This document shows, piece by piece, positions 1-64,000 of a stretch of 64,000 nt of DNA. Under the pieces are notes generated by a model, which saw nothing but the letters and a program-made list of their open reading frames with translations, ran no database searches and had not been told where the DNA came from. Source of the DNA: an uncultured bacterium (GTDB lineage Bacteria; Armatimonadota; Abditibacteriia; Abditibacteriales; Abditibacteriaceae). The stretch is taken from assembly GCA_963843795.1 (NCBI GenBank), contig CAWJLW010000006.1, positions 1,860,001 to 1,924,000 on the forward strand. The letters are read 5' to 3'. Position numbers and translations under genes: made by a program. How positions within the stretch are numbered: position 1 is the first letter of the stretch; each line of letters begins with the position of its first letter.

Positions 1-550
1 CGCCGCTTATCGCGTGGAAACGCTTTTAGACGAAATGCGACGCGAACAAAACAGCGGCGCGCCCGGCTGTCAGGCGTTGCTGTGCCACTTGTTTTGTACC
101 TTGATGATTCTGCTGTCGCGCGAATGGCAAAAACAGAACGCCGCCTCTGCGACAAACAGCGCTGCAAGTACTTGCAGTGCGCAAAAATCGCAAACTGCCG
201 CACCGCACGAACGCGGCGATGTGGTCGGCGAAGCGATTGCGTGGATCGAAGAAAATTATGCGCGTCCGGTGCGCGTTTCTGATGTAGCGTCTCATGTTGC
301 TCTCAGTGCGAGCCGATTGTCGCATGTTTTCAAAGAGCGCACAGAGCGCGGCGTCATCGAATATCTGCACGAATATCGCATCGCGCGCGCGGCGCGATTG
401 CTGTGCGAAACATCCCAAAGCGCGCAAAATATCGCGCAACAAACCGGCTTCGGCGACGCGCGCTTTTTTCATCGCTTGTTTCGCCGTCACACCGGCTGCA
501 CGCCAGCCCAATTTCGCCGCCAATTCCAAGATACCGAGATTTTGGGTTGA
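1..550 (+). CDS. AraC-family transcriptional regulator (5'-truncated by window)
   Basis: C-terminal double HTH (VASHVALSASRLSHVFKERT...IAQQTGFGDARFFHRLFRRHTGCTPAQFR); the frame is open to the window edge. Confidence 0.9.
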   Translation, partial: AAYRVETLLDEMRREQNSGAPGCQALLCHLFCTLMILLSREWQKQNAASATNSAASTCSAQKSQTAAPHERGDVVGEAIAWIEENYARPVRVSDVASHVALSASRLSHVFKERTERGVIEYLHEYRIARAARLLCETSQSAQNIAQQTGFGDARFFHRLFRRHTGCTPAQFRRQFQDTEILG

Positions 551-620
551 ATTGGTGCGCTGCAAGTACTTGCAGCGCGCAATTCGTGCGGCAAGCGCGC
601 AAATATCACACACTATTCTT

Positions 621-1801
621 ATGATTCCTTACGCAGCGTTCAGGCGCGACAAAGTGTTCACGAAAAAGGACGAGCCGTTGCGCGTTTACGGCACGCTGGG
701 CGATGGCGAACTGCAAAAGCGCGTCACGGGTGCGATTATCGAATGGTGTTTGCCGCCCGATGTGCGCGACTTCAATTTCGATTTGCTGGACGGCGAAACG
801 CACAGCATCAGCGATGTTCTTTCGCACGCTTCCAACGTGCCGTTTCTGGCCGAGCGGCGCGTGATTCACGTCACGCGCGCCGAAGCGCTGGATAATCTCA
901 ATCGCACGGGCGGCGGCGAAAGCAAAGCCAAAAGCAAAACTTCGCCCGCCAAACATCTGAGCGAAGGTTTGAAAAACCTACCGCCGACAACGGTTTTAAT
1001 TTTGTCGCGCACGCCGGAATAGATTCGACCCAAGCGCGCGCAAAAAAGAAAATCGCTGCATCAATGCCGCAGTCGATAAAGCGCTGGAAGATTCCAAAGG
1101 CGGCGCGGGCTTGATTATCGACTGCTCGATGAACCCGAAAAGCGCGTCCACGATTGTCGCGATGCTGGAAAGCGATGCCGCCGAACAAGGCGTGGCCGTC
1201 GAGCGCGGCGCGATTAATTACTCTGGTCGAGCGCGCGGGCAGCGATGTGGCGTTGTGCGCCAACGAATTGGAAAAGTGCATTTTGCGCGTCGGCGTGGGC
1301 CAGACCGTGACGCGCGCGGTCGTCGAGGAAATGGTGAAAGCCAGCGTGCAAGACACGGTTTTCACGCTCGTCGATGCGATACTCGAAGGCAAAAGCGCGC
1401 GCGCCATCGGTTTGATGCGCGAACTGAGCCAGAACAACGAACCACCGGAACTGATTCTCTCCATGCTTTCCAATCAACTGCGCCAACTGCTGCAAGCGCG
1501 CGCCTTATTGGATGCGCGCCTGCCCGTCGCCGCCGCTTCGTTCGCGCGTTTATCGCCCGAACTGGCCGCGCAAATGCCGGACGGCAACGGCAGCTTGCGC
1601 GGCTCGCTGCAATTCATGGCGTGGAAAGCGCGCACCTTGGAATCGCAGGCGCGCAACTTATCAACTGCCAAAATCGAACATGCGCTGCATTTGTGTTTTG
1701 AAGCCGATTTAGCGCTCAAAGGCATCGAAGGCGATGGCGGCTTGGAAGGCAAAAATCAATCGGCGTTGCTGGTGGAATTGCTGATCACGAAAATGGCATA
1801 A
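621..1801 (+). CDS. holA: DNA polymerase III delta subunit, split by two apparent +1 frameshifts (~1020, ~1221)
   Basis: DFNFDLLDG...PFLAERRVI N-terminus, then LVERAGSDVALCANELEK...VFTLVDAILEG...EADLALKG. The three segments lie in consecutive frames. Confidence 0.8.
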
Positions 1802-1806
1802 ATGTG

Positions 1807-1845
1807 AAAACCGCGCGTGAATTCAATTCACGCGCGGCTTTTTTT
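1807..1845. terminator. Intrinsic terminator between convergent holA and GH16 genes
   Basis: CCGCGCGTGAATT-C-AATTCACGCGCGG hairpin flanked by A and T tracts. Confidence 0.8.
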
Positions 1846-1853
1846 GGTTACGT

Positions 1854-3584
1854 TTACTGCCCTTGATAAACGCGCACCCAATCAACATACATATCGGCGC
1901 GGCCATCGTAGCGCGATAAATCGACCGGCCAACCGCCGCCGGTCGCGAGGTTAATCAGGAAGTAGAACGGATACTCTTTGGACGCGGTCATCGTTTTGTG
2001 GCGCGCGACTTCGATGTTGTCGCAGTAGTAAATCGTATCGGTTTCGGTGATTTTGCAGCCGTAAGTGTGCAAGGCTTCAAACCACGTCGAAGGAATGCCG
2101 AACTTCTTCATTTCGATGGGATTGTTCAAGGCTTTGACGGCGACGGTTTCCATCGCTTTGCCGGTTTCGCCCTGATTCCACGCGTGGGGCGCGATCATAT
2201 ATTTGTCGTAAGCGTTGGGCGAACCCGGGCCTTCGCCGCCGTAGGCTTCGATAATGTCCAATTCATCGACCGGAATTTCGCCATCTTTCTTGCCGTTGTT
2301 CATCGCCGTCATGTAATCGGTCATCAGCCAGAACGCGGGCCAGGTGCCAATCGCGTTCGGGCCGATAAAGCGGCACTCGAAATAACACGGCAGTTTCGCC
2401 GTGATGCCTTTGGCATCGTTGTGAAGCGAAGACAGCAAACCCGCGCTGTTCTTTTTGGCATCAGCGCGAATCCGCAAATACGAATCGACTTGCAGAAACG
2501 GATTTTGCTCGCTTTCGTAATCGGAAAAGCGCAGACTGCTGAAATCCTGGCTGCCGTTGGGCGGTTTGTGCGCGTAATAAGTCGATTTGCTGTCGTTGCC
2601 AATGGAAAGCGGCCCGTTAAAATCATCCGCGAAAACCAGTTTCATGCCTTTGGCTGCTGGTGGCGCAGCGGGCAAACCCTGATTCCAAACCACGCCGCCT
2701 TTGTTGTAAAGCTGCAAATAGCAATGATCGGTAAAGTCGCCGACGGTTCCGGTGAGCGTGACGGTAATCGGGCCGTGCGGGAATTTGTCGGCGGGAAAAA
2801 CGAAGCTGCCTTCGCCTTTGGCATCGAGCGCGACGGTCGCGATTTTCGCATCCGAACCGAACTGGCCGCCCGCTTTCCAACTGCTCGCCGTCATTTGCGT
2901 GAAGCCCGGAGCCGCAAAATTCACGCGCGTATCGCCCTGCACTTCCGCGCCGTAAGCGGGCGAAACCACGCCGACCTGCGCGCCCAAAGTTTCCACCGCG
3001 CTTTTCTCGGCCACAGCGCGCACGCTATCGAAATACAAATCGCTTTCCAGCGGTTTCTGGCTGCTGTTGCCAACTTCGAAAGTCATCGAAGTAATCGGAT
3101 AATCAATCTTGTTGTTCTTATCGCCGCCCCAGGTTTCGTGCGGCGCGTCCAAATCAAGATTAATTTCTTTCCAGCCTTTGAAATCAACCGTCAGGTTTTT
3201 CGGGTCGCGGAATTTGTGGGTTTCGCCTTTGACGTCGATAAGATAGATTCCCAGGTTGCACTTCGAGCCGTCGCCCAACATCATCCAACTGAGCTTGTGA
3301 ATCGGCGCCAAAATTCTGGTATCGACCGGAACGCCGAGATATTCGCCCGCTTTTTCGCCGGTGAATTTGTAATGCAGATGCAGCGCGTTTTTGCCATCGC
3401 GCGTTTGCGCGCCCGATAAATCGACGCTCGCGTTTTCGTTGGGAATATTGACGACCCACACTTTCAAAGGCGCGGTGAACTTTTCGAAATCTTGCACCGT
3501 GATTGGCACGGCGGGCGGCGCGGCCAGTACTTGCGAGGCGGTTGCGCTCGCTAAAAAACCAATCGACCGTACAATACGTTTCAT
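1854..3584 (-). CDS. Secreted GH16-family glycoside hydrolase with N-terminal carbohydrate-binding-like domain
   Basis: Signal peptide; LVFADDF, GTWPAFW, catalytic ELDIIE (ExDxxE), NLATGGGWP, MYVDWVRVYQ. Confidence 0.85.
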   Translation of the reverse strand: MKRIVRSIGFLASATASQVLAAPPAVPITVQDFEKFTAPLKVWVVNIPNENASVDLSGAQTRDGKNALHLHYKFTGEKAGEYLGVPVDTRILAPIHKLSWMMLGDGSKCNLGIYLIDVKGETHKFRDPKNLTVDFKGWKEINLDLDAPHETWGGDKNNKIDYPITSMTFEVGNSSQKPLESDLYFDSVRAVAEKSAVETLGAQVGVVSPAYGAEVQGDTRVNFAAPGFTQMTASSWKAGGQFGSDAKIATVALDAKGEGSFVFPADKFPHGPITVTLTGTVGDFTDHCYLQLYNKGGVVWNQGLPAAPPAAKGMKLVFADDFNGPLSIGNDSKSTYYAHKPPNGSQDFSSLRFSDYESEQNPFLQVDSYLRIRADAKKNSAGLLSSLHNDAKGITAKLPCYFECRFIGPNAIGTWPAFWLMTDYMTAMNNGKKDGEIPVDELDIIEAYGGEGPGSPNAYDKYMIAPHAWNQGETGKAMETVAVKALNNPIEMKKFGIPSTWFEALHTYGCKITETDTIYYCDNIEVARHKTMTASKEYPFYFLINLATGGGWPVDLSRYDGRADMYVDWVRVYQGQ

Positions 3585-3644
3585 CGTTGTGTGTTGCTCC
3601 TCATTTCGTGGTCGCTTTGGCTTCTGCAAGTACTTGCAGCGCGC

Positions 3645-4949
3645 TTAACGACGCAATTCGGCGGCGAGTTCGGTGGCATTACTGACACCGGAAATTTCGG
3701 GTGGTAAGATTCCCATTTCGCGATAAAGTGGCACCACGATTTCGCGCAACGAGGGCAAGCGGCTGGCGAACCATGCCGCAGCGGCCAGCGCGCAAATGCC
3801 GCTGACCAGAATCGTGTGCGGCACGCCGATGCGCGAACTGAGCGCGCCCGCCATCAAGCTGCCAAACGGCATCGTGCCCATAAACGCCATCGTGAAAAAG
3901 CTCATCACGCGCCCACGTTTGTCGTCTTCGACCATCACTTGCATCAGGGTGTTGCTGCTCGCCATTTGCACCATGAAGCCAAAGCCCATCAGCGGCATCA
4001 GCAACAAAGAAAGCCACAACACACGCGAAAACGAAAACGCAATCAGGCCCGCGCCTAAAATTCCAGTCGCCATTGGGATAATGCGGCCCAAACCCACGAC
4101 CGAGCGCCGCGACGCCAGAAACAGCGCGCCGGTCAAAGCGCCGACGCCCGAACCGGCCATCAGATAGCCCAGCGTATGCGAATCGCCGTGCAAAATTTGC
4201 GTGGAAACGGCGGGCATCAAAACCGTGTAGGGCAAGCTGAGCAAACTGACCATCGCCATCAGCAAAAGCAAGGTGCGAATCGGCGCGAAATTCTTGACGT
4301 AAACCCAGCCTTCGCGCAGGGCTTGCATTGGCGCGACGATTTGGCTGGGTTTGGGCGGTTGCGTCACGCGCATCATCATCAAGGAAGCTAGCACCGCGAG
4401 ATAGCTCAAACCATCGAGCAAAAAACACCAGCCTTCGCCAGTCAAAGCGATAATCGCTCCGGCCAAAGCTGGCCCAACCAGACGCGCCGCATTGACCATC
4501 GAGGAATTGAGCGCTATGGCATTGCTCAAATCTTCTTTTTTCTCGATCATCTGCGCCACAAACGATTGGCGCGCAGGCATATCGAAAGCATTGATAAAGC
4601 CTTGCAGCGCGCTCAAAACGACGATGTGATGCACCGTCACTTGGCCACTGAGCGTGAGATACGCCAGCGCCAGCGATTGCACCATCGCCAGCGCTTGGGT
4701 GACTTTCAAAATGCGATGTCGATTGAGCCGGTCCACCCAAACGCCCGCGAATGGCGCGACCAGAAAACTGGGAATTTGTCCGGCGAAACCGACGACGCCG
4801 AGCAAAAGCGTCGAACCGGTCAAACGATAAACCAACCACGACGTGGCAATCGTCGTCATCCAGTTGCCAACTAACGAGACGATTTGTCCGGTGAAAAACA
4901 AACGATAATTGCGGTATTGGAGCGCGCGCGACATCCAGGCCAAATCCAT
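3645..4949 (-). CDS. MFS transporter (DHA3/EntS-like)
   Basis: NYRLFFTGQIVSLVGNWM, GVWVDRLNR motif A, PARQS, RGRVMS; about 12 hydrophobic segments. Confidence 0.9.
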   Translation of the reverse strand: MDLAWMSRALQYRNYRLFFTGQIVSLVGNWMTTIATSWLVYRLTGSTLLLGVVGFAGQIPSFLVAPFAGVWVDRLNRHRILKVTQALAMVQSLALAYLTLSGQVTVHHIVVLSALQGFINAFDMPARQSFVAQMIEKKEDLSNAIALNSSMVNAARLVGPALAGAIIALTGEGWCFLLDGLSYLAVLASLMMMRVTQPPKPSQIVAPMQALREGWVYVKNFAPIRTLLLLMAMVSLLSLPYTVLMPAVSTQILHGDSHTLGYLMAGSGVGALTGALFLASRRSVVGLGRIIPMATGILGAGLIAFSFSRVLWLSLLLMPLMGFGFMVQMASSNTLMQVMVEDDKRGRVMSFFTMAFMGTMPFGSLMAGALSSRIGVPHTILVSGICALAAAAWFASRLPSLREIVVPLYREMGILPPEISGVSNATELAAELRR

Positions 4950-5025
4950 TATGCCATCCTTGAAAACCGTGCGTTTGGCTGCAAATCCTCGCCCCAACTG
5001 CGCTTTATGAGAAGACTTTAACGAT

Positions 5026-5502
5026 TTAATTTTCGCTGCGGTCACGCCACAACGCGCTCGCGCTTAAAGCGCTTGCCAAACTGATATACAACATCCAAAT
5101 CGAGCGTTTCGATAAGTGCGCTTCAACGCCCGGTGTCAGGCGCGGCGGCACGATTTTGTAATCAATCACCCACGCCAGAATCGCCAAGACCGACGCGCAG
5201 CCGACCGTTTTGGCAACGCTTTCGCGGCTTTTGGTGAAGGCGCGCATCGCTTCGAAAATCACGCCCCAGCTAATCATCGCGCTGTCGTTAATTGCCAAAC
5301 CGACGACGCTATGTTTCAAATCCAAACTTTTGGCTTCGAAGGCTTCGTCGTCCCACGCGATATGCGAAATGGCGTTGATGGGTGCGATGGCGTTGCCGTT
5401 TTCAATTTGGCCGCGCACGGCCATTAAAGCCGCGCTGCTGATGGCCGCGACGGTTCCGCTTTTCAAACCATCGGCAAGTACTTGCATCGGGGAAATTTTC
5501 AT
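5026..5502 (-). CDS. Hypothetical membrane protein
   Basis: PINAISHIAW...DYKIVPPRLTPG; ATGA overlap with the upstream gene. Confidence 0.7.
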   Translation of the reverse strand: MKISPMQVLADGLKSGTVAAISSAALMAVRGQIENGNAIAPINAISHIAWDDEAFEAKSLDLKHSVVGLAINDSAMISWGVIFEAMRAFTKSRESVAKTVGCASVLAILAWVIDYKIVPPRLTPGVEAHLSKRSIWMLYISLASALSASALWRDRSEN

Positions 5503-6626
5503 TTGCTCAGTCTCCAATCATCAATAATTTGGCCGTTGTCGGCAATTTGGCGCACGCGCAAAAAGCGCCCTTCGATATCCATTTGCGTGAACGAATAGCG
5601 CGCGTTGGCGAAGGTGTTGGTTTGGTCGTTGGGATTTTTGCGCGCGTATAAGCCCGCGCCACCGGCTCCGGTCACGACGTAAATCACGCCGTTTTGAACT
5701 TTCGAACGGCTGTAAACATGATCGTGGCCGTTGAACACGATGTCGATTTTCAAACGCGAAAACAAAGGCATCAGCGCGCGCGTGCGCGCTTCGTTGCCAT
5801 GCAAACCTTCCGAAATCGGCGGATGATGAAACACGACGAATTTCCACATTTTGTCGCTCGCGTTCATATCGCGCGTCAGCCAGCGTGATATTGGGCCAGC
5901 AAGTACTTGCGCCCGCGCGTTGGAATCTAAAATCGCGATGTGCGCGTCGGCGTAATCGAAAGAATAGTTGCGTTCGGGCGCGATTTCGGGTGGTCCGTTG
6001 CGCGGCAAAACGAACGCATCGAGCCACGGACGACCATTTTGCGTAATCACATCGTGATTGCCCATCGAACCGTAAAACGGCACGCGCGCCAAAGTCGGCG
6101 CGTAAATCGAGAAGAATTTCGGATCGTAATCGCCCGCCGCGCCGCGCGGATAAATCAGGTCGCCAGTGTGCAACAGCAAATCGGGCTTAGCGGCTTCGAT
6201 ACTTTTGGCGAGCCGTTTTTGTCCGCTGCTCGCCTCGCCCGAATCGCCCCAAATCGCGACGCGAAAACGCTGTCCCGCGCTTTTATCGGTTTGAAACGTG
6301 CCCTGCGAAAACCAATTCCCGTTGCTGCCAACGCGATACAAGTAGTTTGTATCGGCGCGCAAACCGTTGAGCTGCACGTTGTGGCGATTGGCCGTTTTGC
6401 TATCGCGGCGCGAATGCCACGATTTTTCATCGGTGCGGCGAAATTCTAAAACCGTCGAAAGCGGGCGCGCTGTGTTCCAAATGAGATACGCGGAATTTGT
6501 GGTGGTATTTTGCAGATAGGGCGCGCGCGTGAGAGTTTGGGTGCTTTGCGCCTGACAGCCGACAGTTGGAAAAAGGCTGCAAGCGAGCAGCAAGTACTTG
6601 CAGGAGATTTTTGTGGTTGCGATCAT
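5499..6626 (-). CDS. Purple-acid-phosphatase-like metallophosphoesterase, exported
   Basis: FN3-like N-domain; GDSG, GDLIY, GNHD, HHP and GHDH motifs; signal peptide. Confidence 0.9.
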   Translation of the reverse strand: MIATTKISCKYLLLACSLFPTVGCQAQSTQTLTRAPYLQNTTTNSAYLIWNTARPLSTVLEFRRTDEKSWHSRRDSKTANRHNVQLNGLRADTNYLYRVGSNGNWFSQGTFQTDKSAGQRFRVAIWGDSGEASSGQKRLAKSIEAAKPDLLLHTGDLIYPRGAAGDYDPKFFSIYAPTLARVPFYGSMGNHDVITQNGRPWLDAFVLPRNGPPEIAPERNYSFDYADAHIAILDSNARAQVLAGPISRWLTRDMNASDKMWKFVVFHHPPISEGLHGNEARTRALMPLFSRLKIDIVFNGHDHVYSRSKVQNGVIYVVTGAGGAGLYARKNPNDQTNTFANARYSFTQMDIEGRFLRVRQIADNGQIIDDWRLSK

Positions 6627-6677
6627 GCGATTCAGTATCGCAAATGAGCGCTGCAAGTACCTGCAGCGGCGTTTTTC

Positions 6678-6778
6678 GTAGGGCGCGGGTCTCTGACCCG
6701 CCCTTTCGCAACACACGAGCGTTTTTTGATGAACTCAAAGCGCGCTCAACAAGGGCGGGTGAGAGACCCGCGCCCTAC
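6678..6778. repeat. GTAG-type REP doublet (REPIN-like)
   Basis: GTAGGGCGCGGGTCTCTGACCCGCCCTT (6678-6705) and its inverted copy (6751-6778), 1 mismatch in 28 bp. Confidence 0.75.
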
Positions 6779-6784
6779 AAATCA

Positions 6785-7234
6785 TCATCTTTCAATCGCC
6801 ACGCGCTGATTGCGACGCGCCAAAAGGCGCAGAATGGCAATCGTCAGCAGTGGAGACAATACCCACGCGCCCGCGATGTCGAGCCAGTCGTGATAACCCA
6901 GTTTCACTACCAAAACGCTATATAAGGCTAACAGTGGAATCGTCAACCAGATCGCGCGCCATTCCCAGACCGCGCCCAACGTGGCGACGCACAATCCGTA
7001 CGCAAGATGGCCGGAGGGAAACCATTTGTGGCCGGGCCATAAATGCAGCCAGCGATTGAGATGCGCGACCACGAAAACGATGCCGATGCACAGCAACCAC
7101 GAAACCAACGTGCGCCCTAGAGGAAAGCGTGGTGAGGTGCGCGCGGTTCGCCATAAAACTAAAAGTGCCCACAATGTGAGCAATGGGTTAACGCTATCGG
7201 CGATCTGATCCAAGCGCGCGAAATCAAGTGTCAT
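6785..7234 (-). CDS. PAP2-family membrane phosphatase-like protein
   Basis: FPSGH and YHDWLDIAG motifs in a hydrophobic protein. Confidence 0.7.
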   Translation of the reverse strand: MTLDFARLDQIADSVNPLLTLWALLVLWRTARTSPRFPLGRTLVSWLLCIGIVFVVAHLNRWLHLWPGHKWFPSGHLAYGLCVATLGAVWEWRAIWLTIPLLALYSVLVVKLGYHDWLDIAGAWVLSPLLTIAILRLLARRNQRVAIER

Positions 7235-7465
7235 GACCCACATTTTACCAGCTGTGCGCCATAGAATCGTGCGAACATTTTCGTGGCATCTCCCGTCGAA
7301 TTCGCATTCTGCGAAGCGATATGAGCAGCGTTTGAGTTTGTGGCGAGGAGCGCAGTGTGCGACAATTATTGATGGATTTGTCTATTTTGTTCGCGCCGCC
7401 TTGATTTCGTCTTTGTTTTTCATCGCATTGTCGTTCATCGCAGCCATTTTTTACAGTTCGCGCCA

Positions 7466-10400
7466 ATGTCCGATTCTTCCCGTTCTTCCCAACGCCGCGA
7501 TAAGCGACGCGATGCGCGCCAAGTGGCGCGTCGCGGCAACATGAGCGGCTGGAAGCGACTGGCTGCTGTGCGTCGCCTTAATGCGCTACGCACGGCCAAT
7601 CGCAGCGACAGTTCGGACGCCCAGCGCGGCCACAGTTCGCAGCACGGTCGCACGCGCGATTTTTTCAAGAGACACCCCGAAACGCGCGGCCCACGCGGAA
7701 TGCGTTTTCTAGGGTTTCTGGTCGCTTTCGCTCTGATTTTCATTGTGGCTCGCCATTATGTTTTGCAGCGCATCGACCCCAATAATATCGTTCAAAATCA
7801 AGTCATTCCCGCGCTGGAAAAACAGCTGGGTAAACGGGTGGAAATCGGGCGCGTACAAACCGATTATCTCGACCGAGTAATTATTGACGACATCGTGATT
7901 GGGCGTGACCCGACTTCGCCCATCGGCGCGCTGATAAAAATTAGTCGCGTCAGCGCCAGCATCGACTTCATCCGTGCCGCGCTCAATTCGAGCGATCCGC
8001 TCAGCGCCCTCAAAAGTGTCACGCTTTTCAATCCGCAGCTCGATCTCAGACGCGATAGCAAGGGCCGTTTGAATGTGCTGGAGCTGGTCAAAAAAGACAG
8101 CAAAGGCCCGTCGGTAAAATTGAACTCAACCTTTTTTATCGAAAAAGGGCGTATTTTTTATACGGACAAAACCATTCGTTCGCGCGGTCAAAACCTGCGC
8201 GTCGATGCGCGCGAAATCGGCGGACAAGTCGCGCTTCACGGCATGCGCCCTACGACCTATAACTTGCAACTGCCCGCGACTTATTTTCCCAGTGTCGCGA
8301 AGCCGGTTCGTGACATCACTACGCTCGGAGAAGTCGATGCCGATGGCCAATGGGCACTGGCCGATTTTAATTTGCCCTCCGCGCCGCTGCCATTATTAGC
8401 GCGCTGGGCCGACCCCGCAGGCCAAGTCAATTTCAGCGGCGGCACGCTGGGGGCGAAAGTGCAAGTCGGTTACGACGCCGCTGTGGTGCCCGCTGAACAA
8501 TGGTTGGCGCGCGGCGATATGACGGTGCGTAACGCGCGCGGATTTACGCGCGCTCTGATCGAGCCAAATACCAAATCTCCACTACAAATTGATGATCTGG
8601 ACGCGCAATTGGGCTTCGACAATCGTTCGCTCACGATTCGCTCGCTGCAAGTACTTGCAGCGGACTCCACGCTCCAGGCGCGCGGCGCTATCGCGTTTCC
8701 CAAACCGCTGTGGCCGCGCAAGACCAATCAAAAGTTGAACCCAATTTTCGATGTCACATTGAACAGCGACGATTTGAATGCGCCGCGTTTTCTGAATTGG
8801 CTACCACCAACTTTATCGCGTCAATATCGCATCACGACCGGACGCGCCAAAATCGACGCACGCGTGCGCGGCAATCTGGATGAATCGCGCGTTTCCGGTG
8901 TGTTGAACACGCTCGCCACGCGAGTTTCAGCGAACGCGTTGAATGTGCAAAGCGCAGCTCTGCGCTCACAATTCGATGTGCGTTTGCAAGCGCCAAACAC
9001 TCGGTTGCGCGGGGGTCGCGGCACGATTTCTCTGCAAACTCCGCTTCTGCAAGTACTTGCAGGCGGAAATTCGCTGCGCGGTCAAAGTTTGAAAAGCGCG
9101 TGGGACTTTTCTTTCGCGCAGCAAGCGCAAAAGTGGAATGGCAGAGCGCGGGGCGAATGGACGCTGCAAGAAGCGCGTGCAGGCGTCAGCGGCATTGATG
9201 CCCAACTGCAAAGCGTGAGCGGCAAAAGCGATGGAGCAATGAGCGGCGCAGCCCTTCAAGCGCGGGTTTCCCTGAACAGCGGCGCTGCGCTCGTGAATAG
9301 CAACGCCATCGGGCGCGCACGCACCAACACCTTACAAAGCGCTTTTTGGTTCGATGGGATGCTGGGACAAGGCCTGAGCGGGCGCGTTGGTGGCGCGCTG
9401 ATCGGCAACAATTTCAGCGCGTTCAAAGCTCGACTGGGCAGTGCCCGCACACCAAAAATTCAGCTGAGCTTTGGCGCTTCCAACCTCGCTTTGACGCCCG
9501 CTGGCCCACAGTTGCGCGGATTGCAGGGAACTTTAAATGGACGCGATCTCGCCGTTTCAGCGGCAGGTTTTGGTAGTGCGAAAATGGCCAGCGCGCAATC
9601 GAGCTTGGAAGCGCAAAGCGTTTTATTCAACGCGAACGGCCCGCAAATGCGTGGGCTGATAGGCAATTTCAACTGGCGAACCTTGACAGCGCGCGCACCG
9701 CAAATCGCGACCGCACAAACTGGCGATGGCGCGGCGATTTTCACAATGGACGCGTTGGAGAGCCGCCGCGCGCAAAACCTGCGCGTAGCGTTGCGTAGCG
9801 GTAGTTTTCAAATCGTGACGCCGCGCGCAGGTCGTCTGAATGGCGACGCGGCGCAAATCTCGTTGCAAACCGAATCGTTTCAATTGGCAAATGTGGGCGC
9901 GGCGGTGTGGCGCGGCGATGCTTCATGGCGCGGAGTCGATGCCGCACGCTTACAGTTGGCCAAACTCTCGCCCCAAGCCGCGCAGCAAATTCAGAACGCG
10001 GGCCGTTCGAGTGGACGCGCGCAGTTCAGCGGTTTGGTATTCAACCGCGTGGCCAGCGCGGTCGATGTCAATAGCGGCGCGTGGTGGCGTTCTTTGCCGC
10101 AAATCACTGGTGAAGCGACCGTCAATAATGCGCGTGTCAGCGATTACGCTTTGGCTGAAGCGCGTGCGCGTTTTTCCTTGAGTGATGGCATTTTAAGTGT
10201 GGACGCCAACCAGATCAGTCGCGATGCCGGGCCGCTGCGCGCCGCGTTTCGGGCCAATTTGCGCGGAGGCTTTCGCGATGTGAACGCCCTGGGCGCGCGC
10301 GTCGATATCAATGTGCCCAACATCAGCGTTCCCGCAAGTCTGGCGAATCCGTATTTGCGCAATTTGGGTTTGCGGGCCGAGGGAATTTTGCGCGGTAGCC

Positions 10401-13400
10401 TGAGCGTGCGCAATCGCGCACAAGCGCTGAATGCTTTCGATGTCGCGTGGGATTTTTCTCTCGCCCGCGGGCGCATCACAGCACTCGATGCTTCGAGGCG
10501 CGCGCCCGAACGCGGACAAAACTATTTGCTGGCCGGCGAACACACTTTCGACGTCGCTTCAGCGACGCTCAGTGGTGCGGGACTGGCGCGCATTGGAGCG
10601 AACAACGCGGTTTCGTTTGCGGGTCGCACCAGCCTCAACGCGGCGCGCGCAGCGGTTTTCGTGCGCGCGCCCTTTGGAAAGACAAACGGCAATCGCGATG
10701 CTGTCCTGCCCGCGCTGCCGATTTGGCTGAATGGAACTTCGGTCGCCAATGTGCAAGTACCTGCACAAGGCGAAGTGCGCTTGGCACGCGGCCAAACTCC
10801 GCAGGCCGATCTCAGCGGCGCACTCCGCATCGCGCGCACTAAATTACCAATTTTGCCTTCAGCGCGCGGCACCAGTGCCACACAAAACGCCACGACGCCG
10901 ATTATCGAAAACGTGCGTGTAGCGTTTGGAGAAGTGAATTCTGCCAACACGCTGGTCGATTTGTCGCGCATCGAAGCGCAAATCGCGGGCGGCACTCTTG
11001 AAGGCAGCGCACGTTTTCAGCGCGATGGTCTGGTCGCCGCGCAATTCCTTAGCTCGGACGTTAATCTGGCGCGCGTGCAAAATTGGCTGGGCGATGATTT
11101 GGCGGCCTGGACGCGCGGGGCCAACGCAGTCAGTGCCCCGAATACCTTAGCTGATAAATGGCCGCAATTGCGCGGGCGGGCTTTCGCGCGCGCACAGGTT
11201 TCGGGACGTTGGCCGCAATTGCAAACCGATGTGCAGTGGCGCTTGCTCGATGGCGGCTTGAACGGCATTTTCAATGGGAAAAATCTCGATGTGCCGCTCG
11301 ATTTGGCGCGAGGTGCCATCAGCACGCAGGTTCCCGCTTTACGCGAAATCAGTCTGCGCGATGTCACGCTATGGAGTGAAGGCGGACGTTTCTGGGTTGA
11401 TGGTGAAGTTAAGCGCCGCGACAACAGTTTTGCTTTGGATGCGCTGGATGTAAATCTTCGCACCCGCGCCAACAATTTGCCTCTGCAACTGGCGGCGTTG
11501 TGGCCAGGCGTGCGTCAGCAAGTACAACAAGCCGATTTGCAAGGTTTGGCGAGTGCAGAACTGGAAGTCAGTGGCGCTGCCCTTAATCCTTTAGTCAAAG
11601 GCCGCACCGCGCTGCGATTGGGGCGCGTTTTTGGTTTATCCATCGAAGAAATTACCGCTGATCTCAGCGCCGTGCCCGCGCCAGGTGGCCCGCAAGTTAC
11701 TTGCGGGTAATATTTCAGGACGCGTTGAAGGCGCGCCGGTCGGCGGGCGTTTGGAAGCGGACATTGGGCGCAATTTTTGGCAATTGCGTTTTAACGCACA
11801 AGAGTTACCCTCAGCGCGGCTGGCTCAGGTCGCAGACAACGTGCCTGACGCTCTGCGCAGCAAGCTCGATATTCCAACAGAGCGCATCGGCGTCGTGCCT
11901 TTGCGCGGTCAGTTCAGCGCCGACATTGCCCTCACCGGCACGCTTTTCAACGCCGACAATCGCTTTGTACCGATGCCGGTAAGCGGCAACGCTTCGTTGG
12001 AAACCGATGCTTTGCGCTGGCGCGGTCGTCCCGTCGGCACGGTCACGGCAGATTTGGCGCTGGAAGACAACGCGCTGCAAATCGCGGGTATTCAACTGTG
12101 GCGCACTTCCGCCGATGCGCCCGCGCGCGATTTGTTGGCACAGGCCGGAACTGTTGAAGCGCCGCCCAACGATGAAGGCTTGAACGCATCATTGGTGCGC
12201 CTGAGCGGCACAATTCCGCTCAGTTCCAACGCCCCGGGCTTGCAGGTGCGGCTGGTTTCGGAAGATGCTCAGGTCACAACTCTGGTGCAAACCGCTGAAG
12301 AAGTCGTGACTTACTTGCAGGAACGCGGCGGTGCAGAAATCGAAACGAGAAAGTCGCTATTGGAAAGCGTGCAGAAAAACCTCGAGGCTCTGCCACCCGA
12401 TTTGACGGGCCGCGTGGCATTGGAAGCGCGTTTGACTGGCAGTATCGCCACGCCCGATGTCGAAGTGGATCGTTTAGTTTTGCGCGATGCGTCGTTTGGC
12501 TACGAAGGCGGTGTGCAACTGCTGCCAACTGTCGATGCCGCTTTCAATTACAGCGGAGCGGAAAAAGCCGTCACGATTGAAAAAGCCGAAGTCATTCTCA
12601 CAGAAGCCGTACCCGCAACATCAATTCTCCCGACCACAACAAGCGCGCAAACCATAGCGCAGCCTCTGGCAACGACCACAACAGCCGATCCAGTCACCAC
12701 AGTTTTGCGTTTGGATAAAGGTGGGCGTATCGAACTTGATGGCACGATTCGCATCGACGGCGAACTGCGCGACGGTAATTTGCGCCGTTTGGCGCGTTAC
12801 GTTCCCTCGCTGCGCGCGATTGATGGCACGCCCATCGCCGCCGGGCGCATCGAGAAATTCGATTTCGCAGCGCGCGGCGCGATTTTCAGCCCGACCGTTA
12901 CCGGCCAACTTATCGCCGATGATTTGAAGTATCAAGAAAACACTGTGGATCGTTTGGAAGTGCGCAATTTCCGTATCGGTGATGGCGAATTCACGATTAA
13001 CCAGGGCGATTTGCAGTTAGTTAAGGGCGATTTTCGCTCGGCTTCGGCGCTGGTGCAAATTCCATGGACGTGGGGCGGCGATGGCGAACTGCCCGGCCCG
13101 CGCGCCGAAGCTCAGATTCGCATCGCGGTGCCGATTGAAGAAAGCAATTTCGGTGCGCTGGCAGGCATTTTAGTACCTACACTTTTAAAAGCCGACGCGG
13201 ATGCTTTTGATGGCAATGTGGAAATCGGCGGCACAATTCAAGCGCCGAAACTGTCAGGCCGCGTTCATCTGCAAAACGCGCGCTTTCAGTTCGCGCCCAA
13301 TGCTCTGCCCTTCGATGCCGGCTTGAACAAAGTTTCGGGCACGGTTTCGTTTGTGGATGGCAATCGATTGGTCATCGCGCCCGACGATTTTCTGCGCGGC

Positions 13401-15503
13401 GAAATCGTTTCCGCCTCGAAAATCAAAGCCAACGACACTGGCAACCCCACAGTCGATGCGAAAACCAAAAAGTCTAAATTGCCCAAGAAAAAAGATGAGG
13501 TCGAATTGGGCGGCGAATTCTCGTTGCGCGGCGGTGCCGTTTTCGATTTAACGGCGCAAGTACTTGCACAACCGGTGCAAACCTTGGCCACACATTTTTA
13601 CGACCTGACTTTTTCTCTGCGCAATGCCCAACTCGGCACGCGCGATTTTTCCGGAATGCGCGATGCCAATTTGGGCATCATCTGGAAAACACGCGGCACC
13701 AATGCTCGAGTTGGACAGCGCGTGCGCTGGATGATGACAGCGCGCGATAACGTGAAAAATCGCGCTAAATCTAAAAATCCGACAAGTTTCGCTGTCGATG
13801 GCGCGCTTTATTCCTATGGCGCGCTCGATTTGCGTCCCGATTTCCCCACCGGCCTTGAAGCCATTGGTAAAAGTCAGATGCAGCCATTGACCGATCTCAG
13901 TGGTTTTGAAACCCTCAATGTCACCAACCAGCTGGCCGCACTACTCGGACAATCACAACCAACTCTAAAGACAGAGAACGCAACGTCTTCAGTTACGACA
14001 TCGGCTCCGGCCTCAATTATTTTGCGCGATACACGTCCGCAGTTCACCATGGCGCGCTGGAACTGGACGCTGCGCAATTTCGGGCGCGGAGTGTTCAATG
14101 GTCAGCTCATTTTCGATAACGCGCGCCCAACACCAATCGTCACGCCCACCCGTCAAACCCTTGCGCGCCGCCTGCGCGAAAATTTGCCGCCACAATCCAG
14201 CTTGCTCGAACCCAAAACTACGCTTGCTGAAGATGCGGACACAAGCGCGTCGATTTTGAGCGAAATCAATCGTGATCTCGATGCAAATCGACTCGAAGGC
14301 AACGCGAGCGTATGGAAAATCGACAGCGTGAAAGTCAAGCAGCTTAATCCCGCGTCGCAGACTTCAAATGATGGAGCGACAGTTCAGTCCACCAGCGATT
14401 TTTCGATCAGCAATGCGATTTCAAGCAACGATGCGAAATGGCGCGAGAAAATTGGTTCAACACCCGTCACCGCGCCGCCCGCCAGCTTTTTACGCGTGCA
14501 AAATGGTGGCGAGAGCGCAAACGATAACAGTGCCGCGCTGTTGCAAACTTTGGCGACTGCGATCCCGATTCGCGTCAGCGGCGAAGTCGCGCTCGAAGAT
14601 GCGCAATTGGCTGGAACACCGCCCGCAGGTGATGCGGGCCCCGGTTTTGATTTGCCAGCGTTTCCAGTTTTGAACCTGCGCGCTGTAGTTGGGCCATCGG
14701 TGCGCATCGAAACGCCGAATTTGCGCAGCGAGGTTTCGGGCGCACTGGAATTCGCCGGAACACCGCACGATCCGTTTGTGCAAGGCACGTTTGAAACCCG
14801 TTCGGGCACGGTGCGCTTTCCCAATGCCAATGCGCGCATTCTCAACGGTGAAATCAGCGTACTGGTGACGCGCGACGTCGCGACCGACCGCTTGCGCCCC
14901 AACATTACAATCGACGCCACAGCGCGGGGTCAGGCCGGTGCTTATCAGGTCACAGTCGCGTTGCGCGGGCCATTGGATTTAGGCACAAGTTCAGCGCAAA
15001 ACTTACGCATTGATGTGTCCTCGAATCCGCCCTTATCGCAAGACGAAGCCTTTGCGCAACTTTTTGGCACGCGTGGTCGCGGCGATCTATTCGGCTCCAG
15101 CCAAAGCAATCAGGCTTATGCCCAAGCGGTGGTTTCCTTAGTTTCGGCGCCGCTGTTTTCCGGTATCGAGCGCTCGTTGGAACGCGCTCTTGGCTTAAGC
15201 AGTATCACGTTTGAATATCGCTTCAACGAAGCTTCAGCCATTCAATTGGGCAAGGCGCTGGGCAAACGGGTTTACGTGTCGTATCGGCGCAGCTTGGGCG
15301 GCGAACGTTCGAGCGCTACGGGCGCGGTCGGCGGCACCCTGATCGGTGATTCGCTGCGCATCGAGTACCGACTTAGTGGCGGCGTGCAAATCGTTTATCA
15401 GTTATCGCGCGACCAGATCGGCGCGGCTGGCGAAGGCGGTATTTCGGCGCTAAACGCACGCACTCGTAAAACGCTCTCCATCGAAAAAACCTGGCGCTTT
15501 TAA
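7466..15503 (+). CDS. tamB: Giant TamB/AsmA-like (DUF490) protein, split by a +1 frameshift at ~11697
   Basis: N-terminal TM anchor, long beta-rich body, C-terminal TamB-like region (GTPHDPFVQG, SSNPPLSQDE, QLGKALGKRVYVSY). Removing one T in GCAAGTTACTTGC joins ORFs 7466-11710 and 11631-15503 (...GGPQVLAGNISGRVEG...). Confidence 0.8.
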
Positions 15504-15897
15504 AAATTTTCCTTAAAAAATTACCTGCGCCTAATAAAAATGAACCCGATATGTAAACTGCCGTCTACAGCGGCCAACAAGGACCCGATTTTCGTTTCTG
15601 TTGTGATGAAGTTGAGATGAAGTTGAGAAATTTCTTATCGCATTCACTCTTGAATTCAGATATAAGTACTTGGTAGGCAAAGTTGAGTTCGATAATTTGC
15701 GATTTTGGGAACTCTGCAAGTACTTGCCACAACTTTCTGAATCCTCAGTTCGCGCCTTTTTCCATCAAAACCCCGGTGCAAGTACTTGCCGGGGCTTTTG
15801 TAGCAAATAACGCCAATTCTTGAAGGCTTCAGTTGGTTTTCGGCCATTGAAGTTGTCCGTTAGATAGTTGTTCGTTTTCAGCAGTTACGAGGTTTTT

Positions 15898-16605
15898 ATG
15901 AGCTTTTTTTCACGTCCTGCACCCCGCTCCGCGCAACCGGAAATCGTTTCGGAAACGCCATCTGTTTTGCCCGCCGAAGCGGTGAGCTTTGAAGAAATCG
16001 TGACACGCTATCACGGCAAAGTTTTTCAGCTCGTTTATCGCTATACCAACGATTACGAAGCCTCGTGCGACCTGACGCAGGACACTTTTGTGCGCGCGTA
16101 TGGTGCGTGGAACGAATTTCGTGGCGATTCGCAAATTTACACCTGGCTTTATCGCATTGCCATTAACTTGTGCCACAATCATCAGAAAAAAATGCGGCGG
16201 CGCAATCAGGCCGAGCGCTACTGGATCGATGCGCCGAATGAGAACGGCGAGGGCGGCGAAGGTTTTCAAATTGCTGACGAACGACCCTTGCCCGCGCAAC
16301 TTACCGAAAGTGCCGAAGTGCGCGTGCGTTTGCGCGAAGTGCTGGCCGAATTGCCCGACAATTATCGCACTGTCATTGTGTTACGCGACATCGAAGGTTT
16401 GTCTTACGAAGAAATCGCGCGTATCACCGATTCAACGCTCGAAGCCATCAAGAGCCGTTTATTTCGGGCCCGCAACACGATTCGTCGTTTGATGGAGCCG
16501 TATATGAACGAACCGCTCAGTCCGCTGCACAACATGGACACACTTCCCAATCATGTCGGCTCCGATTCCAAACGTGCTGCATTGAAATCTTCGCGCTCGA
16601 AATGA
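15898..16605 (+). CDS. ECF sigma-70 factor (RpoE/SigW-like)
   Basis: DLTQDTFVRAY, TWLYRIAINLC, LRDIEGLSYEEIA...KSRLFRAR. Confidence 0.93.
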   Translation: MSFFSRPAPRSAQPEIVSETPSVLPAEAVSFEEIVTRYHGKVFQLVYRYTNDYEASCDLTQDTFVRAYGAWNEFRGDSQIYTWLYRIAINLCHNHQKKMRRRNQAERYWIDAPNENGEGGEGFQIADERPLPAQLTESAEVRVRLREVLAELPDNYRTVIVLRDIEGLSYEEIARITDSTLEAIKSRLFRARNTIRRLMEPYMNEPLSPLHNMDTLPNHVGSDSKRAALKSSRSK

Positions 16606-16670
16606 GCTACAGCGTGGCGCAATCGCAGGTTCATAAAACTGATTTGAACTCTGTCCCAAATCTATCGTTC

Positions 16671-16706
16671 ACGGCTCGCATCTTTCAAAGATGCGAGCCG
16701 TTTTTC
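16671..16706 (+). terminator. Intrinsic terminator after ECF sigma gene
   Basis: ACGGCTCGCATCTTT-C-AAAGATGCGAGCCGT hairpin followed by a T tract. Confidence 0.75.
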
Positions 16707-16899
16707 TATGTCGCGAGAGCCGTTGCAAATGGTCACTTTCCAAATTGCCGTAAGGTTATCGTTGTGAGATAAATTTCGGTTAGATTCTGCACTATGCGGC
16801 GCAATCTTTATATAATGATTGCGATTGCTTCGGGTCGCAGTTCGCACCCGTAGGGTTCATTTGAAGTTCAAACGTTCGTCTTTGGAGGTCGCACCCGGC

Positions 16900-19119
16900 A
16901 TGAACCGGTTCCACCATTTCATTGCAGCATTTCAGTCCATTTCTCAGCCTTTTTCTCAGCCCATGACATCTTCATTTCGCTTTCTTCACCGCCAGTTCGC
17001 TCATCCGGTCGTTCCCCAGCGCCCGCAAGTACTTGCAACACGCCAGACCGCGATTTCTACTTTGTGCGTGGGCACTTTTCTCGTATGGAGCGCATACGCA
17101 CCCGCGGCTCATGCACAGAATGTAGCGAATGCCGGCAGTAAAGCGCGCGTTCGGGTGGCGCAAGCGCAAACCAACAAACCGGGGGCGGATGCCAACCCCG
17201 CAGATAGTAAAAAGCCCGGTGATGTCGGCGAACCAGAAGGCTTAGAAGTGCCGGTTGGCCCCAAAGACGAAACGCCCAATCCCGACCCGAATTTGCCTGT
17301 GCCCGAAAAGCCAGCGACGCCCACAAATCTCGACACTCCAACGCCGGGCACCGATGGCGTCAGTGTTTTGAATCCGCCCGTTCCCGGTGGCGAAACGCCG
17401 CCGACACCGGGTGGTTTGCGCGCCTCTGAAGCCGAAGGTTTGGAGATTGCCGATGTGCGCGTGGTCGGCAATCGCGTCGTGCCCGCACAAAGCGTTTTGC
17501 TGCAAGCCACCACGCGTCGTGGCGCAGCGTTTTCAACGCTTCAAGTCGACCGCGACCGCGCCAAGATCGACGCTCTGGGCTTTTTTGCCAGCGTACAATA
17601 TCAAGTCACACCGAACTTGGATGACCCGAAGAAAGTGGATTTGACTTTCATCGTGGTGGAGAACCGCGTCGTGAACGGTTTCGCGTTTCAAAGCGCCGAC
17701 CCCTCCACGCCGCTGCGCGTTAAAGACGAAGATTTAATTACGGTGCTGGAAACCAAAACGGGCGCGCTTCTCAATCGCAATACGCTCAACGCCGATGTGA
17801 AGCGCATTCAGGATTTGTTCAAGGAGCGCGGCTATGCGGTCTTAGTACTGGACGCCAAGCAAGGCACCGATGGCATCGTGGTTTTCAACGTTCAACAGGC
17901 GCGCATTTCGCGTGTGGAGCTGGCTGGATTGAGCAAAACCAAACCGTCGATTGTGCGTAAGCAATTGCGCGTGAAGTCGGGCGATATTTTTGACCAGGTG
18001 CTGCTGCGTCGCGACCTCAACCGCATCTACGATCTGGGCTTTTTCGATGACGTAACTTATAAAGTCGAGGATGATCCGGAAAAGCCCGCTTCGCTGATTC
18101 TCACTATCACGCTCAAAGAAAAGCGCACCGGACAGTTCACTTTTGGTTTGGGCTTCGATTCGCGTTCGAAATTGACCGGCTTCGTTACGCTGGCCGAAAA
18201 CAATCTGCGCGGCACGGGCAAGCGCGTTTACGGTTCGGTCGAAGCGGGCGCGCAGCAAACTTTTGATGTCGGTTACGGCGATCCTTTTGTCGGCAAGAAC
18301 AACGCCAGCTACGACATCAATCTGTTTAGTCGCCGCGTTTATCGCGAGCCGCGTCTGGTATCGATTGTGACCGGCACGCCAACCACAAATACGGTGTATT
18401 ACCAAGAGCAACGCACTGGCGGACGCTTGAATTATTCGGTGCCCCTCGACCTTAATCGCACCAAGAAGTACTTGCTGGGCTATCGTAACGAGCGCGCCAG
18501 CTTGCAACAGACCGATTTGAACGGCAATACAACGCCGGTAGTTTCGTTGCAAGATGCCGGTCGCATCGCGGCGTTTTCGGCTGGTTTTCTGCGCGACCGG
18601 CGCGATTTACAGCTTGATCCCAGTCGCGGCGGACGCGAACAAATTCTAGTCGAAAAAGCAGCCAGCTTCTTTGGCGGCAACCAGAGCTTCACCAAAATCG
18701 ATCTCGATGTGCGTCGTTATTTTCCCGTCATCGGGCCGGAAAAAGTTGGCGAATTGCCCAAGCTGGTGCTGGCCAATCGCTTCGTCGTCGGCCAATCGTT
18801 TGGTCAATTGCCACCATTTGAGCAATATTTCGTGGGCGGAAGTGAAACCGTGCGCGGCTACGATGTCGATGCCCAGTTAGGCGATAATCAGGTTTATAAC
18901 AACTTAGAGCTACGGTATCGCTTCCAGAAGAAGCTGACCGTAGTCGGCTTTATCGATGCCGGTCGCGCGAGTGGTGGCCGCTTCGCCAACGACGATTCGG
19001 TGCTGTATTCAATTGGCGCCGGTGTGCGCTTGCAAACGCCAATTGGCCCGATTCGCTTCGATGTCGGCTTTGGTCGCGATGGTGCACGAACTCACTTCGG
19101 CATCGGCCCCACGTTCTAA
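16900..19119 (+). CDS. bamA: Omp85/BamA-family outer-membrane protein with POTRA domains
   Basis: About 3 POTRA repeats, GGSETVRGY motif, TPIGPIRFD, C-terminal Phe; GGAGG upstream of ATG 16900. Confidence 0.88.
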   Translation: MNRFHHFIAAFQSISQPFSQPMTSSFRFLHRQFAHPVVPQRPQVLATRQTAISTLCVGTFLVWSAYAPAAHAQNVANAGSKARVRVAQAQTNKPGADANPADSKKPGDVGEPEGLEVPVGPKDETPNPDPNLPVPEKPATPTNLDTPTPGTDGVSVLNPPVPGGETPPTPGGLRASEAEGLEIADVRVVGNRVVPAQSVLLQATTRRGAAFSTLQVDRDRAKIDALGFFASVQYQVTPNLDDPKKVDLTFIVVENRVVNGFAFQSADPSTPLRVKDEDLITVLETKTGALLNRNTLNADVKRIQDLFKERGYAVLVLDAKQGTDGIVVFNVQQARISRVELAGLSKTKPSIVRKQLRVKSGDIFDQVLLRRDLNRIYDLGFFDDVTYKVEDDPEKPASLILTITLKEKRTGQFTFGLGFDSRSKLTGFVTLAENNLRGTGKRVYGSVEAGAQQTFDVGYGDPFVGKNNASYDINLFSRRVYREPRLVSIVTGTPTTNTVYYQEQRTGGRLNYSVPLDLNRTKKYLLGYRNERASLQQTDLNGNTTPVVSLQDAGRIAAFSAGFLRDRRDLQLDPSRGGREQILVEKAASFFGGNQSFTKIDLDVRRYFPVIGPEKVGELPKLVLANRFVVGQSFGQLPPFEQYFVGGSETVRGYDVDAQLGDNQVYNNLELRYRFQKKLTVVGFIDAGRASGGRFANDDSVLYSIGAGVRLQTPIGPIRFDVGFGRDGARTHFGIGPTF

Positions 19120-19132
19120 ATCCAAGCTCGTA

Positions 19133-19164
19133 AAATGCCCTTGCAAGTACTTGCAAGGGCATTT
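19133..19164. terminator. Palindrome-cored hairpin terminator after bamA
   Basis: Perfect 32-bp palindrome AAATGCCCTTGCAAGTACTTGCAAGGGCATTT. Confidence 0.75.
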
Positions 19165-19170
19165 CTACAA

Positions 19171-19210
19171 AAAACGCCGCGCGAATCTGCAATGATTCGC
19201 GCGGCGTTTT
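19171..19210. terminator. Terminator hairpin downstream of ppa (minus strand)
   Basis: AAAACGCCGCGCGAATC-N6-GATTCGCGCGGCGTTTT. Confidence 0.7.
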
Positions 19211-19247
19211 GAATTCAGAATCAGGGTTTTGGATTCAGAATCAGGGT

Positions 19248-20171
19248 TTAGGCTTGATCGTCTTTCCCATCGTCGTGACGCGGCGCGTGCGCTTCAAGCG
19301 TGCGCTGATCGAAAGTAATGCGCTCCATCGGCGGACGCGCAGCGGGTTTCCATTCTTTAACCGGAAAACGTTCAACAAAAATTTCGTCCAGTGGCTCTGC
19401 ATCTTTTGGCTTGCCATCTTGAAAGCTTTTGTCAGAATTTTCATTCTGGTTTTCGATTTCGACATCCATCTGGATGTTGTGCGCAGTTTCGCCGTTAGAT
19501 TCCACTTCAGCTTGATTGTCTAAACGCGCGGCGGCGCGGCGATGAGCGGCCACGCGCGCGGCGGGCGAAACCGTACGACCGCCACCTCGCTGTTCGAGCA
19601 GTTCGGAGTGCAAAACCGGAGCGTCGGCGCGCTTGCTCCCATCGGCATAGAACGACGCGGTGTAAAGCTCCAAACTTTTCACGATGATTTGCTGGGCTTC
19701 TTTCAAACCCAAAAAGCGCTCGATGCGCACTTTTTTGTGTTCGAGGATTTTGTAATCTTCGAAAAAGCGCTGTAATTCGTTGAGCGTGTGTTCGGGTAGC
19801 TGATGAATGTCTTGAAGATGACTAACGGCGGGATCGTTTTCGTGAATGGCGATAATTTTATCGTCTTCTTCGTTTTGATCGAGCATTTGCATCACGCCAA
19901 TCGGGCGCGCGGTGAGAATACACATCGGCACGACCTGCTCCTGCCCCAGCACCAGAATGTCCAACGGGTCGCGGTCGTCACAATAGGTTTGGGGAATGAA
20001 CCCGTAGTTGGCGGGATAAAAAACTGCCGAATAAAGCACGCGATCGAGACGTAGCAGACCACTTTTTTTGTCCAGTTCGTATTTGTTGCGACTGCCTCGC
20101 GGCACTTCGATAATACAATCGACAAGTTCCGGTGCCTGTTGACCAGGCGTGACATCGTGCCAGGGATTCAT
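19248..20171 (-). CDS. ppa: Family I inorganic pyrophosphatase with C-terminal extension
   Basis: [43 protein letters not shown]. Confidence 0.93.
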
Positions 20172-20451
20172 AAGGTTCTACCTAATTCAATTTTCGCTTG
20201 ATTTTTCGACTGCAAGTACTTGCCACGCGGCACAAGTTCCTGCTCAACTGAGCACAGAATTTTCTGCATGTTCTGCAAGCTCGTTTCGCACGCGTTACGC
20301 GCACGCGATTTTTGCATGCACGATTTGTGCGGGCGCGACATGGCAAAAATTGTATCACATGAGCGCACGAAGTGAGCGCACATAGACCCACAAAACGGCA
20401 TTAAGTTGGGGAGACGAGACAAAGTATCGGCAAAGTTGCTACAATTTTCTC

Positions 20452-22455
20452 ATGCAAGCGAGGCAAAGCACGACAAGCAACGACAATAAAAATCCACAGG
20501 CCAATGGCACGACAGGGGCGGCCAACCAATCCGATGGAGCCGGTTCGGCTTCGGCGCGCTACGAAGTGTCGGGGCGCGCCGGCGAGGGCACTTTGTGGGT
20601 GACTTATCGCGTTCGCGACCGCAACAGCGATTTAACTTTCGCGCTCAAGGCGCTGAAAACCAGCTTTGCGCGCCATCCGCGTCTCACTGCTGCGTTGCAA
20701 ACTCATCTGCAACAGTTAGCGACATTGCGCACCAAGGGTTTGACGCAAGAACATCTCGCCGCCGTTTACGAAGCTGGCGACGAACAGAAAACGCCTTATT
20801 TCGTGACCGATTGGCTGCCCAAGGGCACACTCGAAGACCGCTTGCAACGCGCGCCGCTGGGTCGCTCGGAAGCCCTATCGGTTGTGCGCGCTCTGGCGCA
20901 GGCTTTGGAAGCGCTTCACGCGCAGAATATCGCGCATGGTGATGTGCGACCTCAGCAGGTGCGGACAATGGGCGATGGCAGCGTAAAGCTCACCGATTGC
21001 GGACAAGCGCAAGCCTTTCATGATTCTGGCCTGCAATTGACTGATATTATTGGTGCCAGCGCCGCTTATCAAGCACCCGAACGCTGGGATAATCGCGCGC
21101 CTTCGGTTGGCGCCGATTTGTATGCCCTAGGCGTAATTTTGTATCGTATGCTGGCCGCGCGTGTGCCCTTCGATGGCACCAGCCCACTGGCCATTGCAAT
21201 GCGCCATCGCCGCGACACACCACTTAAGCCTTCGCAGTTCAACGCGAATTGTCCGCGCGATCTGGAGCGCATCGCGATGCGTCTGCTGGAAAAAGATCCG
21301 CAATCGCGCTATGTTTCCGCTGCTCACCTACTGCGCGATCTCAGTCCAGCCAACGACGATGACAATTCTGGCGATCCCGTGGCCACGCTGGTCACCTCGG
21401 CTCCTTTGGCCGCGCCAATCGTCGCTACAGCTTCGAATGCCACTGCAGTGCCTAACGTGGCACCAGTATTTCCGGCTCCGCAACCTTCGTTCGCGCCCGT
21501 CGTGGATGATGAGCCAACAGGCACCGACGTTTTTGACGATGCCGACGAAGAATATACCGTGCGCACAGCGCGCAAAAAGCATCGACGACGAGAATTTTGG
21601 GGTGCGCTGGGCGCCTTGGTCTGGATGATCATCGCGGCGGCCAGTTTGGGCGGTCTCTTCGTGGGCGCTTATAAGCTGTGGATTCAGGATTTGCCAGACG
21701 AAGTCAAAGTCGCCAACTACAAAGGCAAAAATCAGAGTAGCGCCGAAGCGATGTTGAAAAAGCAGGGATTGACTTTCCGCGTAGCGCGCGAAGTTTTCGA
21801 TCCGAAAAAGCCCAGCGGCACGGTTCTCAGCGGCGAACCACCGCCAGGTAAAACGGTGCGCGTCGGACGTGAAATCGCAGCCACAGTTTCGCGTGGCCCT
21901 GAACCGATTCGCATGTACGATTTCACGCAGCTCAGCCTGCAACAAGCGCGACAGGTCGCGATGCGCGATGGGTTGCGTCTGGGCCAGGTCGCCGAACAAT
22001 ATCACGACAAAATTCCCGCCGGTTACATTTGCGCTCAGTTCCCCGAACCGGGTGACAACTTTAAGCGCAGCGATCCGATCAACTTGGTCGTCAGTCGCGG
22101 CCCGCAGCCCTCGGAAACTCCGATTGAACCTTCTGCTCTGCCACCTTTGCCGCAGCCGACCTACGACGCTTCAACCGATCCACAAACACCTTCGATCAAC
22201 GGTATCGAACAACCTTCAGAAAGTACTTTGGTTTCGCGCGCCGTGCAAATTCGCGTCGTAATTCCGACTGGCAGCCTCCAAGCCGACGTACGCGTAGTCG
22301 CCAACGATGTCGATGGCGAACGCACGGTTTACCGCGAAACTCACAAACCAGGTGACGTCATCAACGAAACCGTGCAGGTGACGCGACAGCAAGGCACAAC
22401 GGCGACGGTGAGCGTTTACGTCGATAACAAGCTAATTCGCGAAGAGCGCGTATAA
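20452..22455 (+). CDS. PknB-like Ser/Thr kinase-fold protein with TM helix and PASTA domains
   Basis: Kinase fold (ALK, HGDVRP, APE, DLYALG), TM segment, two PASTA repeats (VSRGP ends). Confidence 0.88.
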   Translation: MQARQSTTSNDNKNPQANGTTGAANQSDGAGSASARYEVSGRAGEGTLWVTYRVRDRNSDLTFALKALKTSFARHPRLTAALQTHLQQLATLRTKGLTQEHLAAVYEAGDEQKTPYFVTDWLPKGTLEDRLQRAPLGRSEALSVVRALAQALEALHAQNIAHGDVRPQQVRTMGDGSVKLTDCGQAQAFHDSGLQLTDIIGASAAYQAPERWDNRAPSVGADLYALGVILYRMLAARVPFDGTSPLAIAMRHRRDTPLKPSQFNANCPRDLERIAMRLLEKDPQSRYVSAAHLLRDLSPANDDDNSGDPVATLVTSAPLAAPIVATASNATAVPNVAPVFPAPQPSFAPVVDDEPTGTDVFDDADEEYTVRTARKKHRRREFWGALGALVWMIIAAASLGGLFVGAYKLWIQDLPDEVKVANYKGKNQSSAEAMLKKQGLTFRVAREVFDPKKPSGTVLSGEPPPGKTVRVGREIAATVSRGPEPIRMYDFTQLSLQQARQVAMRDGLRLGQVAEQYHDKIPAGYICAQFPEPGDNFKRSDPINLVVSRGPQPSETPIEPSALPPLPQPTYDASTDPQTPSINGIEQPSESTLVSRAVQIRVVIPTGSLQADVRVVANDVDGERTVYRETHKPGDVINETVQVTRQQGTTATVSVYVDNKLIREERV

Positions 22456-22635
22456 TTTTCAAAAACAGAGCACTTATCCTTGAAAACGATCTGAAATGTA
22501 TCACTTCCCAGCCTTCCGCGACTTTATCTCACTCCGGTTTATCATGGCACAGGTGGCACCAAACTTTGGCCTCAATAATAATATCTGCCAGAACGTGCTA
22601 TTTTTAAAGCAGGACGGCACAAAATTAAGGGAGGC

Positions 22636-22995
22636 ATGATGAGTGACAGCGATTCGACCCAACAAGTGATCCTGAAAAATCAGGAACGCATTCTCATCAA
22701 TCAAAAAAAGATTAGGGCAGCACTGCGGCAAGTTGACACCAGACAGGACAAATTTGATGTCGAGATGCTGGCGAATCAACAAGCCATTCTGGAACACCAA
22801 ACCACGGCCGAAGTAATGCTCAACCAGATGAGAGTGCAGCAAAAACAGCTGCGCACCAGCCAGAATCGGCTCGATGATTTCTTCACCACATTGGAATCCA
22901 TCATCGCCAATCAAGATCGAATTCAAGCCAACCAACAGCAAATTATTGAAAATCAGCTGAAAATTTTGCAGGAAATTGGTTTGATCGAACGCTAA
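22636..22995 (+). CDS. Small IxxNQxx heptad-repeat coiled-coil protein
   Basis: GGAGG RBS; ILKNQER ILINQKK ... IIANQDR IQANQQQ IIENQLK. Confidence 0.8.
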   Translation: MMSDSDSTQQVILKNQERILINQKKIRAALRQVDTRQDKFDVEMLANQQAILEHQTTAEVMLNQMRVQQKQLRTSQNRLDDFFTTLESIIANQDRIQANQQQIIENQLKILQEIGLIER

Positions 22996-23415
22996 ACGGG
23001 GTAAAAGAAGTACACCATTGGCGCATAGCACTTGTAACGTGCAAGCTCCTTGTGATATAAAATCACCGTTGCTGTAAAACGCAACATCTCACAGCTTGAC
23101 TTTCTTAATAGTAGGCGCAAATGCCTACAGTCCGACCCGCTACTCTCCGCTCGGAGCGTAGTCCGCAGATCGTTTACACGCTTTCAGCTTTACACGCTCT
23201 CAGCGTTGATCTGTCCGAGGCCCAGCCTCTTTTCTGACAAGCAGGTAAATGCGGTGTTCGCCTTTAACGGCAACAGCCACATTTCATTACTCTGCACTGG
23301 GCTTCTCTTTTCTCATCCCATACAACCCGACTCACCGGTTCTGGCTGCACTGCGCCTGCCAACTGCGCTTTTGCGCATCACGGAACCGTCTAATATTCTT
23401 CAGAAAGGATTTCTG

Positions 23416-25005
23416 ATGCATGGTTTTTCGCCTGAACTCCGTTTCAGGAAAACGCGGCTTCATGCCACGTTATTCACTGCGTTTGCGTTTTCAATCAACC
23501 TTTTGGCGGCTAATGCGCAAACCGCTGCCGCGCCCGTGGAGCCAACTCTCGCGCCATCAGGTGCGACGACCTCCTCCAGCACAGTAACCACCGGTGCGGC
23601 GACGCCTCAAGTTGCGGCCACACCAGAGCCTTTGAAAATCGGCAGCTATACGGTGACGGGCAGTTACCGCGCGCGGGTCGAGCACTGGAACTGGTTTGAT
23701 GCGCCGCCATTCGACGACCAATACACGTTTCTCGGCTCGTTGTTGCGAGTTGGAATTGGTAAGCAGGCGCCGCGCACCGATGTACAAATTGAGCTTTCGG
23801 TTCCTACGTTACTTGGCTTGCCCAAAAATGCTATTGCGCCGCCACCACAGGGCCAACTCGGATTGGGCGCCAGTTACTACGCGGCCAACGGCGGGCAGGA
23901 TGCAAGCATCTTTCCGCATCAAGCGTTCGTGCGTTTCAAGCAACTTGGTGGCAACACAGCCAACACTCTGCGGTTGGGCCGTTTTGAATTCTGGGATGGC
24001 GCGGAAGTCACGCCCAAAGAGGCTTCGCTGGCGTGGCTCAAACGTGAACGCGTCTCCAGCCGATTAATCGGTAACTTCGGTTTCACGCACGTCCAACGCA
24101 GTCTCGATGGCTTGCAATTCATGAATAATCAGGCCAAGGGAAATTTCACTTTCGTGGCGGCGCGCCCCACAGAAGGCGTGTTCCAGTTGAATGGATTGGG
24201 TGAAGTCAAGGACGTAGAAGTGGCTTATGGAGCGTTCACCAAACCTTTGAAGCGGGCCGAAGCGCGCGTGTTTGGCATCTATTACCACGATGGACGTCAA
24301 GCGCCGCTTTCGGTCAAAGTGGATAATCGCCCTTTGCCGGCACGCACAACGGACACCGATGACATCAGTGTTACGACGCTGGGCGCGCACTACATCACGA
24401 CGTTCAATGCGGGCAGTGGAGTAGGCGACTTTGTGGCGTGGGGCGCATTGCAAACCGGCAACTGGGGCACGCTCGATCATAGAGCCAATGCCCTTGCACT
24501 TGAAGCAGGTTTTCAGCCCGGCCACAGCAAACTCAAACCGTGGCTGCGCGCCGGTTACTATCGCAGCAGCGGTGACGGTAACGCGGCTGATGGCAAGCAT
24601 GGGACGTTTTTTCAAATTCTGCCCACGCCACGCGCTTACGCTCGGTTTCCTTTTTACAATGCCATGAACAACGAAGATGTGTTCGTGCAAGGTTTGCTTC
24701 GGCCCACGCCGCGCTTGACGGTGCGCACCGAAGCGCACCGCGTGAGGCTGAGCAGCGCCAACGACTTGTGGTACAGCGGCGGTGGCGCGTTTCAGGACAA
24801 CAGCTTCGGCTTCGGCGGACGGCCCAGCGGCGGCAGTCGCAATCTAGCCAATGTTTTCGATGTGGGCGCCGATTACGCGCTTTCGCCGCGCCTGTCACTT
24901 TCGGCTTATCTGGGACATGCTTCCGGCAAAGGTGCAGTTTCGACGACTTATCCCGCTGGCGACAGTGGCCAATTCGCTTACTTTGAATTGACGCAGAAAT
25001 TTTGA
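23416..25005 (+). CDS. Alginate-export (AlgE)-like outer-membrane beta-barrel
   Basis: AAAGGA RBS, signal peptide, LRLGRFE, RLIGNFGF, SSGDGN..DGKHGTF, C-terminal YFELTQKF. Confidence 0.8.
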   Translation: MHGFSPELRFRKTRLHATLFTAFAFSINLLAANAQTAAAPVEPTLAPSGATTSSSTVTTGAATPQVAATPEPLKIGSYTVTGSYRARVEHWNWFDAPPFDDQYTFLGSLLRVGIGKQAPRTDVQIELSVPTLLGLPKNAIAPPPQGQLGLGASYYAANGGQDASIFPHQAFVRFKQLGGNTANTLRLGRFEFWDGAEVTPKEASLAWLKRERVSSRLIGNFGFTHVQRSLDGLQFMNNQAKGNFTFVAARPTEGVFQLNGLGEVKDVEVAYGAFTKPLKRAEARVFGIYYHDGRQAPLSVKVDNRPLPARTTDTDDISVTTLGAHYITTFNAGSGVGDFVAWGALQTGNWGTLDHRANALALEAGFQPGHSKLKPWLRAGYYRSSGDGNAADGKHGTFFQILPTPRAYARFPFYNAMNNEDVFVQGLLRPTPRLTVRTEAHRVRLSSANDLWYSGGGAFQDNSFGFGGRPSGGSRNLANVFDVGADYALSPRLSLSAYLGHASGKGAVSTTYPAGDSGQFAYFELTQKF

Positions 25006-25030
25006 AGCGTCATTTTACGAGGAGATAAAG

Positions 25031-25237
25031 ATGAGTACAGATCAAGTTCAAAACAATCAAAAAATGATTCTCGATAATCAAGGTTTTATTAAAGCCAATC
25101 AGGAGACGATTCTCGATAACCAGGCCGCGATCAAAGCGAATCAGGACACAATCAAATCCAACCAAGACAAGCTGGATCAGATTTTGGAGAATCAGAAGGA
25201 AATCTTGGCGAACCAGAAAGAAATTCTGGCCAAGTAG
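25031..25237 (+). CDS. 68-aa IxxNQxx heptad-repeat protein
   Basis: GAGGAG RBS; eight NQ-containing heptads. Confidence 0.85.
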   Translation: MSTDQVQNNQKMILDNQGFIKANQETILDNQAAIKANQDTIKSNQDKLDQILENQKEILANQKEILAK

Positions 25238-25287
25238 TACACGCCAGTGCAGGAACCATTCAAATCAGCAACAGAAGGAGTCAAATT

Positions 25288-25881
25288 ATGGCATCGGCAT
25301 CAATGACAGTTGGGAGTTACGAAAAGAGTGGTTTTGTCCACAAACTCAATCGAGCCTGGCATGAGCGCGCGCTTCAGCTTTACATGGTGGTCGTGTTGGG
25401 CCACTGGTCTGAACACTTAGTCCAGGCTTTTCAAATCTACGTTCTGGGATGGGCACGACCGGACTCACGCGGTGTGCTGGGCCAGTTTTATCCTTGGCTG
25501 GTGAAATCGGAAGCACTGCACTACGGTTACGCCATTGTCATGCTCATCGGCTTAATTCTTATGCGCGACGGCTTTCAAGGACGCTCTCACGTATGGTGGA
25601 CGGTCGCGCTTTACATTCAAATCTGGCACCATTTCGAACACGGCTTACTGCAAAGCCAGATTTTGCTGCATCAGAACTTGTTCGGCTCACCCGTACCGAC
25701 GAGCATTTTGCAGCTTGTCTTTCAACGCGTCGAGTTGCACTTGTTCTACAACACGCTTGTGTTTATCCCCATGGTCATCGCCATGTATTATCACAAGTTT
25801 CCACCCGAAGGCGAAGAAGCGCATCAACAATGCACTTGCGCTTATCGCCCGCAACCGTTGGCGGCGCAATCCGGTGCCTGA
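25288..25881 (+). CDS. His/Glu-rich four-TM membrane protein of unknown function
   Basis: AAGGAG RBS; HWSEH, EALHYGY, WHHFEH, VELHLFY motifs within hydrophobic helices. Confidence 0.8.
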   Translation: MASASMTVGSYEKSGFVHKLNRAWHERALQLYMVVVLGHWSEHLVQAFQIYVLGWARPDSRGVLGQFYPWLVKSEALHYGYAIVMLIGLILMRDGFQGRSHVWWTVALYIQIWHHFEHGLLQSQILLHQNLFGSPVPTSILQLVFQRVELHLFYNTLVFIPMVIAMYYHKFPPEGEEAHQQCTCAYRPQPLAAQSGA

Positions 25882-25883
25882 AA

Positions 25884-26324
25884 ATGAAATTCCTCCTCAG
25901 CACAATTTTTTCACAGCGATTTTGCGTATGGTTGGGATGCATCCTGCTGGCGATAGCCACGCTGGCAGGATGCACTCCTCCCAGCGCATCCTCTTTGGAC
26001 GTCACTACTGCAGATTCAGAAATTCAAGCGGCTTGGCAATTCACGCCCCAACCGCCACAAGTTGGAGCCTCGCAGTGGACGGTCGCGTTGAAAGATCGAG
26101 CGGGCAAGCCTTTGAGCGGTGCGAAAATTACGCTGGAAGGCAATATGTCGCATCCAGGAATGCAGCCCGTTTTGGCTTCGATGCACGAAACCTCTCCCGG
26201 ACAATATCAAGCACCACTGAATTTCACTATGGGCGGCGATTGGTTCGTCTTAATCAACGCCACTTTGAAAGATGGGCGCACGCTGCAGAAACAATGCGAT
26301 GTTCCTAACGTTCGGGGCAAGTGA
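25884..26324 (+). CDS. YtkA/FixH-like lipoprotein
   Basis: Lipobox LAG-C; GNMSHPGM, PGQYQA, FTMGGDW. Confidence 0.8.
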   Translation: MKFLLSTIFSQRFCVWLGCILLAIATLAGCTPPSASSLDVTTADSEIQAAWQFTPQPPQVGASQWTVALKDRAGKPLSGAKITLEGNMSHPGMQPVLASMHETSPGQYQAPLNFTMGGDWFVLINATLKDGRTLQKQCDVPNVRGK

Positions 26325-26379
26325 GCGACCTGTCGCAAGTTACTTGCCGCAGGCACTTGCGGCGCGAATCAATGGCTTT

Positions 26380-27855
26380 ATGCGCACACTTCAAACTCCA
26401 ACCTCGCCAATAATTACTGAGCCTTTAGATGCAGGGTTCGATTTGCTGCGTGTGCCGCTCATCGGGCGTTTCCTTTACTGGCGTCACGCGCGCTCGGCCA
26501 TGCAAATTCCCGTGCTGCTGGTGGCGCTAGCGATGATTGTGCATGGGCTGACCGGGCCGCAGCTATCGCCCAAAAATCTGGCCACGGTTTTAACTTGGGT
26601 TCATTATCGCGGCGCCCTGATGGTGGTTTTATTGGTGGCAGGCAACTTTTTTTGCATGAGTTGCCCGTTCATGTTGCCGCGCGAATTGGCGCGACGATTT
26701 GTCAAGCCAACGCGCCTGTGGCCGCGCCAACTGCGCAATAAATGGCTGGCCGTAGCTTTGTTGGTGACTTTCTTGTTCTGCTATGAATTGTTCGATTTGT
26801 GGAGTTCTCCCTGGCTGACTGCGTGGCTCATCATCGGCTATTTCAGTGTGGCTTTACTGGTGGATACGACTTTCAAGGGCGCTTCGTTTTGCAAGTATGT
26901 GTGTCCGATTGGCCAGTTCAATTTTGTGGCGTCCACACTGTCTCCGCTGGAAGTCAAAGTGCGCTCACCAGAAATTTGCAACGCTTGCCAGACGCGCGAT
27001 TGCATTAAGGGCCGGCGCGAACCTCAAGATTTGATTCAAATCACGCAGCGCGGCTGCGAACTGGCGCTCTTTCAACCGAAAAAAGTCGGCAACATGGACT
27101 GTACTTTCTGTTTAGATTGCGTTCACGCCTGTCCGCACGACAACATTGGCATCACAACGCGCCTGCCTGCCAGCGAGTTGGAAGACGATCCCCATCGCTC
27201 TGGCATCGGCGTTTTATCGAAACGCAAAGATATCGCGGCTTTGAGTGTCATCTTTACCTTTGGCGCTCTCTTAAACGCTTTTGGCATGGTGAGCCCCGTT
27301 TATGCCGTCGAACTCTGGCTGTCACGCGTGATGGGCGTTTCGGTGGAAGCGCCGGTACTGGGCACGATCTTCTTTCTGGCATTAGTGGCCGAACCAATTC
27401 TGTTACTGGGCGCCGCCGCTTATCTAACGCAGCGCGCTAAGCCTTCTGGAGAAAAGTTATCAAACATCGTTACACAATTTGTTTATTGTCTGGTGCCACT
27501 GGGCTTTAGCGTGTGGTTGTCGCACTACACGTTTCATCTCCTGACCGGCTTGCTAACGTTTATCCCTGTTATCCAATCTACGTTGCGCGAATGGGGAGTG
27601 TCATGGATGGGGCAACCACGCTGGGACTTGGGCGGCGTGCCGGCCGCTCTCGTGAGGCCACTGGGAAATGGTTTCCTCAGTCTGGGACTTTTAGGCTCGG
27701 GGATGCTGGCGTGGCGCATCGCGCAACGGTTCAACCCCGCCTCGCCTCGACGTGTTTTCGCGCCCTGGGCAGGACTTTGTTTTCTGTTGTGGATTTCGGC
27801 CCTGTGGCTGTTGGCGCAGCCGATGGAAATGCGCGCGACTTTACTCAGTAGTTGA
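26380..27855 (+). CDS. Polytopic membrane 4Fe-4S protein (NapH/CcoG/FesM-like)
   Basis: FCMSCP, FCKYVCP, CNACQTRDC and CTFCLDCVHACP motifs; many TM helices. Confidence 0.85.
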   Translation: MRTLQTPTSPIITEPLDAGFDLLRVPLIGRFLYWRHARSAMQIPVLLVALAMIVHGLTGPQLSPKNLATVLTWVHYRGALMVVLLVAGNFFCMSCPFMLPRELARRFVKPTRLWPRQLRNKWLAVALLVTFLFCYELFDLWSSPWLTAWLIIGYFSVALLVDTTFKGASFCKYVCPIGQFNFVASTLSPLEVKVRSPEICNACQTRDCIKGRREPQDLIQITQRGCELALFQPKKVGNMDCTFCLDCVHACPHDNIGITTRLPASELEDDPHRSGIGVLSKRKDIAALSVIFTFGALLNAFGMVSPVYAVELWLSRVMGVSVEAPVLGTIFFLALVAEPILLLGAAAYLTQRAKPSGEKLSNIVTQFVYCLVPLGFSVWLSHYTFHLLTGLLTFIPVIQSTLREWGVSWMGQPRWDLGGVPAALVRPLGNGFLSLGLLGSGMLAWRIAQRFNPASPRRVFAPWAGLCFLLWISALWLLAQPMEMRATLLSS

Positions 27856-27886
27856 GAAATTTCAAATTATCGTTAATGGAATCCGA

Positions 27887-28456
27887 ATGAAAACCGTGCG
27901 AATGAGCTGCAAGTACTTGCTGTCGTTGATTTTAACTATAACGTTGCTGTGCATTTGTTCGTCCGCAGATGCGCACAACGGCCCGGCTTATCCGATTGTA
28001 ATGGATCAAATAGTGCCGCCTTATCAAATCTCAGTTTGGACAGACCCAGACGTTGGCACCGGCACTTTTTATATCGTGCTGGCACCGCAGCCCAACGCAG
28101 CTTTCCAAGCGCCTGACCGTGTGGAAATCGCCGTCCAACCCGTTGATAAGCGACTTAAAGAAGTGACTTATCAGGCCAAACATCAGGACGTTTACAACAG
28201 CACGCAGTATTTTGTCGCAGTTCCTTTCGACAAGCAGGGCAAGTGGCGTGTGCGCGTCCTCTTACATAGCTCACAGGGAAATAGCGAAATTGTCAAAGAA
28301 GTGGAAGCAACACCCGATGATTTGGGCCGGTTGGGTATTTTGCTGTATTTGTTTCCTTTTGTCGCAGTTGGCGTTTTGTGGTTCAAAGGAACGATGCGCG
28401 AACGCCGCCGTCGCGATGCGTTGGCAGCTAAAAATCAGCAGGATACAATAGGCTAA
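27887..28456 (+). CDS. Exported Ig-like protein with predicted mature N-terminal His and C-terminal TM anchor
   Basis: Signal peptide ending ADA|HNGPAYP; WTDPDVGTG; GKWRVRV; C-terminal TM followed by basic residues. Confidence 0.75.
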   Translation: MKTVRMSCKYLLSLILTITLLCICSSADAHNGPAYPIVMDQIVPPYQISVWTDPDVGTGTFYIVLAPQPNAAFQAPDRVEIAVQPVDKRLKEVTYQAKHQDVYNSTQYFVAVPFDKQGKWRVRVLLHSSQGNSEIVKEVEATPDDLGRLGILLYLFPFVAVGVLWFKGTMRERRRRDALAAKNQQDTIG

Positions 28457-28538
28457 GCAGACGTTCGTTTGCTGGATTTTTCCAAATGTAGTAAAATAGG
28501 ATGGTCGCACGCTGGAGACAATTTGATGACGCGCCTCC

Positions 28539-28570
28539 AAAAGTGGGTTCGCTTGCGACCCGCTTTTTTT
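28539..28570 (+). promoter_or_regulatory. rimP-leader-like attenuator hairpin upstream of nusA
   Basis: AAAAGTGGGTTCGC-TT-GCGACCCGCTTTT plus U tract, ~70 nt before the nusA start. Confidence 0.6.
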
Positions 28571-28638
28571 GTTGTGTCCGCCGCTTTTAATTGGTGAAAT
28601 TTTATTTTGCGGGCCGGGCGCGTCACGGGAGATGAAAA

Positions 28639-30066
28639 ATGGCGAAGAGAAAGACGATTAAGACCGAAGAAGAAGTGCGTTCCGATTTACTCGATGCGCT
28701 GAAAATGGTGTCGGAAGAAAAAAATGTGCCGGTGGAAACCCTGGTGGCCTCCATTGAAACTGCGCTGGTTTCGGCTTACAAAAAAGCTTTTGGCGGCAGC
28801 GGCGCGGTTCGCGTTGTGGCCAATTTTGAAACCAACGACTTCCGTGTTTACGCCCAAAAGCGCGTGGTACAAACCGCATTGAATCCGAACACGGAAATCG
28901 CGTGGCGCGAAGCGCGCGAGATCAATCCGATTATCAATCTGGGCGAAGAAGTCGAACAGGAAGTCACGCCTTCGGGCTTTGGTCGTATCGCGGCACAAAC
29001 GGCCAAGCAAGTACTTTTGCAGCGTGTGCGCGAAGCCGAAAGCCGCCAGATCGCTTCCGAATTCGCCGAACACGAACAGCGCATGTTTCGCGGAACGGTG
29101 CAGCGCATGGAGCGCGGCGACATCGTGATTCAACTGGGTAAGGCTGAAGCGTTTTTGCCGCGCCGCGAACAAATTCAAGGCGAACATTATCGTTTTGGTG
29201 ATTCGATCTACATTTTCGTCACTGACGTGCGTTCGGGCTACCGTGGCCCGTCGATTAAAGTTTCGCGTACGCATCCTGGCCTAGTGCGCGAACTGTTCAC
29301 ACTTGAAGTTCCCGAAATCGCCGATGGCATCGTCGAACTGAAAAACGTCGCTCGCGAAGCCGGACAACGCACCAAAATTGCGGTCGCGGCGGAAAACCCC
29401 GATGTCGATCCGGTTGGTGCGTGTGTCGGCCCGCGCGGTATGCGCGTCGGCAAAGTGGTTTCCGAATTGGGCAACGAAAAAGTGGACATCGTGCGCTGGA
29501 ACGAAGATCCGGTGACTTATATCTCCAATGCTTTGTCGCCCGCGCAAATTACGCGCGTGACACTGGTCGCCGATCCCGATTCTCCCGGTGGCACGTTGGG
29601 AACGGCAACCGTAATCGTGGCCGAAGATCAGCAATCCTTGGCGATTGGCAAACAAGGACAGAACGTGCGTCTGGCCGCGCGTCTGACTAACTGGCGCATC
29701 GACATCCGTACAGAAAAACAGATCGCGGAAGAACAGGCCAAGCGGATGTTTCTGGGCGAAGATGACGATATATTGCCAATTTCGTCGGCTGCGAGCAGCG
29801 TTAAAGTCGATGAGTTCGCCGGAGTTTTCGCCATTGATAGCAATATTGAGGCAGAAAACTCAACGGAGGAAAGCACAGAAGCAACTGCTGATTCTGCTGC
29901 AGGAGACTCCGTTGACGAAGGCGCTGCGGCACCAGCAGGCGATGTGGAAACACCGATGGATGTGACTTCGCAAGTCGAACCGCTGAGCGCTCCACTTGAT
30001 TCGCCGCTTCCAGATGAAAGCGACGAAGTCTCGTCGGTAGCACCCGCCGATTCGGTGCGAGCTTAG
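28639..30066 (+). CDS. nusA: Transcription termination/antitermination factor NusA
   Basis: FGRIAAQTAKQV, AREAGQRTKIAV, DPVGACVG, SLAIGKQGQNVRLA. Confidence 0.97.
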   Translation: MAKRKTIKTEEEVRSDLLDALKMVSEEKNVPVETLVASIETALVSAYKKAFGGSGAVRVVANFETNDFRVYAQKRVVQTALNPNTEIAWREAREINPIINLGEEVEQEVTPSGFGRIAAQTAKQVLLQRVREAESRQIASEFAEHEQRMFRGTVQRMERGDIVIQLGKAEAFLPRREQIQGEHYRFGDSIYIFVTDVRSGYRGPSIKVSRTHPGLVRELFTLEVPEIADGIVELKNVAREAGQRTKIAVAAENPDVDPVGACVGPRGMRVGKVVSELGNEKVDIVRWNEDPVTYISNALSPAQITRVTLVADPDSPGGTLGTATVIVAEDQQSLAIGKQGQNVRLAARLTNWRIDIRTEKQIAEEQAKRMFLGEDDDILPISSAASSVKVDEFAGVFAIDSNIEAENSTEESTEATADSAAGDSVDEGAAAPAGDVETPMDVTSQVEPLSAPLDSPLPDESDEVSSVAPADSVRA

Positions 30067-30154
30067 CGCTTGGATGCGCTTGGTGTTCACGCTGAGAGCG
30101 TTGAAAAGGCGTAAACTAAGCATTCAAGCCTAATTTCGAGGTACGACAAAAGAT

Positions 30155-30529
30155 TTGACTGATCAATCACAGAGCGACTGCGCACAACAGGGACACGACG
30201 AACGAAATCGGCTCGCCGTTAGCGGGCCGATTCGCTCGTGTGCCGGCTGTGGTCGCACCGCGACGCGCGCGCAACTTCAACGCGTCGCGTCATTCCGAGG
30301 CGAGGCACCAGTTTTCGACCGTCGCAAAAACGAGCCGGGACGCGGTGCGTGGTTTTGTCCGCGCCGCGAATGCGTCGAGCGAGCGTGGAAACGACAAGCG
30401 TTCGCGCGTATTTTGAAACTGAAAGAACGCCCGCCAGTGGAAATTAAAGAACAACTATTGAACTGCTGCGATGATAATGAGGCCGTGCAAGTACTTGCAG
30501 CAGAGAATGCGCGGCGAAAAAGTGATTAA
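30155..30529 (+). CDS. ylxR: YlxR/RnpM (DUF448) RNA-binding protein
   Basis: PIRSCAGC, GRGAWFCP..EC; located between nusA and infB; start codon uncertain. Confidence 0.85.
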   Translation: MTDQSQSDCAQQGHDERNRLAVSGPIRSCAGCGRTATRAQLQRVASFRGEAPVFDRRKNEPGRGAWFCPRRECVERAWKRQAFARILKLKERPPVEIKEQLLNCCDDNEAVQVLAAENARRKSD

Positions 30530-30643
30530 AAGATTAAAAAGCCTTTGCAAGTGCTTGTGGGGCTAAAAGTGCGAAACGAGACACAAATGAACTGAGAGAA
30601 CGAGACGCGGCTGCGGCTGCGATTAGAAGGAAGGGAAGCAGAG

Positions 30644-33121
30644 ATGGCGAAAATTCGCGTCTATGAGTTGGCTAAAGAATTGAAAGTGCAGCCCAAGGAA
30701 TTATTGGAATTGCTCGGCACCATCGGCGTTATGGGCAAAGTGCCCTCATCGTCGATTGAAGACACCGCCGCACGCTCGTTGCGGCAAATGATTTCTAATA
30801 AGAACAATCCGCCCGTTGCCGCACCCGAACCCGTTGCGCCCGCCGCGCCCAAAGCGTTCAAAACTTTTGACCGCACCGCGCGCCGCGCGCCCGTAAAAGA
30901 AGTTCCAACGGATGTGGCTTCAGATAAAATCGAAGATTTCCGCGAAGCGGCTCCGGTTGGTGGTGCCGTTGTGCAAAATCCGGCGAAATCTGGTCCTGGC
31001 GCGCGCAGCGACGCCGCCCGTATGACACCGCCCGCACCCGCCGCGCCCGTCAGTCGTCCGGCTAATAGCGCGCCTGCTACGCCTCCTCCGCCCTCTACGG
31101 CGCCTGCGACACCGCCTCCGCCCGCGCCCGGTCCACAGGCTGGCGGACAGTTCGGCGGCAATCGTCCGGCTTTCAACCAAAACCGGCGCACCGGTCAGAA
31201 CTTCCGCAACCAGCGCGGCGGTCGGCGTCAGAATCGCTTCGAGCGCACTGAACGCGGTCCACGTTTTGGCGACCGTAACTTTGAAATCGAGCAAGATCCC
31301 GAAACCATTCCGCAGGCCGATGAAGGCACCGTTCTCACGATGCCTTCGCAAATCACCGTCGCGGAGCTGGCTCAGAAAATTGATATCGCGCCCGGCGAAC
31401 TGATCAAAAAATTGTTCGCCATGAATGTGCCGCGCGCTGCCAATCAACCGATTGGTATCGACATCGCTTCACAGTTGGTCGCGCAGTATGGCTATACCAT
31501 TGAAATCGAGACCACACGACCGGAACAGCATTTGGAAGAAGAAAATTCCGATGAACTGGTTAGTGTGCCGCCGGTCGTGACCATTATGGGGCACGTTGAC
31601 CACGGCAAGACTTCTCTGCTCGACATCATTCGCTCGGCCAATGTCCAAGGCGGCGAAGCCGGTGGTATCACGCAGCGTATCGGCGCTTACGAAACTGAGC
31701 ACAACGGCGAAACCATCGTGTTTCTCGATACGCCCGGCCACGAAGCGTTTACGCGTATGCGCGCTCGCGGCGCTCACGTCACCGATATCGCCATTTTAGT
31801 CGTCGCAGCGGATGACGGCGTGATGCCGCAAACGCGCGAGGCCATTGACCACGCGCGCGCCGCCAAAGTGCCAATTATCGTGGCGATGAACAAGATGGAC
31901 AGAGCTGAAGCTGATCCCGACCGAGTGAAAGGCCAACTGGCCGAGGTTGGACTGATTCCCGAAGATTACGGCGGCGACGTGGTCGTGATTCCGGTTTCGG
32001 CCAAAACCGGTCAGGGCGTGCAGGATTTGCTCGACATGGTCTTGCTGGTCACCGAAATTCAAGAATTGAAGGCTAATCCGAATGGTCTGGCGACTGGCAC
32101 CATCATCGAAGCCAACCAAGACCCCAATCGCGGTGCGGTCGCCACAGTTCTTGTTCATCGCGGAACCTTAAAAGTCGGCGACGACATTATCGTGGGCGAA
32201 GTCGCGGGCCGCGTGCGCGCAATGTTTGACTACAAAGGCGATCCGGTGAAAACTGCCGGGCCGAAAAAGCCTGTTTCCATTTTAGGCTTATCGTCCACGC
32301 CTCAGGCTTCGGATTCTCTCCAAGCGGTCGCTACAGCCAAAGAAGCGCGCGAACGCGCGGCTCAGTTCGCCGAAGATGCGCGTGCGGGCAAATTCGCTGG
32401 CAGCGAAGTTTCTTTGAACGAACTGTTCACACGTATCCAAAAAGGCGCGGCCAAAGAACTTAATGTCATCGTGAAAGCCGATGGTCAGGGTTCGGTCGAA
32501 GCGATGTGTCAGAGCTTGCAAAAATTAGAGCACGATGAAGTGCGCGTAAAAATTATCAGTCGCGGAGTAGGCGCAGTTTCGGAAAGCGACGTCATGCTGG
32601 CCGAAGCCTCCAAAGCGATTATCATCGCGTTCGCAGTAGGGACCGATTCTTCCGCACATTCTTTGTCCGACCGCGACCATATCGAAATTCGTTCTTACAA
32701 CGTCATTTACGATGCCATCGATGACGTAAAAGATGCGCTTGAAGGTATGTTGACCCCGATTTACGACGAGCGTCTGGCGGGCGAAGCCGAAGTGCGCGAC
32801 ACCTTTTCTTCGACTAAAGCCGGCACTATCGCCGGTTGTTATGTGCAGGCCGGAAAAATGGTGGCCGGAAGCAGTTTGCGTGTGTGGCGCGGAGGCCGAC
32901 AGTTGTATGATGGTCGCTTGGATTCGCTGCGCCACGTCAAAAGTGTGGTCAAGGAAATCACAGCAGGTCAGGAGTGCGGCATTTCCGCCCATCACTTCAA
33001 CGATTTCCGGGTCGGTGATATTTTGCAATCGGTCGTTAAAGAACGTGTGAAACGAGGCATCGACGATGATGCGCGCGATCCGAAAACCGTCGGACCTCCG
33101 GGCACTAACGGCGAAATTTAA
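30644..33121 (+). CDS. infB: Translation initiation factor IF-2
   Basis: [38 protein letters not shown]. Confidence 0.98.
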
Positions 33122-33124
33122 ATC

Positions 33125-33257
33125 GGAAGTGGGAATAGATTTGATGGAAGTGGGAATGTGCACGAAAAACTTTTTTGAATACTCTGCAAGTACTTGCAGA
33201 TGAGAATTAAGGTAAATTTAAAGCATTCCCACTTCCATCAAATCTATTCCCACTTCC
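33125..33257. repeat. 133-bp inverted-repeat element centred on the 12-bp palindrome
   Basis: Perfect 34-bp inverted arms at 33125-33158 and 33224-33257; CTGCAAGTACTTGCAG at 33184-33199. Confidence 0.85.
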
Positions 33258-33268
33258 ATCTTCTCAAA

Positions 33269-33550
33269 ATGTTCATTGCGGTGTTAACTTTGGAATTGTG
33301 GATTCACGAAGCGGATTCGCTCAAAGACAAGCGCATGGTCGTCAATTCGATGCTCGACCGCATTCGCGCGCGCTTTGAAGTTTCCGCCGCACAATTGGAT
33401 ACTCACGATCAATGGCAGCAGGCCACATTGGGCGTGGTCGCGATTTCCAACAGCCAGAAACCGTTGCATACGTTGATGAATCATGTGCGCGATGTGGCCG
33501 AAAGCGAAAATCGCTGTGATGTCACGCAATGCCATTTAGAAATTATTTAA
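33269..33550 (+). CDS. ylxP: DUF503 (YlxP) protein
   Basis: SLKDKRMVVNS...RFEVSAA..D.WQ; located between infB and rbfA. Confidence 0.88.
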   Translation: MFIAVLTLELWIHEADSLKDKRMVVNSMLDRIRARFEVSAAQLDTHDQWQQATLGVVAISNSQKPLHTLMNHVRDVAESENRCDVTQCHLEII

Positions 33551-33673
33551 TTGAGGAAGACTGAATTTGGCCGGTAAAAGTAGAGTTTCCCCTGCAAGTA
33601 CTTGCAAGAAAAACGAGCTTTTCAATGGCAAAGTTTCGCCTCCCGAATTCGGTCTTTCATCCTCCCCCATATT

Positions 33674-34045
33674 ATGTCAACAACATTTCGAGCCGACCGC
33701 GCGAGCGAAGCGATTCGCATGGCAGTCGCTAAATTAATCCGCGAAGAAGTTCAAGACCCGCGTTTGGAGCCAGTTACCGTCACCGCATGTGAAATTTCGC
33801 GCGATTTGCAAAACGCCAAAATTTTCTACACGGTTTTGGGCGACGAAGATGCGCGCCGCGATGCGCGTGATGGTTTCGAGGCAGCGACGCCGTTTTTGCG
33901 TTCGCGCGTGGGCGAAGAAGTGCCGCTGCGCACGGTGCCGGAAATTATCTATCGCTACGACAATTCGACCGAGCACGCCATGCGCATCGACGAATTGCTG
34001 GCCGGTTTACCCGAATTACAAAAGCCCGAAGACGACAAATCTTAA
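33674..34045 (+). CDS. rbfA: Ribosome-binding factor A
   Basis: DPRL..VTVT...SRDLQNAKIF, LRTVPEIIYRYD. Confidence 0.95.
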   Translation: MSTTFRADRASEAIRMAVAKLIREEVQDPRLEPVTVTACEISRDLQNAKIFYTVLGDEDARRDARDGFEAATPFLRSRVGEEVPLRTVPEIIYRYDNSTEHAMRIDELLAGLPELQKPEDDKS

Positions 34046-34050
34046 AACCG

Positions 34051-34082
34051 ACAAGCCCTGCAAGTACTTGCAGGGCTTGTTT
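34051..34082 (+). terminator. Palindrome-cored hairpin after rbfA
   Basis: Perfect 30-bp palindrome ACAAGCCCTGCAAGTACTTGCAGGGCTTGT followed by TT. Confidence 0.65.
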
Positions 34083-34118
34083 CACACTCCATTTTTATCC
34101 AACACATTGATTGTTTTT

Positions 34119-35117
34119 ATGACACCGCCTTTCGAGCCGATTGCCCAAGCCATCGCACAACACGATACGTTTATGATTTCGGCTCACGTCGGGCCGGATG
34201 GCGATGCCATCGGTTCGGCTCTGGCATTACGTTTGGCGTTGGAAGCAATGGGCAAAACTGCGTGGGTAGTCTCAACCGATCCGGTTCCCACCTCGTGCCG
34301 GTTTCTGCCTCACATCAGCGAAATTTACCAATCGCCGCCGCATAATCCGCAGTGTGTTTTCGTCATCGACTGCGATGGCACGCCCGACCGCGTGGCCGCG
34401 CCTTTTGCGCCCATCGAAAACGCCGCACAGCGCATCTTGATCGACCATCACCAAACTGCGCGCCCCATTTTCGACATCAATTGGATTGATTCTCAACAAC
34501 CCGCCACTGCTCAGATGATTTTCGAGCTTTTGCAATGGCTTCACATCGCGTTGACACCTGAAATCGCCAATTGTCTGCTGTGCGGACTTTCGACCGATAC
34601 CGGCAATTTTCGCTTTCCCAACACAACAGCGACTTCGCTGCGCATGGCGGCCACGCTGGTTGAAGCCGGTGCCGACTTACCGCTTATCGCGTTCAAATTA
34701 TTCGATGAAAAATCGCTCGCGGCGACACGCTTGTTGGGTGTCGCGATTGATAAAATGCAGTCGGAAAGCGACGGGCAATTGATGTGGACAGCATTGAGCG
34801 CCGATGATTTTCGGCGCGCTCACGTCGGTGATGAAGGCAGCGAGAACGTGGTCAATGTTCTACGGTTTGTGCGCGGCGCGCGCATGGCCATCGCGTTACG
34901 CGAACGCACCGATGAAACCGGAAGCGTCACGCGTATCAGCGTACGCAGCGAAGCCGAGTTGCGCGCCGATTTATTTTGCGCGCAGTTTGGCGGCGGAGGC
35001 CACGCCGCCGCTGCCGGTTGTCGCATTCGCTATCAACCGTTTGAAAAGAACGTGCAAACCATAGTGGAAGCTGGGCGACAATGGCTTGCTTCACCAAGGG
35101 CGGGATCTGACAATTAG
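34119..35117 (+). CDS. nrnA: DHH-family nanoRNase/pAp phosphatase
   Basis: HVGPDGDAIGS, IDHH, DTGNF, GGGGHAAAAG. Confidence 0.92.
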   Translation: MTPPFEPIAQAIAQHDTFMISAHVGPDGDAIGSALALRLALEAMGKTAWVVSTDPVPTSCRFLPHISEIYQSPPHNPQCVFVIDCDGTPDRVAAPFAPIENAAQRILIDHHQTARPIFDINWIDSQQPATAQMIFELLQWLHIALTPEIANCLLCGLSTDTGNFRFPNTTATSLRMAATLVEAGADLPLIAFKLFDEKSLAATRLLGVAIDKMQSESDGQLMWTALSADDFRRAHVGDEGSENVVNVLRFVRGARMAIALRERTDETGSVTRISVRSEAELRADLFCAQFGGGGHAAAAGCRIRYQPFEKNVQTIVEAGRQWLASPRAGSDN

Positions 35118-35222
35118 AAGCGATGCCACAAAGGCTGTGAATTTTCAACCGTGATTTGTCCAGCAAGTACTTAAGCGTTTCCATGCGAATTCTACCATCC
35201 TCTCTCCTTTGTGGCTTTCCTT

Positions 35223-36167
35223 ATGCACGGTGTTTATAATTTCCTCAAGCCGCCTGGTCTGACTAGCCACGATGTGGTTTCCTACGCGCGGCGCGTTCTG
35301 GGCACCAAGCGCATTGGTCACACTGGAACACTCGATCCGGCAGCCTCTGGCGTTTTGCCATTGTGCGTCGGACACGCCACGCGTTTGGTCGAATATCTGC
35401 AAAGTGAGCGCAAAACCTACATCGCCGAAATCGGTTTCGGAAGCGAAACCGATACATTGGATGCGTTGGGCCAAACCATCGCGCATGGTGATTTTTCGCA
35501 TTTGAACGAAGAAAAAGTGCGCGCTATTTTAGAGCAATTCACGGGAAAAATTGCCCAGATTCCACCAATGTATTCAGCTCTCAAGCGCGATGGTCAATCT
35601 TTACATGAAATCGCGCGTGCTGGAGGCAGCGTGGAAATTGAAACGCGCCCAGTGACAATCTACGATTTACAATTGACGCGTTTTGAACGCGCTGCAAGTA
35701 CTTGCAGCGCGTGGATTCGGGTCGAATGCGGAAGTGGAACTTATATCCGCTCCTTGATTCGCGATATAGGACGCGCGTTAGAATGTCCAGCCACGATGAA
35801 TTTTCTGGTGCGCACACAAAGCGGACGCTTTTCAATAAATGACGCGATTTTGCCGCAGCATTTGGCCGATGCCGCACCGTTTTCGCTTCATACCACGCTA
35901 CAATGGTGCGCGACACGCGAGATTGTTTCAACAGCGGCAGCGCAACGCTTGTCGCACGGGCAGAAAGCTACGATAGAAGCGGGAAATTTGACGACTGAAA
36001 ATCAAAACGAGCGCGTTCTGGTGCGCAACGAAGCAATGACGATTTTCGCATTGGCCACGCCCGACGAAATTGGAGCGAGTGCGCGCGAAGGCGGACGTTT
36101 TCGCGTTGAGAAACTATTTTTTAATGAAGAAGCAAATGTCGAGCAAACTCGCGGCTTGCTGGCATAA
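35223..36167 (+). CDS. truB: tRNA pseudouridine(55) synthase
   Basis: KPPGLTSHDVV, GHTGTLDP, QIPPMYSALK, GTYIRSL. Confidence 0.96.
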   Translation: MHGVYNFLKPPGLTSHDVVSYARRVLGTKRIGHTGTLDPAASGVLPLCVGHATRLVEYLQSERKTYIAEIGFGSETDTLDALGQTIAHGDFSHLNEEKVRAILEQFTGKIAQIPPMYSALKRDGQSLHEIARAGGSVEIETRPVTIYDLQLTRFERAASTCSAWIRVECGSGTYIRSLIRDIGRALECPATMNFLVRTQSGRFSINDAILPQHLADAAPFSLHTTLQWCATREIVSTAAAQRLSHGQKATIEAGNLTTENQNERVLVRNEAMTIFALATPDEIGASAREGGRFRVEKLFFNEEANVEQTRGLLA

Positions 36168-36202
36168 GAAACGCGATAGAGAAACGATATTGAGAAATCG
36201 TT

Positions 36203-37135
36203 ATGATGATGGAAGAATTGCGCAGCTTGCCCCAAGAAACCACTAACGAGTGGGCTTTGACCATCGGCACCTTCGATGGTGTGCACCGCGGCCATCAACA
36301 TTTAATTGCCGAACTCAAAGCCGGAGCACATGAGCGCGGGTTGCCGGTGGCTGTTCTCACCTTCGATGATATGCCGTTTCGCCACTTTCAACCCGATTTA
36401 TGTTCGCGTTTGTTGACTTTACCCGCAGAAAAAGCCGCCGCTTTTGCCAATTTAGATATTGAGCGTTTGTTGATGCTGCCTTTTGACGGTTCGATTGCCG
36501 ACTTAGGCGCACAGGAATTTGTGCAGCAAATTTTGGTCGAGCGTCTGCGAGTCAAATATCTTTTGATCGGGCCGGATTTCGCTTTGGGCAAAAATCGTGG
36601 TGGCGATGCGCCGACTTTGCGAAAAATGGGTGAGCAATTCGGTTTTGAAGTTGCGGTCGTGCGCGATAAAGTGACTTTCGGCGGCGAAGCGATTTCTTCG
36701 ACGCGCGTGCGCGGTTGCGTTGAAGATGGCCATCTCAAAACAGCACGCGATTTACTCGGTCGCCCCTTTTCTCTATCGGGCACAGTTGTCAGCGGCGATC
36801 AACTGGGCCGCACGATTGGCGTGCCGACGATTAATTTTCAGCCCGCGGCGCGCAAAGTTACACCCTCGCACGGCGTTTATGCCTGTCACGCTTTTTTCGA
36901 TAACCAAACCATTCGTCATCGCGCCGCCTTAAATATTGGGCGACGCCCGACCGTCGATGGCACGCGCGAGCAGATCGAGTTTCATGTCATAGACGAAACT
37001 ATTGAAACGCCACCTCAGACGGTGCGACTGGAAGTTATTGAGCGCTTGCGCGACGAACACCGATTCGAGGGCTTGGATGCTTTGAAAGCACAGCTAAAGC
37101 GCGACATTCAAAAAGCCCGCGAATTATTAATTTGA
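36203..37135 (+). CDS. ribF: Riboflavin kinase / FAD synthetase
   Basis: IGTFDGVHRGH, ISSTRVR, GRTIGVPTIN, NIGRRPT. Confidence 0.95.
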   Translation: MMMEELRSLPQETTNEWALTIGTFDGVHRGHQHLIAELKAGAHERGLPVAVLTFDDMPFRHFQPDLCSRLLTLPAEKAAAFANLDIERLLMLPFDGSIADLGAQEFVQQILVERLRVKYLLIGPDFALGKNRGGDAPTLRKMGEQFGFEVAVVRDKVTFGGEAISSTRVRGCVEDGHLKTARDLLGRPFSLSGTVVSGDQLGRTIGVPTINFQPAARKVTPSHGVYACHAFFDNQTIRHRAALNIGRRPTVDGTREQIEFHVIDETIETPPQTVRLEVIERLRDEHRFEGLDALKAQLKRDIQKARELLI

Positions 37136-37272
37136 AGCGCTGCATTTGAAAACTTACCATAGAAATTCGCGGTGTTTGACAAATGACAACAATAGAAAAA
37201 TCCTGGATTTTCAACGTATAGATAAATAGGTCATCTCAATCTAAAACTATAAAGAGTTTTTTAGATTTTGCA

Positions 37273-37302
37273 TTGACAGCGCAAAGGTCGGGTGCACATA
37301 CT
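37273..37302 (+). promoter_or_regulatory. Putative sigma-70 promoter
   Basis: TTGACA-N18-CATACT with an AT-rich upstream tract, ahead of the CDS at 37418. Confidence 0.55.
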
Positions 37303-37417
37303 GCGTTAAATCATCTATCTTTCTTCATAAAGTGACGCAGCGTTTATTGGAAACAGCTAAAGTTCTATCCCTTAACGGCGCCGCTTACCTTCCATAACAA
37401 TTTCCAGGAGAACTTAC

Positions 37418-39019
37418 GTGGCCCAAAAAGACAAAGAGAAAAAAGACAGTGCCGAAGCCAGCGAAGGCGCTGAAGTCGAAAACGATGAGAAGCGCGCTGC
37501 TATGTTGCAACGCTTAGAAAAAGCCCGCGCCACGCGCGACGCTAACCGCGCTGCGCGCGCGCGCGGCGAAGAAGTGCCCACCAAGCCCGCCAAAGCCAAG
37601 CTCGACCCTGAAGCCAAGCGCGCGGCCATGCTCGAACGATTGGAAAAAGCTCGCGCCGTGCGTCAGGCCAATCGTGCGGCGCTCGGTTTAGATGCTCCCA
37701 AACCGCCCAAGCCCAAGCTCGACCCTGAAGCCAAGCGCGCGGCCATGCTTGAACGATTGGAAAAAGCCCGCGCCGTGCGTCAGGCCAATCGTGCGGCCAA
37801 CCCGAAACCGCCCAAAGCCAAGCTCGACCCTGAAGCCAAGCGCGCGGCTATGCTTGAACGATTGGAAAAGGCCCGCGCCGTGCGCTCGGCCAACCGCGTT
37901 GCGGCCAAAGCTGCTTACGCTGCTGCCAACCCGCCCAAGAAACGTGGTCGTCCACGCAAAAACTCTGACCACGACATGCGCATTCTGGGCATCGGCATTA
38001 TTGGTGCCGGTGGCATTGCGCGCGGCGTGCACATTCCGGGCTACGAAGCCTTATCCAACGCGCAGGTTTTGGCGGTTTCCGATCCGATTGAAGCCGCGCG
38101 CGAAGGTGTCGCGCAGCAGTTCAATATCGAAGACACCTACGCCGATTTTCACGAGATGCTCAAGCGCGACGACATCGACGCCGTTTCGGTGACAACACCC
38201 AACTTCCTGCACGCCGAAGCCACTATCGCAGCGCTCGAAGCGGGCAAACACGTTTTGTGCGAAAAGCCACTCGCGATGAATCTGCAAGAAGCGCAGGCGA
38301 TGGTCGAAGCTTCACAGCGCACTGGCAAAAAGTTGATGTGCGGCTTCAATTATCGCTTCGCGCCCGAAATTCAAACGCTGCGCCATTTCGCACAAGCGGG
38401 CGAATTCGGCGAAATGTATTACGCGCGCACTCAGGCCTTGCGCCGTCGCGGCATTCCAGGCTGGGGCATGTTTATTTCGAAAGAAAAGAACGGCGGAGGC
38501 CCGCTCATCGACATCGGCGTGCATATGCTTGACGCCACAATGCACGTTATGGGCTTTCCCAAGCCAATTGCGGTTTCGGGCAAAACCTGGCAAATGTTCG
38601 GCAAACGTTCCGACGTGATGGGTTTAATGGGTCAGTGGGATTACAAAAATTTCACCGTCGAAGATTTCGCTGTCGCTCAAGTGCGCTTTGATAACGGTTC
38701 AGTTCTCACGCTGGAATCGAGCTTCGTTGCCAATCAGGAAGAAGCCGACAAAATGAGCTTTCAGATTTACGGCGACGCAGGCGGCTGTCAATACAATCCG
38801 CTCAAAATGTTCCGTGAAGAAAACAAAACCTTGCTCGACGTAACGCCAGTTCATCTCCCGCGTGGCGTGCAAAGCCATCACGAAGAAATCAAGTCGTTCG
38901 TCAATTCGATTTTGAACGATGAGCCAGTTTTCACACCCGGCGAAGAAGCGCTGGAAATCACGCGCATTATTGATGCAATTTATGAATCGAGCGAAACCGG
39001 TAAAGAGGTCGTTTTCTAA
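37418..39019 (+). CDS. Gfo/Idh/MocA oxidoreductase with N-terminal basic tandem repeats and an AT-hook
   Basis: AGGAG RBS before GTG; GIIGAGGIA, HVLCEKP, GGGPLIDIGVH; N-terminal ~185 aa of repeats ending in KKRGRPRK. Confidence 0.9.
   Translation: MAQKDKEKKDSAEASEGAEVENDEKRAAMLQRLEKARATRDANRAARARGEEVPTKPAKAKLDPEAKRAAMLERLEKARAVRQANRAALGLDAPKPPKPKLDPEAKRAAMLERLEKARAVRQANRAANPKPPKAKLDPEAKRAAMLERLEKARAVRSANRVAAKAAYAAANPPKKRGRPRKNSDHDMRILGIGIIGAGGIARGVHIPGYEALSNAQVLAVSDPIEAAREGVAQQFNIEDTYADFHEMLKRDDIDAVSVTTPNFLHAEATIAALEAGKHVLCEKPLAMNLQEAQAMVEASQRTGKKLMCGFNYRFAPEIQTLRHFAQAGEFGEMYYARTQALRRRGIPGWGMFISKEKNGGGPLIDIGVHMLDATMHVMGFPKPIAVSGKTWQMFGKRSDVMGLMGQWDYKNFTVEDFAVAQVRFDNGSVLTLESSFVANQEEADKMSFQIYGDAGGCQYNPLKMFREENKTLLDVTPVHLPRGVQSHHEEIKSFVNSILNDEPVFTPGEEALEITRIIDAIYESSETGKEVVF
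37489..37900 (+). repeat. Intragenic tandem repeat (3 near-identical + 1 diverged unit)
   Basis: AAGCTCGACCCTGAAGCCAAGCGCGCGGC... starts at 37598, 37715 and 37820; encodes KLDPEAKRAAMLERLEKARAVRxANR. Confidence 0.9.
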
Positions 39020-39041
39020 GCGATTTTCTATGGTCAGATAA

Positions 39042-39079
39042 CAAAAAGCCTTCTGCAAGTACTTGCAGAAGGCTTTTTG
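39042..39079. terminator. Palindrome-cored intrinsic terminator
   Basis: Perfect 38-bp palindrome CAAAAAGCCTTCTGCAAGTACTTGCAGAAGGCTTTTTG. Confidence 0.85.
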
Positions 39080-39123
39080 CTTTTGGTGGCGCGCATCACC
39101 AAATCGCTGGCGATACTCTCATT

Positions 39124-39643
39124 ATGAGCGTTTCTATTGATTACTTCTTTTAAGTCCGATAAATCCTTGCCCGAATTAGCTTCTCAGATTAATGAAGTTA
39201 TCGGTTGCTCTTTGGCTCCAAGCGTCGGAATGCCCGCAACCGCTTTTACCGCGTTCCCGTTTTTCGGAATGGAACTCAGTCTGATAATTAGCACCAATAA
39301 CGATGAAGAAGGCTACGAAGACGACGGTGAACTGAAATTCAGTGATTATAATTATGAAATTGGTCTGACAACTTATTGGGGACAAGCTGATGCCAGATCA
39401 GCACAATTACCAACGCTTCTTTCGATTGTTTATCTTTTGCACCAACGGCTTGGCCTTCAAGGAATGTTAGTTTTTGATGTAGAAATTCTTTTAGCGAAGT
39501 ATGAGTCAAGACCAATCAATGAAAATTGGAGTGCGCTATACGACACCGTTTCGGAAACGACATTCATTACATTTGCTGACCATTTGAATGTACTTCAAAA
39601 ACGGCTTCCCGAAGATTGGCGAAAGCATTATCTCAGCGCATAA
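39124..39643 (+). CDS. AT-rich hypothetical protein, probable +1 frameshift at T-run 39148-39151
   Basis: ATG 39124 reads MSVSIDYFF, and removing one T continues into KSDKSLPELASQ of ORF 39137-39643. Confidence 0.55.
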
Positions 39644-39647
39644 CCGT

Positions 39648-40775
39648 TCATCGCAGCAATCGCACCGCGCGCTCAACACAACCGCTCAATAATTCATCCG
39701 CGTTTTCAATACAATCTTCCAAGCTCATTGCGTCATCGGGTAGCGCGAATGCGGATAATAAACCCAGTTCATCCAGCTGTGCGCCGTTTAGTTTCACGCG
39801 TCCGGCGAATGCGATGACGGGCACTTTTGCGACTTGGGCGCGCTGACAAACGCCCGCGATAGTTTTTCCACCCAAAGTTTGTTCGTCCAATGAACCTTCG
39901 CCAGTGAAAACGTAATCGGCGCGCTGCAAATGCGCATCGAAATCAGCGATGTCTAAAACGCGTTCGATGCCGGGCACTAACTCAGCGCCGCAAAACGCTA
40001 ATAACGCGAAACCCACGCCGCCCGCTGCGCCCGCACCTTTGGTGTGGCTCCAATCGCGTCCGAGCTGGGTTTGGGCGATGTGCGCCCAACGCTCCAAACC
40101 CGCTGCAAGTACTTGCACTTGTTCGGGCGATGCGCCTTTTTGGGGAGCGAAAATCTGAGCCGCACCACTTGTCCCACATAACGGGTTACTGACATCGCAC
40201 AGCACTTCGATAACGCAATCGCTCAAGCGCACGTCTAAATTTGTTAAATCAAGTGTTTCCAATTGATTGAGAGCCGCGCCGCCGTTTTCTAATTCATTCG
40301 CCTTATCATCCAGAAAACGCGCTCCGAGCGCGCGAAGCATTCCGCTGCCACCATCGCTGCTCGCCGAGCCACCAATGCCGATTAGCAGCTTTGTGCAACC
40401 GGCATCTAACGCCGCTTGAATAATTTGACCTAAACCAAAGCTCGAAGCGCGTAGGGCGTCGCGCTTTGCAGCTGAAACGAGGGTCAAACCACTTGACTGC
40501 GCCATTTCGATCAATGCGGTTTTCTCATCCAAACGCGCCCACTGCGCATCAATGATTTCGCCCAGAGGGTTTTGCACGCGCGCAGTGCAAAGTTCAGCGT
40601 CGGGGCGCGATTGAAGAATCGCGTCTAAAGTGCCTTCGCCGCCATCGGCAAGCGGAATCGCTTGGATAGTGGCAGCGGAAACGGCGCGCGAGATGCCACG
40701 CTGCATGGCAGCGCAAACTTCAATTGCGCTTAAACTGCCTTTGAACGAATCGGGGGCGAGAAGAAAATGTGGCAT
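39648..40775 (-). CDS. glxK: Glycerate kinase
   Basis: LAPDSFKGSL, PLADGGEGT, GIGGSASSDGG, GAAGG, TGEG. Confidence 0.93.
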   Translation of the reverse strand: MPHFLLAPDSFKGSLSAIEVCAAMQRGISRAVSAATIQAIPLADGGEGTLDAILQSRPDAELCTARVQNPLGEIIDAQWARLDEKTALIEMAQSSGLTLVSAAKRDALRASSFGLGQIIQAALDAGCTKLLIGIGGSASSDGGSGMLRALGARFLDDKANELENGGAALNQLETLDLTNLDVRLSDCVIEVLCDVSNPLCGTSGAAQIFAPQKGASPEQVQVLAAGLERWAHIAQTQLGRDWSHTKGAGAAGGVGFALLAFCGAELVPGIERVLDIADFDAHLQRADYVFTGEGSLDEQTLGGKTIAGVCQRAQVAKVPVIAFAGRVKLNGAQLDELGLLSAFALPDDAMSLEDCIENADELLSGCVERAVRLLR

Positions 40776-40800
40776 AAAAATCACGAAACTGTCATTGAAA

Positions 40801-40834
40801 AGCGACCGCCCTTGAAGTTTCAAGGGCGGTCGCT
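40801..40834 (-). terminator. GC-rich hairpin downstream of the small minus-strand gene
   Basis: AGCGACCGCCCTTGAA-GT-TTCAAGGGCGGTCGCT with an upstream A tract (U tract on the minus strand). Confidence 0.6.
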
Positions 40835-40876
40835 GGGAAAGGAAAATTAAGGTGGCAAGTACTTGCCATGCGATTT

Positions 40877-41188
40877 CTAATGATCGCGATAAACGTGCGT
40901 GGGTTTTTCCACAAAAGTGGGCGTAAGATCTTTGACTTCTTTTTCACGTTTGGCTTTGAGACGCGCTTTTTTGACTTTGACCATGGCATAATCGGCCACG
41001 ACATAGAAAATTGTCAAAAAAAGCAAACTTCGCAAAATCATGAACACGACATTATCGGGCATGAACAGCGCGTGATTGAGCGAACGCAAAAACGCTTCCG
41101 GGCCATTGAGCGAAATGTTCGCCGATTCCCATACCAGATACAGGCCGATATATAAAATGAAGACCACTACGATAACAATAAAAACCAT
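40877..41188 (-). CDS. Small hypothetical membrane protein
   Basis: GGAGG RBS on the minus strand; two TM helices and a basic tail. Confidence 0.65.
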   Translation of the reverse strand: MVFIVIVVVFILYIGLYLVWESANISLNGPEAFLRSLNHALFMPDNVVFMILRSLLFLTIFYVVADYAMVKVKKARLKAKREKEVKDLTPTFVEKPTHVYRDH

Positions 41189-41314
41189 GGCTTCAGACCT
41201 CCGTGCGCGTAATTTCTTACACTGAGCTTTTCAATTGCGCGGTTAGTGAGAATGTATTTTGCCACATCGCGTTCAATTTTTCTCAACACACCGCATTTCA
41301 TCTCTTCAACCATT

Positions 41315-42733
41315 ATGCCAAGTACAGAAACTCTACGCTCCACGACTTCGTTTTCTGAACTCACTTTCAGCGCGCCGCCCGCGTGGCTGCGCAAGGCCCA
41401 AAATGTGGCTTCCAACAAGCGCCAACCGACTTTTGCGCTTTACACGCTGGGCTGCAAAGTCAATCAATACGATTCGCATCAAATTGCGCGCATTCTTCTG
41501 GCGCGCGGTTTTCGACGCGTCGAGTTTCGTCAGTCCGCCGATTTATATGTCATCGACACTTGCACCGTGACTAATGAAGCCGACCGAAAAAGTCGCAAGG
41601 CCGCCGCACGAGCCCAACGCAATAATCCCGACGCTTTAGTCGCCGTGACCGGCTGCGCGGCCAGCTATTCGGAAGAACAGTTTCTGCGCGTCGTGCCCGA
41701 TGCTTTAGTTTTGCCCAATGCGCGCAAATGGGAACTGCCCGAACTCGCCATCGAACGTTTGCAAAAGCGTGATGCGTGGCAAGAAACCTATCGCGAACTG
41801 CGCCAGACCGATGCTATCGAACCGGTTCCTGAAGCGACGCGCGAGCGCGCGGTTTTGAAAATTCAAGATGGCTGCAATCACAACTGTTCCTACTGCATTA
41901 TCCCCAGCGTGCGCGGTGCGAGCGTGTTGAAATCGCGCGACCAATTGATGCAGGAAGCGCGCACTTTTGTGCGCGAAGGCGCGCGCGAATTAGTCGTGAC
42001 CGGTGTTTCTATGGGAGATTGGAAAAGCCAAAGCGAACGCGGCGAAAGTCGTAACGCTGCGCTGTGCGATCTGCTGCGCGCGGTTTCGAGCATCGAAGGT
42101 TTGGAGCGCGTGCGAGTGTCGAGCCTCGACCCCGCCGATGTTGATGAAAATTGGTTGCAATGCGTGGCGCACACGCTCAAAGTGTGCCCGCAAATTCACC
42201 TGGCGCTCCAAAGCGGCAGCGCCAGTACACTGCGCCGTATGCGCCGTCGTTACACGCCGCAGATGTTCCTGAAATGGGCCAAACGCTGGCGCGAAATTCG
42301 TCCCGATGGCGGCCTGACGACCGATGTAATCGTCGGATTTCCCGGCGAAACCGAAGCCGAATGGCAAGAAACTTTAGCCGTTGTGCGCGAAGCCAAATTC
42401 TCCCACATCCACGTTTTCCCCTTTTCGCCGCGCGACGATACGCACGCTGCCACTCTGCCCGACCCAATTGATTCGGCAACCCAAAAACGTCGCGTCGCCG
42501 AACTGATTGCGATTGGCGATGAATTATCGGCGCAATTCGCCGCGCAATTTATCGGCACCACGCAGCCAGTTTTGGTCGAAGAAATCCGCGACGGCCAAAT
42601 CAGCGGCCTCAACGACTCGTATTTGCGCGTTTACGCCCCAAACGATGCTGCAAGTACTTGCAGCGTGGGCGATGTCGTGGAAGTCCAAGTATTTGCGTGG
42701 GAAAATGGCGCGTTAAAAGGTGAAATTTGCTGA
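41315..42733 (+). CDS. mtaB: tRNA t6A methylthiotransferase (MiaB-like radical SAM)
   Basis: TLGCKVNQYDS, TCTVT, KIQDGCNHNCSYCIIP, HIHVFPFSPR; TRAM-like C-terminus. Confidence 0.9.
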   Translation: MPSTETLRSTTSFSELTFSAPPAWLRKAQNVASNKRQPTFALYTLGCKVNQYDSHQIARILLARGFRRVEFRQSADLYVIDTCTVTNEADRKSRKAAARAQRNNPDALVAVTGCAASYSEEQFLRVVPDALVLPNARKWELPELAIERLQKRDAWQETYRELRQTDAIEPVPEATRERAVLKIQDGCNHNCSYCIIPSVRGASVLKSRDQLMQEARTFVREGARELVVTGVSMGDWKSQSERGESRNAALCDLLRAVSSIEGLERVRVSSLDPADVDENWLQCVAHTLKVCPQIHLALQSGSASTLRRMRRRYTPQMFLKWAKRWREIRPDGGLTTDVIVGFPGETEAEWQETLAVVREAKFSHIHVFPFSPRDDTHAATLPDPIDSATQKRRVAELIAIGDELSAQFAAQFIGTTQPVLVEEIRDGQISGLNDSYLRVYAPNDAASTCSVGDVVEVQVFAWENGALKGEIC

Positions 42734-42745
42734 GCAATGCTAAAT

Positions 42746-42798
42746 GACCCAATGAAATGAGCGGTGCAAGTAACTTGCGCCGCTCATTTCATTGGGTC
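42746..42798. terminator. Long hairpin between convergent genes with 13-bp palindrome variant at apex
   Basis: GACCCAATGAAATGAGCGGTGCAAGT-A-ACTTGCGCCGCTCATTTCATTGGGTC. Confidence 0.65.
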
Positions 42799-42800
42799 CT

Positions 42801-44540
42801 TCAATTTAAATCTTCAATTTCTGCAGTTGGCTGCCCAATCATTTCTAAACCAGCCACAAATGCGCCCAAATCGCGCTTGTCATCGGTTTTTAATAACTCC
42901 GACGGCTTCCACGGCGCGCCTTCGATGGTCACATCTACGTAATCGCGCGCCGTGGCAGGCACGTTCAATTCCAAGATTTGAAATCCGACTTTATCGCTGC
43001 TGATGGTGGCGCCATTGGCTTCAATCGTTTGCGCCGGTTGGCCTGCGCGCAGTGAAAGCGCAATGCGCATTTTGTAAGCGCGGTTGGCTTCGACTGGCAA
43101 GCGCAAAGTGGCTTTCCCATTTGTCCAACGCGCGCTGTGAAATCGCGAATCGAGCGGCGAATCAGCGTTGTTTTCGCCACCATACCAACCGCCGCGCGCA
43201 AAGGCTTCATCGCCCGTAGTGCCAATTTTCAAACGATAGTTCACGCTTTCGGGCCGCACCATTTGTTCGTTAAAACCGCTTTGAAGGCGCGCGCCAATGG
43301 CATTGTCGATTTGCAATCCGCCGGGCTGTGTGTTTGCCATCACAATTGCCGAGGTAACACCATTTTTCACGTTAACTGCGCGCCCACTTTTGCCGAAAGT
43401 ATTGCCACGCAAATTCAATCGCCCATTGCTAGCTTCGATAGCGGCGTGCGGCGCATCGAAATCGGGCACATCCAGAAAATGACAATCGTTGAACGCAACA
43501 TTAACTTTACCGTTCAAGCGCGCCGCGCCGCCCGGCGTCGCCCAGAAATTGCAATTCACGAACTGCGCCGCACCGGTTTGTGCGCTTTCGGAAGTCATTA
43601 CGCCGACATTGGGTTCGCCCGAAAACGAGGTGAACGCGCCATTGGTGACTTGCAAACCGATAGCTTGAATATCGTCGATTTGTAGCCCGACGCGACAATA
43701 ATCGCCGCCGATATTCAACAATTGTGCGTTGCAACTGCCGTCTGGCGTTTTGATGAAATGGTAGCCGATTTTCGCCGCGAAGACGAAACAGTTTGTCACA
43801 TATTGCCAATCGCTGCGCCCGAAAACAAACGCTTCCAAATGGTCGGCCATGTAGCGCGCGATTTCCATATCGCCCGCAGCTTTGGCGCTTGCGTGGCCTG
43901 AACGCGGCCAGTAATGCGGGTTAAAATGCACATTTTCCAAGCGGCCAATATCCGAAGTCGAATCAATAAAAACGCCCACGCGCAAAACGCAGCCAAAGAC
44001 GTTGCGAATCAAGTGCAATTCGCTGAACGGCTGACCGATTTTAATGCCCTGATAAGCGTTGACAAAGGTCACGTTTTCAATTGTATTGTGCATTCCAACG
44101 CCATGAATGGCGTACGGATATGGCACGATATTGGGCCACACTTGTTCGGGCCATAGCATGGTGAAACCACGCAGGGCGCTCGATGGTTGCAAGGTAATCG
44201 TCGCGGGGCCATCTTCCTGACCGCGCCCGTTTTCCATCAAAAGCGTCGAGCCAACATTCCACGCGCCATGATGTGGTGCGTCCCACGACCCTTGCAGCGA
44301 AACGCCGGTCGGTATATTCAGAGTGCCGCGCAGCAAGTACTTGCCCGGAGGTAAACGCAATTCGCCCCCAGTTTTGCCTAATGCATCCAAAGTCCTTTGC
44401 AGCGCAGCGGTATCATCAGCAATGCCATCGCCGCGCACTTGGGGCGGCAATGGCAGGTTTTGTGCGCGCGCTGCCATTGCGCTCATTAGTAATAAACAGA
44501 ACAACAACAGCGAGTTAAGCGAAAATTTGAATCGAATCAT
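42801..44540 (-). CDS. Secreted pectin-lyase-fold (Pectate_lyase_3-like) beta-helix protein
   Basis: Signal peptide; GDGIADDTAALQ..LD, LPPGKY; repeated beta-helix-like segments. Confidence 0.75.
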   Translation of the reverse strand: MIRFKFSLNSLLLFCLLLMSAMAARAQNLPLPPQVRGDGIADDTAALQRTLDALGKTGGELRLPPGKYLLRGTLNIPTGVSLQGSWDAPHHGAWNVGSTLLMENGRGQEDGPATITLQPSSALRGFTMLWPEQVWPNIVPYPYAIHGVGMHNTIENVTFVNAYQGIKIGQPFSELHLIRNVFGCVLRVGVFIDSTSDIGRLENVHFNPHYWPRSGHASAKAAGDMEIARYMADHLEAFVFGRSDWQYVTNCFVFAAKIGYHFIKTPDGSCNAQLLNIGGDYCRVGLQIDDIQAIGLQVTNGAFTSFSGEPNVGVMTSESAQTGAAQFVNCNFWATPGGAARLNGKVNVAFNDCHFLDVPDFDAPHAAIEASNGRLNLRGNTFGKSGRAVNVKNGVTSAIVMANTQPGGLQIDNAIGARLQSGFNEQMVRPESVNYRLKIGTTGDEAFARGGWYGGENNADSPLDSRFHSARWTNGKATLRLPVEANRAYKMRIALSLRAGQPAQTIEANGATISSDKVGFQILELNVPATARDYVDVTIEGAPWKPSELLKTDDKRDLGAFVAGLEMIGQPTAEIEDLN

Positions 44541-44704
44541 AAACTGAGATTACCCATTGCGAAGACGATTGAAACTCGACGCGGAAGGACGAATAATTTT
44601 GTGAGCGGCAACTTTGGTCGTTCACAAAACGTCCAATTCGACAATTATAATATACGCAAGTACTTGCCGCTCAATTTTAAACTCATTTATTGGATAGTCA
44701 TTTT

Positions 44705-45619
44705 ATGAACGAAGCCATCTTATACGAACAGCACATGCACACGCCGCTGTGCCGCCACGCGGTGGGCGAACCCGAAGAATATGCCGCGCAAGCCCACGAG
44801 CGCAATCTCAAAGGCATTGTCGTAACTTGTCACAATCCTCTGCCCGATGGTTTAGGCGCCAGCGTGCGAATGCGGCCCGAACAATGGGACGAATATCTGG
44901 AAATCGTGCAGCGCGCGCGCGAGGCATGGGCCGGTCGCGTCGATGTGCGTCTGGGCTTGGAAGCCGATTTTTGGCCTGGATTAGAACCATTTTTGGAAAA
45001 ACAATTAGCCAGCGCCGAATTTCATCACGTGCTAGGGTCAGTGCATCCCCAGATGGATTCGTATCGCGCATTGTTTTGGCGTGGTGATATCCCGCAATAT
45101 CAGCGCTTGTATTTTCATCATCTGGCCGCCGCCGCCGAAAGCGGTTTGTTCGATACGCTTTCGCATCCCGATTTGATTAAAAATTGTGATCCCGCACAGT
45201 GGGGTTTGAAGCGCTTAATGCCCGACATCGAATACGCTCTTGACCGCATTGCCAAAACCGGTGTGGCGATGGAACTCAACACCTCGGGTTTGAACAAAGC
45301 GATTTCAGAAATGAATCCCAGCCCGCAAATTCTACGCGCCATGAATCAGCGCGAAATTCCTGTTGTCATCGGAGCCGACGCGCACAACCCACGTCGCGTC
45401 GCTGACCGATTTGAGAACGCGCTCGATTTGTTGCAGGAAGCCGGTTATCGTCACACTTTTGTGACCGTTGACCGTAAACGCACGCCGGTTTTGATCGAAG
45501 AAGCGCGCGCCAGTTTGCAGCCGGTTGAAAGCGAAAATCAAAGCGGAGATTCGCTGTGGAAACAAGCTCTTGGTGGCTTGAAAAATTCTCTCTCACGCAG
45601 AACGAGCGTTTCGAATTAA
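44705..45619 (+). CDS. PHP-family histidinol-phosphatase (HisJ/HisK type)
   Basis: HMHTPLCRHA, GLEAD, GSVH, HPDLIK, ELNTSG, GADAH. Confidence 0.88.
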   Translation: MNEAILYEQHMHTPLCRHAVGEPEEYAAQAHERNLKGIVVTCHNPLPDGLGASVRMRPEQWDEYLEIVQRAREAWAGRVDVRLGLEADFWPGLEPFLEKQLASAEFHHVLGSVHPQMDSYRALFWRGDIPQYQRLYFHHLAAAAESGLFDTLSHPDLIKNCDPAQWGLKRLMPDIEYALDRIAKTGVAMELNTSGLNKAISEMNPSPQILRAMNQREIPVVIGADAHNPRRVADRFENALDLLQEAGYRHTFVTVDRKRTPVLIEEARASLQPVESENQSGDSLWKQALGGLKNSLSRRTSVSN

Positions 45620-45640
45620 AAAACAAAAGCTAACGTCGCA

Positions 45641-45676
45641 AAAAAGCGCCCTGCAAGTACTTGCAGGGCGCTTTTT
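45641..45676. terminator. Bidirectional palindrome-cored terminator
   Basis: Perfect 36-bp palindrome AAAAAGCGCCCTGCAAGTACTTGCAGGGCGCTTTTT between convergent genes. Confidence 0.85.
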
Positions 45677-45693
45677 GGGTTGTTCAAAATTTT

Positions 45694-47157
45694 TCAAGCT
45701 ATTAATTCTTTCACCACACGCGCCTGTTCGACACCGGTGAGCTTTTGATCTAGGCCCTGATATTTGTAGGTAAATTGTTCGTGATCGATGCCCAGAAGAC
45801 GCAAAACTGTCGCGTGAAAATCGCGCACATGAACCGGGTCTTTCACGATGTTATAGCTAAAATCGTCGGTCTCTCCATAAATCGTGCCGCCTTTGGCACC
45901 GCCGCCTGCCATCCACATCGAAAAACAGCGCGGATGATGATCGCGCCCATAGTTGGTCATCGTAAGCCCGCCCTGACTGTAAATGGTGCGACCAAATTCG
46001 CCACCCCAGATAATCAGTGTTTCGTCGAACATTCCGCGCGCCTTGAGATCATTGATGAGACCAAAAGTCGCCTGATCAATGTCTTTACATTGCGAAGGCA
46101 TTCGGCCGGTCAGGTTGCCATGATGATCCCAGTTGTTGTGGTAAATCTGCACGAAACGTACGCCACGCTCGACTAATCTGCGGGCCATCAGAGCGCTGTT
46201 GGCGAAGGTGCCAGGCTTTTTGGCGTCTTCGCCGTAAAGCTGCCACGTCAGGTCTTTCTCCTGCTTCAAATCGGTGAGTTCGGGCACACTGGCTTGCATA
46301 CGATACGCCATTTCGTATTGCTCGATGCGCGTTTGAGTTTCGCTATCACCCGCCGTTTTATAAGTAATTTCGTTCAACTGATTCAACCCGTCCAACATCG
46401 TGCGCCGCGTCACATTCGAGACGCCGGGTGGATTATTGATGTACAAAATCGGGTCGCCTGAAGTGCGAAACGGCACACCAGCGTGTTGGCCGGGCAAGTA
46501 GCCCGAAGCCCACAATCGCGCCGAGATTGCTTGTTCTTGCTCGCGGTTGGTCGGCGTGGCCACCAACACGACAAAAGTCGGCAAATTCTTATTAAGTGAA
46601 CCCAAACCGTAAGAGGCCCACGCGCCCAAACATGGACGGCCCGTGTTCATGTTGCCGGTTTGCATTTCCATAATCGCCGGTTCGTGATTGATGGCGTCGG
46701 TATGCATCGAACGAATCAGACACAAATCGTTGGCGCACTGCGCGGTCATCGGCAGCATTTCCGTATTCATCCACAAACCCGTATCGCCGACCTGACCGAA
46801 TTTGTAGGCTGAAGGCGCGACGGGAAAGCGCGCCTGTCCGCTGCTCATCGTAGTAAGGCGCTGACCGTTGCGGATGGAATCCGGCAAATCTTTGTCATAC
46901 ATTTCGGCCATTTTCGGCTTGTAGTCGAACAAATCCATTTGCGACGGGCCGCCGACCATGTGAAGATAAATAATGTTCTTGGCCTTGGCCGGAAAATTCG
47001 GCAATTTTGGCGTGGGATGCGTTTCATCGGCCACAGCACGCTTGACCAGACTTTCGCCAAGCAGCGACGATAAGGCCGCCATGCCGAGTATGTTTTTGCC
47101 GCGCGTCAAAAATTGACGACGCGTTTCCATTAAAATGCGTTCTTCGAGCGGATTCAT
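45694..47157 (-). CDS. DUF1501 protein, Tat-exported
   Basis: TRRQFL; GGPSQMDLFDYKP, ARRLVERGVRFVQ, WDHH, GEFGRT, GRDHHP. Confidence 0.9.
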   Translation of the reverse strand: MNPLEERILMETRRQFLTRGKNILGMAALSSLLGESLVKRAVADETHPTPKLPNFPAKAKNIIYLHMVGGPSQMDLFDYKPKMAEMYDKDLPDSIRNGQRLTTMSSGQARFPVAPSAYKFGQVGDTGLWMNTEMLPMTAQCANDLCLIRSMHTDAINHEPAIMEMQTGNMNTGRPCLGAWASYGLGSLNKNLPTFVVLVATPTNREQEQAISARLWASGYLPGQHAGVPFRTSGDPILYINNPPGVSNVTRRTMLDGLNQLNEITYKTAGDSETQTRIEQYEMAYRMQASVPELTDLKQEKDLTWQLYGEDAKKPGTFANSALMARRLVERGVRFVQIYHNNWDHHGNLTGRMPSQCKDIDQATFGLINDLKARGMFDETLIIWGGEFGRTIYSQGGLTMTNYGRDHHPRCFSMWMAGGGAKGGTIYGETDDFSYNIVKDPVHVRDFHATVLRLLGIDHEQFTYKYQGLDQKLTGVEQARVVKELIA

Positions 47158-47212
47158 GGTTTGTCCTTTATGGCGATGTGCGATTCTGCAAGTACTTGCA
47201 GCACGTTATCTT

Positions 47213-47312
47213 GTAGGGCGCGGACCTTTCGCCCGCCCGCGTTGATTATCGGTTGTGTTGTTTAAAATGGTTTGTGCATTGGTCGAGGGCAGGCACACGG
47301 CCCAAACCCTAC
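47213..47312. repeat. Diverged GTAG-type REP doublet
   Basis: GTAGGGCGCGGACC...GCCCGCCC at the left end and GGGCAGGC...CCCTAC at the right end. Confidence 0.55.
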
Positions 47313-47316
47313 AATT

Positions 47317-50300
47317 TTACTTATTCAACGCTTCATCCAAATTCATTACCTGACTCGCCACCATTGTCCACGCGGCTAAAATGGGGGCGTCGATCTCCGT
47401 GTCCGGTGCGCTGGCGCCAACCGCAATCAACGCCTTGGCATCGTTGGGCTTGGCTTTGTAATTGGCCAGTATCTCCGTCAAACTCGCACGCACAATTGCG
47501 CGTTCTCGCGCGTTAAAAGTGCGGGAAATTAAATGACGCGTCAGGAAGTCAAGTGTTTCATCGTCGTGTTTTTGACCGGTTTTCGCTTTGTTGGCGATCA
47601 ATGCATTGGTCGCCAAAACGCGCGCGGCTTCAACGAATTGCGGGTCGTTCATCATGACCAGCGATTGCAGTGGCGTGTTGGTTCGCTCGCGGCGCGTGCA
47701 ACTGACTTCGCGACTGGGCGCGTTAAAAATTTCCAGATTTGCGGGCGGCGACATTCGCTTCCAAAACGAGTAAACGCTGCGCCGATACAAATCTTCGCCT
47801 TTGGACATTTCGTATTTGCGCGTGTCACTTTCGGGCAAGCCGGTGATGTTCCATAATCCGTCGGGATTATAAGGTTTCACGCTTGGCCCTCCCATTTTGG
47901 TTTTCAACAAACCGCTGGCTTCAAGCGCCGAGTCGCGCAGCATTTCACCGTCCATGCGAAAACGCGGGCCACGCGAAAGCAAACGATTGTCGCGGTCAAG
48001 TTCGTTTTTCAAGGGTGTCGAAACTGCCGCCTGACGATAAGTGGAAGACATTACCATCAATTTGAACAAGCGTTTTACATCCCAATCGCTTTGAAATTCG
48101 ACTGCAAGCCAATCCAAAAGTTCGGGATGCGTGGGCGCTTCACCCATAATACCGAAATCTTCACTGGTTTTCACGATGCCCACGCCGAACAATTCCTGCC
48201 AGAAACGGTTCACCGTCACGCGCGCCGTAAGCGGATTATCCGGTGAAACAATCCATTGTGCCAAACCCAGACGATTGTGTGGCGCGCCTTTGGGCAACGG
48301 ATTCAAAAACGCGGGCGTGTTAGCTTCGACAACATCGCCCGGATGATCGTAAGCACCGCGAATTAAAATGTTCGCCATCGCTTTGGAATCGGTCTTTTCC
48401 TGCTGAACATGCGTGATCGGATATTTGGATTGCAGGGCCATGCGCTCGCTTTCTAAATTGACAACAGCGCGCGACAGTTCACCGTATTTTTCGTCTTGCG
48501 TATTCAAATAGTGAGTCAATAAACTCGTGGTTTGGTCGGCGGAGCGTTTTTCAACCGGCAAAGCCAGCACGGCGGAAAAAACCGTGTTTTGCGCGATCTG
48601 CTCTATTTCTTTCGCATCCAACTTACGATTATAAACGCGCACGTCTTGAATCTGAGCACCGGTTACAATTGAGCCGCTGCTGCGTCCGCCGATGCGAAAG
48701 GGTACGCTGTTGCGAATGGAATCGGAAAGCGTGTTGGCTTCACCTTCGACTTTGATATTGGCAGCTTTGCCATTGACGTAAATTTGCACGCCTTCGGGCT
48801 TGCCCGTACCATCGTAAGTCACGAAAACGTGTTGCCATTGGTTGGTTTTGAGCGGATTATCCGTCGTCGCCATTTTCAGCGCATTCATCGGCCATTTGTG
48901 AATGAAATGCGCGGCAAAATTGCCGCCCTGCTGCCATAAATCCCAGCCGCGAAAATCGTTGCCTTCATCCATGCGCGCCATTAGCGCACCGCCAGTTTCG
49001 CTCGGCTTCACCCACGCGCCATAACTCCAACTTGCGTCGCGTTCGAAGTCACCCACTTCGCCGATTTGCCAAACATGCTTGTCGTCAATCACCGCCGCTG
49101 CGCCCAGTTTGCCATCGCTTTTCCACTGCAAATTCGCACCGCTGGAAAGCGTTTTGTCGCTCAGACTGTGGTCTGCAAGTACTTGCAATGTGCTTTGGTC
49201 GCCGCTGCCTTCATTCAAAGGCGCGTGCAAAACCAAACCTTCCTTGGGCACTTGAAAATCGGCGCTTTTCAGTTTGGAAAGCCACGCTTCAAACTGCGGT
49301 TGCGCGCGCTTGCGTTGCGTTTCGACGCGGGTTTTGGCCAAGCGCGTTAGTCGGGGCAATTCTTCCCAGCGCGCACGGTCGTCCGGGTCGTTGATGACGG
49401 TAATAACCGGGCCGCGCCCGTCTTTCACGTTGCCATCCAACGCGCCTTGCGTGGTGTTGCGGAAAAACGCCGTCATGGCGTAGAAATCTTTCTGCGTCGT
49501 CGGGTCGAATTTGTGATCGTGGCAACCGGCGCAATTCATCGTCAAACCACTAAAAACCCAACCGGTTGTGCTGGCGCGGTCGTTGGCATACATCGCCAAA
49601 TTCTCGGCTTCGATGGTGCCGCCTTCATTGGTCGTCATGTTGGAACGATGAAAGCCGGTCGCGACGAGTTGATCTTGCGTCGGATCGGGCAGCAAATCGC
49701 CGGCAATTTGTTCAGTTGTAAATTGGTTGAACGGCTCGTTGCGATTGAAGGCCCCAATAACCCAGTCGCGATACGGCCACATTTCGCGATAATTGTCAAA
49801 GTGCATGCCGTGTGTGTCGGCATAACGCGCCGCATCCAGCCAGTAACGCGCGCGATGTTCGCCGTAGCGCGGCGAGGCCAAAAGCGCATCAACGAATTTT
49901 TCGTAAGCGTTGGGCGCGCGGTCATTAATGAAATCGGCGAGTACTTGCGGGTCGGGCGGCAAACCCGTTAAGTCAAGAGCCACGCGACGCGCCAGAGCGT
50001 TGCGCGGTGCGGGCGCAGCGGGCGTCAAATTCGCACTTTCGAGACGCGCCAACACGAAGTTATCAATCGGATTGCTGACCCATTTCACATCCTTCACTTT
50101 GGGCAATTCGGGCCGCTCGGGTTTGAGAAACGACCAGTGCGGCTGCCACGCAGCGCCTTCACTGATCCAGCGTCGAACCAGCGCGATTTGCTCGACAGAC
50201 AAAGTTTTGTGCGCTTCGGGCGGCGGCATGCGGTCTTCGGGATCGGATGCCGAAATGCGTTGGTAAAGCGGACTTTTATCGGGCTGACCGGCGACAATGG

Positions 50301-50640
50301 TTGGCCCATCGCCGCGATCTGCGAAGAAGCCAGCTTCGGTGTCCAAACGCAAACCGGCCTTGCGTGAAGTCGAATCGCTGCCATGGCATGCGAAACAATT
50401 GCCCGCCAGAATCGGGCGAATATCGCGGTTGAACTGCAACTTTTCATCAGCTTTTTTCGCCGATGACTGCGCATCAACAGCTGCGCCGGCTTTGGGAACC
50501 ACAACGCTCACATCGGCCAAACGCGCTGTCCAAAGCTGAATTTTTTGTGGCGCGGAGGTCAGCGGTGCGGCCAGAGAAGTCGCTTCAAAGGTAAGAACAG
50601 CCAGCAATAACGACGAGATCAAACAGAAAAAACGTGTCAT
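47317..50640 (-). CDS. Planctomycete-type cytochrome c / DUF1549 / LamG / DUF1553 protein
   Basis: CFACHG and CAGCHDHK heme motifs, WLDAARYADT, LamG insert, ARVTVNRFWQ, TNTPLQSL. Confidence 0.9.
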   Translation of the reverse strand: MTRFFCLISSLLLAVLTFEATSLAAPLTSAPQKIQLWTARLADVSVVVPKAGAAVDAQSSAKKADEKLQFNRDIRPILAGNCFACHGSDSTSRKAGLRLDTEAGFFADRGDGPTIVAGQPDKSPLYQRISASDPEDRMPPPEAHKTLSVEQIALVRRWISEGAAWQPHWSFLKPERPELPKVKDVKWVSNPIDNFVLARLESANLTPAAPAPRNALARRVALDLTGLPPDPQVLADFINDRAPNAYEKFVDALLASPRYGEHRARYWLDAARYADTHGMHFDNYREMWPYRDWVIGAFNRNEPFNQFTTEQIAGDLLPDPTQDQLVATGFHRSNMTTNEGGTIEAENLAMYANDRASTTGWVFSGLTMNCAGCHDHKFDPTTQKDFYAMTAFFRNTTQGALDGNVKDGRGPVITVINDPDDRARWEELPRLTRLAKTRVETQRKRAQPQFEAWLSKLKSADFQVPKEGLVLHAPLNEGSGDQSTLQVLADHSLSDKTLSSGANLQWKSDGKLGAAAVIDDKHVWQIGEVGDFERDASWSYGAWVKPSETGGALMARMDEGNDFRGWDLWQQGGNFAAHFIHKWPMNALKMATTDNPLKTNQWQHVFVTYDGTGKPEGVQIYVNGKAANIKVEGEANTLSDSIRNSVPFRIGGRSSGSIVTGAQIQDVRVYNRKLDAKEIEQIAQNTVFSAVLALPVEKRSADQTTSLLTHYLNTQDEKYGELSRAVVNLESERMALQSKYPITHVQQEKTDSKAMANILIRGAYDHPGDVVEANTPAFLNPLPKGAPHNRLGLAQWIVSPDNPLTARVTVNRFWQELFGVGIVKTSEDFGIMGEAPTHPELLDWLAVEFQSDWDVKRLFKLMVMSSTYRQAAVSTPLKNELDRDNRLLSRGPRFRMDGEMLRDSALEASGLLKTKMGGPSVKPYNPDGLWNITGLPESDTRKYEMSKGEDLYRRSVYSFWKRMSPPANLEIFNAPSREVSCTRRERTNTPLQSLVMMNDPQFVEAARVLATNALIANKAKTGQKHDDETLDFLTRHLISRTFNARERAIVRASLTEILANYKAKPNDAKALIAVGASAPDTEIDAPILAAWTMVASQVMNLDEALNK

Positions 50641-50872
50641 AACAAAAAGAAAGTGCCAATGTTTTTTACCCCATAACGAGAGTTTTTCATCATTGTCGCA
50701 AGTATTTCATTTTACTGACACGTGTGTGAGCTTTTGGTTGTGATGATTTGTGGATGAGATTTACATTAGATTTGGTTTTCTAAATTCTTCACGCTCGGCG
50801 TGGTCAGATTATGGATTTACAACAGAGTTTTTGGCCAAACCAAGAATTTTTTGAAATTTTTGACGAAAGCGC

Positions 50873-50901
50873 TTGACGCGGGTGTGAAAATCGGGTAAAT
50901 T
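50873..50901 (+). promoter_or_regulatory. Putative sigma-70 promoter of the tRNA pair
   Basis: TTGACG-N17-TAAATT with an AT-rich upstream region. Confidence 0.6.
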
Positions 50902-50952
50902 TTTCTTCTGCCGGTCGTTGCGAACACGTTGAAAATTAGTGACGCGAAAGGC

Positions 50953-51025
50953 GCGCGAGTAGCTTAGCGGCCAAAGCAACACGTTTACACCGTGTCTATC
51001 GGGGGTTCGAGTCCCTCCTTGCGCA
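50953..51025 (+). tRNA. tRNA-Val(TAC)
   Basis: Acceptor GCGCGAG/CTTGCGC, anticodon arm ACACG-TTTACAC-CGTGT, T loop TTCGAGT; CCA not encoded. Confidence 0.92.
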
Positions 51026-51041
51026 GTTGTCTTTATAATCT

Positions 51042-51114
51042 GGTCCCGTGGTGTAGTGGTTAACATGCCTGCCTGTCACGCAGGAGATCGCCGGTTCAAG
51101 TCCGGTCGGGACCG
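51042..51114 (+). tRNA. tRNA-Asp(GTC)
   Basis: Acceptor GGTCCCG/CGGGACC, anticodon arm CCTGC-CTGTCAC-GCAGG, T loop TTCAAGT; CCA not encoded. Confidence 0.95.
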
Positions 51115-51120
51115 TTCTCA

Positions 51121-51220
51121 GAAATGCCGAATTTCAATGATGAATTTCATTGGAATTCGGCATTTTTCGTTTACGATATTCCAAAAAACATCCTGCAAGT
51201 ACTTGCAGGATGTTTTTTGG
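51121..51220. terminator. Tandem terminator hairpins after the tRNAs
   Basis: AAATGCCGAATT...AATTCGGCATTTTT, then perfect 40-bp palindrome CCAAAAAACATCCTGCAAGTACTTGCAGGATGTTTTTTGG (51181-51220). Confidence 0.8.
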
Positions 51221-51272
51221 TGATACTTCGCGTCGTGCTGTCAAAATTCCGGTCATACTACTTTTAACCTTC

Positions 51273-51845
51273 ATGATTTTGCAACAGTTACGCGATATCA
51301 CACACGACGCTCATCGACAATTGGAGGGGCGCGTTAATTTGCTGGGGCGAGAATGGTCGCTCGAATTCTATCGCGCTCTGCTGGAGAAATTTTACGGTTT
51401 CTATGCACCTCTCGAACCAGCAATTTTCGCTCATTTGCAATGGCAGGATTGGAATTTCGCTGTTGAACCGCGTCGCAAAATTCATTGGCTGCACAGAGAT
51501 TTACAATTTCTGGGTTTGAGCGCAGCGCAAATTTCGGCTTTGCCGCACAGCAAGTACTTGCCACGCGCCGATAATTTCGCGCGCGCCGTGGGCTGTGCTT
51601 ACGTTTTGGAAGGTTCGACATTGGGCGGGCAAATCATCGCGCGTCATTTGAAAAAACAGTTGAACTTACCATCCGACGGGTGTCGATTTTTCGCAGCTTA
51701 CGGCGAACGAACTGGCGCGATGTGGCGCGAATTCGTCGCGCTGCTCAGTGATTACGAAACTTCCCAAAAGGAACGCTCCGAATTGTTGGAAAGCGCGCGC
51801 ATGACATTTGGCGCATTGGAATGTTGGTTGGGGAAAACGTTGTGA
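51273..51845 (+). CDS. bphO: Biliverdin-producing heme oxygenase
   Basis: LRDITHDAHRQLE, YVLEGSTLGG, FFAAYG..TGAMW; directly upstream of a phytochrome. Confidence 0.9.
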   Translation: MILQQLRDITHDAHRQLEGRVNLLGREWSLEFYRALLEKFYGFYAPLEPAIFAHLQWQDWNFAVEPRRKIHWLHRDLQFLGLSAAQISALPHSKYLPRADNFARAVGCAYVLEGSTLGGQIIARHLKKQLNLPSDGCRFFAAYGERTGAMWREFVALLSDYETSQKERSELLESARMTFGALECWLGKTL

Positions 51846-51848
51846 ATT

Positions 51849-54257
51849 GTGATTTCGAGTAATTTTATGAACGTTGAGGAAAATAGCAGTGGCATCGATA
51901 GCTCGGGTGTCGAAAATGACATTGTGAGCGAGGTAGAAGAAAATAATGTCGCGCCGAGTGTGGATATTGCCGATTGCGACCGTGAGCCGATTCACATTCC
52001 GGGCTTCATTCAGCCGCACGGAATGTTGTTGGCTTTGAACGAAGGCGACCTAACCATCACGCAGGCTAGCGCCAACACATTGCCGCATATGGGACGCACG
52101 GCGCGCGAACTTAACAGCGTGCATATCAGCGAAATTCTCGATGAAATGTCGCTTTTTGCTTTGTATGCGGCTTTAGACGGCGATCACATCAGCCAAAAGC
52201 CATTACAAATTTTCAGCACTCATCTGGGCGACGATGATTTTCACGTTCTGGCGCATCGTTACGATGGCGTGCTGATTTTAGAATGGGAGCGTGCCGTTCT
52301 CAGCACAATTTCTTCGCACAATTTGTATGCAATGGTCAGCAGCGCCGTAGCGCGTCTGGAAAGCGCGCCCGATAGCGACGAGCTATGCCGCATCGCGGCG
52401 ACTGAAATGCGGCGCTTGACGGGTTTGGACAAGGTGATGATTTATCTGTTCGACAGCAGTTGGAACGGAACGGTCGTGGCCGAATCTAAAGCCGAGGAAA
52501 TGGAATCTTATCTGCATCTGCGCTTTCCGGCTTCAGATATTCCGCGTCAAGCGCGCGATTTATACTTGCTCAATAAATTGCGTTTGATTGCCGATGTTCA
52601 CGCGACGCCGGTTCCGGTTGTGCCCAACCCCAATCCGCAAACTGAGCGCGCTTTGAACATGACTTATTCGACTTTACGCAGCGTATCGCCAATTCATATC
52701 GAATATTTGAAAAATATGGGAGTGGGCGCTTCCATGTCGGTTTCCATTGCCCGCGAAAACGAACTGACGGGATTGTTTGCCTGTCATCATCGCACTGCCA
52801 AGTACTTGTCACACGAAGTGCGTACCGCGTGCGAATTTCTGGGGCAAGTACTTGCTCTGCAACTCGCGGCACTACAACGTAACGCCGACCGCGAGCGGCG
52901 TTTGCGCGCCGCGCAAATCAACGCATTTTTGCTGGAAAAGATGTCTCACAGCGAAAATTACATCAACGCCTTGCAAGAATATCAGAATGAATTGCTTTCA
53001 CTCACCGATGCCGAAGGCGCGGCGCTTTGTAAGGGCAATACTTGCGTTTTGGTCGGCAAAACGCCGACCAAAAGCGCTGTGATTCGCATCGCGCAATGGC
53101 TCAAAGATCAGAAAAGCGAAGTTGTGGCGACACGAGAATTGAACAAAAGTATGGAAAACGCGCCCGACACCAAAAGCGCGTGCGGTGTTTTAGCGATTTC
53201 GACTTCGGTTTTGCATGGCAACTTTATCATCTGGTTTCGGCCCGAAATCACCCACACGGTGAACTGGGCTGGCAATCCGAACAAATCGGTCACTCAGGTC
53301 GCTGCTGCGGAAGAGGGAAAAGCGGCGCACCTGCATCCGCGTCAATCGTTTGAAGTTTGGAAAGAAACCGTGCGCGGACATTCGGCAGCGTGGTGCGAAC
53401 TCGAAGTGAACGCGGCGGGCAAGTTGCGAGAAGCGATTGTAGAAATCGTGCTGCGGCAAGCCGAAGAACGCGCTCAACTTTCGACGCAACTGGAACACAG
53501 CAATCAAGAATTGGAATCGTTTTCCTATTCGGTATCGCACGATTTGCGCGCACCCTTCCGCCACATCACCGGCTTTGCCAACCTGCTGCGCAAATACTTG
53601 GGCGATTCGCTGGATGAAACCGGAACGCGCTATTTAAACACCATTAGCGAATCGGCGGAATATGGTGGCACTCTGGTCGATAACGTGCTCGCGTTTTCGC
53701 GCATGGGACGAGCCGAAATGCGCATGGGCCGTCTCGATATGGCGCAGTTAGTTCAAGAAACGCGCGCCAGTTTCGATGAAGAGAACACAAACCATGAAAT
53801 CGAGTGGAACATTGGCCCGCTGCCAGTCATACACGGCGATTTGCAGATGATACGTCTGGCCATCCAGAATCTTTTTTCCAATGCCGTAAAATATTCACGG
53901 AATCGCGAACGGACAGTAATTACAATGTCGTGTGTCGAGACAGAAGAAGAATGGATTTTTGCAGTTGAAGATAACGGCGTTGGCTTCGATATGCAGTATG
54001 TCAACAAATTATTCGGTGTTTTCCAACGCTTGCATCGCGCCGAAGAATATGAAGGCACTGGCATCGGTCTGGCGAATACACGTCGCATCGTGGAGCGGCA
54101 CGGCGGACGCATCTGGGCCGAAAGCCAAATCGACGGAGGCGCGAAATTTAGTTTTGCGTTACCCAAACAACCTTTGCAAATGCAAAGCGGTGAACGGAAA
54201 AGCGAAGAATCCAATGGCGAAGAGTTGAAAAGCTGGACGACTTCAGAGGAATTATGA
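51849..54257 (+). CDS. bphP: Bacteriophytochrome histidine kinase (PAS-GAF-PHY-HisKA-HATPase)
   Basis: CDREPIHIPGFIQPHG (BV-attachment Cys), PASDIP, SPIHIEYL, PRQSF tongue, SHDLRAP. Start is either GTG 51849 or ATG 51867. Confidence 0.95.
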   Translation: MISSNFMNVEENSSGIDSSGVENDIVSEVEENNVAPSVDIADCDREPIHIPGFIQPHGMLLALNEGDLTITQASANTLPHMGRTARELNSVHISEILDEMSLFALYAALDGDHISQKPLQIFSTHLGDDDFHVLAHRYDGVLILEWERAVLSTISSHNLYAMVSSAVARLESAPDSDELCRIAATEMRRLTGLDKVMIYLFDSSWNGTVVAESKAEEMESYLHLRFPASDIPRQARDLYLLNKLRLIADVHATPVPVVPNPNPQTERALNMTYSTLRSVSPIHIEYLKNMGVGASMSVSIARENELTGLFACHHRTAKYLSHEVRTACEFLGQVLALQLAALQRNADRERRLRAAQINAFLLEKMSHSENYINALQEYQNELLSLTDAEGAALCKGNTCVLVGKTPTKSAVIRIAQWLKDQKSEVVATRELNKSMENAPDTKSACGVLAISTSVLHGNFIIWFRPEITHTVNWAGNPNKSVTQVAAAEEGKAAHLHPRQSFEVWKETVRGHSAAWCELEVNAAGKLREAIVEIVLRQAEERAQLSTQLEHSNQELESFSYSVSHDLRAPFRHITGFANLLRKYLGDSLDETGTRYLNTISESAEYGGTLVDNVLAFSRMGRAEMRMGRLDMAQLVQETRASFDEENTNHEIEWNIGPLPVIHGDLQMIRLAIQNLFSNAVKYSRNRERTVITMSCVETEEEWIFAVEDNGVGFDMQYVNKLFGVFQRLHRAEEYEGTGIGLANTRRIVERHGGRIWAESQIDGGAKFSFALPKQPLQMQSGERKSEESNGEELKSWTTSEEL

Positions 54258-54727
54258 GCGAATTGAAACGAATTTTACTGGTCGAAGATACGTCCAACGA
54301 TGTCGAACTGACATTGGCGGCTTTAGAAGAAGCACATCTGGCCAACGAAGTTGTTGTCGTGCGCGATGGTGCCGAAGCGCTCGATTACCTCTTCGAACGC
54401 GGCGAATTCAATGGACGTATGCCCGGTTTGCCCGCTGTGGTTTTGCTCGATTTGAAGCTACCAAAAATCGACGGGTTGGAAGTTTTAGAACGCATCAAGT
54501 CGGATAATGCCCTGCGCATCGTTCCGGTTGTCATGCTAACCTCATCGCGCGAAGAACGCGATCTTGTGCGCTCATACGATTTGGGCGTCAATGCCTATGT
54601 CGTTAAACCAGTCGATTTCGTGGAATTTGCTCAAGCGCTGCGCGATCTGGGTTTGTTCTGGGCCGTCATCAACGAACCCCCACCCGGTACCACACCCGCC
54701 AGACCACGCGCATTGGTGCGTAAATAA
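54254..54727 (+). CDS. Single-domain response regulator (Rcp/BphR-like)
   Basis: ILLVED, LLDLKLP, LTSS, YVVKP, FW; ATGA overlap with bphP. Confidence 0.92.
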   Translation: MSELKRILLVEDTSNDVELTLAALEEAHLANEVVVVRDGAEALDYLFERGEFNGRMPGLPAVVLLDLKLPKIDGLEVLERIKSDNALRIVPVVMLTSSREERDLVRSYDLGVNAYVVKPVDFVEFAQALRDLGLFWAVINEPPPGTTPARPRALVRK

Positions 54728-54783
54728 ACCCAGACCAACTACGCGGCCATTGTGGCAAGACAAGAGATGAAGATGTCGCCAGT

Positions 54784-56529
54784 GTGCCGTGCAAGAACTT
54801 GCAGAGTGTTCTACGAAGTAAAGGAAATACCATCGCCAAACTGCGCATTCTTTTATTGGAAGACAGTCCGTTAGATGCGGATTTAATTATCGACCATCTC
54901 GATAGTGATGGGCTGCGCTGCGACGTGATTCGAGTACAAACGAGTGCCGAATATACCCACGCACTGGAAGAATCGAGCGTATCGCATAACGGTTTCGATT
55001 GCATTCTGGCCGATTACACTCTGCCCGGTTTCAATGGCATCAGCGCGCTCGAATTGGCGCGCGAAAGGTGTCCGCAAATTCCATTTATCTTCGTTTCCGG
55101 TCAATTAGGCGAAGAGCTTGCCATCGACACACTCAAGCGCGGTGCTACCGATTACGTAGTAAAAAATCGACTGGCGCGCTTGGTGCCAGCCATTAAGCGC
55201 GCGCTGGGTGAAGCACGCGCGCGCAACGAACGAGTGCGCATCGAAAGCACGCTGCGCGTTTTGTCTGAGGCCAGTCTGGTGTTATCATCGTTGGATTACG
55301 CCACGACTCTGGAGCACGTTTCTCGTCTGGCCGTTCCGCATTTCGCCGATTATTGTGTGGTTGATGTGTTGGACGAAAACGATTCTCTCAAGCGCGTAGC
55401 CGTCGCACACGCACGTCCGGAATGCGAAGCATTAGCGCAGCAGTTGATGAACTTCGAGCCGCTGCCGCACGAACATCCGGTGTGGGAAGTTATCACGTCG
55501 GGACGTTCGCAGATTTTTACCGATCTGACGGACGGCGCTTTAAGCACGAGCTTTCACAACGAAGAACACAAAGCCATTCTCAAAAAATTGGGTTTTTACT
55601 CCTGCATGATAGTGCCTTTAATGGCCGAAGGTAGCGCGCTGGGCGTAATGATTTTCGTTTCGGATTCGCCTTCGCGCCGCTATCAACCGCTGGATACCAC
55701 GCTGGCCGAAGATTTGGCTCGGCGTTGCGCACTGGCGGTCGATAACGCGAAGTTGCACCAAAAAACTCTCGAAACGCTGCGCGCGCGCGATGAATTTCTG
55801 GCGGTTTTATCGCACGAGCTGCGCTCGCCGCTCACTTCCATACTGGGATGGATTCATCTGCTACAAGATGAAGGTCTCGACGATACGATGCGCCGTCATG
55901 GTTTACAAGTCATCGAACGCAACACCAAAGCGCAAGCGCAACTCATCGAAGATTTGCTCGAAGTTTCGCGCATTATCACAGGCCGCATGCATTTAAAAAT
56001 GGCGCCGGTTGATATGACCGACATCGTGCAAACTGTGATGAGTTCGATGTTGCCCGCCTCGCGCGCCAAAGAAGTCGAATTGAATTTTACGGTGCGAGCC
56101 ACTTCGACAATTGTTCAGGGCGAAGCCGCGCGTTTGCAACAGGTGGTATGGAACCTGGTTTCCAACGCCATCAAATTTACGCCCACCGATGGACGCGTCG
56201 ATATCGAACTGGAAGACGACGGCAAATTTTTGCGTTTGGAAGTGCGCGACAGCGGTCAGGGCATTGCGCCCGAATTTCTGCCCTTTGTTTTCGACCGCTT
56301 TCGTCAGGCCGATAGCAGCAGCACGCGCCAACATGGCGGCTTGGGTTTAGGTTTATCTATTGTGCGCCATATCACCGAAATGCACGGAGGCACTGTCCAC
56401 GCTCACAGCGAGGGCGAAGGAAGCGGCGCGGCTCTCAGCGTGCGCTTGCCACGTCGCAGCGTATCCGAAGAATCCAATGCGCAACCCTACTCGGAATTTT
56501 TAGCCCAGACAGTTTCATCTCCCGCTTGA
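54784..56529 (+). CDS. Hybrid sensor kinase (REC-GAF-HisKA-HATPase)
   Basis: ILLLEDS...ADY..P, GAF region, SHELRSPL, NLVSNAIKFT, GGLGLGL; start codon uncertain. Confidence 0.9.
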   Translation: MPCKNLQSVLRSKGNTIAKLRILLLEDSPLDADLIIDHLDSDGLRCDVIRVQTSAEYTHALEESSVSHNGFDCILADYTLPGFNGISALELARERCPQIPFIFVSGQLGEELAIDTLKRGATDYVVKNRLARLVPAIKRALGEARARNERVRIESTLRVLSEASLVLSSLDYATTLEHVSRLAVPHFADYCVVDVLDENDSLKRVAVAHARPECEALAQQLMNFEPLPHEHPVWEVITSGRSQIFTDLTDGALSTSFHNEEHKAILKKLGFYSCMIVPLMAEGSALGVMIFVSDSPSRRYQPLDTTLAEDLARRCALAVDNAKLHQKTLETLRARDEFLAVLSHELRSPLTSILGWIHLLQDEGLDDTMRRHGLQVIERNTKAQAQLIEDLLEVSRIITGRMHLKMAPVDMTDIVQTVMSSMLPASRAKEVELNFTVRATSTIVQGEAARLQQVVWNLVSNAIKFTPTDGRVDIELEDDGKFLRLEVRDSGQGIAPEFLPFVFDRFRQADSSSTRQHGGLGLGLSIVRHITEMHGGTVHAHSEGEGSGAALSVRLPRRSVSEESNAQPYSEFLAQTVSSPA

Positions 56530-56591
56530 AATTTGAATCTTTCAATTCCCAGCAAGTACTTGCTGCGAATTGAATTGGTTTTTGAGCTACG

Positions 56592-56626
56592 AAAATGGCC
56601 CCGCAAGTACTTGCGGGGCCATTTTT
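56592..56626. terminator. Bidirectional palindrome-cored terminator
   Basis: AAAATGGCCCCGCAAGTACTTGCGGGGCCATTTT between convergent genes. Confidence 0.82.
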
Positions 56627-56668
56627 CGCGTTTATGCGAAATCGCGTTTATGCGAAATCGCAGCCTTA

Positions 56669-57421
56669 TCAGTTACAGCCAATGTTGGGATCGAAACACG
56701 GCATACGGTTGGGCCAGTTCACGTTGATGTCATAAAACTTATCTACGCGCTGCGATTTGACGTGCCCGTCGACGTATAATACGTTCGCAGTTTCCAAATG
56801 GCGCGCGGAGGGCGCAGCAAAATCTTCTCCCTTACCTTCGGTATCGGTCGTATCCGTGCCAATAAAGGGACGAATCAGAAACGCCTTGCCTTTGGGCTGA
56901 CTCAGCCAGTCAACCGGATTAGCAGAACCGGTCGGATTGGTGCCGCCATCGACTACAGAAATTGTATTGCTGGGCGCTTGAATCGACGCGTCCGAAGAGC
57001 GCGCAATATCAGTGTTGTATAAATAGCTGATGTGGAACTGCTGATCGGCCGTAAGGCCGCTCATCCAGTAATCGTTAACGTCGCGCACTGAATCACTCGG
57101 ACACTGAAAAATCTGTGTGCTCTTGATATATGGCTGCACGATGTTCGCCCACGTCGCGCCATTACCTCCGCCCGGCCCAATAGTTCGACGAGGATACAAT
57201 TCATCGTAATCCTGCGTATATTGAATGATACCCAGACCAATCTGCTTCAGATTGCTGGAACAGCTCGCTCGGCGCGCGTTTTCGCGCGCTCGCGCAAAAA
57301 CCGGAAATAAAATCGCCGCCAAAATAGCAATAATTGCGATGACAACTAAAAGTTCAATGAGTGTAAAACCCTTGCGCGCCGTTGAACTGTGTGTTTTGCC
57401 GTGTGTGATATGTGTCTTCAT
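56669..57421 (-). CDS. DUF1559 prepilin-type N-methylation protein with H-X9-DG motif
   Basis: [56 protein letters not shown]. Confidence 0.93.
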
Positions 57422-57562
57422 TCCTACCTCCACAAAATAAGCCCAAAGCGCGTCCTGTTAACGATCTCTGCGCGCTTCATGCTTTCATCCGACGCATCGG
57501 TCTCCGGCAGGTTGTGCAGTTTCACCTTAAGATTCGTTAAGTTTTGTCAAGCAGGCAACGAA

Positions 57563-57594
57563 AAAAGCCCCCGCAAGTACTTGCGGGGGCTTTT
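57563..57594. terminator. Palindrome-cored terminator after the GH127 gene
   Basis: AAAAGCCCCCGCAAGTACTTGCGGGGGCTTTT. Confidence 0.82.
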
Positions 57595-57611
57595 GGGAAG
57601 TTAATTATTGG

Positions 57612-60239
57612 TCACGCTTTCAAAGCGCGCACTTGCAAATTGGCGAACGCCACGCGCGGTTCTTTGGCTTCAGCGCCGTAATGACGCACGCCGACTGCGC
57701 CAAATTTGTAGCTGTCATCGGTGGCTTCGATAATCGGCGTTTCCATATCATCGACCCACACTTTGATTTGCGCGCCCTGAGCTTCGACGCGCACCCGACA
57801 CGCTTTTTGCGCGTCCAGAGTTTTTTGAGCTTGTTTGATTTCCGTCCATTTGCCATTGGCTTTGCCCAAAACCACGCGATTGGTCGCCGCTTCAATGCCA
57901 ACATAATAGCCCTGAAAATTATCTGCGCCAATCGCGATTTTCTCGATGCGAAACAGCAAACCGGCATCGCCTTTTTCGCCCGTTATCACGTCAGCTTCAT
58001 AAACGCAATCGCCAAAGCGCGCTTTGGGCGCGATCGCTTGCGCCGTTCCCAGATGCGAAGCGGGCCACAACTTCTCGTCGCGTACAAACCAGCCGCCGCC
58101 GTAGAACACCCAATCATTCAAACCCTGCTTCTTGAAATTTGCGTTCCATGTCAGCGGCATTGGATCGGGTTCTCCGACGATTGGAAAATCGGTCACGCGC
58201 AGCATTTGCGCGCCAAAAGGTTTCAACGTGACGGTTTCAATTGGCTCGCTTGAAGCGACCGGACTTACGGGCGGATCGAAAGCGTTGTGGCCGTTCCAAA
58301 TCAGCGACCAGTCGGGAATTTTGCGCGCGCGCGCCGTTAAACTCAGCGGCGTTTGCGTCGGATCGAACGGGTTTTTCGTCATGCCCACGCGCTGCACAGC
58401 AAACGTCGTATTCGGCACCAGACCGTAATTCCACGGACTCTCTGGCGCAATTGTGAATGGCTCAAAACCTTCGCGAGGCGTGTTGTCTTTGTCATCAGCG
58501 ACCTGCCATTTTTCCTCGATGCCCAGCGCGAAAATCAACGGCCCGTGATGCACCGAAACCGAATCATTGACACCGCGCACGGTACGCGTCTGCATCGGGA
58601 AACGCAGCGTTACAAGGTCGCCATCTTTCCACTGGCGCTCAAGTGTGGCGAAACTATTTGGCGTCAACTTTTGCGAACGTCCATTGATTTGAATCGCCGG
58701 TTTTTCGCACCAACTCGGCACGCGTAATTGCAGTGGAAAGCGTGTGGGTTTGGACGTATTAATGGTCAGATGAATCGTTTCCTCGAAGGGGTAATTGGTG
58801 TCGCAAACAACAGAAACCGTGTTGCCCTGAATGCGGGTGCTGACCTGAGAAGGCAAATATGTGAGCAAAGCAAGACCGCCATTGGCGGTCGCAGCCCAAC
58901 TATTTTGCACCAACTTGGGCCAACCCATGTGCAGGTTGTAACAACAGCACGGATAGCCCGAAATCGGTGCGGGCGTGCGCGCATCGTGATAATCCTGAGT
59001 GAAGCCCAGACCGCCGCGCGGCGCGGTGACGCTGTTAGGCAAAGTGAAATAAACGTGTTGATGAATATCGCGGCTGAGTGCAGCGGGCAAAACATTGAAC
59101 GCAATTTGTTCGATATTATCGCCAATGGATGGCGCGCCAAAAACGCGCAGAGCGACTGCTGTACTGAGCAGGCGCTCGACAACCGAGCACGTTTCGATGC
59201 CTTCACCCGAACTGCGTCCGGCCAGAAATTCCGTGCCCGAATTCATGCCGACCGATAAGCCATGATCGGTCATTAAATGCGTGTTGCCCGCGAAAAATGC
59301 CGCGCGGTCGGCAGCGCTTTTGGAACGCTGCCAATAGGTCACCGGCATTTTCAACGCTTGCGGCACATTGACGCCGTGTTTGGGGTGATAATCATCACCG
59401 TAAGTTAGAAAAAGATTGTCACTGAAGATTTCGCGCCACGGATAGGCTTGATTGTGCAATAAATCGGCGACTTCGAGCAGCGAACTTTCGCCAGTGCGAT
59501 TGTATAACCACAAAACTGTATCAATTTCATCGCCCGCACGCGCCTTGCCCCAATCGCGCAACGGTCGCGCGGGCATATTTTTGCTCACGAACTCGTAATA
59601 CCTGCTGAGAAATGGCAACACACGCGCATCCTCTGTCGCTTCGTAATAATCACGCATCAGCCAAGTCACGACCATGCGCGGCCACCAATCATCATTATTT
59701 TCCGGACCGAAAAATCCATCCTCACGCTGACTTTTTAAAATCGCCTCAATCCACTTTTGTGCGCGCCCTTTCAATTCCTCGTCGTTCAAGGTATAAGCTA
59801 GCGTGACCAAGCCTTTGAGATAATACGGCCCTTTTTCCCAGTTTTCGCCTTCGCCGCCCAGCCATGCGCTTTTTTGCACCGCAGGCAGCAGTTCCGGCGC
59901 ATGACCGGTCAAGCCATCGCGCTGCAATTCCAGTTGTCCCAACGCCCAACCACGCGCCCGCACACTGCCCAACGGCAAAGCACTAAAGGGAACGGGCTGC
60001 AAAGGCGCGCGATTAGTGAATACATTGTTTTTCGCACCCGCAAGTACTTGCGCCGCGTTTGTGGCTGGCAGCGCGCTTTGTCCCACCGCCGGACGTGCGA
60101 GCCATAACGCGCCCAATGCACCCACAGACACGCCAAGAAAATGGCGGCGCGATAAAGAACGTTCTGCAAGTACTTGCAGGGTATCGTTGGCTTTGGTGTC
60201 TTCGATCCAGCGCGTTTGAAAATGGTGGGAATGATTCAT
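57612..60239 (-). CDS. Tat-exported GH127-like (beta-L-arabinofuranosidase) glycoside hydrolase with C-terminal DUF1080-like domain
   Basis: SRRHFL Tat motif; HGVN, ETC, PCCCYN motifs; TNYPFE, LRVPSW. Confidence 0.82.
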   Translation of the reverse strand: MNHSHHFQTRWIEDTKANDTLQVLAERSLSRRHFLGVSVGALGALWLARPAVGQSALPATNAAQVLAGAKNNVFTNRAPLQPVPFSALPLGSVRARGWALGQLELQRDGLTGHAPELLPAVQKSAWLGGEGENWEKGPYYLKGLVTLAYTLNDEELKGRAQKWIEAILKSQREDGFFGPENNDDWWPRMVVTWLMRDYYEATEDARVLPFLSRYYEFVSKNMPARPLRDWGKARAGDEIDTVLWLYNRTGESSLLEVADLLHNQAYPWREIFSDNLFLTYGDDYHPKHGVNVPQALKMPVTYWQRSKSAADRAAFFAGNTHLMTDHGLSVGMNSGTEFLAGRSSGEGIETCSVVERLLSTAVALRVFGAPSIGDNIEQIAFNVLPAALSRDIHQHVYFTLPNSVTAPRGGLGFTQDYHDARTPAPISGYPCCCYNLHMGWPKLVQNSWAATANGGLALLTYLPSQVSTRIQGNTVSVVCDTNYPFEETIHLTINTSKPTRFPLQLRVPSWCEKPAIQINGRSQKLTPNSFATLERQWKDGDLVTLRFPMQTRTVRGVNDSVSVHHGPLIFALGIEEKWQVADDKDNTPREGFEPFTIAPESPWNYGLVPNTTFAVQRVGMTKNPFDPTQTPLSLTARARKIPDWSLIWNGHNAFDPPVSPVASSEPIETVTLKPFGAQMLRVTDFPIVGEPDPMPLTWNANFKKQGLNDWVFYGGGWFVRDEKLWPASHLGTAQAIAPKARFGDCVYEADVITGEKGDAGLLFRIEKIAIGADNFQGYYVGIEAATNRVVLGKANGKWTEIKQAQKTLDAQKACRVRVEAQGAQIKVWVDDMETPIIEATDDSYKFGAVGVRHYGAEAKEPRVAFANLQVRALKA

Positions 60240-60374
60240 ATTTGCCTTTGTATAAATTGATTGAATGCAGATAGACCTCTTGAGTTTGTGCGCGTTGCAG
60301 AACGCCAACTGCTCCTGCAAGTACTTGCCGCGCGGTTAAACTAAACACTTCTTATTAATTAACCGGATTAAGTT

Positions 60375-63300
60375 ATGACGACTTTTGAACTTTTGGACAC
60401 GCTGCTTAAACAACGCATTCTGATTCTCGATGGCGCCATGGGAACCACACTGCAACGTCACAAACTGGGCGAAGGCGATTATCGCGGAGTGGAATTTCTC
60501 GAACATCTGCATGATTTATTGAACAATAACGATGTTCTCTCTTTAACTCAGCCGCACTTAATCGCTGATGTGCATCGCGCTTATCTCGAAGCGGGCGCGG
60601 ACATTATCGAAACCAATACTTTTCAGTCCAACGCCATTGATATGGGCCATTTTGGTCTGGAAGATCGCGTTTACGATTTGAATGTTTCCGGCGCGCGTTT
60701 GGCGTGTACGGCGCGCGATGAATTTACATCGCCCGAAAAGCCGCGTTTCGTGGCCGGCGCGATGGGGCCGCTCACTAAAACTCTGTCATTGTCGCCTGAA
60801 GTCAATGATCCGGCTTTTCGCGCCGTTGATTGGGATCAGGTCGTCGCAGCTTACCGCGAACAAGCGCGGGGCTTGTTGGATGGCGGGGTCGATATCCTTT
60901 TAGTCGAAACCACTTTCGATACGCTAAATTTGAAAGCCGCGCTGTTTGCGATTCAAGAAGAATTTGATGCTCGTGGTAATAGCGTTCCCATCATGGCGTC
61001 GGGCACGATTACCGATGCCAGCGGACGCACCTTGAGCGGACAAACTTTGGAAGCGTTTTGGACTTCAATTTCGGGCGCGCCGTTGTTCTGCGTCGGCTTG
61101 AATTGCGCGCTGGGGCCGGACGAATTGCGCCAGTATGTCGAAGAATTTTCACGTTTAGCACCCATTTACACGCATTGCTACGCCAATGCCGGTTTACCCG
61201 ATCCTCTTTCCGAAACCGGCTTTCCCGAAACGCCACAAAGCATGGCGCCCAAAGTCGCGGAATGGGCGCGCAACGGCTGGCTCAACATTCTGGGCGGTTG
61301 CTGCGGCACGACGCCGCCGCACATCGCGGCGATGGCCAAAGCGGTTGAAGGCATGGCGCCGCGCGTGCCGCCCGCGCCCGATCATTTGTCGCGTTACAGC
61401 GGATTGGAAACCCTTACGCTGCGGCCTGAAAGCAATTTCATCATGGTCGGCGAACGTACCAATGTCACCGGTTCGCCGAAATTTGCGCGTTTGATTCGGG
61501 AAAATAAGCTCGAAGAAGCCTTGGAAATCGCGCGTCAGCAAGTCGAAAACGGCGCCAATATCATTGACGTGAACTTCGACGAAGGCATGCTCGACGGCGA
61601 AGCGATGATGACGCATTTTCTGAAACTACTGGCCGCTGAGCCGGACATTTCGCGCGTACCACTGATGATTGACAGCTCGAAATGGAGCGTTATCGAAGCC
61701 GGTTTGAAATGCGCTCAAGGCAAATGTATCGTCAATTCTATTTCATTGAAAGAAGGCGAAGCAGCATTTCGAGAACGCGCCAAGCTAGTGCGGCGTTACG
61801 GCGCGGGCGCAGTTGTGATGGCTTTTGACGAACAAGGCCAGGCCGATAATTTTGAGCGCCGCATCGAAATTTGTCAGCGCGCCTATGATATTTTGGTCAA
61901 TGAATGCGATTTTCCGCCGCAGGATATTATTTTCGACCCGAACATTTTGACCGTCGCCACCGGTTTGGAAGAACATGTCAATTACGCGGTCGATTTTCTG
62001 CGCGCCACTAAATGGATTAAAGAAAATCTGCCGCACGCCAAAGTGTCGGGCGGCGTGAGCAACATCTCGTTTTCATTTCGCGGCAACAATCGCGTGCGCG
62101 AAGCGATGCACGCGGCGTTTTTGAAACATGGCGTCGATGCCGGTTTGGATATGGGCATCGTCAACGCGGGAATGTTGGAAGTTTACGAAGCCGTCGCGCC
62201 CGATTTGCTCGAAGCGGTCGAAGACGTTTTATTGAATCGTCGCGCCGATGCTACTGAACGATTATTGGAAATGGCCGAGCGCGTCAAAGCGGAAAGTTCG
62301 GGTGAAGTGGCCGAAGTCAAAACCGAAGCGTGGCGTGAAGAAACGCCCGAAGAACGTTTAAAATATGCTTTGATTAAAGGCATTGATTTATACGTTGAAG
62401 CTGACGTTGAAGAAGTGCGCGTGCGTTTTCTGGAAGCGGGCAAAAAGCCGCTGGAAGTGATCGAAGGGCCGCTGATGGACGGCATGAACGTGGTCGGCGA
62501 TTTGTTCGGCGCGGGCAAAATGTTTCTGCCGCAAGTCGTGAAATCGGCGCGCGTGATGAAAAAAGCCGTCGCGATTTTGCTACCTTATATGGAAGCCGAA
62601 AAGCAGCGCACCGGTGCGCGCGCTCAGGGCAAAGTGCTTCTGGCAACGGTGAAAGGCGATGTGCATGATATTGGCAAAAACATCGTCGGCGTGGTTTTGG
62701 GCTGCAACAATTACGAAGTGATTGATCTGGGCGTGATGGTATCTTGCGACAAAATTTTGCAGACCGCGCGCGAAGAAAACGTTGATGTGATTGGGCTTTC
62801 GGGCTTGATTACGCCGAGTTTGGATGAAATGCAGCAAGTCGCGCGCGAAATGCAACGACTGGATTTTCAATTACCGCTGCTGATTGGCGGTGCAACAACC
62901 TCGCGCATTCATACCGCCGTTAAAATCGCGCCGCATTATGAGCGCCCGATTATTCATGTTCTGGACGCCAGTCGCGCGGTCGGCGTCGTCAGCCAACTTT
63001 TATCGGACGATCAACACGATGAATTTATCGAGCGAATTAGCAACGAACAAGAGCGCGACCGCACGGCGCATTTGAATAAACGCGATAAAAAACCGCTGCT
63101 GTCGATTGAAGAAGCACGCGCGCGCAAAAATCCTATCGAATGGAAAAGCGAAGACATTGCCTCACCACCGTTCACTGGTTTCAAGGTGCTGCAAAACATT
63201 CCCTTAGAAGAATTGCTGCCGTTCATCGACTGGACACCGTTTTTCAACGCTTTTGAATTGAAAGGTTTGTATCCTGAAATTTTCGAGGATGAAACGGTTG

Positions 63301-64000
63301 GGGAACACGCCAAGAATTTGTTTGACGATGCACAGCAAGTACTTGCGGGCATCGTGCGCGGCAAACGTCTGCGCGCCAATGCGGTTTACGGTTATTACGC
63401 CGCCAACGCGGTCGGCGATGATGTTGAAATTTACGCGACCGAAGCGCGCGATAAAGCGGCAACGACATTTCATTTTCTGCGCCAGCAAATTGATAAAGCC
63501 GAAGGGCGTTTCGACAACAGCTTGGCCGATTTCATCGCGCCCAAAGAAACTGGTTTACCCGATCATCTGGGCGCTTTTGCGGTTACTGCGGGCATCGGTT
63601 TGGAAGAAATCGTGATGAAATACAAAAGCGCGCACGATGATTACAATGCTTTTATCGCTCAAGCTCTGGCCGACCGTTTGGCCGAAGCCACAGCCGAATG
63701 GCTTCATGCGAAAGTGCGGCGCGAATGGTATGCGCCGAACGAGGAATTGTCGAATCAGGAACTGATTGGTGAGAAATATCGCGGTATTCGTCCGGCTCCG
63801 GGCTATCCGGCGTGCCCGGATCATACCGAAAAAACGCTGCTGTTCGATTTGATGGACGTGCCGCATAAAGCGGGCATCACGCTCACGGAAAGTTACGCGA
63901 TGACACCAGCTTCTTCGGTGTCGGGTTTCTATTTCGCTCATCCGCAAGCGCGATATTTCGCGGTTGGTAAAATCGAGCGCGATCAAATGTTGGATTATGC
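60375..64000 (+). CDS. metH: Cobalamin-dependent methionine synthase (3'-truncated by window)
   Basis: My translation gives [39 protein letters not shown] and [15 protein letters not shown]. It is missing from the ORF track because it has no stop codon in the window. Confidence 0.96.

Follow-up and report, generated by a model that had tools for sequence, protein, structure and literature searches.

The closest described counterparts of the palindrome reported here are the DNA uptake sequences (DUS/USS). According to the portions of the literature consulted, 34.5% of N. meningitidis DUS are coding (PMC2817400), reading-frame bias and peptide inflation have been described, new segments and rRNA genes are poor in copies (PMC7811141), and even spacing is expected where the sequences spread by molecular drive. 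The same sources describe eight DUS dialects around one core in Neisseriaceae and 1,294 dyad-symmetric DUS pairs in Simonsiella (PMC3630211), as well as a 31-bp motif in Haemophilus whose uptake is helped by flanking A/T tracts; the established uptake sequences they cover are not palindromic.

As far as these accounts go (PMC3630211, PMC2817400, PMC7811141, bioRxiv 2025.10.24.684340 and PMC12616744), the Abditibacteriaceae palindrome resembles DUS/USS in being a 10-12-bp word present in thousands of copies, with a large excess of exact over one-mismatch copies, a share of about a third in genes, frame bias, peptide inflation, terminator use, even spacing and scarcity in islands and rRNA. Both also form dialects that keep a core, have A/T tracts at their flanks and are accompanied by type IV pilus competence genes. 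In contrast to DUS/USS, the word is single and self-complementary, where Simonsiella has dyad pairs; it is unrelated in sequence, occurs in another phylum, and carries A/T phasing on both sides to ~55 bp; no ComP/ComN-like receptor was identified.

A 12-bp palindrome iterated throughout the genome

The window, a 64-kb stretch of a 4.30-Mb Abditibacteriaceae genome (G000; assembly 92% complete), contains 39 exact copies (Table 1), the number given by the first-pass annotation, compared to none in 100 dinucleotide shuffles. Allowing up to one mismatch raised the count to 44, against 0.09 expected. Ten further near-matches had been listed by eye; five are the one-mismatch copies of Table 1, while four carry two mismatches and one carries three, and some of the listed positions lay 1-2 bases from the true start. 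Enrichment extends beyond the window: G000 holds 2,567 exact copies on all 11 contigs, ~1 per 1.7 kb, compared to 0.1-7.4 expected under Markov models (orders 2-5) trained on motif-masked sequence. Only 506 copies have one mismatch, and the runner-up 12-bp palindrome occurs 33 times. The reported lengthening of the word likewise held, 879 of the 2,567 copies forming the 16-mer CTGCAAGTACTTGCAG. Outside the motif GTAC is depleted (0.66). These counts confirm that the iterated 12-mer is real and genome-wide; no occurrence of it was found in the literature searched.

Table 1. Palindrome copies in the 64-kb window, with gene context by our own calls and base pairs of arm pairing beyond the 12-mer.
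Position	Copy	Context	Further pairing (bp)
164..175	exact	coding	
562..573	exact	intergenic	5
3523..3534	one mismatch		
3626..3637	exact	intergenic	
5474..5485	exact	coding	
5899..5910	exact	coding	
6590..6601	exact	gene edge; 63 bp (six helical turns) before 6653	
6653..6664	one mismatch		
8647..8658	exact	coding, large AsmA/TamB-like gene	
9049..9060	exact	coding, same gene as 8647	
10753..10764	one mismatch		
13556..13567	exact	coding, TamB-like gene	
15716..15789	two exact (15716, 15778)	intergenic; 62 bp = six helical turns	
17025..17036	exact	just upstream of called bamA start; inside if start is longer	
19128..19170	hairpin centred on 19143	bidirectional terminator-like, convergent bamA/pyrophosphatase genes; -23.5 kcal/mol	10
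20212..20223	exact	divergent intergenic region	none
27909..27920	exact	gene edge	
30487..30498	exact	nusA-infB spacer; alternatively within small RnpM-like ORF	
33186..33197	exact	intergenic, after infB	
33594..33605	exact	intergenic	
34060..34071	exact	intergenic	9
35694..35705	exact	within truB	7
39040..39082	hairpin centred on 39055	terminator-like; A5 before, T5 after; -26.5 kcal/mol	13
40105..40116	exact	within glycerate kinase gene	
40855..40866	exact	intergenic	
42650..42661	exact	within mtaB, reads ASTC	
44333..44344	exact	coding	
44656..44667	exact	divergent intergenic region	
45638..45680	hairpin centred on 45653	terminator-like, between convergent genes; -27.6 kcal/mol	12
47188..47199	exact	intergenic	
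49175..49186	exact	coding	
49937..49948	one mismatch		
51195..51206	exact	after two tRNA genes	14
51550..51561	exact	coding	
52844..52855	exact	within bacteriophytochrome gene	
54791..54802	one mismatch		
56552..56614	two exact (56552, 56603)	intergenic; 51 bp = five helical turns	11 (56603)
57558..57600	hairpin centred on 57573	terminator-like; -25.7 kcal/mol	
60040..60051	exact	coding, reads QVLA	
60166..60177	exact	coding; 126 bp (12 turns) from 60040	
60317..60328	exact	intergenic	
63335..63346	exact	frame continues beyond window end	

We counted 16 coding, 21 intergenic and 2 gene-edge copies in the window. The earlier near-even split (~20 intragenic, 19 intergenic) understates the intergenic bias, since only 29% of copies are coding genome-wide (751 of 2,563 classified; ~70% intergenic). 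Density is 0.20 per kb in coding and 2.94 per kb in intergenic DNA of G000 and peaks between convergent genes. Coding copies favor one reading frame (493/143/115), inflating the peptides QVLA (564 compared to 38 expected; reverse control AVLQ, 27) and ASTC (133 compared to 4; control, 2). The palindrome occupies 271 of 408 convergent spacers, where 71% of copies have arms pairing over at least 5 bp, and 206 of 419 divergent spacers, where only 17% do; 34% of intergenic copies extend into hairpins, compared to 3% with shuffled arms. Between genes, the palindrome frequently serves as a terminator-hairpin loop. G000 has no copy in two 26-kb islands (IS/type I restriction), in the first 32 kb of a contig encoding a contractile injection system, or in the 16S gene.

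Copies are spaced more regularly than random (CV 0.75), as expected under molecular drive. Coding copies were 4-5-fold denser where intergenic ones were distant (z 6.3 with codon score, gene length and distance from the gene end taken into account), while a 43-site control word displayed no such effect. This filling by coding copies of gaps left by intergenic ones is new here, and shows that a copy is worth more where none is nearby.

Phased arms and family dialects

A/T content around the palindrome oscillates with a period of 10.5 bp, within genes as well, and the oscillation can be measured to ~55-60 bp either side; tracts lie ~15, 25, 36, 46 and 57 bp from the center on both sides, and the GC-rich shoulders are looser than the core. 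In deep-coding copies the oscillation is locked to the dyad (amplitude 3.1-3.3 points; null maximum 1.07) and is of the same amplitude when the first tract is missing; it does not differ between convergent, divergent and co-oriented spacers. These findings show that the palindrome is a double-stranded DNA signal of ~120 bp with an exact 12-bp core. The A/T phase is the same, 4.1-5.5 bp modulo 10.5, in every palindromic dialect measured. None of 200 random sets matched the phasing in G000 or its relative G046, compared to 9 of 200 in G273 (marginal) and 31 of 200 in G116 (not significant). In G000, G046 and G116 a pyrimidine-purine step lies at 4-5 bp from the dyad. Where neighboring copies are 15-130 bp apart, their distances concentrate at 9.0 modulo 10.5 (Rayleigh 25.0, n=261; 11.6 when restricted to at least 46 bp). 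This register is twice the arm phase, and therefore the curves of both copies lie in one plane. Phased arms that persist in genes, together with the helical register of close copies, are new here.

Five other family genomes iterate AGTACT palindromes with different flanks, three of them at homologous coding positions, and 4 further ones iterate other words, which differ within one family (G019; G084/G125/G134). Homologous coding columns are shared at 5 of 10 positions with G273, 3 of 35 with G046 and 2 of 19 with G116 (each <0.07 expected); two relatives from metagenomes (67% protein identity) share 16 of 27 and 13 of 23. Over five comparisons, 37 of 128 coding sites have gaps nearby, compared to a 7-12% background, and small indels may therefore be involved in some copies. 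Taken together, the alignments show a palindrome that arises mainly through substitution where positions permit it, that is maintained in the face of synonymous drift, and that has split into dialects around a common AGTACT core; on this comparison the exact 12-mer is the species dialect of that family-wide core. Its genome-wide spread, 70% intergenic share, absence from IS-rich islands and retention at synonymous positions in relatives mark it as selected DNA rather than a mobile relic. The proposal of a lineage-specific DNA signal by the first-pass annotation is thus supported, and the signal is under selection.

Alternative readings of the palindrome

The palindrome might instead be the docking site of a two-fold symmetric, sequence-specific protein that bends or wraps ~110-120 bp and organizes the chromosome, for instance by anchoring supercoil tips at ~1.5-kb intervals; this is the main rival, which we regard as possible but clearly less likely. 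It would account for the dyad-locked oscillation that is equal across spacer types and of one phase among the palindromic dialects measured, the coplanar curves of neighboring copies, gap filling, and the pyrimidine-purine step. The half-turn phase would resemble nucleosome- or IHF-type wrapping. However, no candidate protein was found: a histone reading failed, as the fold was absent from 5 of 5 genomes searched, and G000 has one ordinary HU, as do kin without the word. Pair phasing lost significance when only coding pairs (n=49) were considered, and a scan for periods from 3 to 150 kb gave none (22 of 200 permutations reached the observed peak). Moreover, no iterated word was found in the sampled sequence of 16 of 26 other family genomes, and the word carriers do not form one clade (three-gene tree, weak backbone support), which weakens this reading because an essential organizer should not come and go among relatives. 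The E. coli SlmA site GTGAGTACTCAC is likewise a 12-bp palindrome with an AGTACT center and outer G/C, but its 50 sites are, in the portion of the source consulted, excluded from Ter (PMC3116907), while the 2,567 in G000 are evenly spread. The SlmA reading failed: no TetR protein was found in G000, and sites were not depleted within 300 kb around the skew maximum (184, compared to 185-194 elsewhere). Another reading is that of strong, hard-wired DNA gyrase sites, at which the sole type II topoisomerase would cut GTAC, wrap the arms with its C-terminal domains and relieve supercoils at gene ends. According to the excerpts consulted, gyrase motifs, strong gyrase sites and BIME-2 are similarly symmetric over ~120-130 bp, with arms periodic at 10.75 bp over 130 bp (PMC6379681), and the 12-mer fits all three symmetric cleavage preferences of bacterial type II topoisomerases, -4G/+8C, -2A/+6T and +1G/+4C (PMC12324340); one GyrA and no ParC were found in each of the class genomes that gave a match (29 of 31), and density is highest between convergent genes. 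Yet the base match was noticed post hoc (chance 1 in 64 for one hypothesis), the gyrase motif so described is degenerate rather than an exact word, and other family dialects miss core bases (TCGAGTACTCGA and CAAAGTACTTTG lack -4G, TCGAGTACTCGA also -2A). The E. coli-type gyrase reading failed on arm phase, with A/T maxima at 8.0 modulo 10.5 in the E. coli matrix compared to 4.4 here (~3.6 bp apart; supplement DS10) and correlations of -0.53 and -0.56 at zero shift. No difference in GyrA tracked the words, by eye, in the alignment parts inspected, and we consider gyrase sites improbable.

Scarcely more probable, and doubtful in our view, is a HIP1-like word kept by a cognate methyltransferase with biased repair, or serving as a methylation-dependent recombination mark. 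HIP1 (GCGATCGC) is, in the parts of the sources available, also a highly iterated, selected palindrome in genes and spacers with variants in kin and proposed roles in transformation or nucleoid structure (PMC5861425, PMC13756078, bioRxiv 2024.09.10.611283), and its methylated form raises Synechococcus transformation (bioRxiv 2024.09.10.611283). In several kin that lack the palindrome GTAC has almost vanished (observed/expected 0.00-0.07, 6 of 17 sampled genomes), so something acts on it in the family. Unlike HIP1 as described there, the word has 12 rather than 8 bp, species-level dialects, strong intergenic bias and phased arms, with neither a cognate methyltransferase nor a 10-90-kb period found in G000. 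The closest solved relative of its one N6/N4 methyltransferase is M.RsrI; this putative RsrI-like enzyme, 65-82% identical across the lineage and the sole type II-like one detected, also occurs in kin without the word, leaving the earlier methylation proposal without support. No C5 or D12 enzyme was found in the 92% complete assembly, and its one type I HsdM lies within an island. GTAC outside the motif is depleted rather than enriched, and neither the 14-fold intergenic preference nor gap filling nor the phased arms would be expected from repair bias. Spread by copying, as a REP-like mobile palindrome or favorite terminator, is very unlikely and already largely refuted. REP/RAYT and Neisseria NTS-SsnA elements are, in the excerpt consulted, intergenic hairpin palindromes of high copy number (PMC11893778), and the intergenic share, the hairpin extensions, one 32-mer found 45 times and 22 tandem doubles on the main contig would suit such an origin. 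Against this, the 2,563 copies comprise 2,375 distinct 32-mers and share 25-nt arms in only 24 of 5,126 cases; the 751 in-frame coding copies, in mostly ungapped columns with synonymous conservation, and the divergent spacers, half of them occupied without hairpins, also depart from these systems as described. The REP/RAYT reading failed for want of a common element body or flanking transposase: Y1 transposase gave one weak match in G000 and none in G019, both GIY-YIG matches lie in long frames rather than Ssn-sized ones, and Rfam matched only tRNAs in the window.

A candidate self tag for DNA uptake

We judge the palindrome most likely, with roughly even confidence, to be a species 'self' tag of the DNA-uptake-sequence kind, accumulated by biased transformation. 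Of the three options raised by the first-pass annotation (methylation, uptake, and binding by a nucleoid or segregation protein), uptake fits best, as every distributional hallmark of Neisseria DUS tested is present, and a nucleoid protein is the next most likely, so that its readings as a whole are partly supported, in signal and uptake but not in methylation. All of these DUS-like features are distributional, and other words that proteins read could show an identical pattern. G000 has comEC, comEA, dprA, secretins and a pilB/pilT/pilC/pilD/pilin locus. Such competence genes and pilins also occur in kin without the word, and they do not separate the two groups (comEC 30/31, dprA 29/31, tested pilin 31/31 at E 0.001). 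No receptor was found; the ComP family search gave matches nowhere, controls included, and so has no bearing on a receptor, and none of the non-DUF1559 prepilins listed was basic. A phage fragment whose host was not assigned carries 20 copies in 68 kb, which would not fit uptake drive if the phage is lytic.

Under the uptake reading, the type IV pilus/competence machinery would include a receptor, symmetric or able to bind both ways, that grips the core and bends the arms in one plane. Speaking against uptake, oscillation to ~55-60 bp per side, compared to tracts over a 31-bp motif in Haemophilus, suggests wrapping more than pore threading. Sites would accumulate because fragments bearing them are preferentially taken up and recombined, building up by molecular drive until most kilobase-sized fragments contain one, and gene-end copies would have been put to use in intrinsic terminators, as the part of the stem next to the loop. 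Different words within one family are as expected, since drive can amplify any preferred word. Receptor changes would shift the outer bases and thereby raise barriers between species.

An iterated 12-bp palindrome and its placement

The first-pass annotation had described a highly iterated 12-bp palindrome in the window, a description that holds: the word GCAAGTACTTGC occurs there in 39 exact copies, compared to 0 in 100 shuffles. Its enrichment extends well outside the window to all 11 contigs of the genome under study (G000), where 2,567 copies were counted in 4.30 Mb compared to 0.1-7.4 expected under Markov models of order 2-5. Copies with one mismatch numbered 506. Counts of the nested cores fell slowly from AGTACT (3,241) through the 8-mer (2,965) and the 10-mer (2,706) to 2,567 for the 12-mer, and then to 1,290 for the 14-mer, indicating that the 12-mer is the unit. 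None of 300 other genomes from the phylum contained more than 3 copies of the exact word, and the genome of the same genus contained 0, while the family carries dialects (AGTACT palindromes with other outer bases), in agreement with the proposal of a lineage-specific DNA signal. The palindrome is real and selected. The 12-mer was not found in the literature searched, most subscription papers being outside its scope, and searches at the level of titles and listings for Abditibacteri together with palindrome, uptake sequence or repeat, and for overrepresented AGTACT, returned nothing on the system; within that literature, the palindrome and its dialects are undescribed.

By our own gene calls (3,478 genes, 86% coding, on an assembly with apparent frameshifts), 751 copies were coding, 17 lay at gene edges and 1,795 were intergenic. 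Coding copies were divided unequally between the three reading frames (493, 143 and 115), and the encoded peptides were inflated in the G000 proteins: QVLA was found 564 times compared to 38 expected (reverse control, 27), and ASTC 133 times compared to 4 expected (control, 2). Perfect extension of the hairpin by at least 5 extra pairs was observed for 34% of spacer copies, compared to 3% with shuffled arms, and was most frequent in convergent spacers (71%), followed by co-oriented (29%) and divergent ones (17%). Paired arms together with a T tract, which are predicted intrinsic terminators, were found for 64% of convergent-spacer copies. Since 206 of 419 divergent spacers hold a copy despite their low share of hairpins, terminator use is secondary. 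Site density did not vary around the chromosome, with 184-194 sites counted per 300 kb in each of four regions. The 2 largest gaps between sites correspond to an IS-rich island and a tRNA-linked island bearing a type I restriction system, and the one 16S gene found was free of sites. Individual features are summarized in the table; the split holA and pil genes probably represent long-read assembly errors.

Coordinates of individual features in the window and in contigs C2, C3 and C6 of the genome under study
Feature	Location	Remark
holA	window 294-1801	split across two frames
Bacteriophytochrome, response regulator and hybrid kinase	window 51849-56529	
Several pil genes	C6:385799-398699	split across two frames
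Solitary RsrI-like adenine methyltransferase	C6:2515883-2519569	65-82% conserved across the lineage, including Abditibacterium utsteinense
Contractile-injection-system-like cluster	C3:1-32000	palindrome-free; tail sheath, Pvc16, AAA ATPase
Copy of the word of relative G019	C6:517614	
Copy of the word of relative G019	C2:4219	
Copy of the word of relative G019	C2:8688	
Copy of the word of relative G019	C6:2954986	

Intervals between sites were more even than random (CV 0.75), with too few pairs at distances of 200-1,000 bp and no additional structure up to 6 kb. No long-range period was detected up to 150 kb, the best peak being reached by 22 of 200 permutations. Coding copies increased from 0.08 to 0.43 per kb as the distance to the nearest intergenic copy grew. 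This gap filling persisted within each of three strata of codon score and under a Poisson model (z 6.3); a control word set, itself small, did not show it. The rise in coding density away from intergenic copies indicates that a copy has more value in the absence of a close neighbor.

Helically phased arms

Beyond the core, the consensus comprises a GC-rich shoulder and then an A/T tract 8-11 bp out. In deep-coding copies, AA/TT was present at successive helical turns at 35%, 23%, 22%, 19% and 20%, compared to a background of 16%. The amplitude of this oscillation was nearly equal with (3.27) and without (3.09) the first A/T tract (null maxima 1.07 and 1.04, respectively), indicating that it is not a by-product of that tract. 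A/T maxima lay at 4.4 bp modulo 10.5 from the dyad, and phasing was seen in all spacer classes. Copies 15-130 bp apart clustered at 9.0 modulo 10.5 (Rayleigh 25.0, n=261), and clustering persisted after removal of the 36-45-bp peak (Rayleigh 14.2); it was not significant among the 49 coding pairs. As 9 equals 2 x 4.5, this would be the spacing needed for the arms of two sites to curve in one plane. Taken together, the phased arms and the in-register pairs suggest that the signal is recognized in double-stranded form, on DNA that bends along some 110-120 bp. The shape of the reader, meaning the protein presumed to recognize the palindrome, is thereby directly hinted at by the phased 120-bp layout. 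Among relatives, arm phasing was significant in G046 (reached by 0 of 200 random sets), marginal in G273 (9 of 200) and in G019 (5 of 200, with a different phase), and not significant in G116 (31 of 200).

Dialects, other words and homologous sites in the family

For IF-2 of G000, the four top-ranking records belong to the Abditibacteriaceae, a family that comprises 26 other genomes. Among these, AGTACT is bimodal, with 2,813-4,733 copies in G273, G046, G152, G245 and G116 and only 1-285 copies in the remaining 21. The dialect TCGAGTACTCGA reached 2,770, 2,510 and 2,261 copies, CAAAGTACTTTG was present at 13 of 26 sampled sites, and YGAGTACTCR, a less strict dialect, was also found in the family. 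A further dialect, CAAGTACTTG, occurs in two metagenomic contig sets with about 70% DNA identity to G000. Word-bearing genomes did not form one clade in a GyrA-NusA-ComEC tree, the backbone of which was weakly supported.

Positional conservation in orthologues, raised in the first-pass annotation, was observed in the form of dialects occupying the same columns. In aligned orthologues, G000 sites were matched at the same column by the partner's own dialect in 5 of 10 cases for G273, 3 of 35 for G046 and 2 of 19 for G116, and by the partner's own word in 1 of 29 for G019, while word-less kin gave 0 of 35; fewer than 0.07 same-column matches were expected by chance. These counts derive from part genomes, covering 480 kb for G046, 260 kb for both G116 and G019, 95 kb for G273 and 18-64 kb for word-less kin. 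The two metagenomic sets gave same-column dialects at 16 of 27 and 13 of 23 sites with the search seed excluded, based on 30 and 25 of 130 loci from the two largest contig sets after overlapping, short and other-prefix loci were dropped. Where both proteins keep a dipeptide, its codons were identical at the motif in 23 of 27 and 16 of 19 cases, compared to 50 of 308 and 45 of 263 elsewhere, these dipeptides overlapping and so not being independent. Sites fell in weakly conserved protein stretches (identity 0.23-0.43, compared to 0.60-0.63), and an alignment gap was near 37 of 128 coding sites, the other 91 being without one nearby. As judged from these alignments, the word appears to arise by substitution rather than insertion, with dialects around a conserved core.

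Unrelated iterated words were also observed. In the 3.6 Mb of G019, AGTACGGTCGA occurs 1,188 times on one strand and 1,224 times on the other, generally forming a bipartite palindrome of 24 bp with a 2-base A/T center; one copy is centered at most 1 bp from a G000 site in an orthologue. One of the four copies of this word in G000 lies at the edge of a motif-free island, and their presence hints at DNA exchange within the family. G084, G125 and G134, which form one clade, contain 2,676-3,503 copies of the non-palindromic 8-mer CAGCCACG, about ten times the reversed control. Since both strands are used even within 20-kb stretches, this 8-mer is not Chi-like polar in those stretches. GTAC and CTAG were nearly purged from G084, G125, G107, G266, G033 and G003 (observed/expected 0.00-0.07 and 0.00-0.09, respectively), and AGTACT occurs once in 6 Mb of G003. 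The survey for other words covered genomes other than G197, G205, G143, G259, G179, G229 and G252, and an iterated word could be missed in some kin because sampling was thin or nil.

A 68-kb IMG/VR phage fragment (39% GC) holds 20 exact copies of the G000 word with flanks of its own, mostly TGT before and ACT after. Many of these sit where two genes meet, a short way upstream of ribosome-binding sites, and the phage carries queuosine-pathway genes. BLAST of at least 134 viral stretches against G000 gave no match above 200 bp, and no CRISPR-like array linking phage to host was found in G000. One soil DNA run contained 0.39 of the sampled words, its contigs covering parts of the window thinly; among the matches listed, no RNA run carried sampled words.

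The reader and competing explanations

Searches of pilus/competence, methyltransferase, topoisomerase, nucleoid and transposase families did not yield the reader in G000. Of the competence machinery, G000 has pilin genes, a type IV pilus locus (several pil genes being split in the assembly), comEC, comEA, dprA and eight secretin matches, but competence genes are equally present in word-less kin. Word-bearing genomes were not discriminated by comEC, comEA, dprA, secretins, one conserved pilin, GyrA or HU. The ComP profile (PF16732) matched 0 of 5 genomes, but also 0 of 14 controls. Secretin matches numbered 6-8 per genome in five genomes searched, and prepilin/DUF1559-like genes are expanded across the class (8 to 80 or more matches per genome). 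No histone fold was found in G000 and its HU is ordinary; a codon-bias hunt for an abundant basic protein, confounded by foreign genes, gave no candidate.

We compared the word with uptake sequences (DUS/USS) as characterized in the accessible text of PMC2817400, PMC7811141, PMC3630211, bioRxiv 2025.10.24.684340 and PMC12616744. All distributional properties that could be tested are present in G000: abundance far above expectation with exact copies exceeding one-mismatch copies, genome-wide spacing more even than random, scarcity in genes, in recently acquired DNA and in the one 16S gene found, a bias in reading frame with inflation of the encoded peptides, intrinsic-terminator use, origin by substitution and dialects around a core. 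The competence machinery is present as well. In contrast to uptake sequences, which the available portion of PMC2817400 describes as not palindromic, the G000 word is a perfect palindrome, for which the Simonsiella dyad pairs in the accessible text of PMC3630211 offer a partial precedent. Because it is palindromic, no receptor was found and the likeness is one of distribution alone, the word should not be filed as a DUS. It resembles the cyanobacterial HIP1 in being an over-represented palindrome kept at homologous sites, but differs from HIP1 as portrayed in the accessible parts of PMC5861425, PMC13756078 and bioRxiv 2024.09.10.611283 in that a 10-90-kb quasi-period was not detected (22 of 200 permutations, in a test different from the published one) and a methyltransferase for the core was not identified. 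With the SlmA site, as given in the accessible text of PMC3116907, it has the six central bases in common; G000 shows no Ter exclusion (184 compared to 185-194 sites per 300 kb, terminus from GC skew), and the TetR family (PF00440) is absent from G000 and G019, with one copy each in G046 and G116.

By analogy with uptake sequences, the palindrome may be a tag of DNA-uptake type, the favored reading, whose probability we consider evenly balanced. Uptake drive would amplify whatever word a receptor prefers, which fits the repeated appearance of unrelated words in kin that look competent, and gap filling is what a benefit per fragment predicts. The long, symmetric, phased arms better fit a DNA-wrapping protein that docks at the sites as a chromosome organizer, and their phase may resemble that of nucleosome or IHF wrapping; we nevertheless regard an organizer as rather unlikely. 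That methylation or repair keeps the word, as had also been suggested, is improbable: the only type II-like methyltransferase in G000 (92% complete) is RsrI-like, family-wide and shared with word-less kin, and neither C5 nor D12 enzymes were found. Gyrase sites are a slightly poorer prospect still. The G000 word matches the type II topoisomerase core preference (-4G/-2A/+1G) in the accessible text of PMC12324340, but the G046 and G273 dialects miss it, and the gyrase arm phase disagrees with that of G000 (8.0 compared to 4.4 modulo 10.5; r -0.53, with the E. coli matrix only). Least probable is a mobile repeat. The concern that the copies are remnants of one longer element is answered by 2,375 distinct 32-mers among 2,563 copies, with no common body beyond the shoulders; REP/NTS-like palindromes are likewise contradicted by the lack of a shared element body, the coding copies and the lack of a flanked RAYT (Y1 transposase) or Ssn (GIY-YIG) gene, no convincing example of either being found in G000.

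The phased arms spanning 120 bp, the filling of gaps and the switch of dialect at homologous sites together make the search for the reader directly testable. A bolder reading, which we consider less likely than not, is that the Abditibacteriaceae possess a third, independently evolved family of sequence-specific DNA tags. Their candidate two-fold symmetric reader would wrap helically phased DNA of about 120 bp around the exact 12-bp palindrome. Within this one family, the specificity of the reader may repeatedly have shifted or given way to another (at least five AGTACT dialects, one bipartite palindrome of 24 bp and an 8-mer unrelated to them). If cytoplasmic, the reader would be a nucleosome-like, sequence-programmed chromosome organizer of a kind not described in the literature searched; if on the pilus, it would be a new kind of uptake receptor. 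In the accessible text of that literature, self-specific uptake sequences are described for two proteobacterial families only, and the function of HIP1 is still debated. The family, with close kin bearing different words, homologous sites switching dialect and word-less relatives, is a natural experiment in which two questions become testable: whether biased uptake suffices by itself to spread a word through a genome, and how reader specificity can change while thousands of sites follow. In practical terms, the words serve as species barcodes for binning, and transformation of these bacteria may require them.
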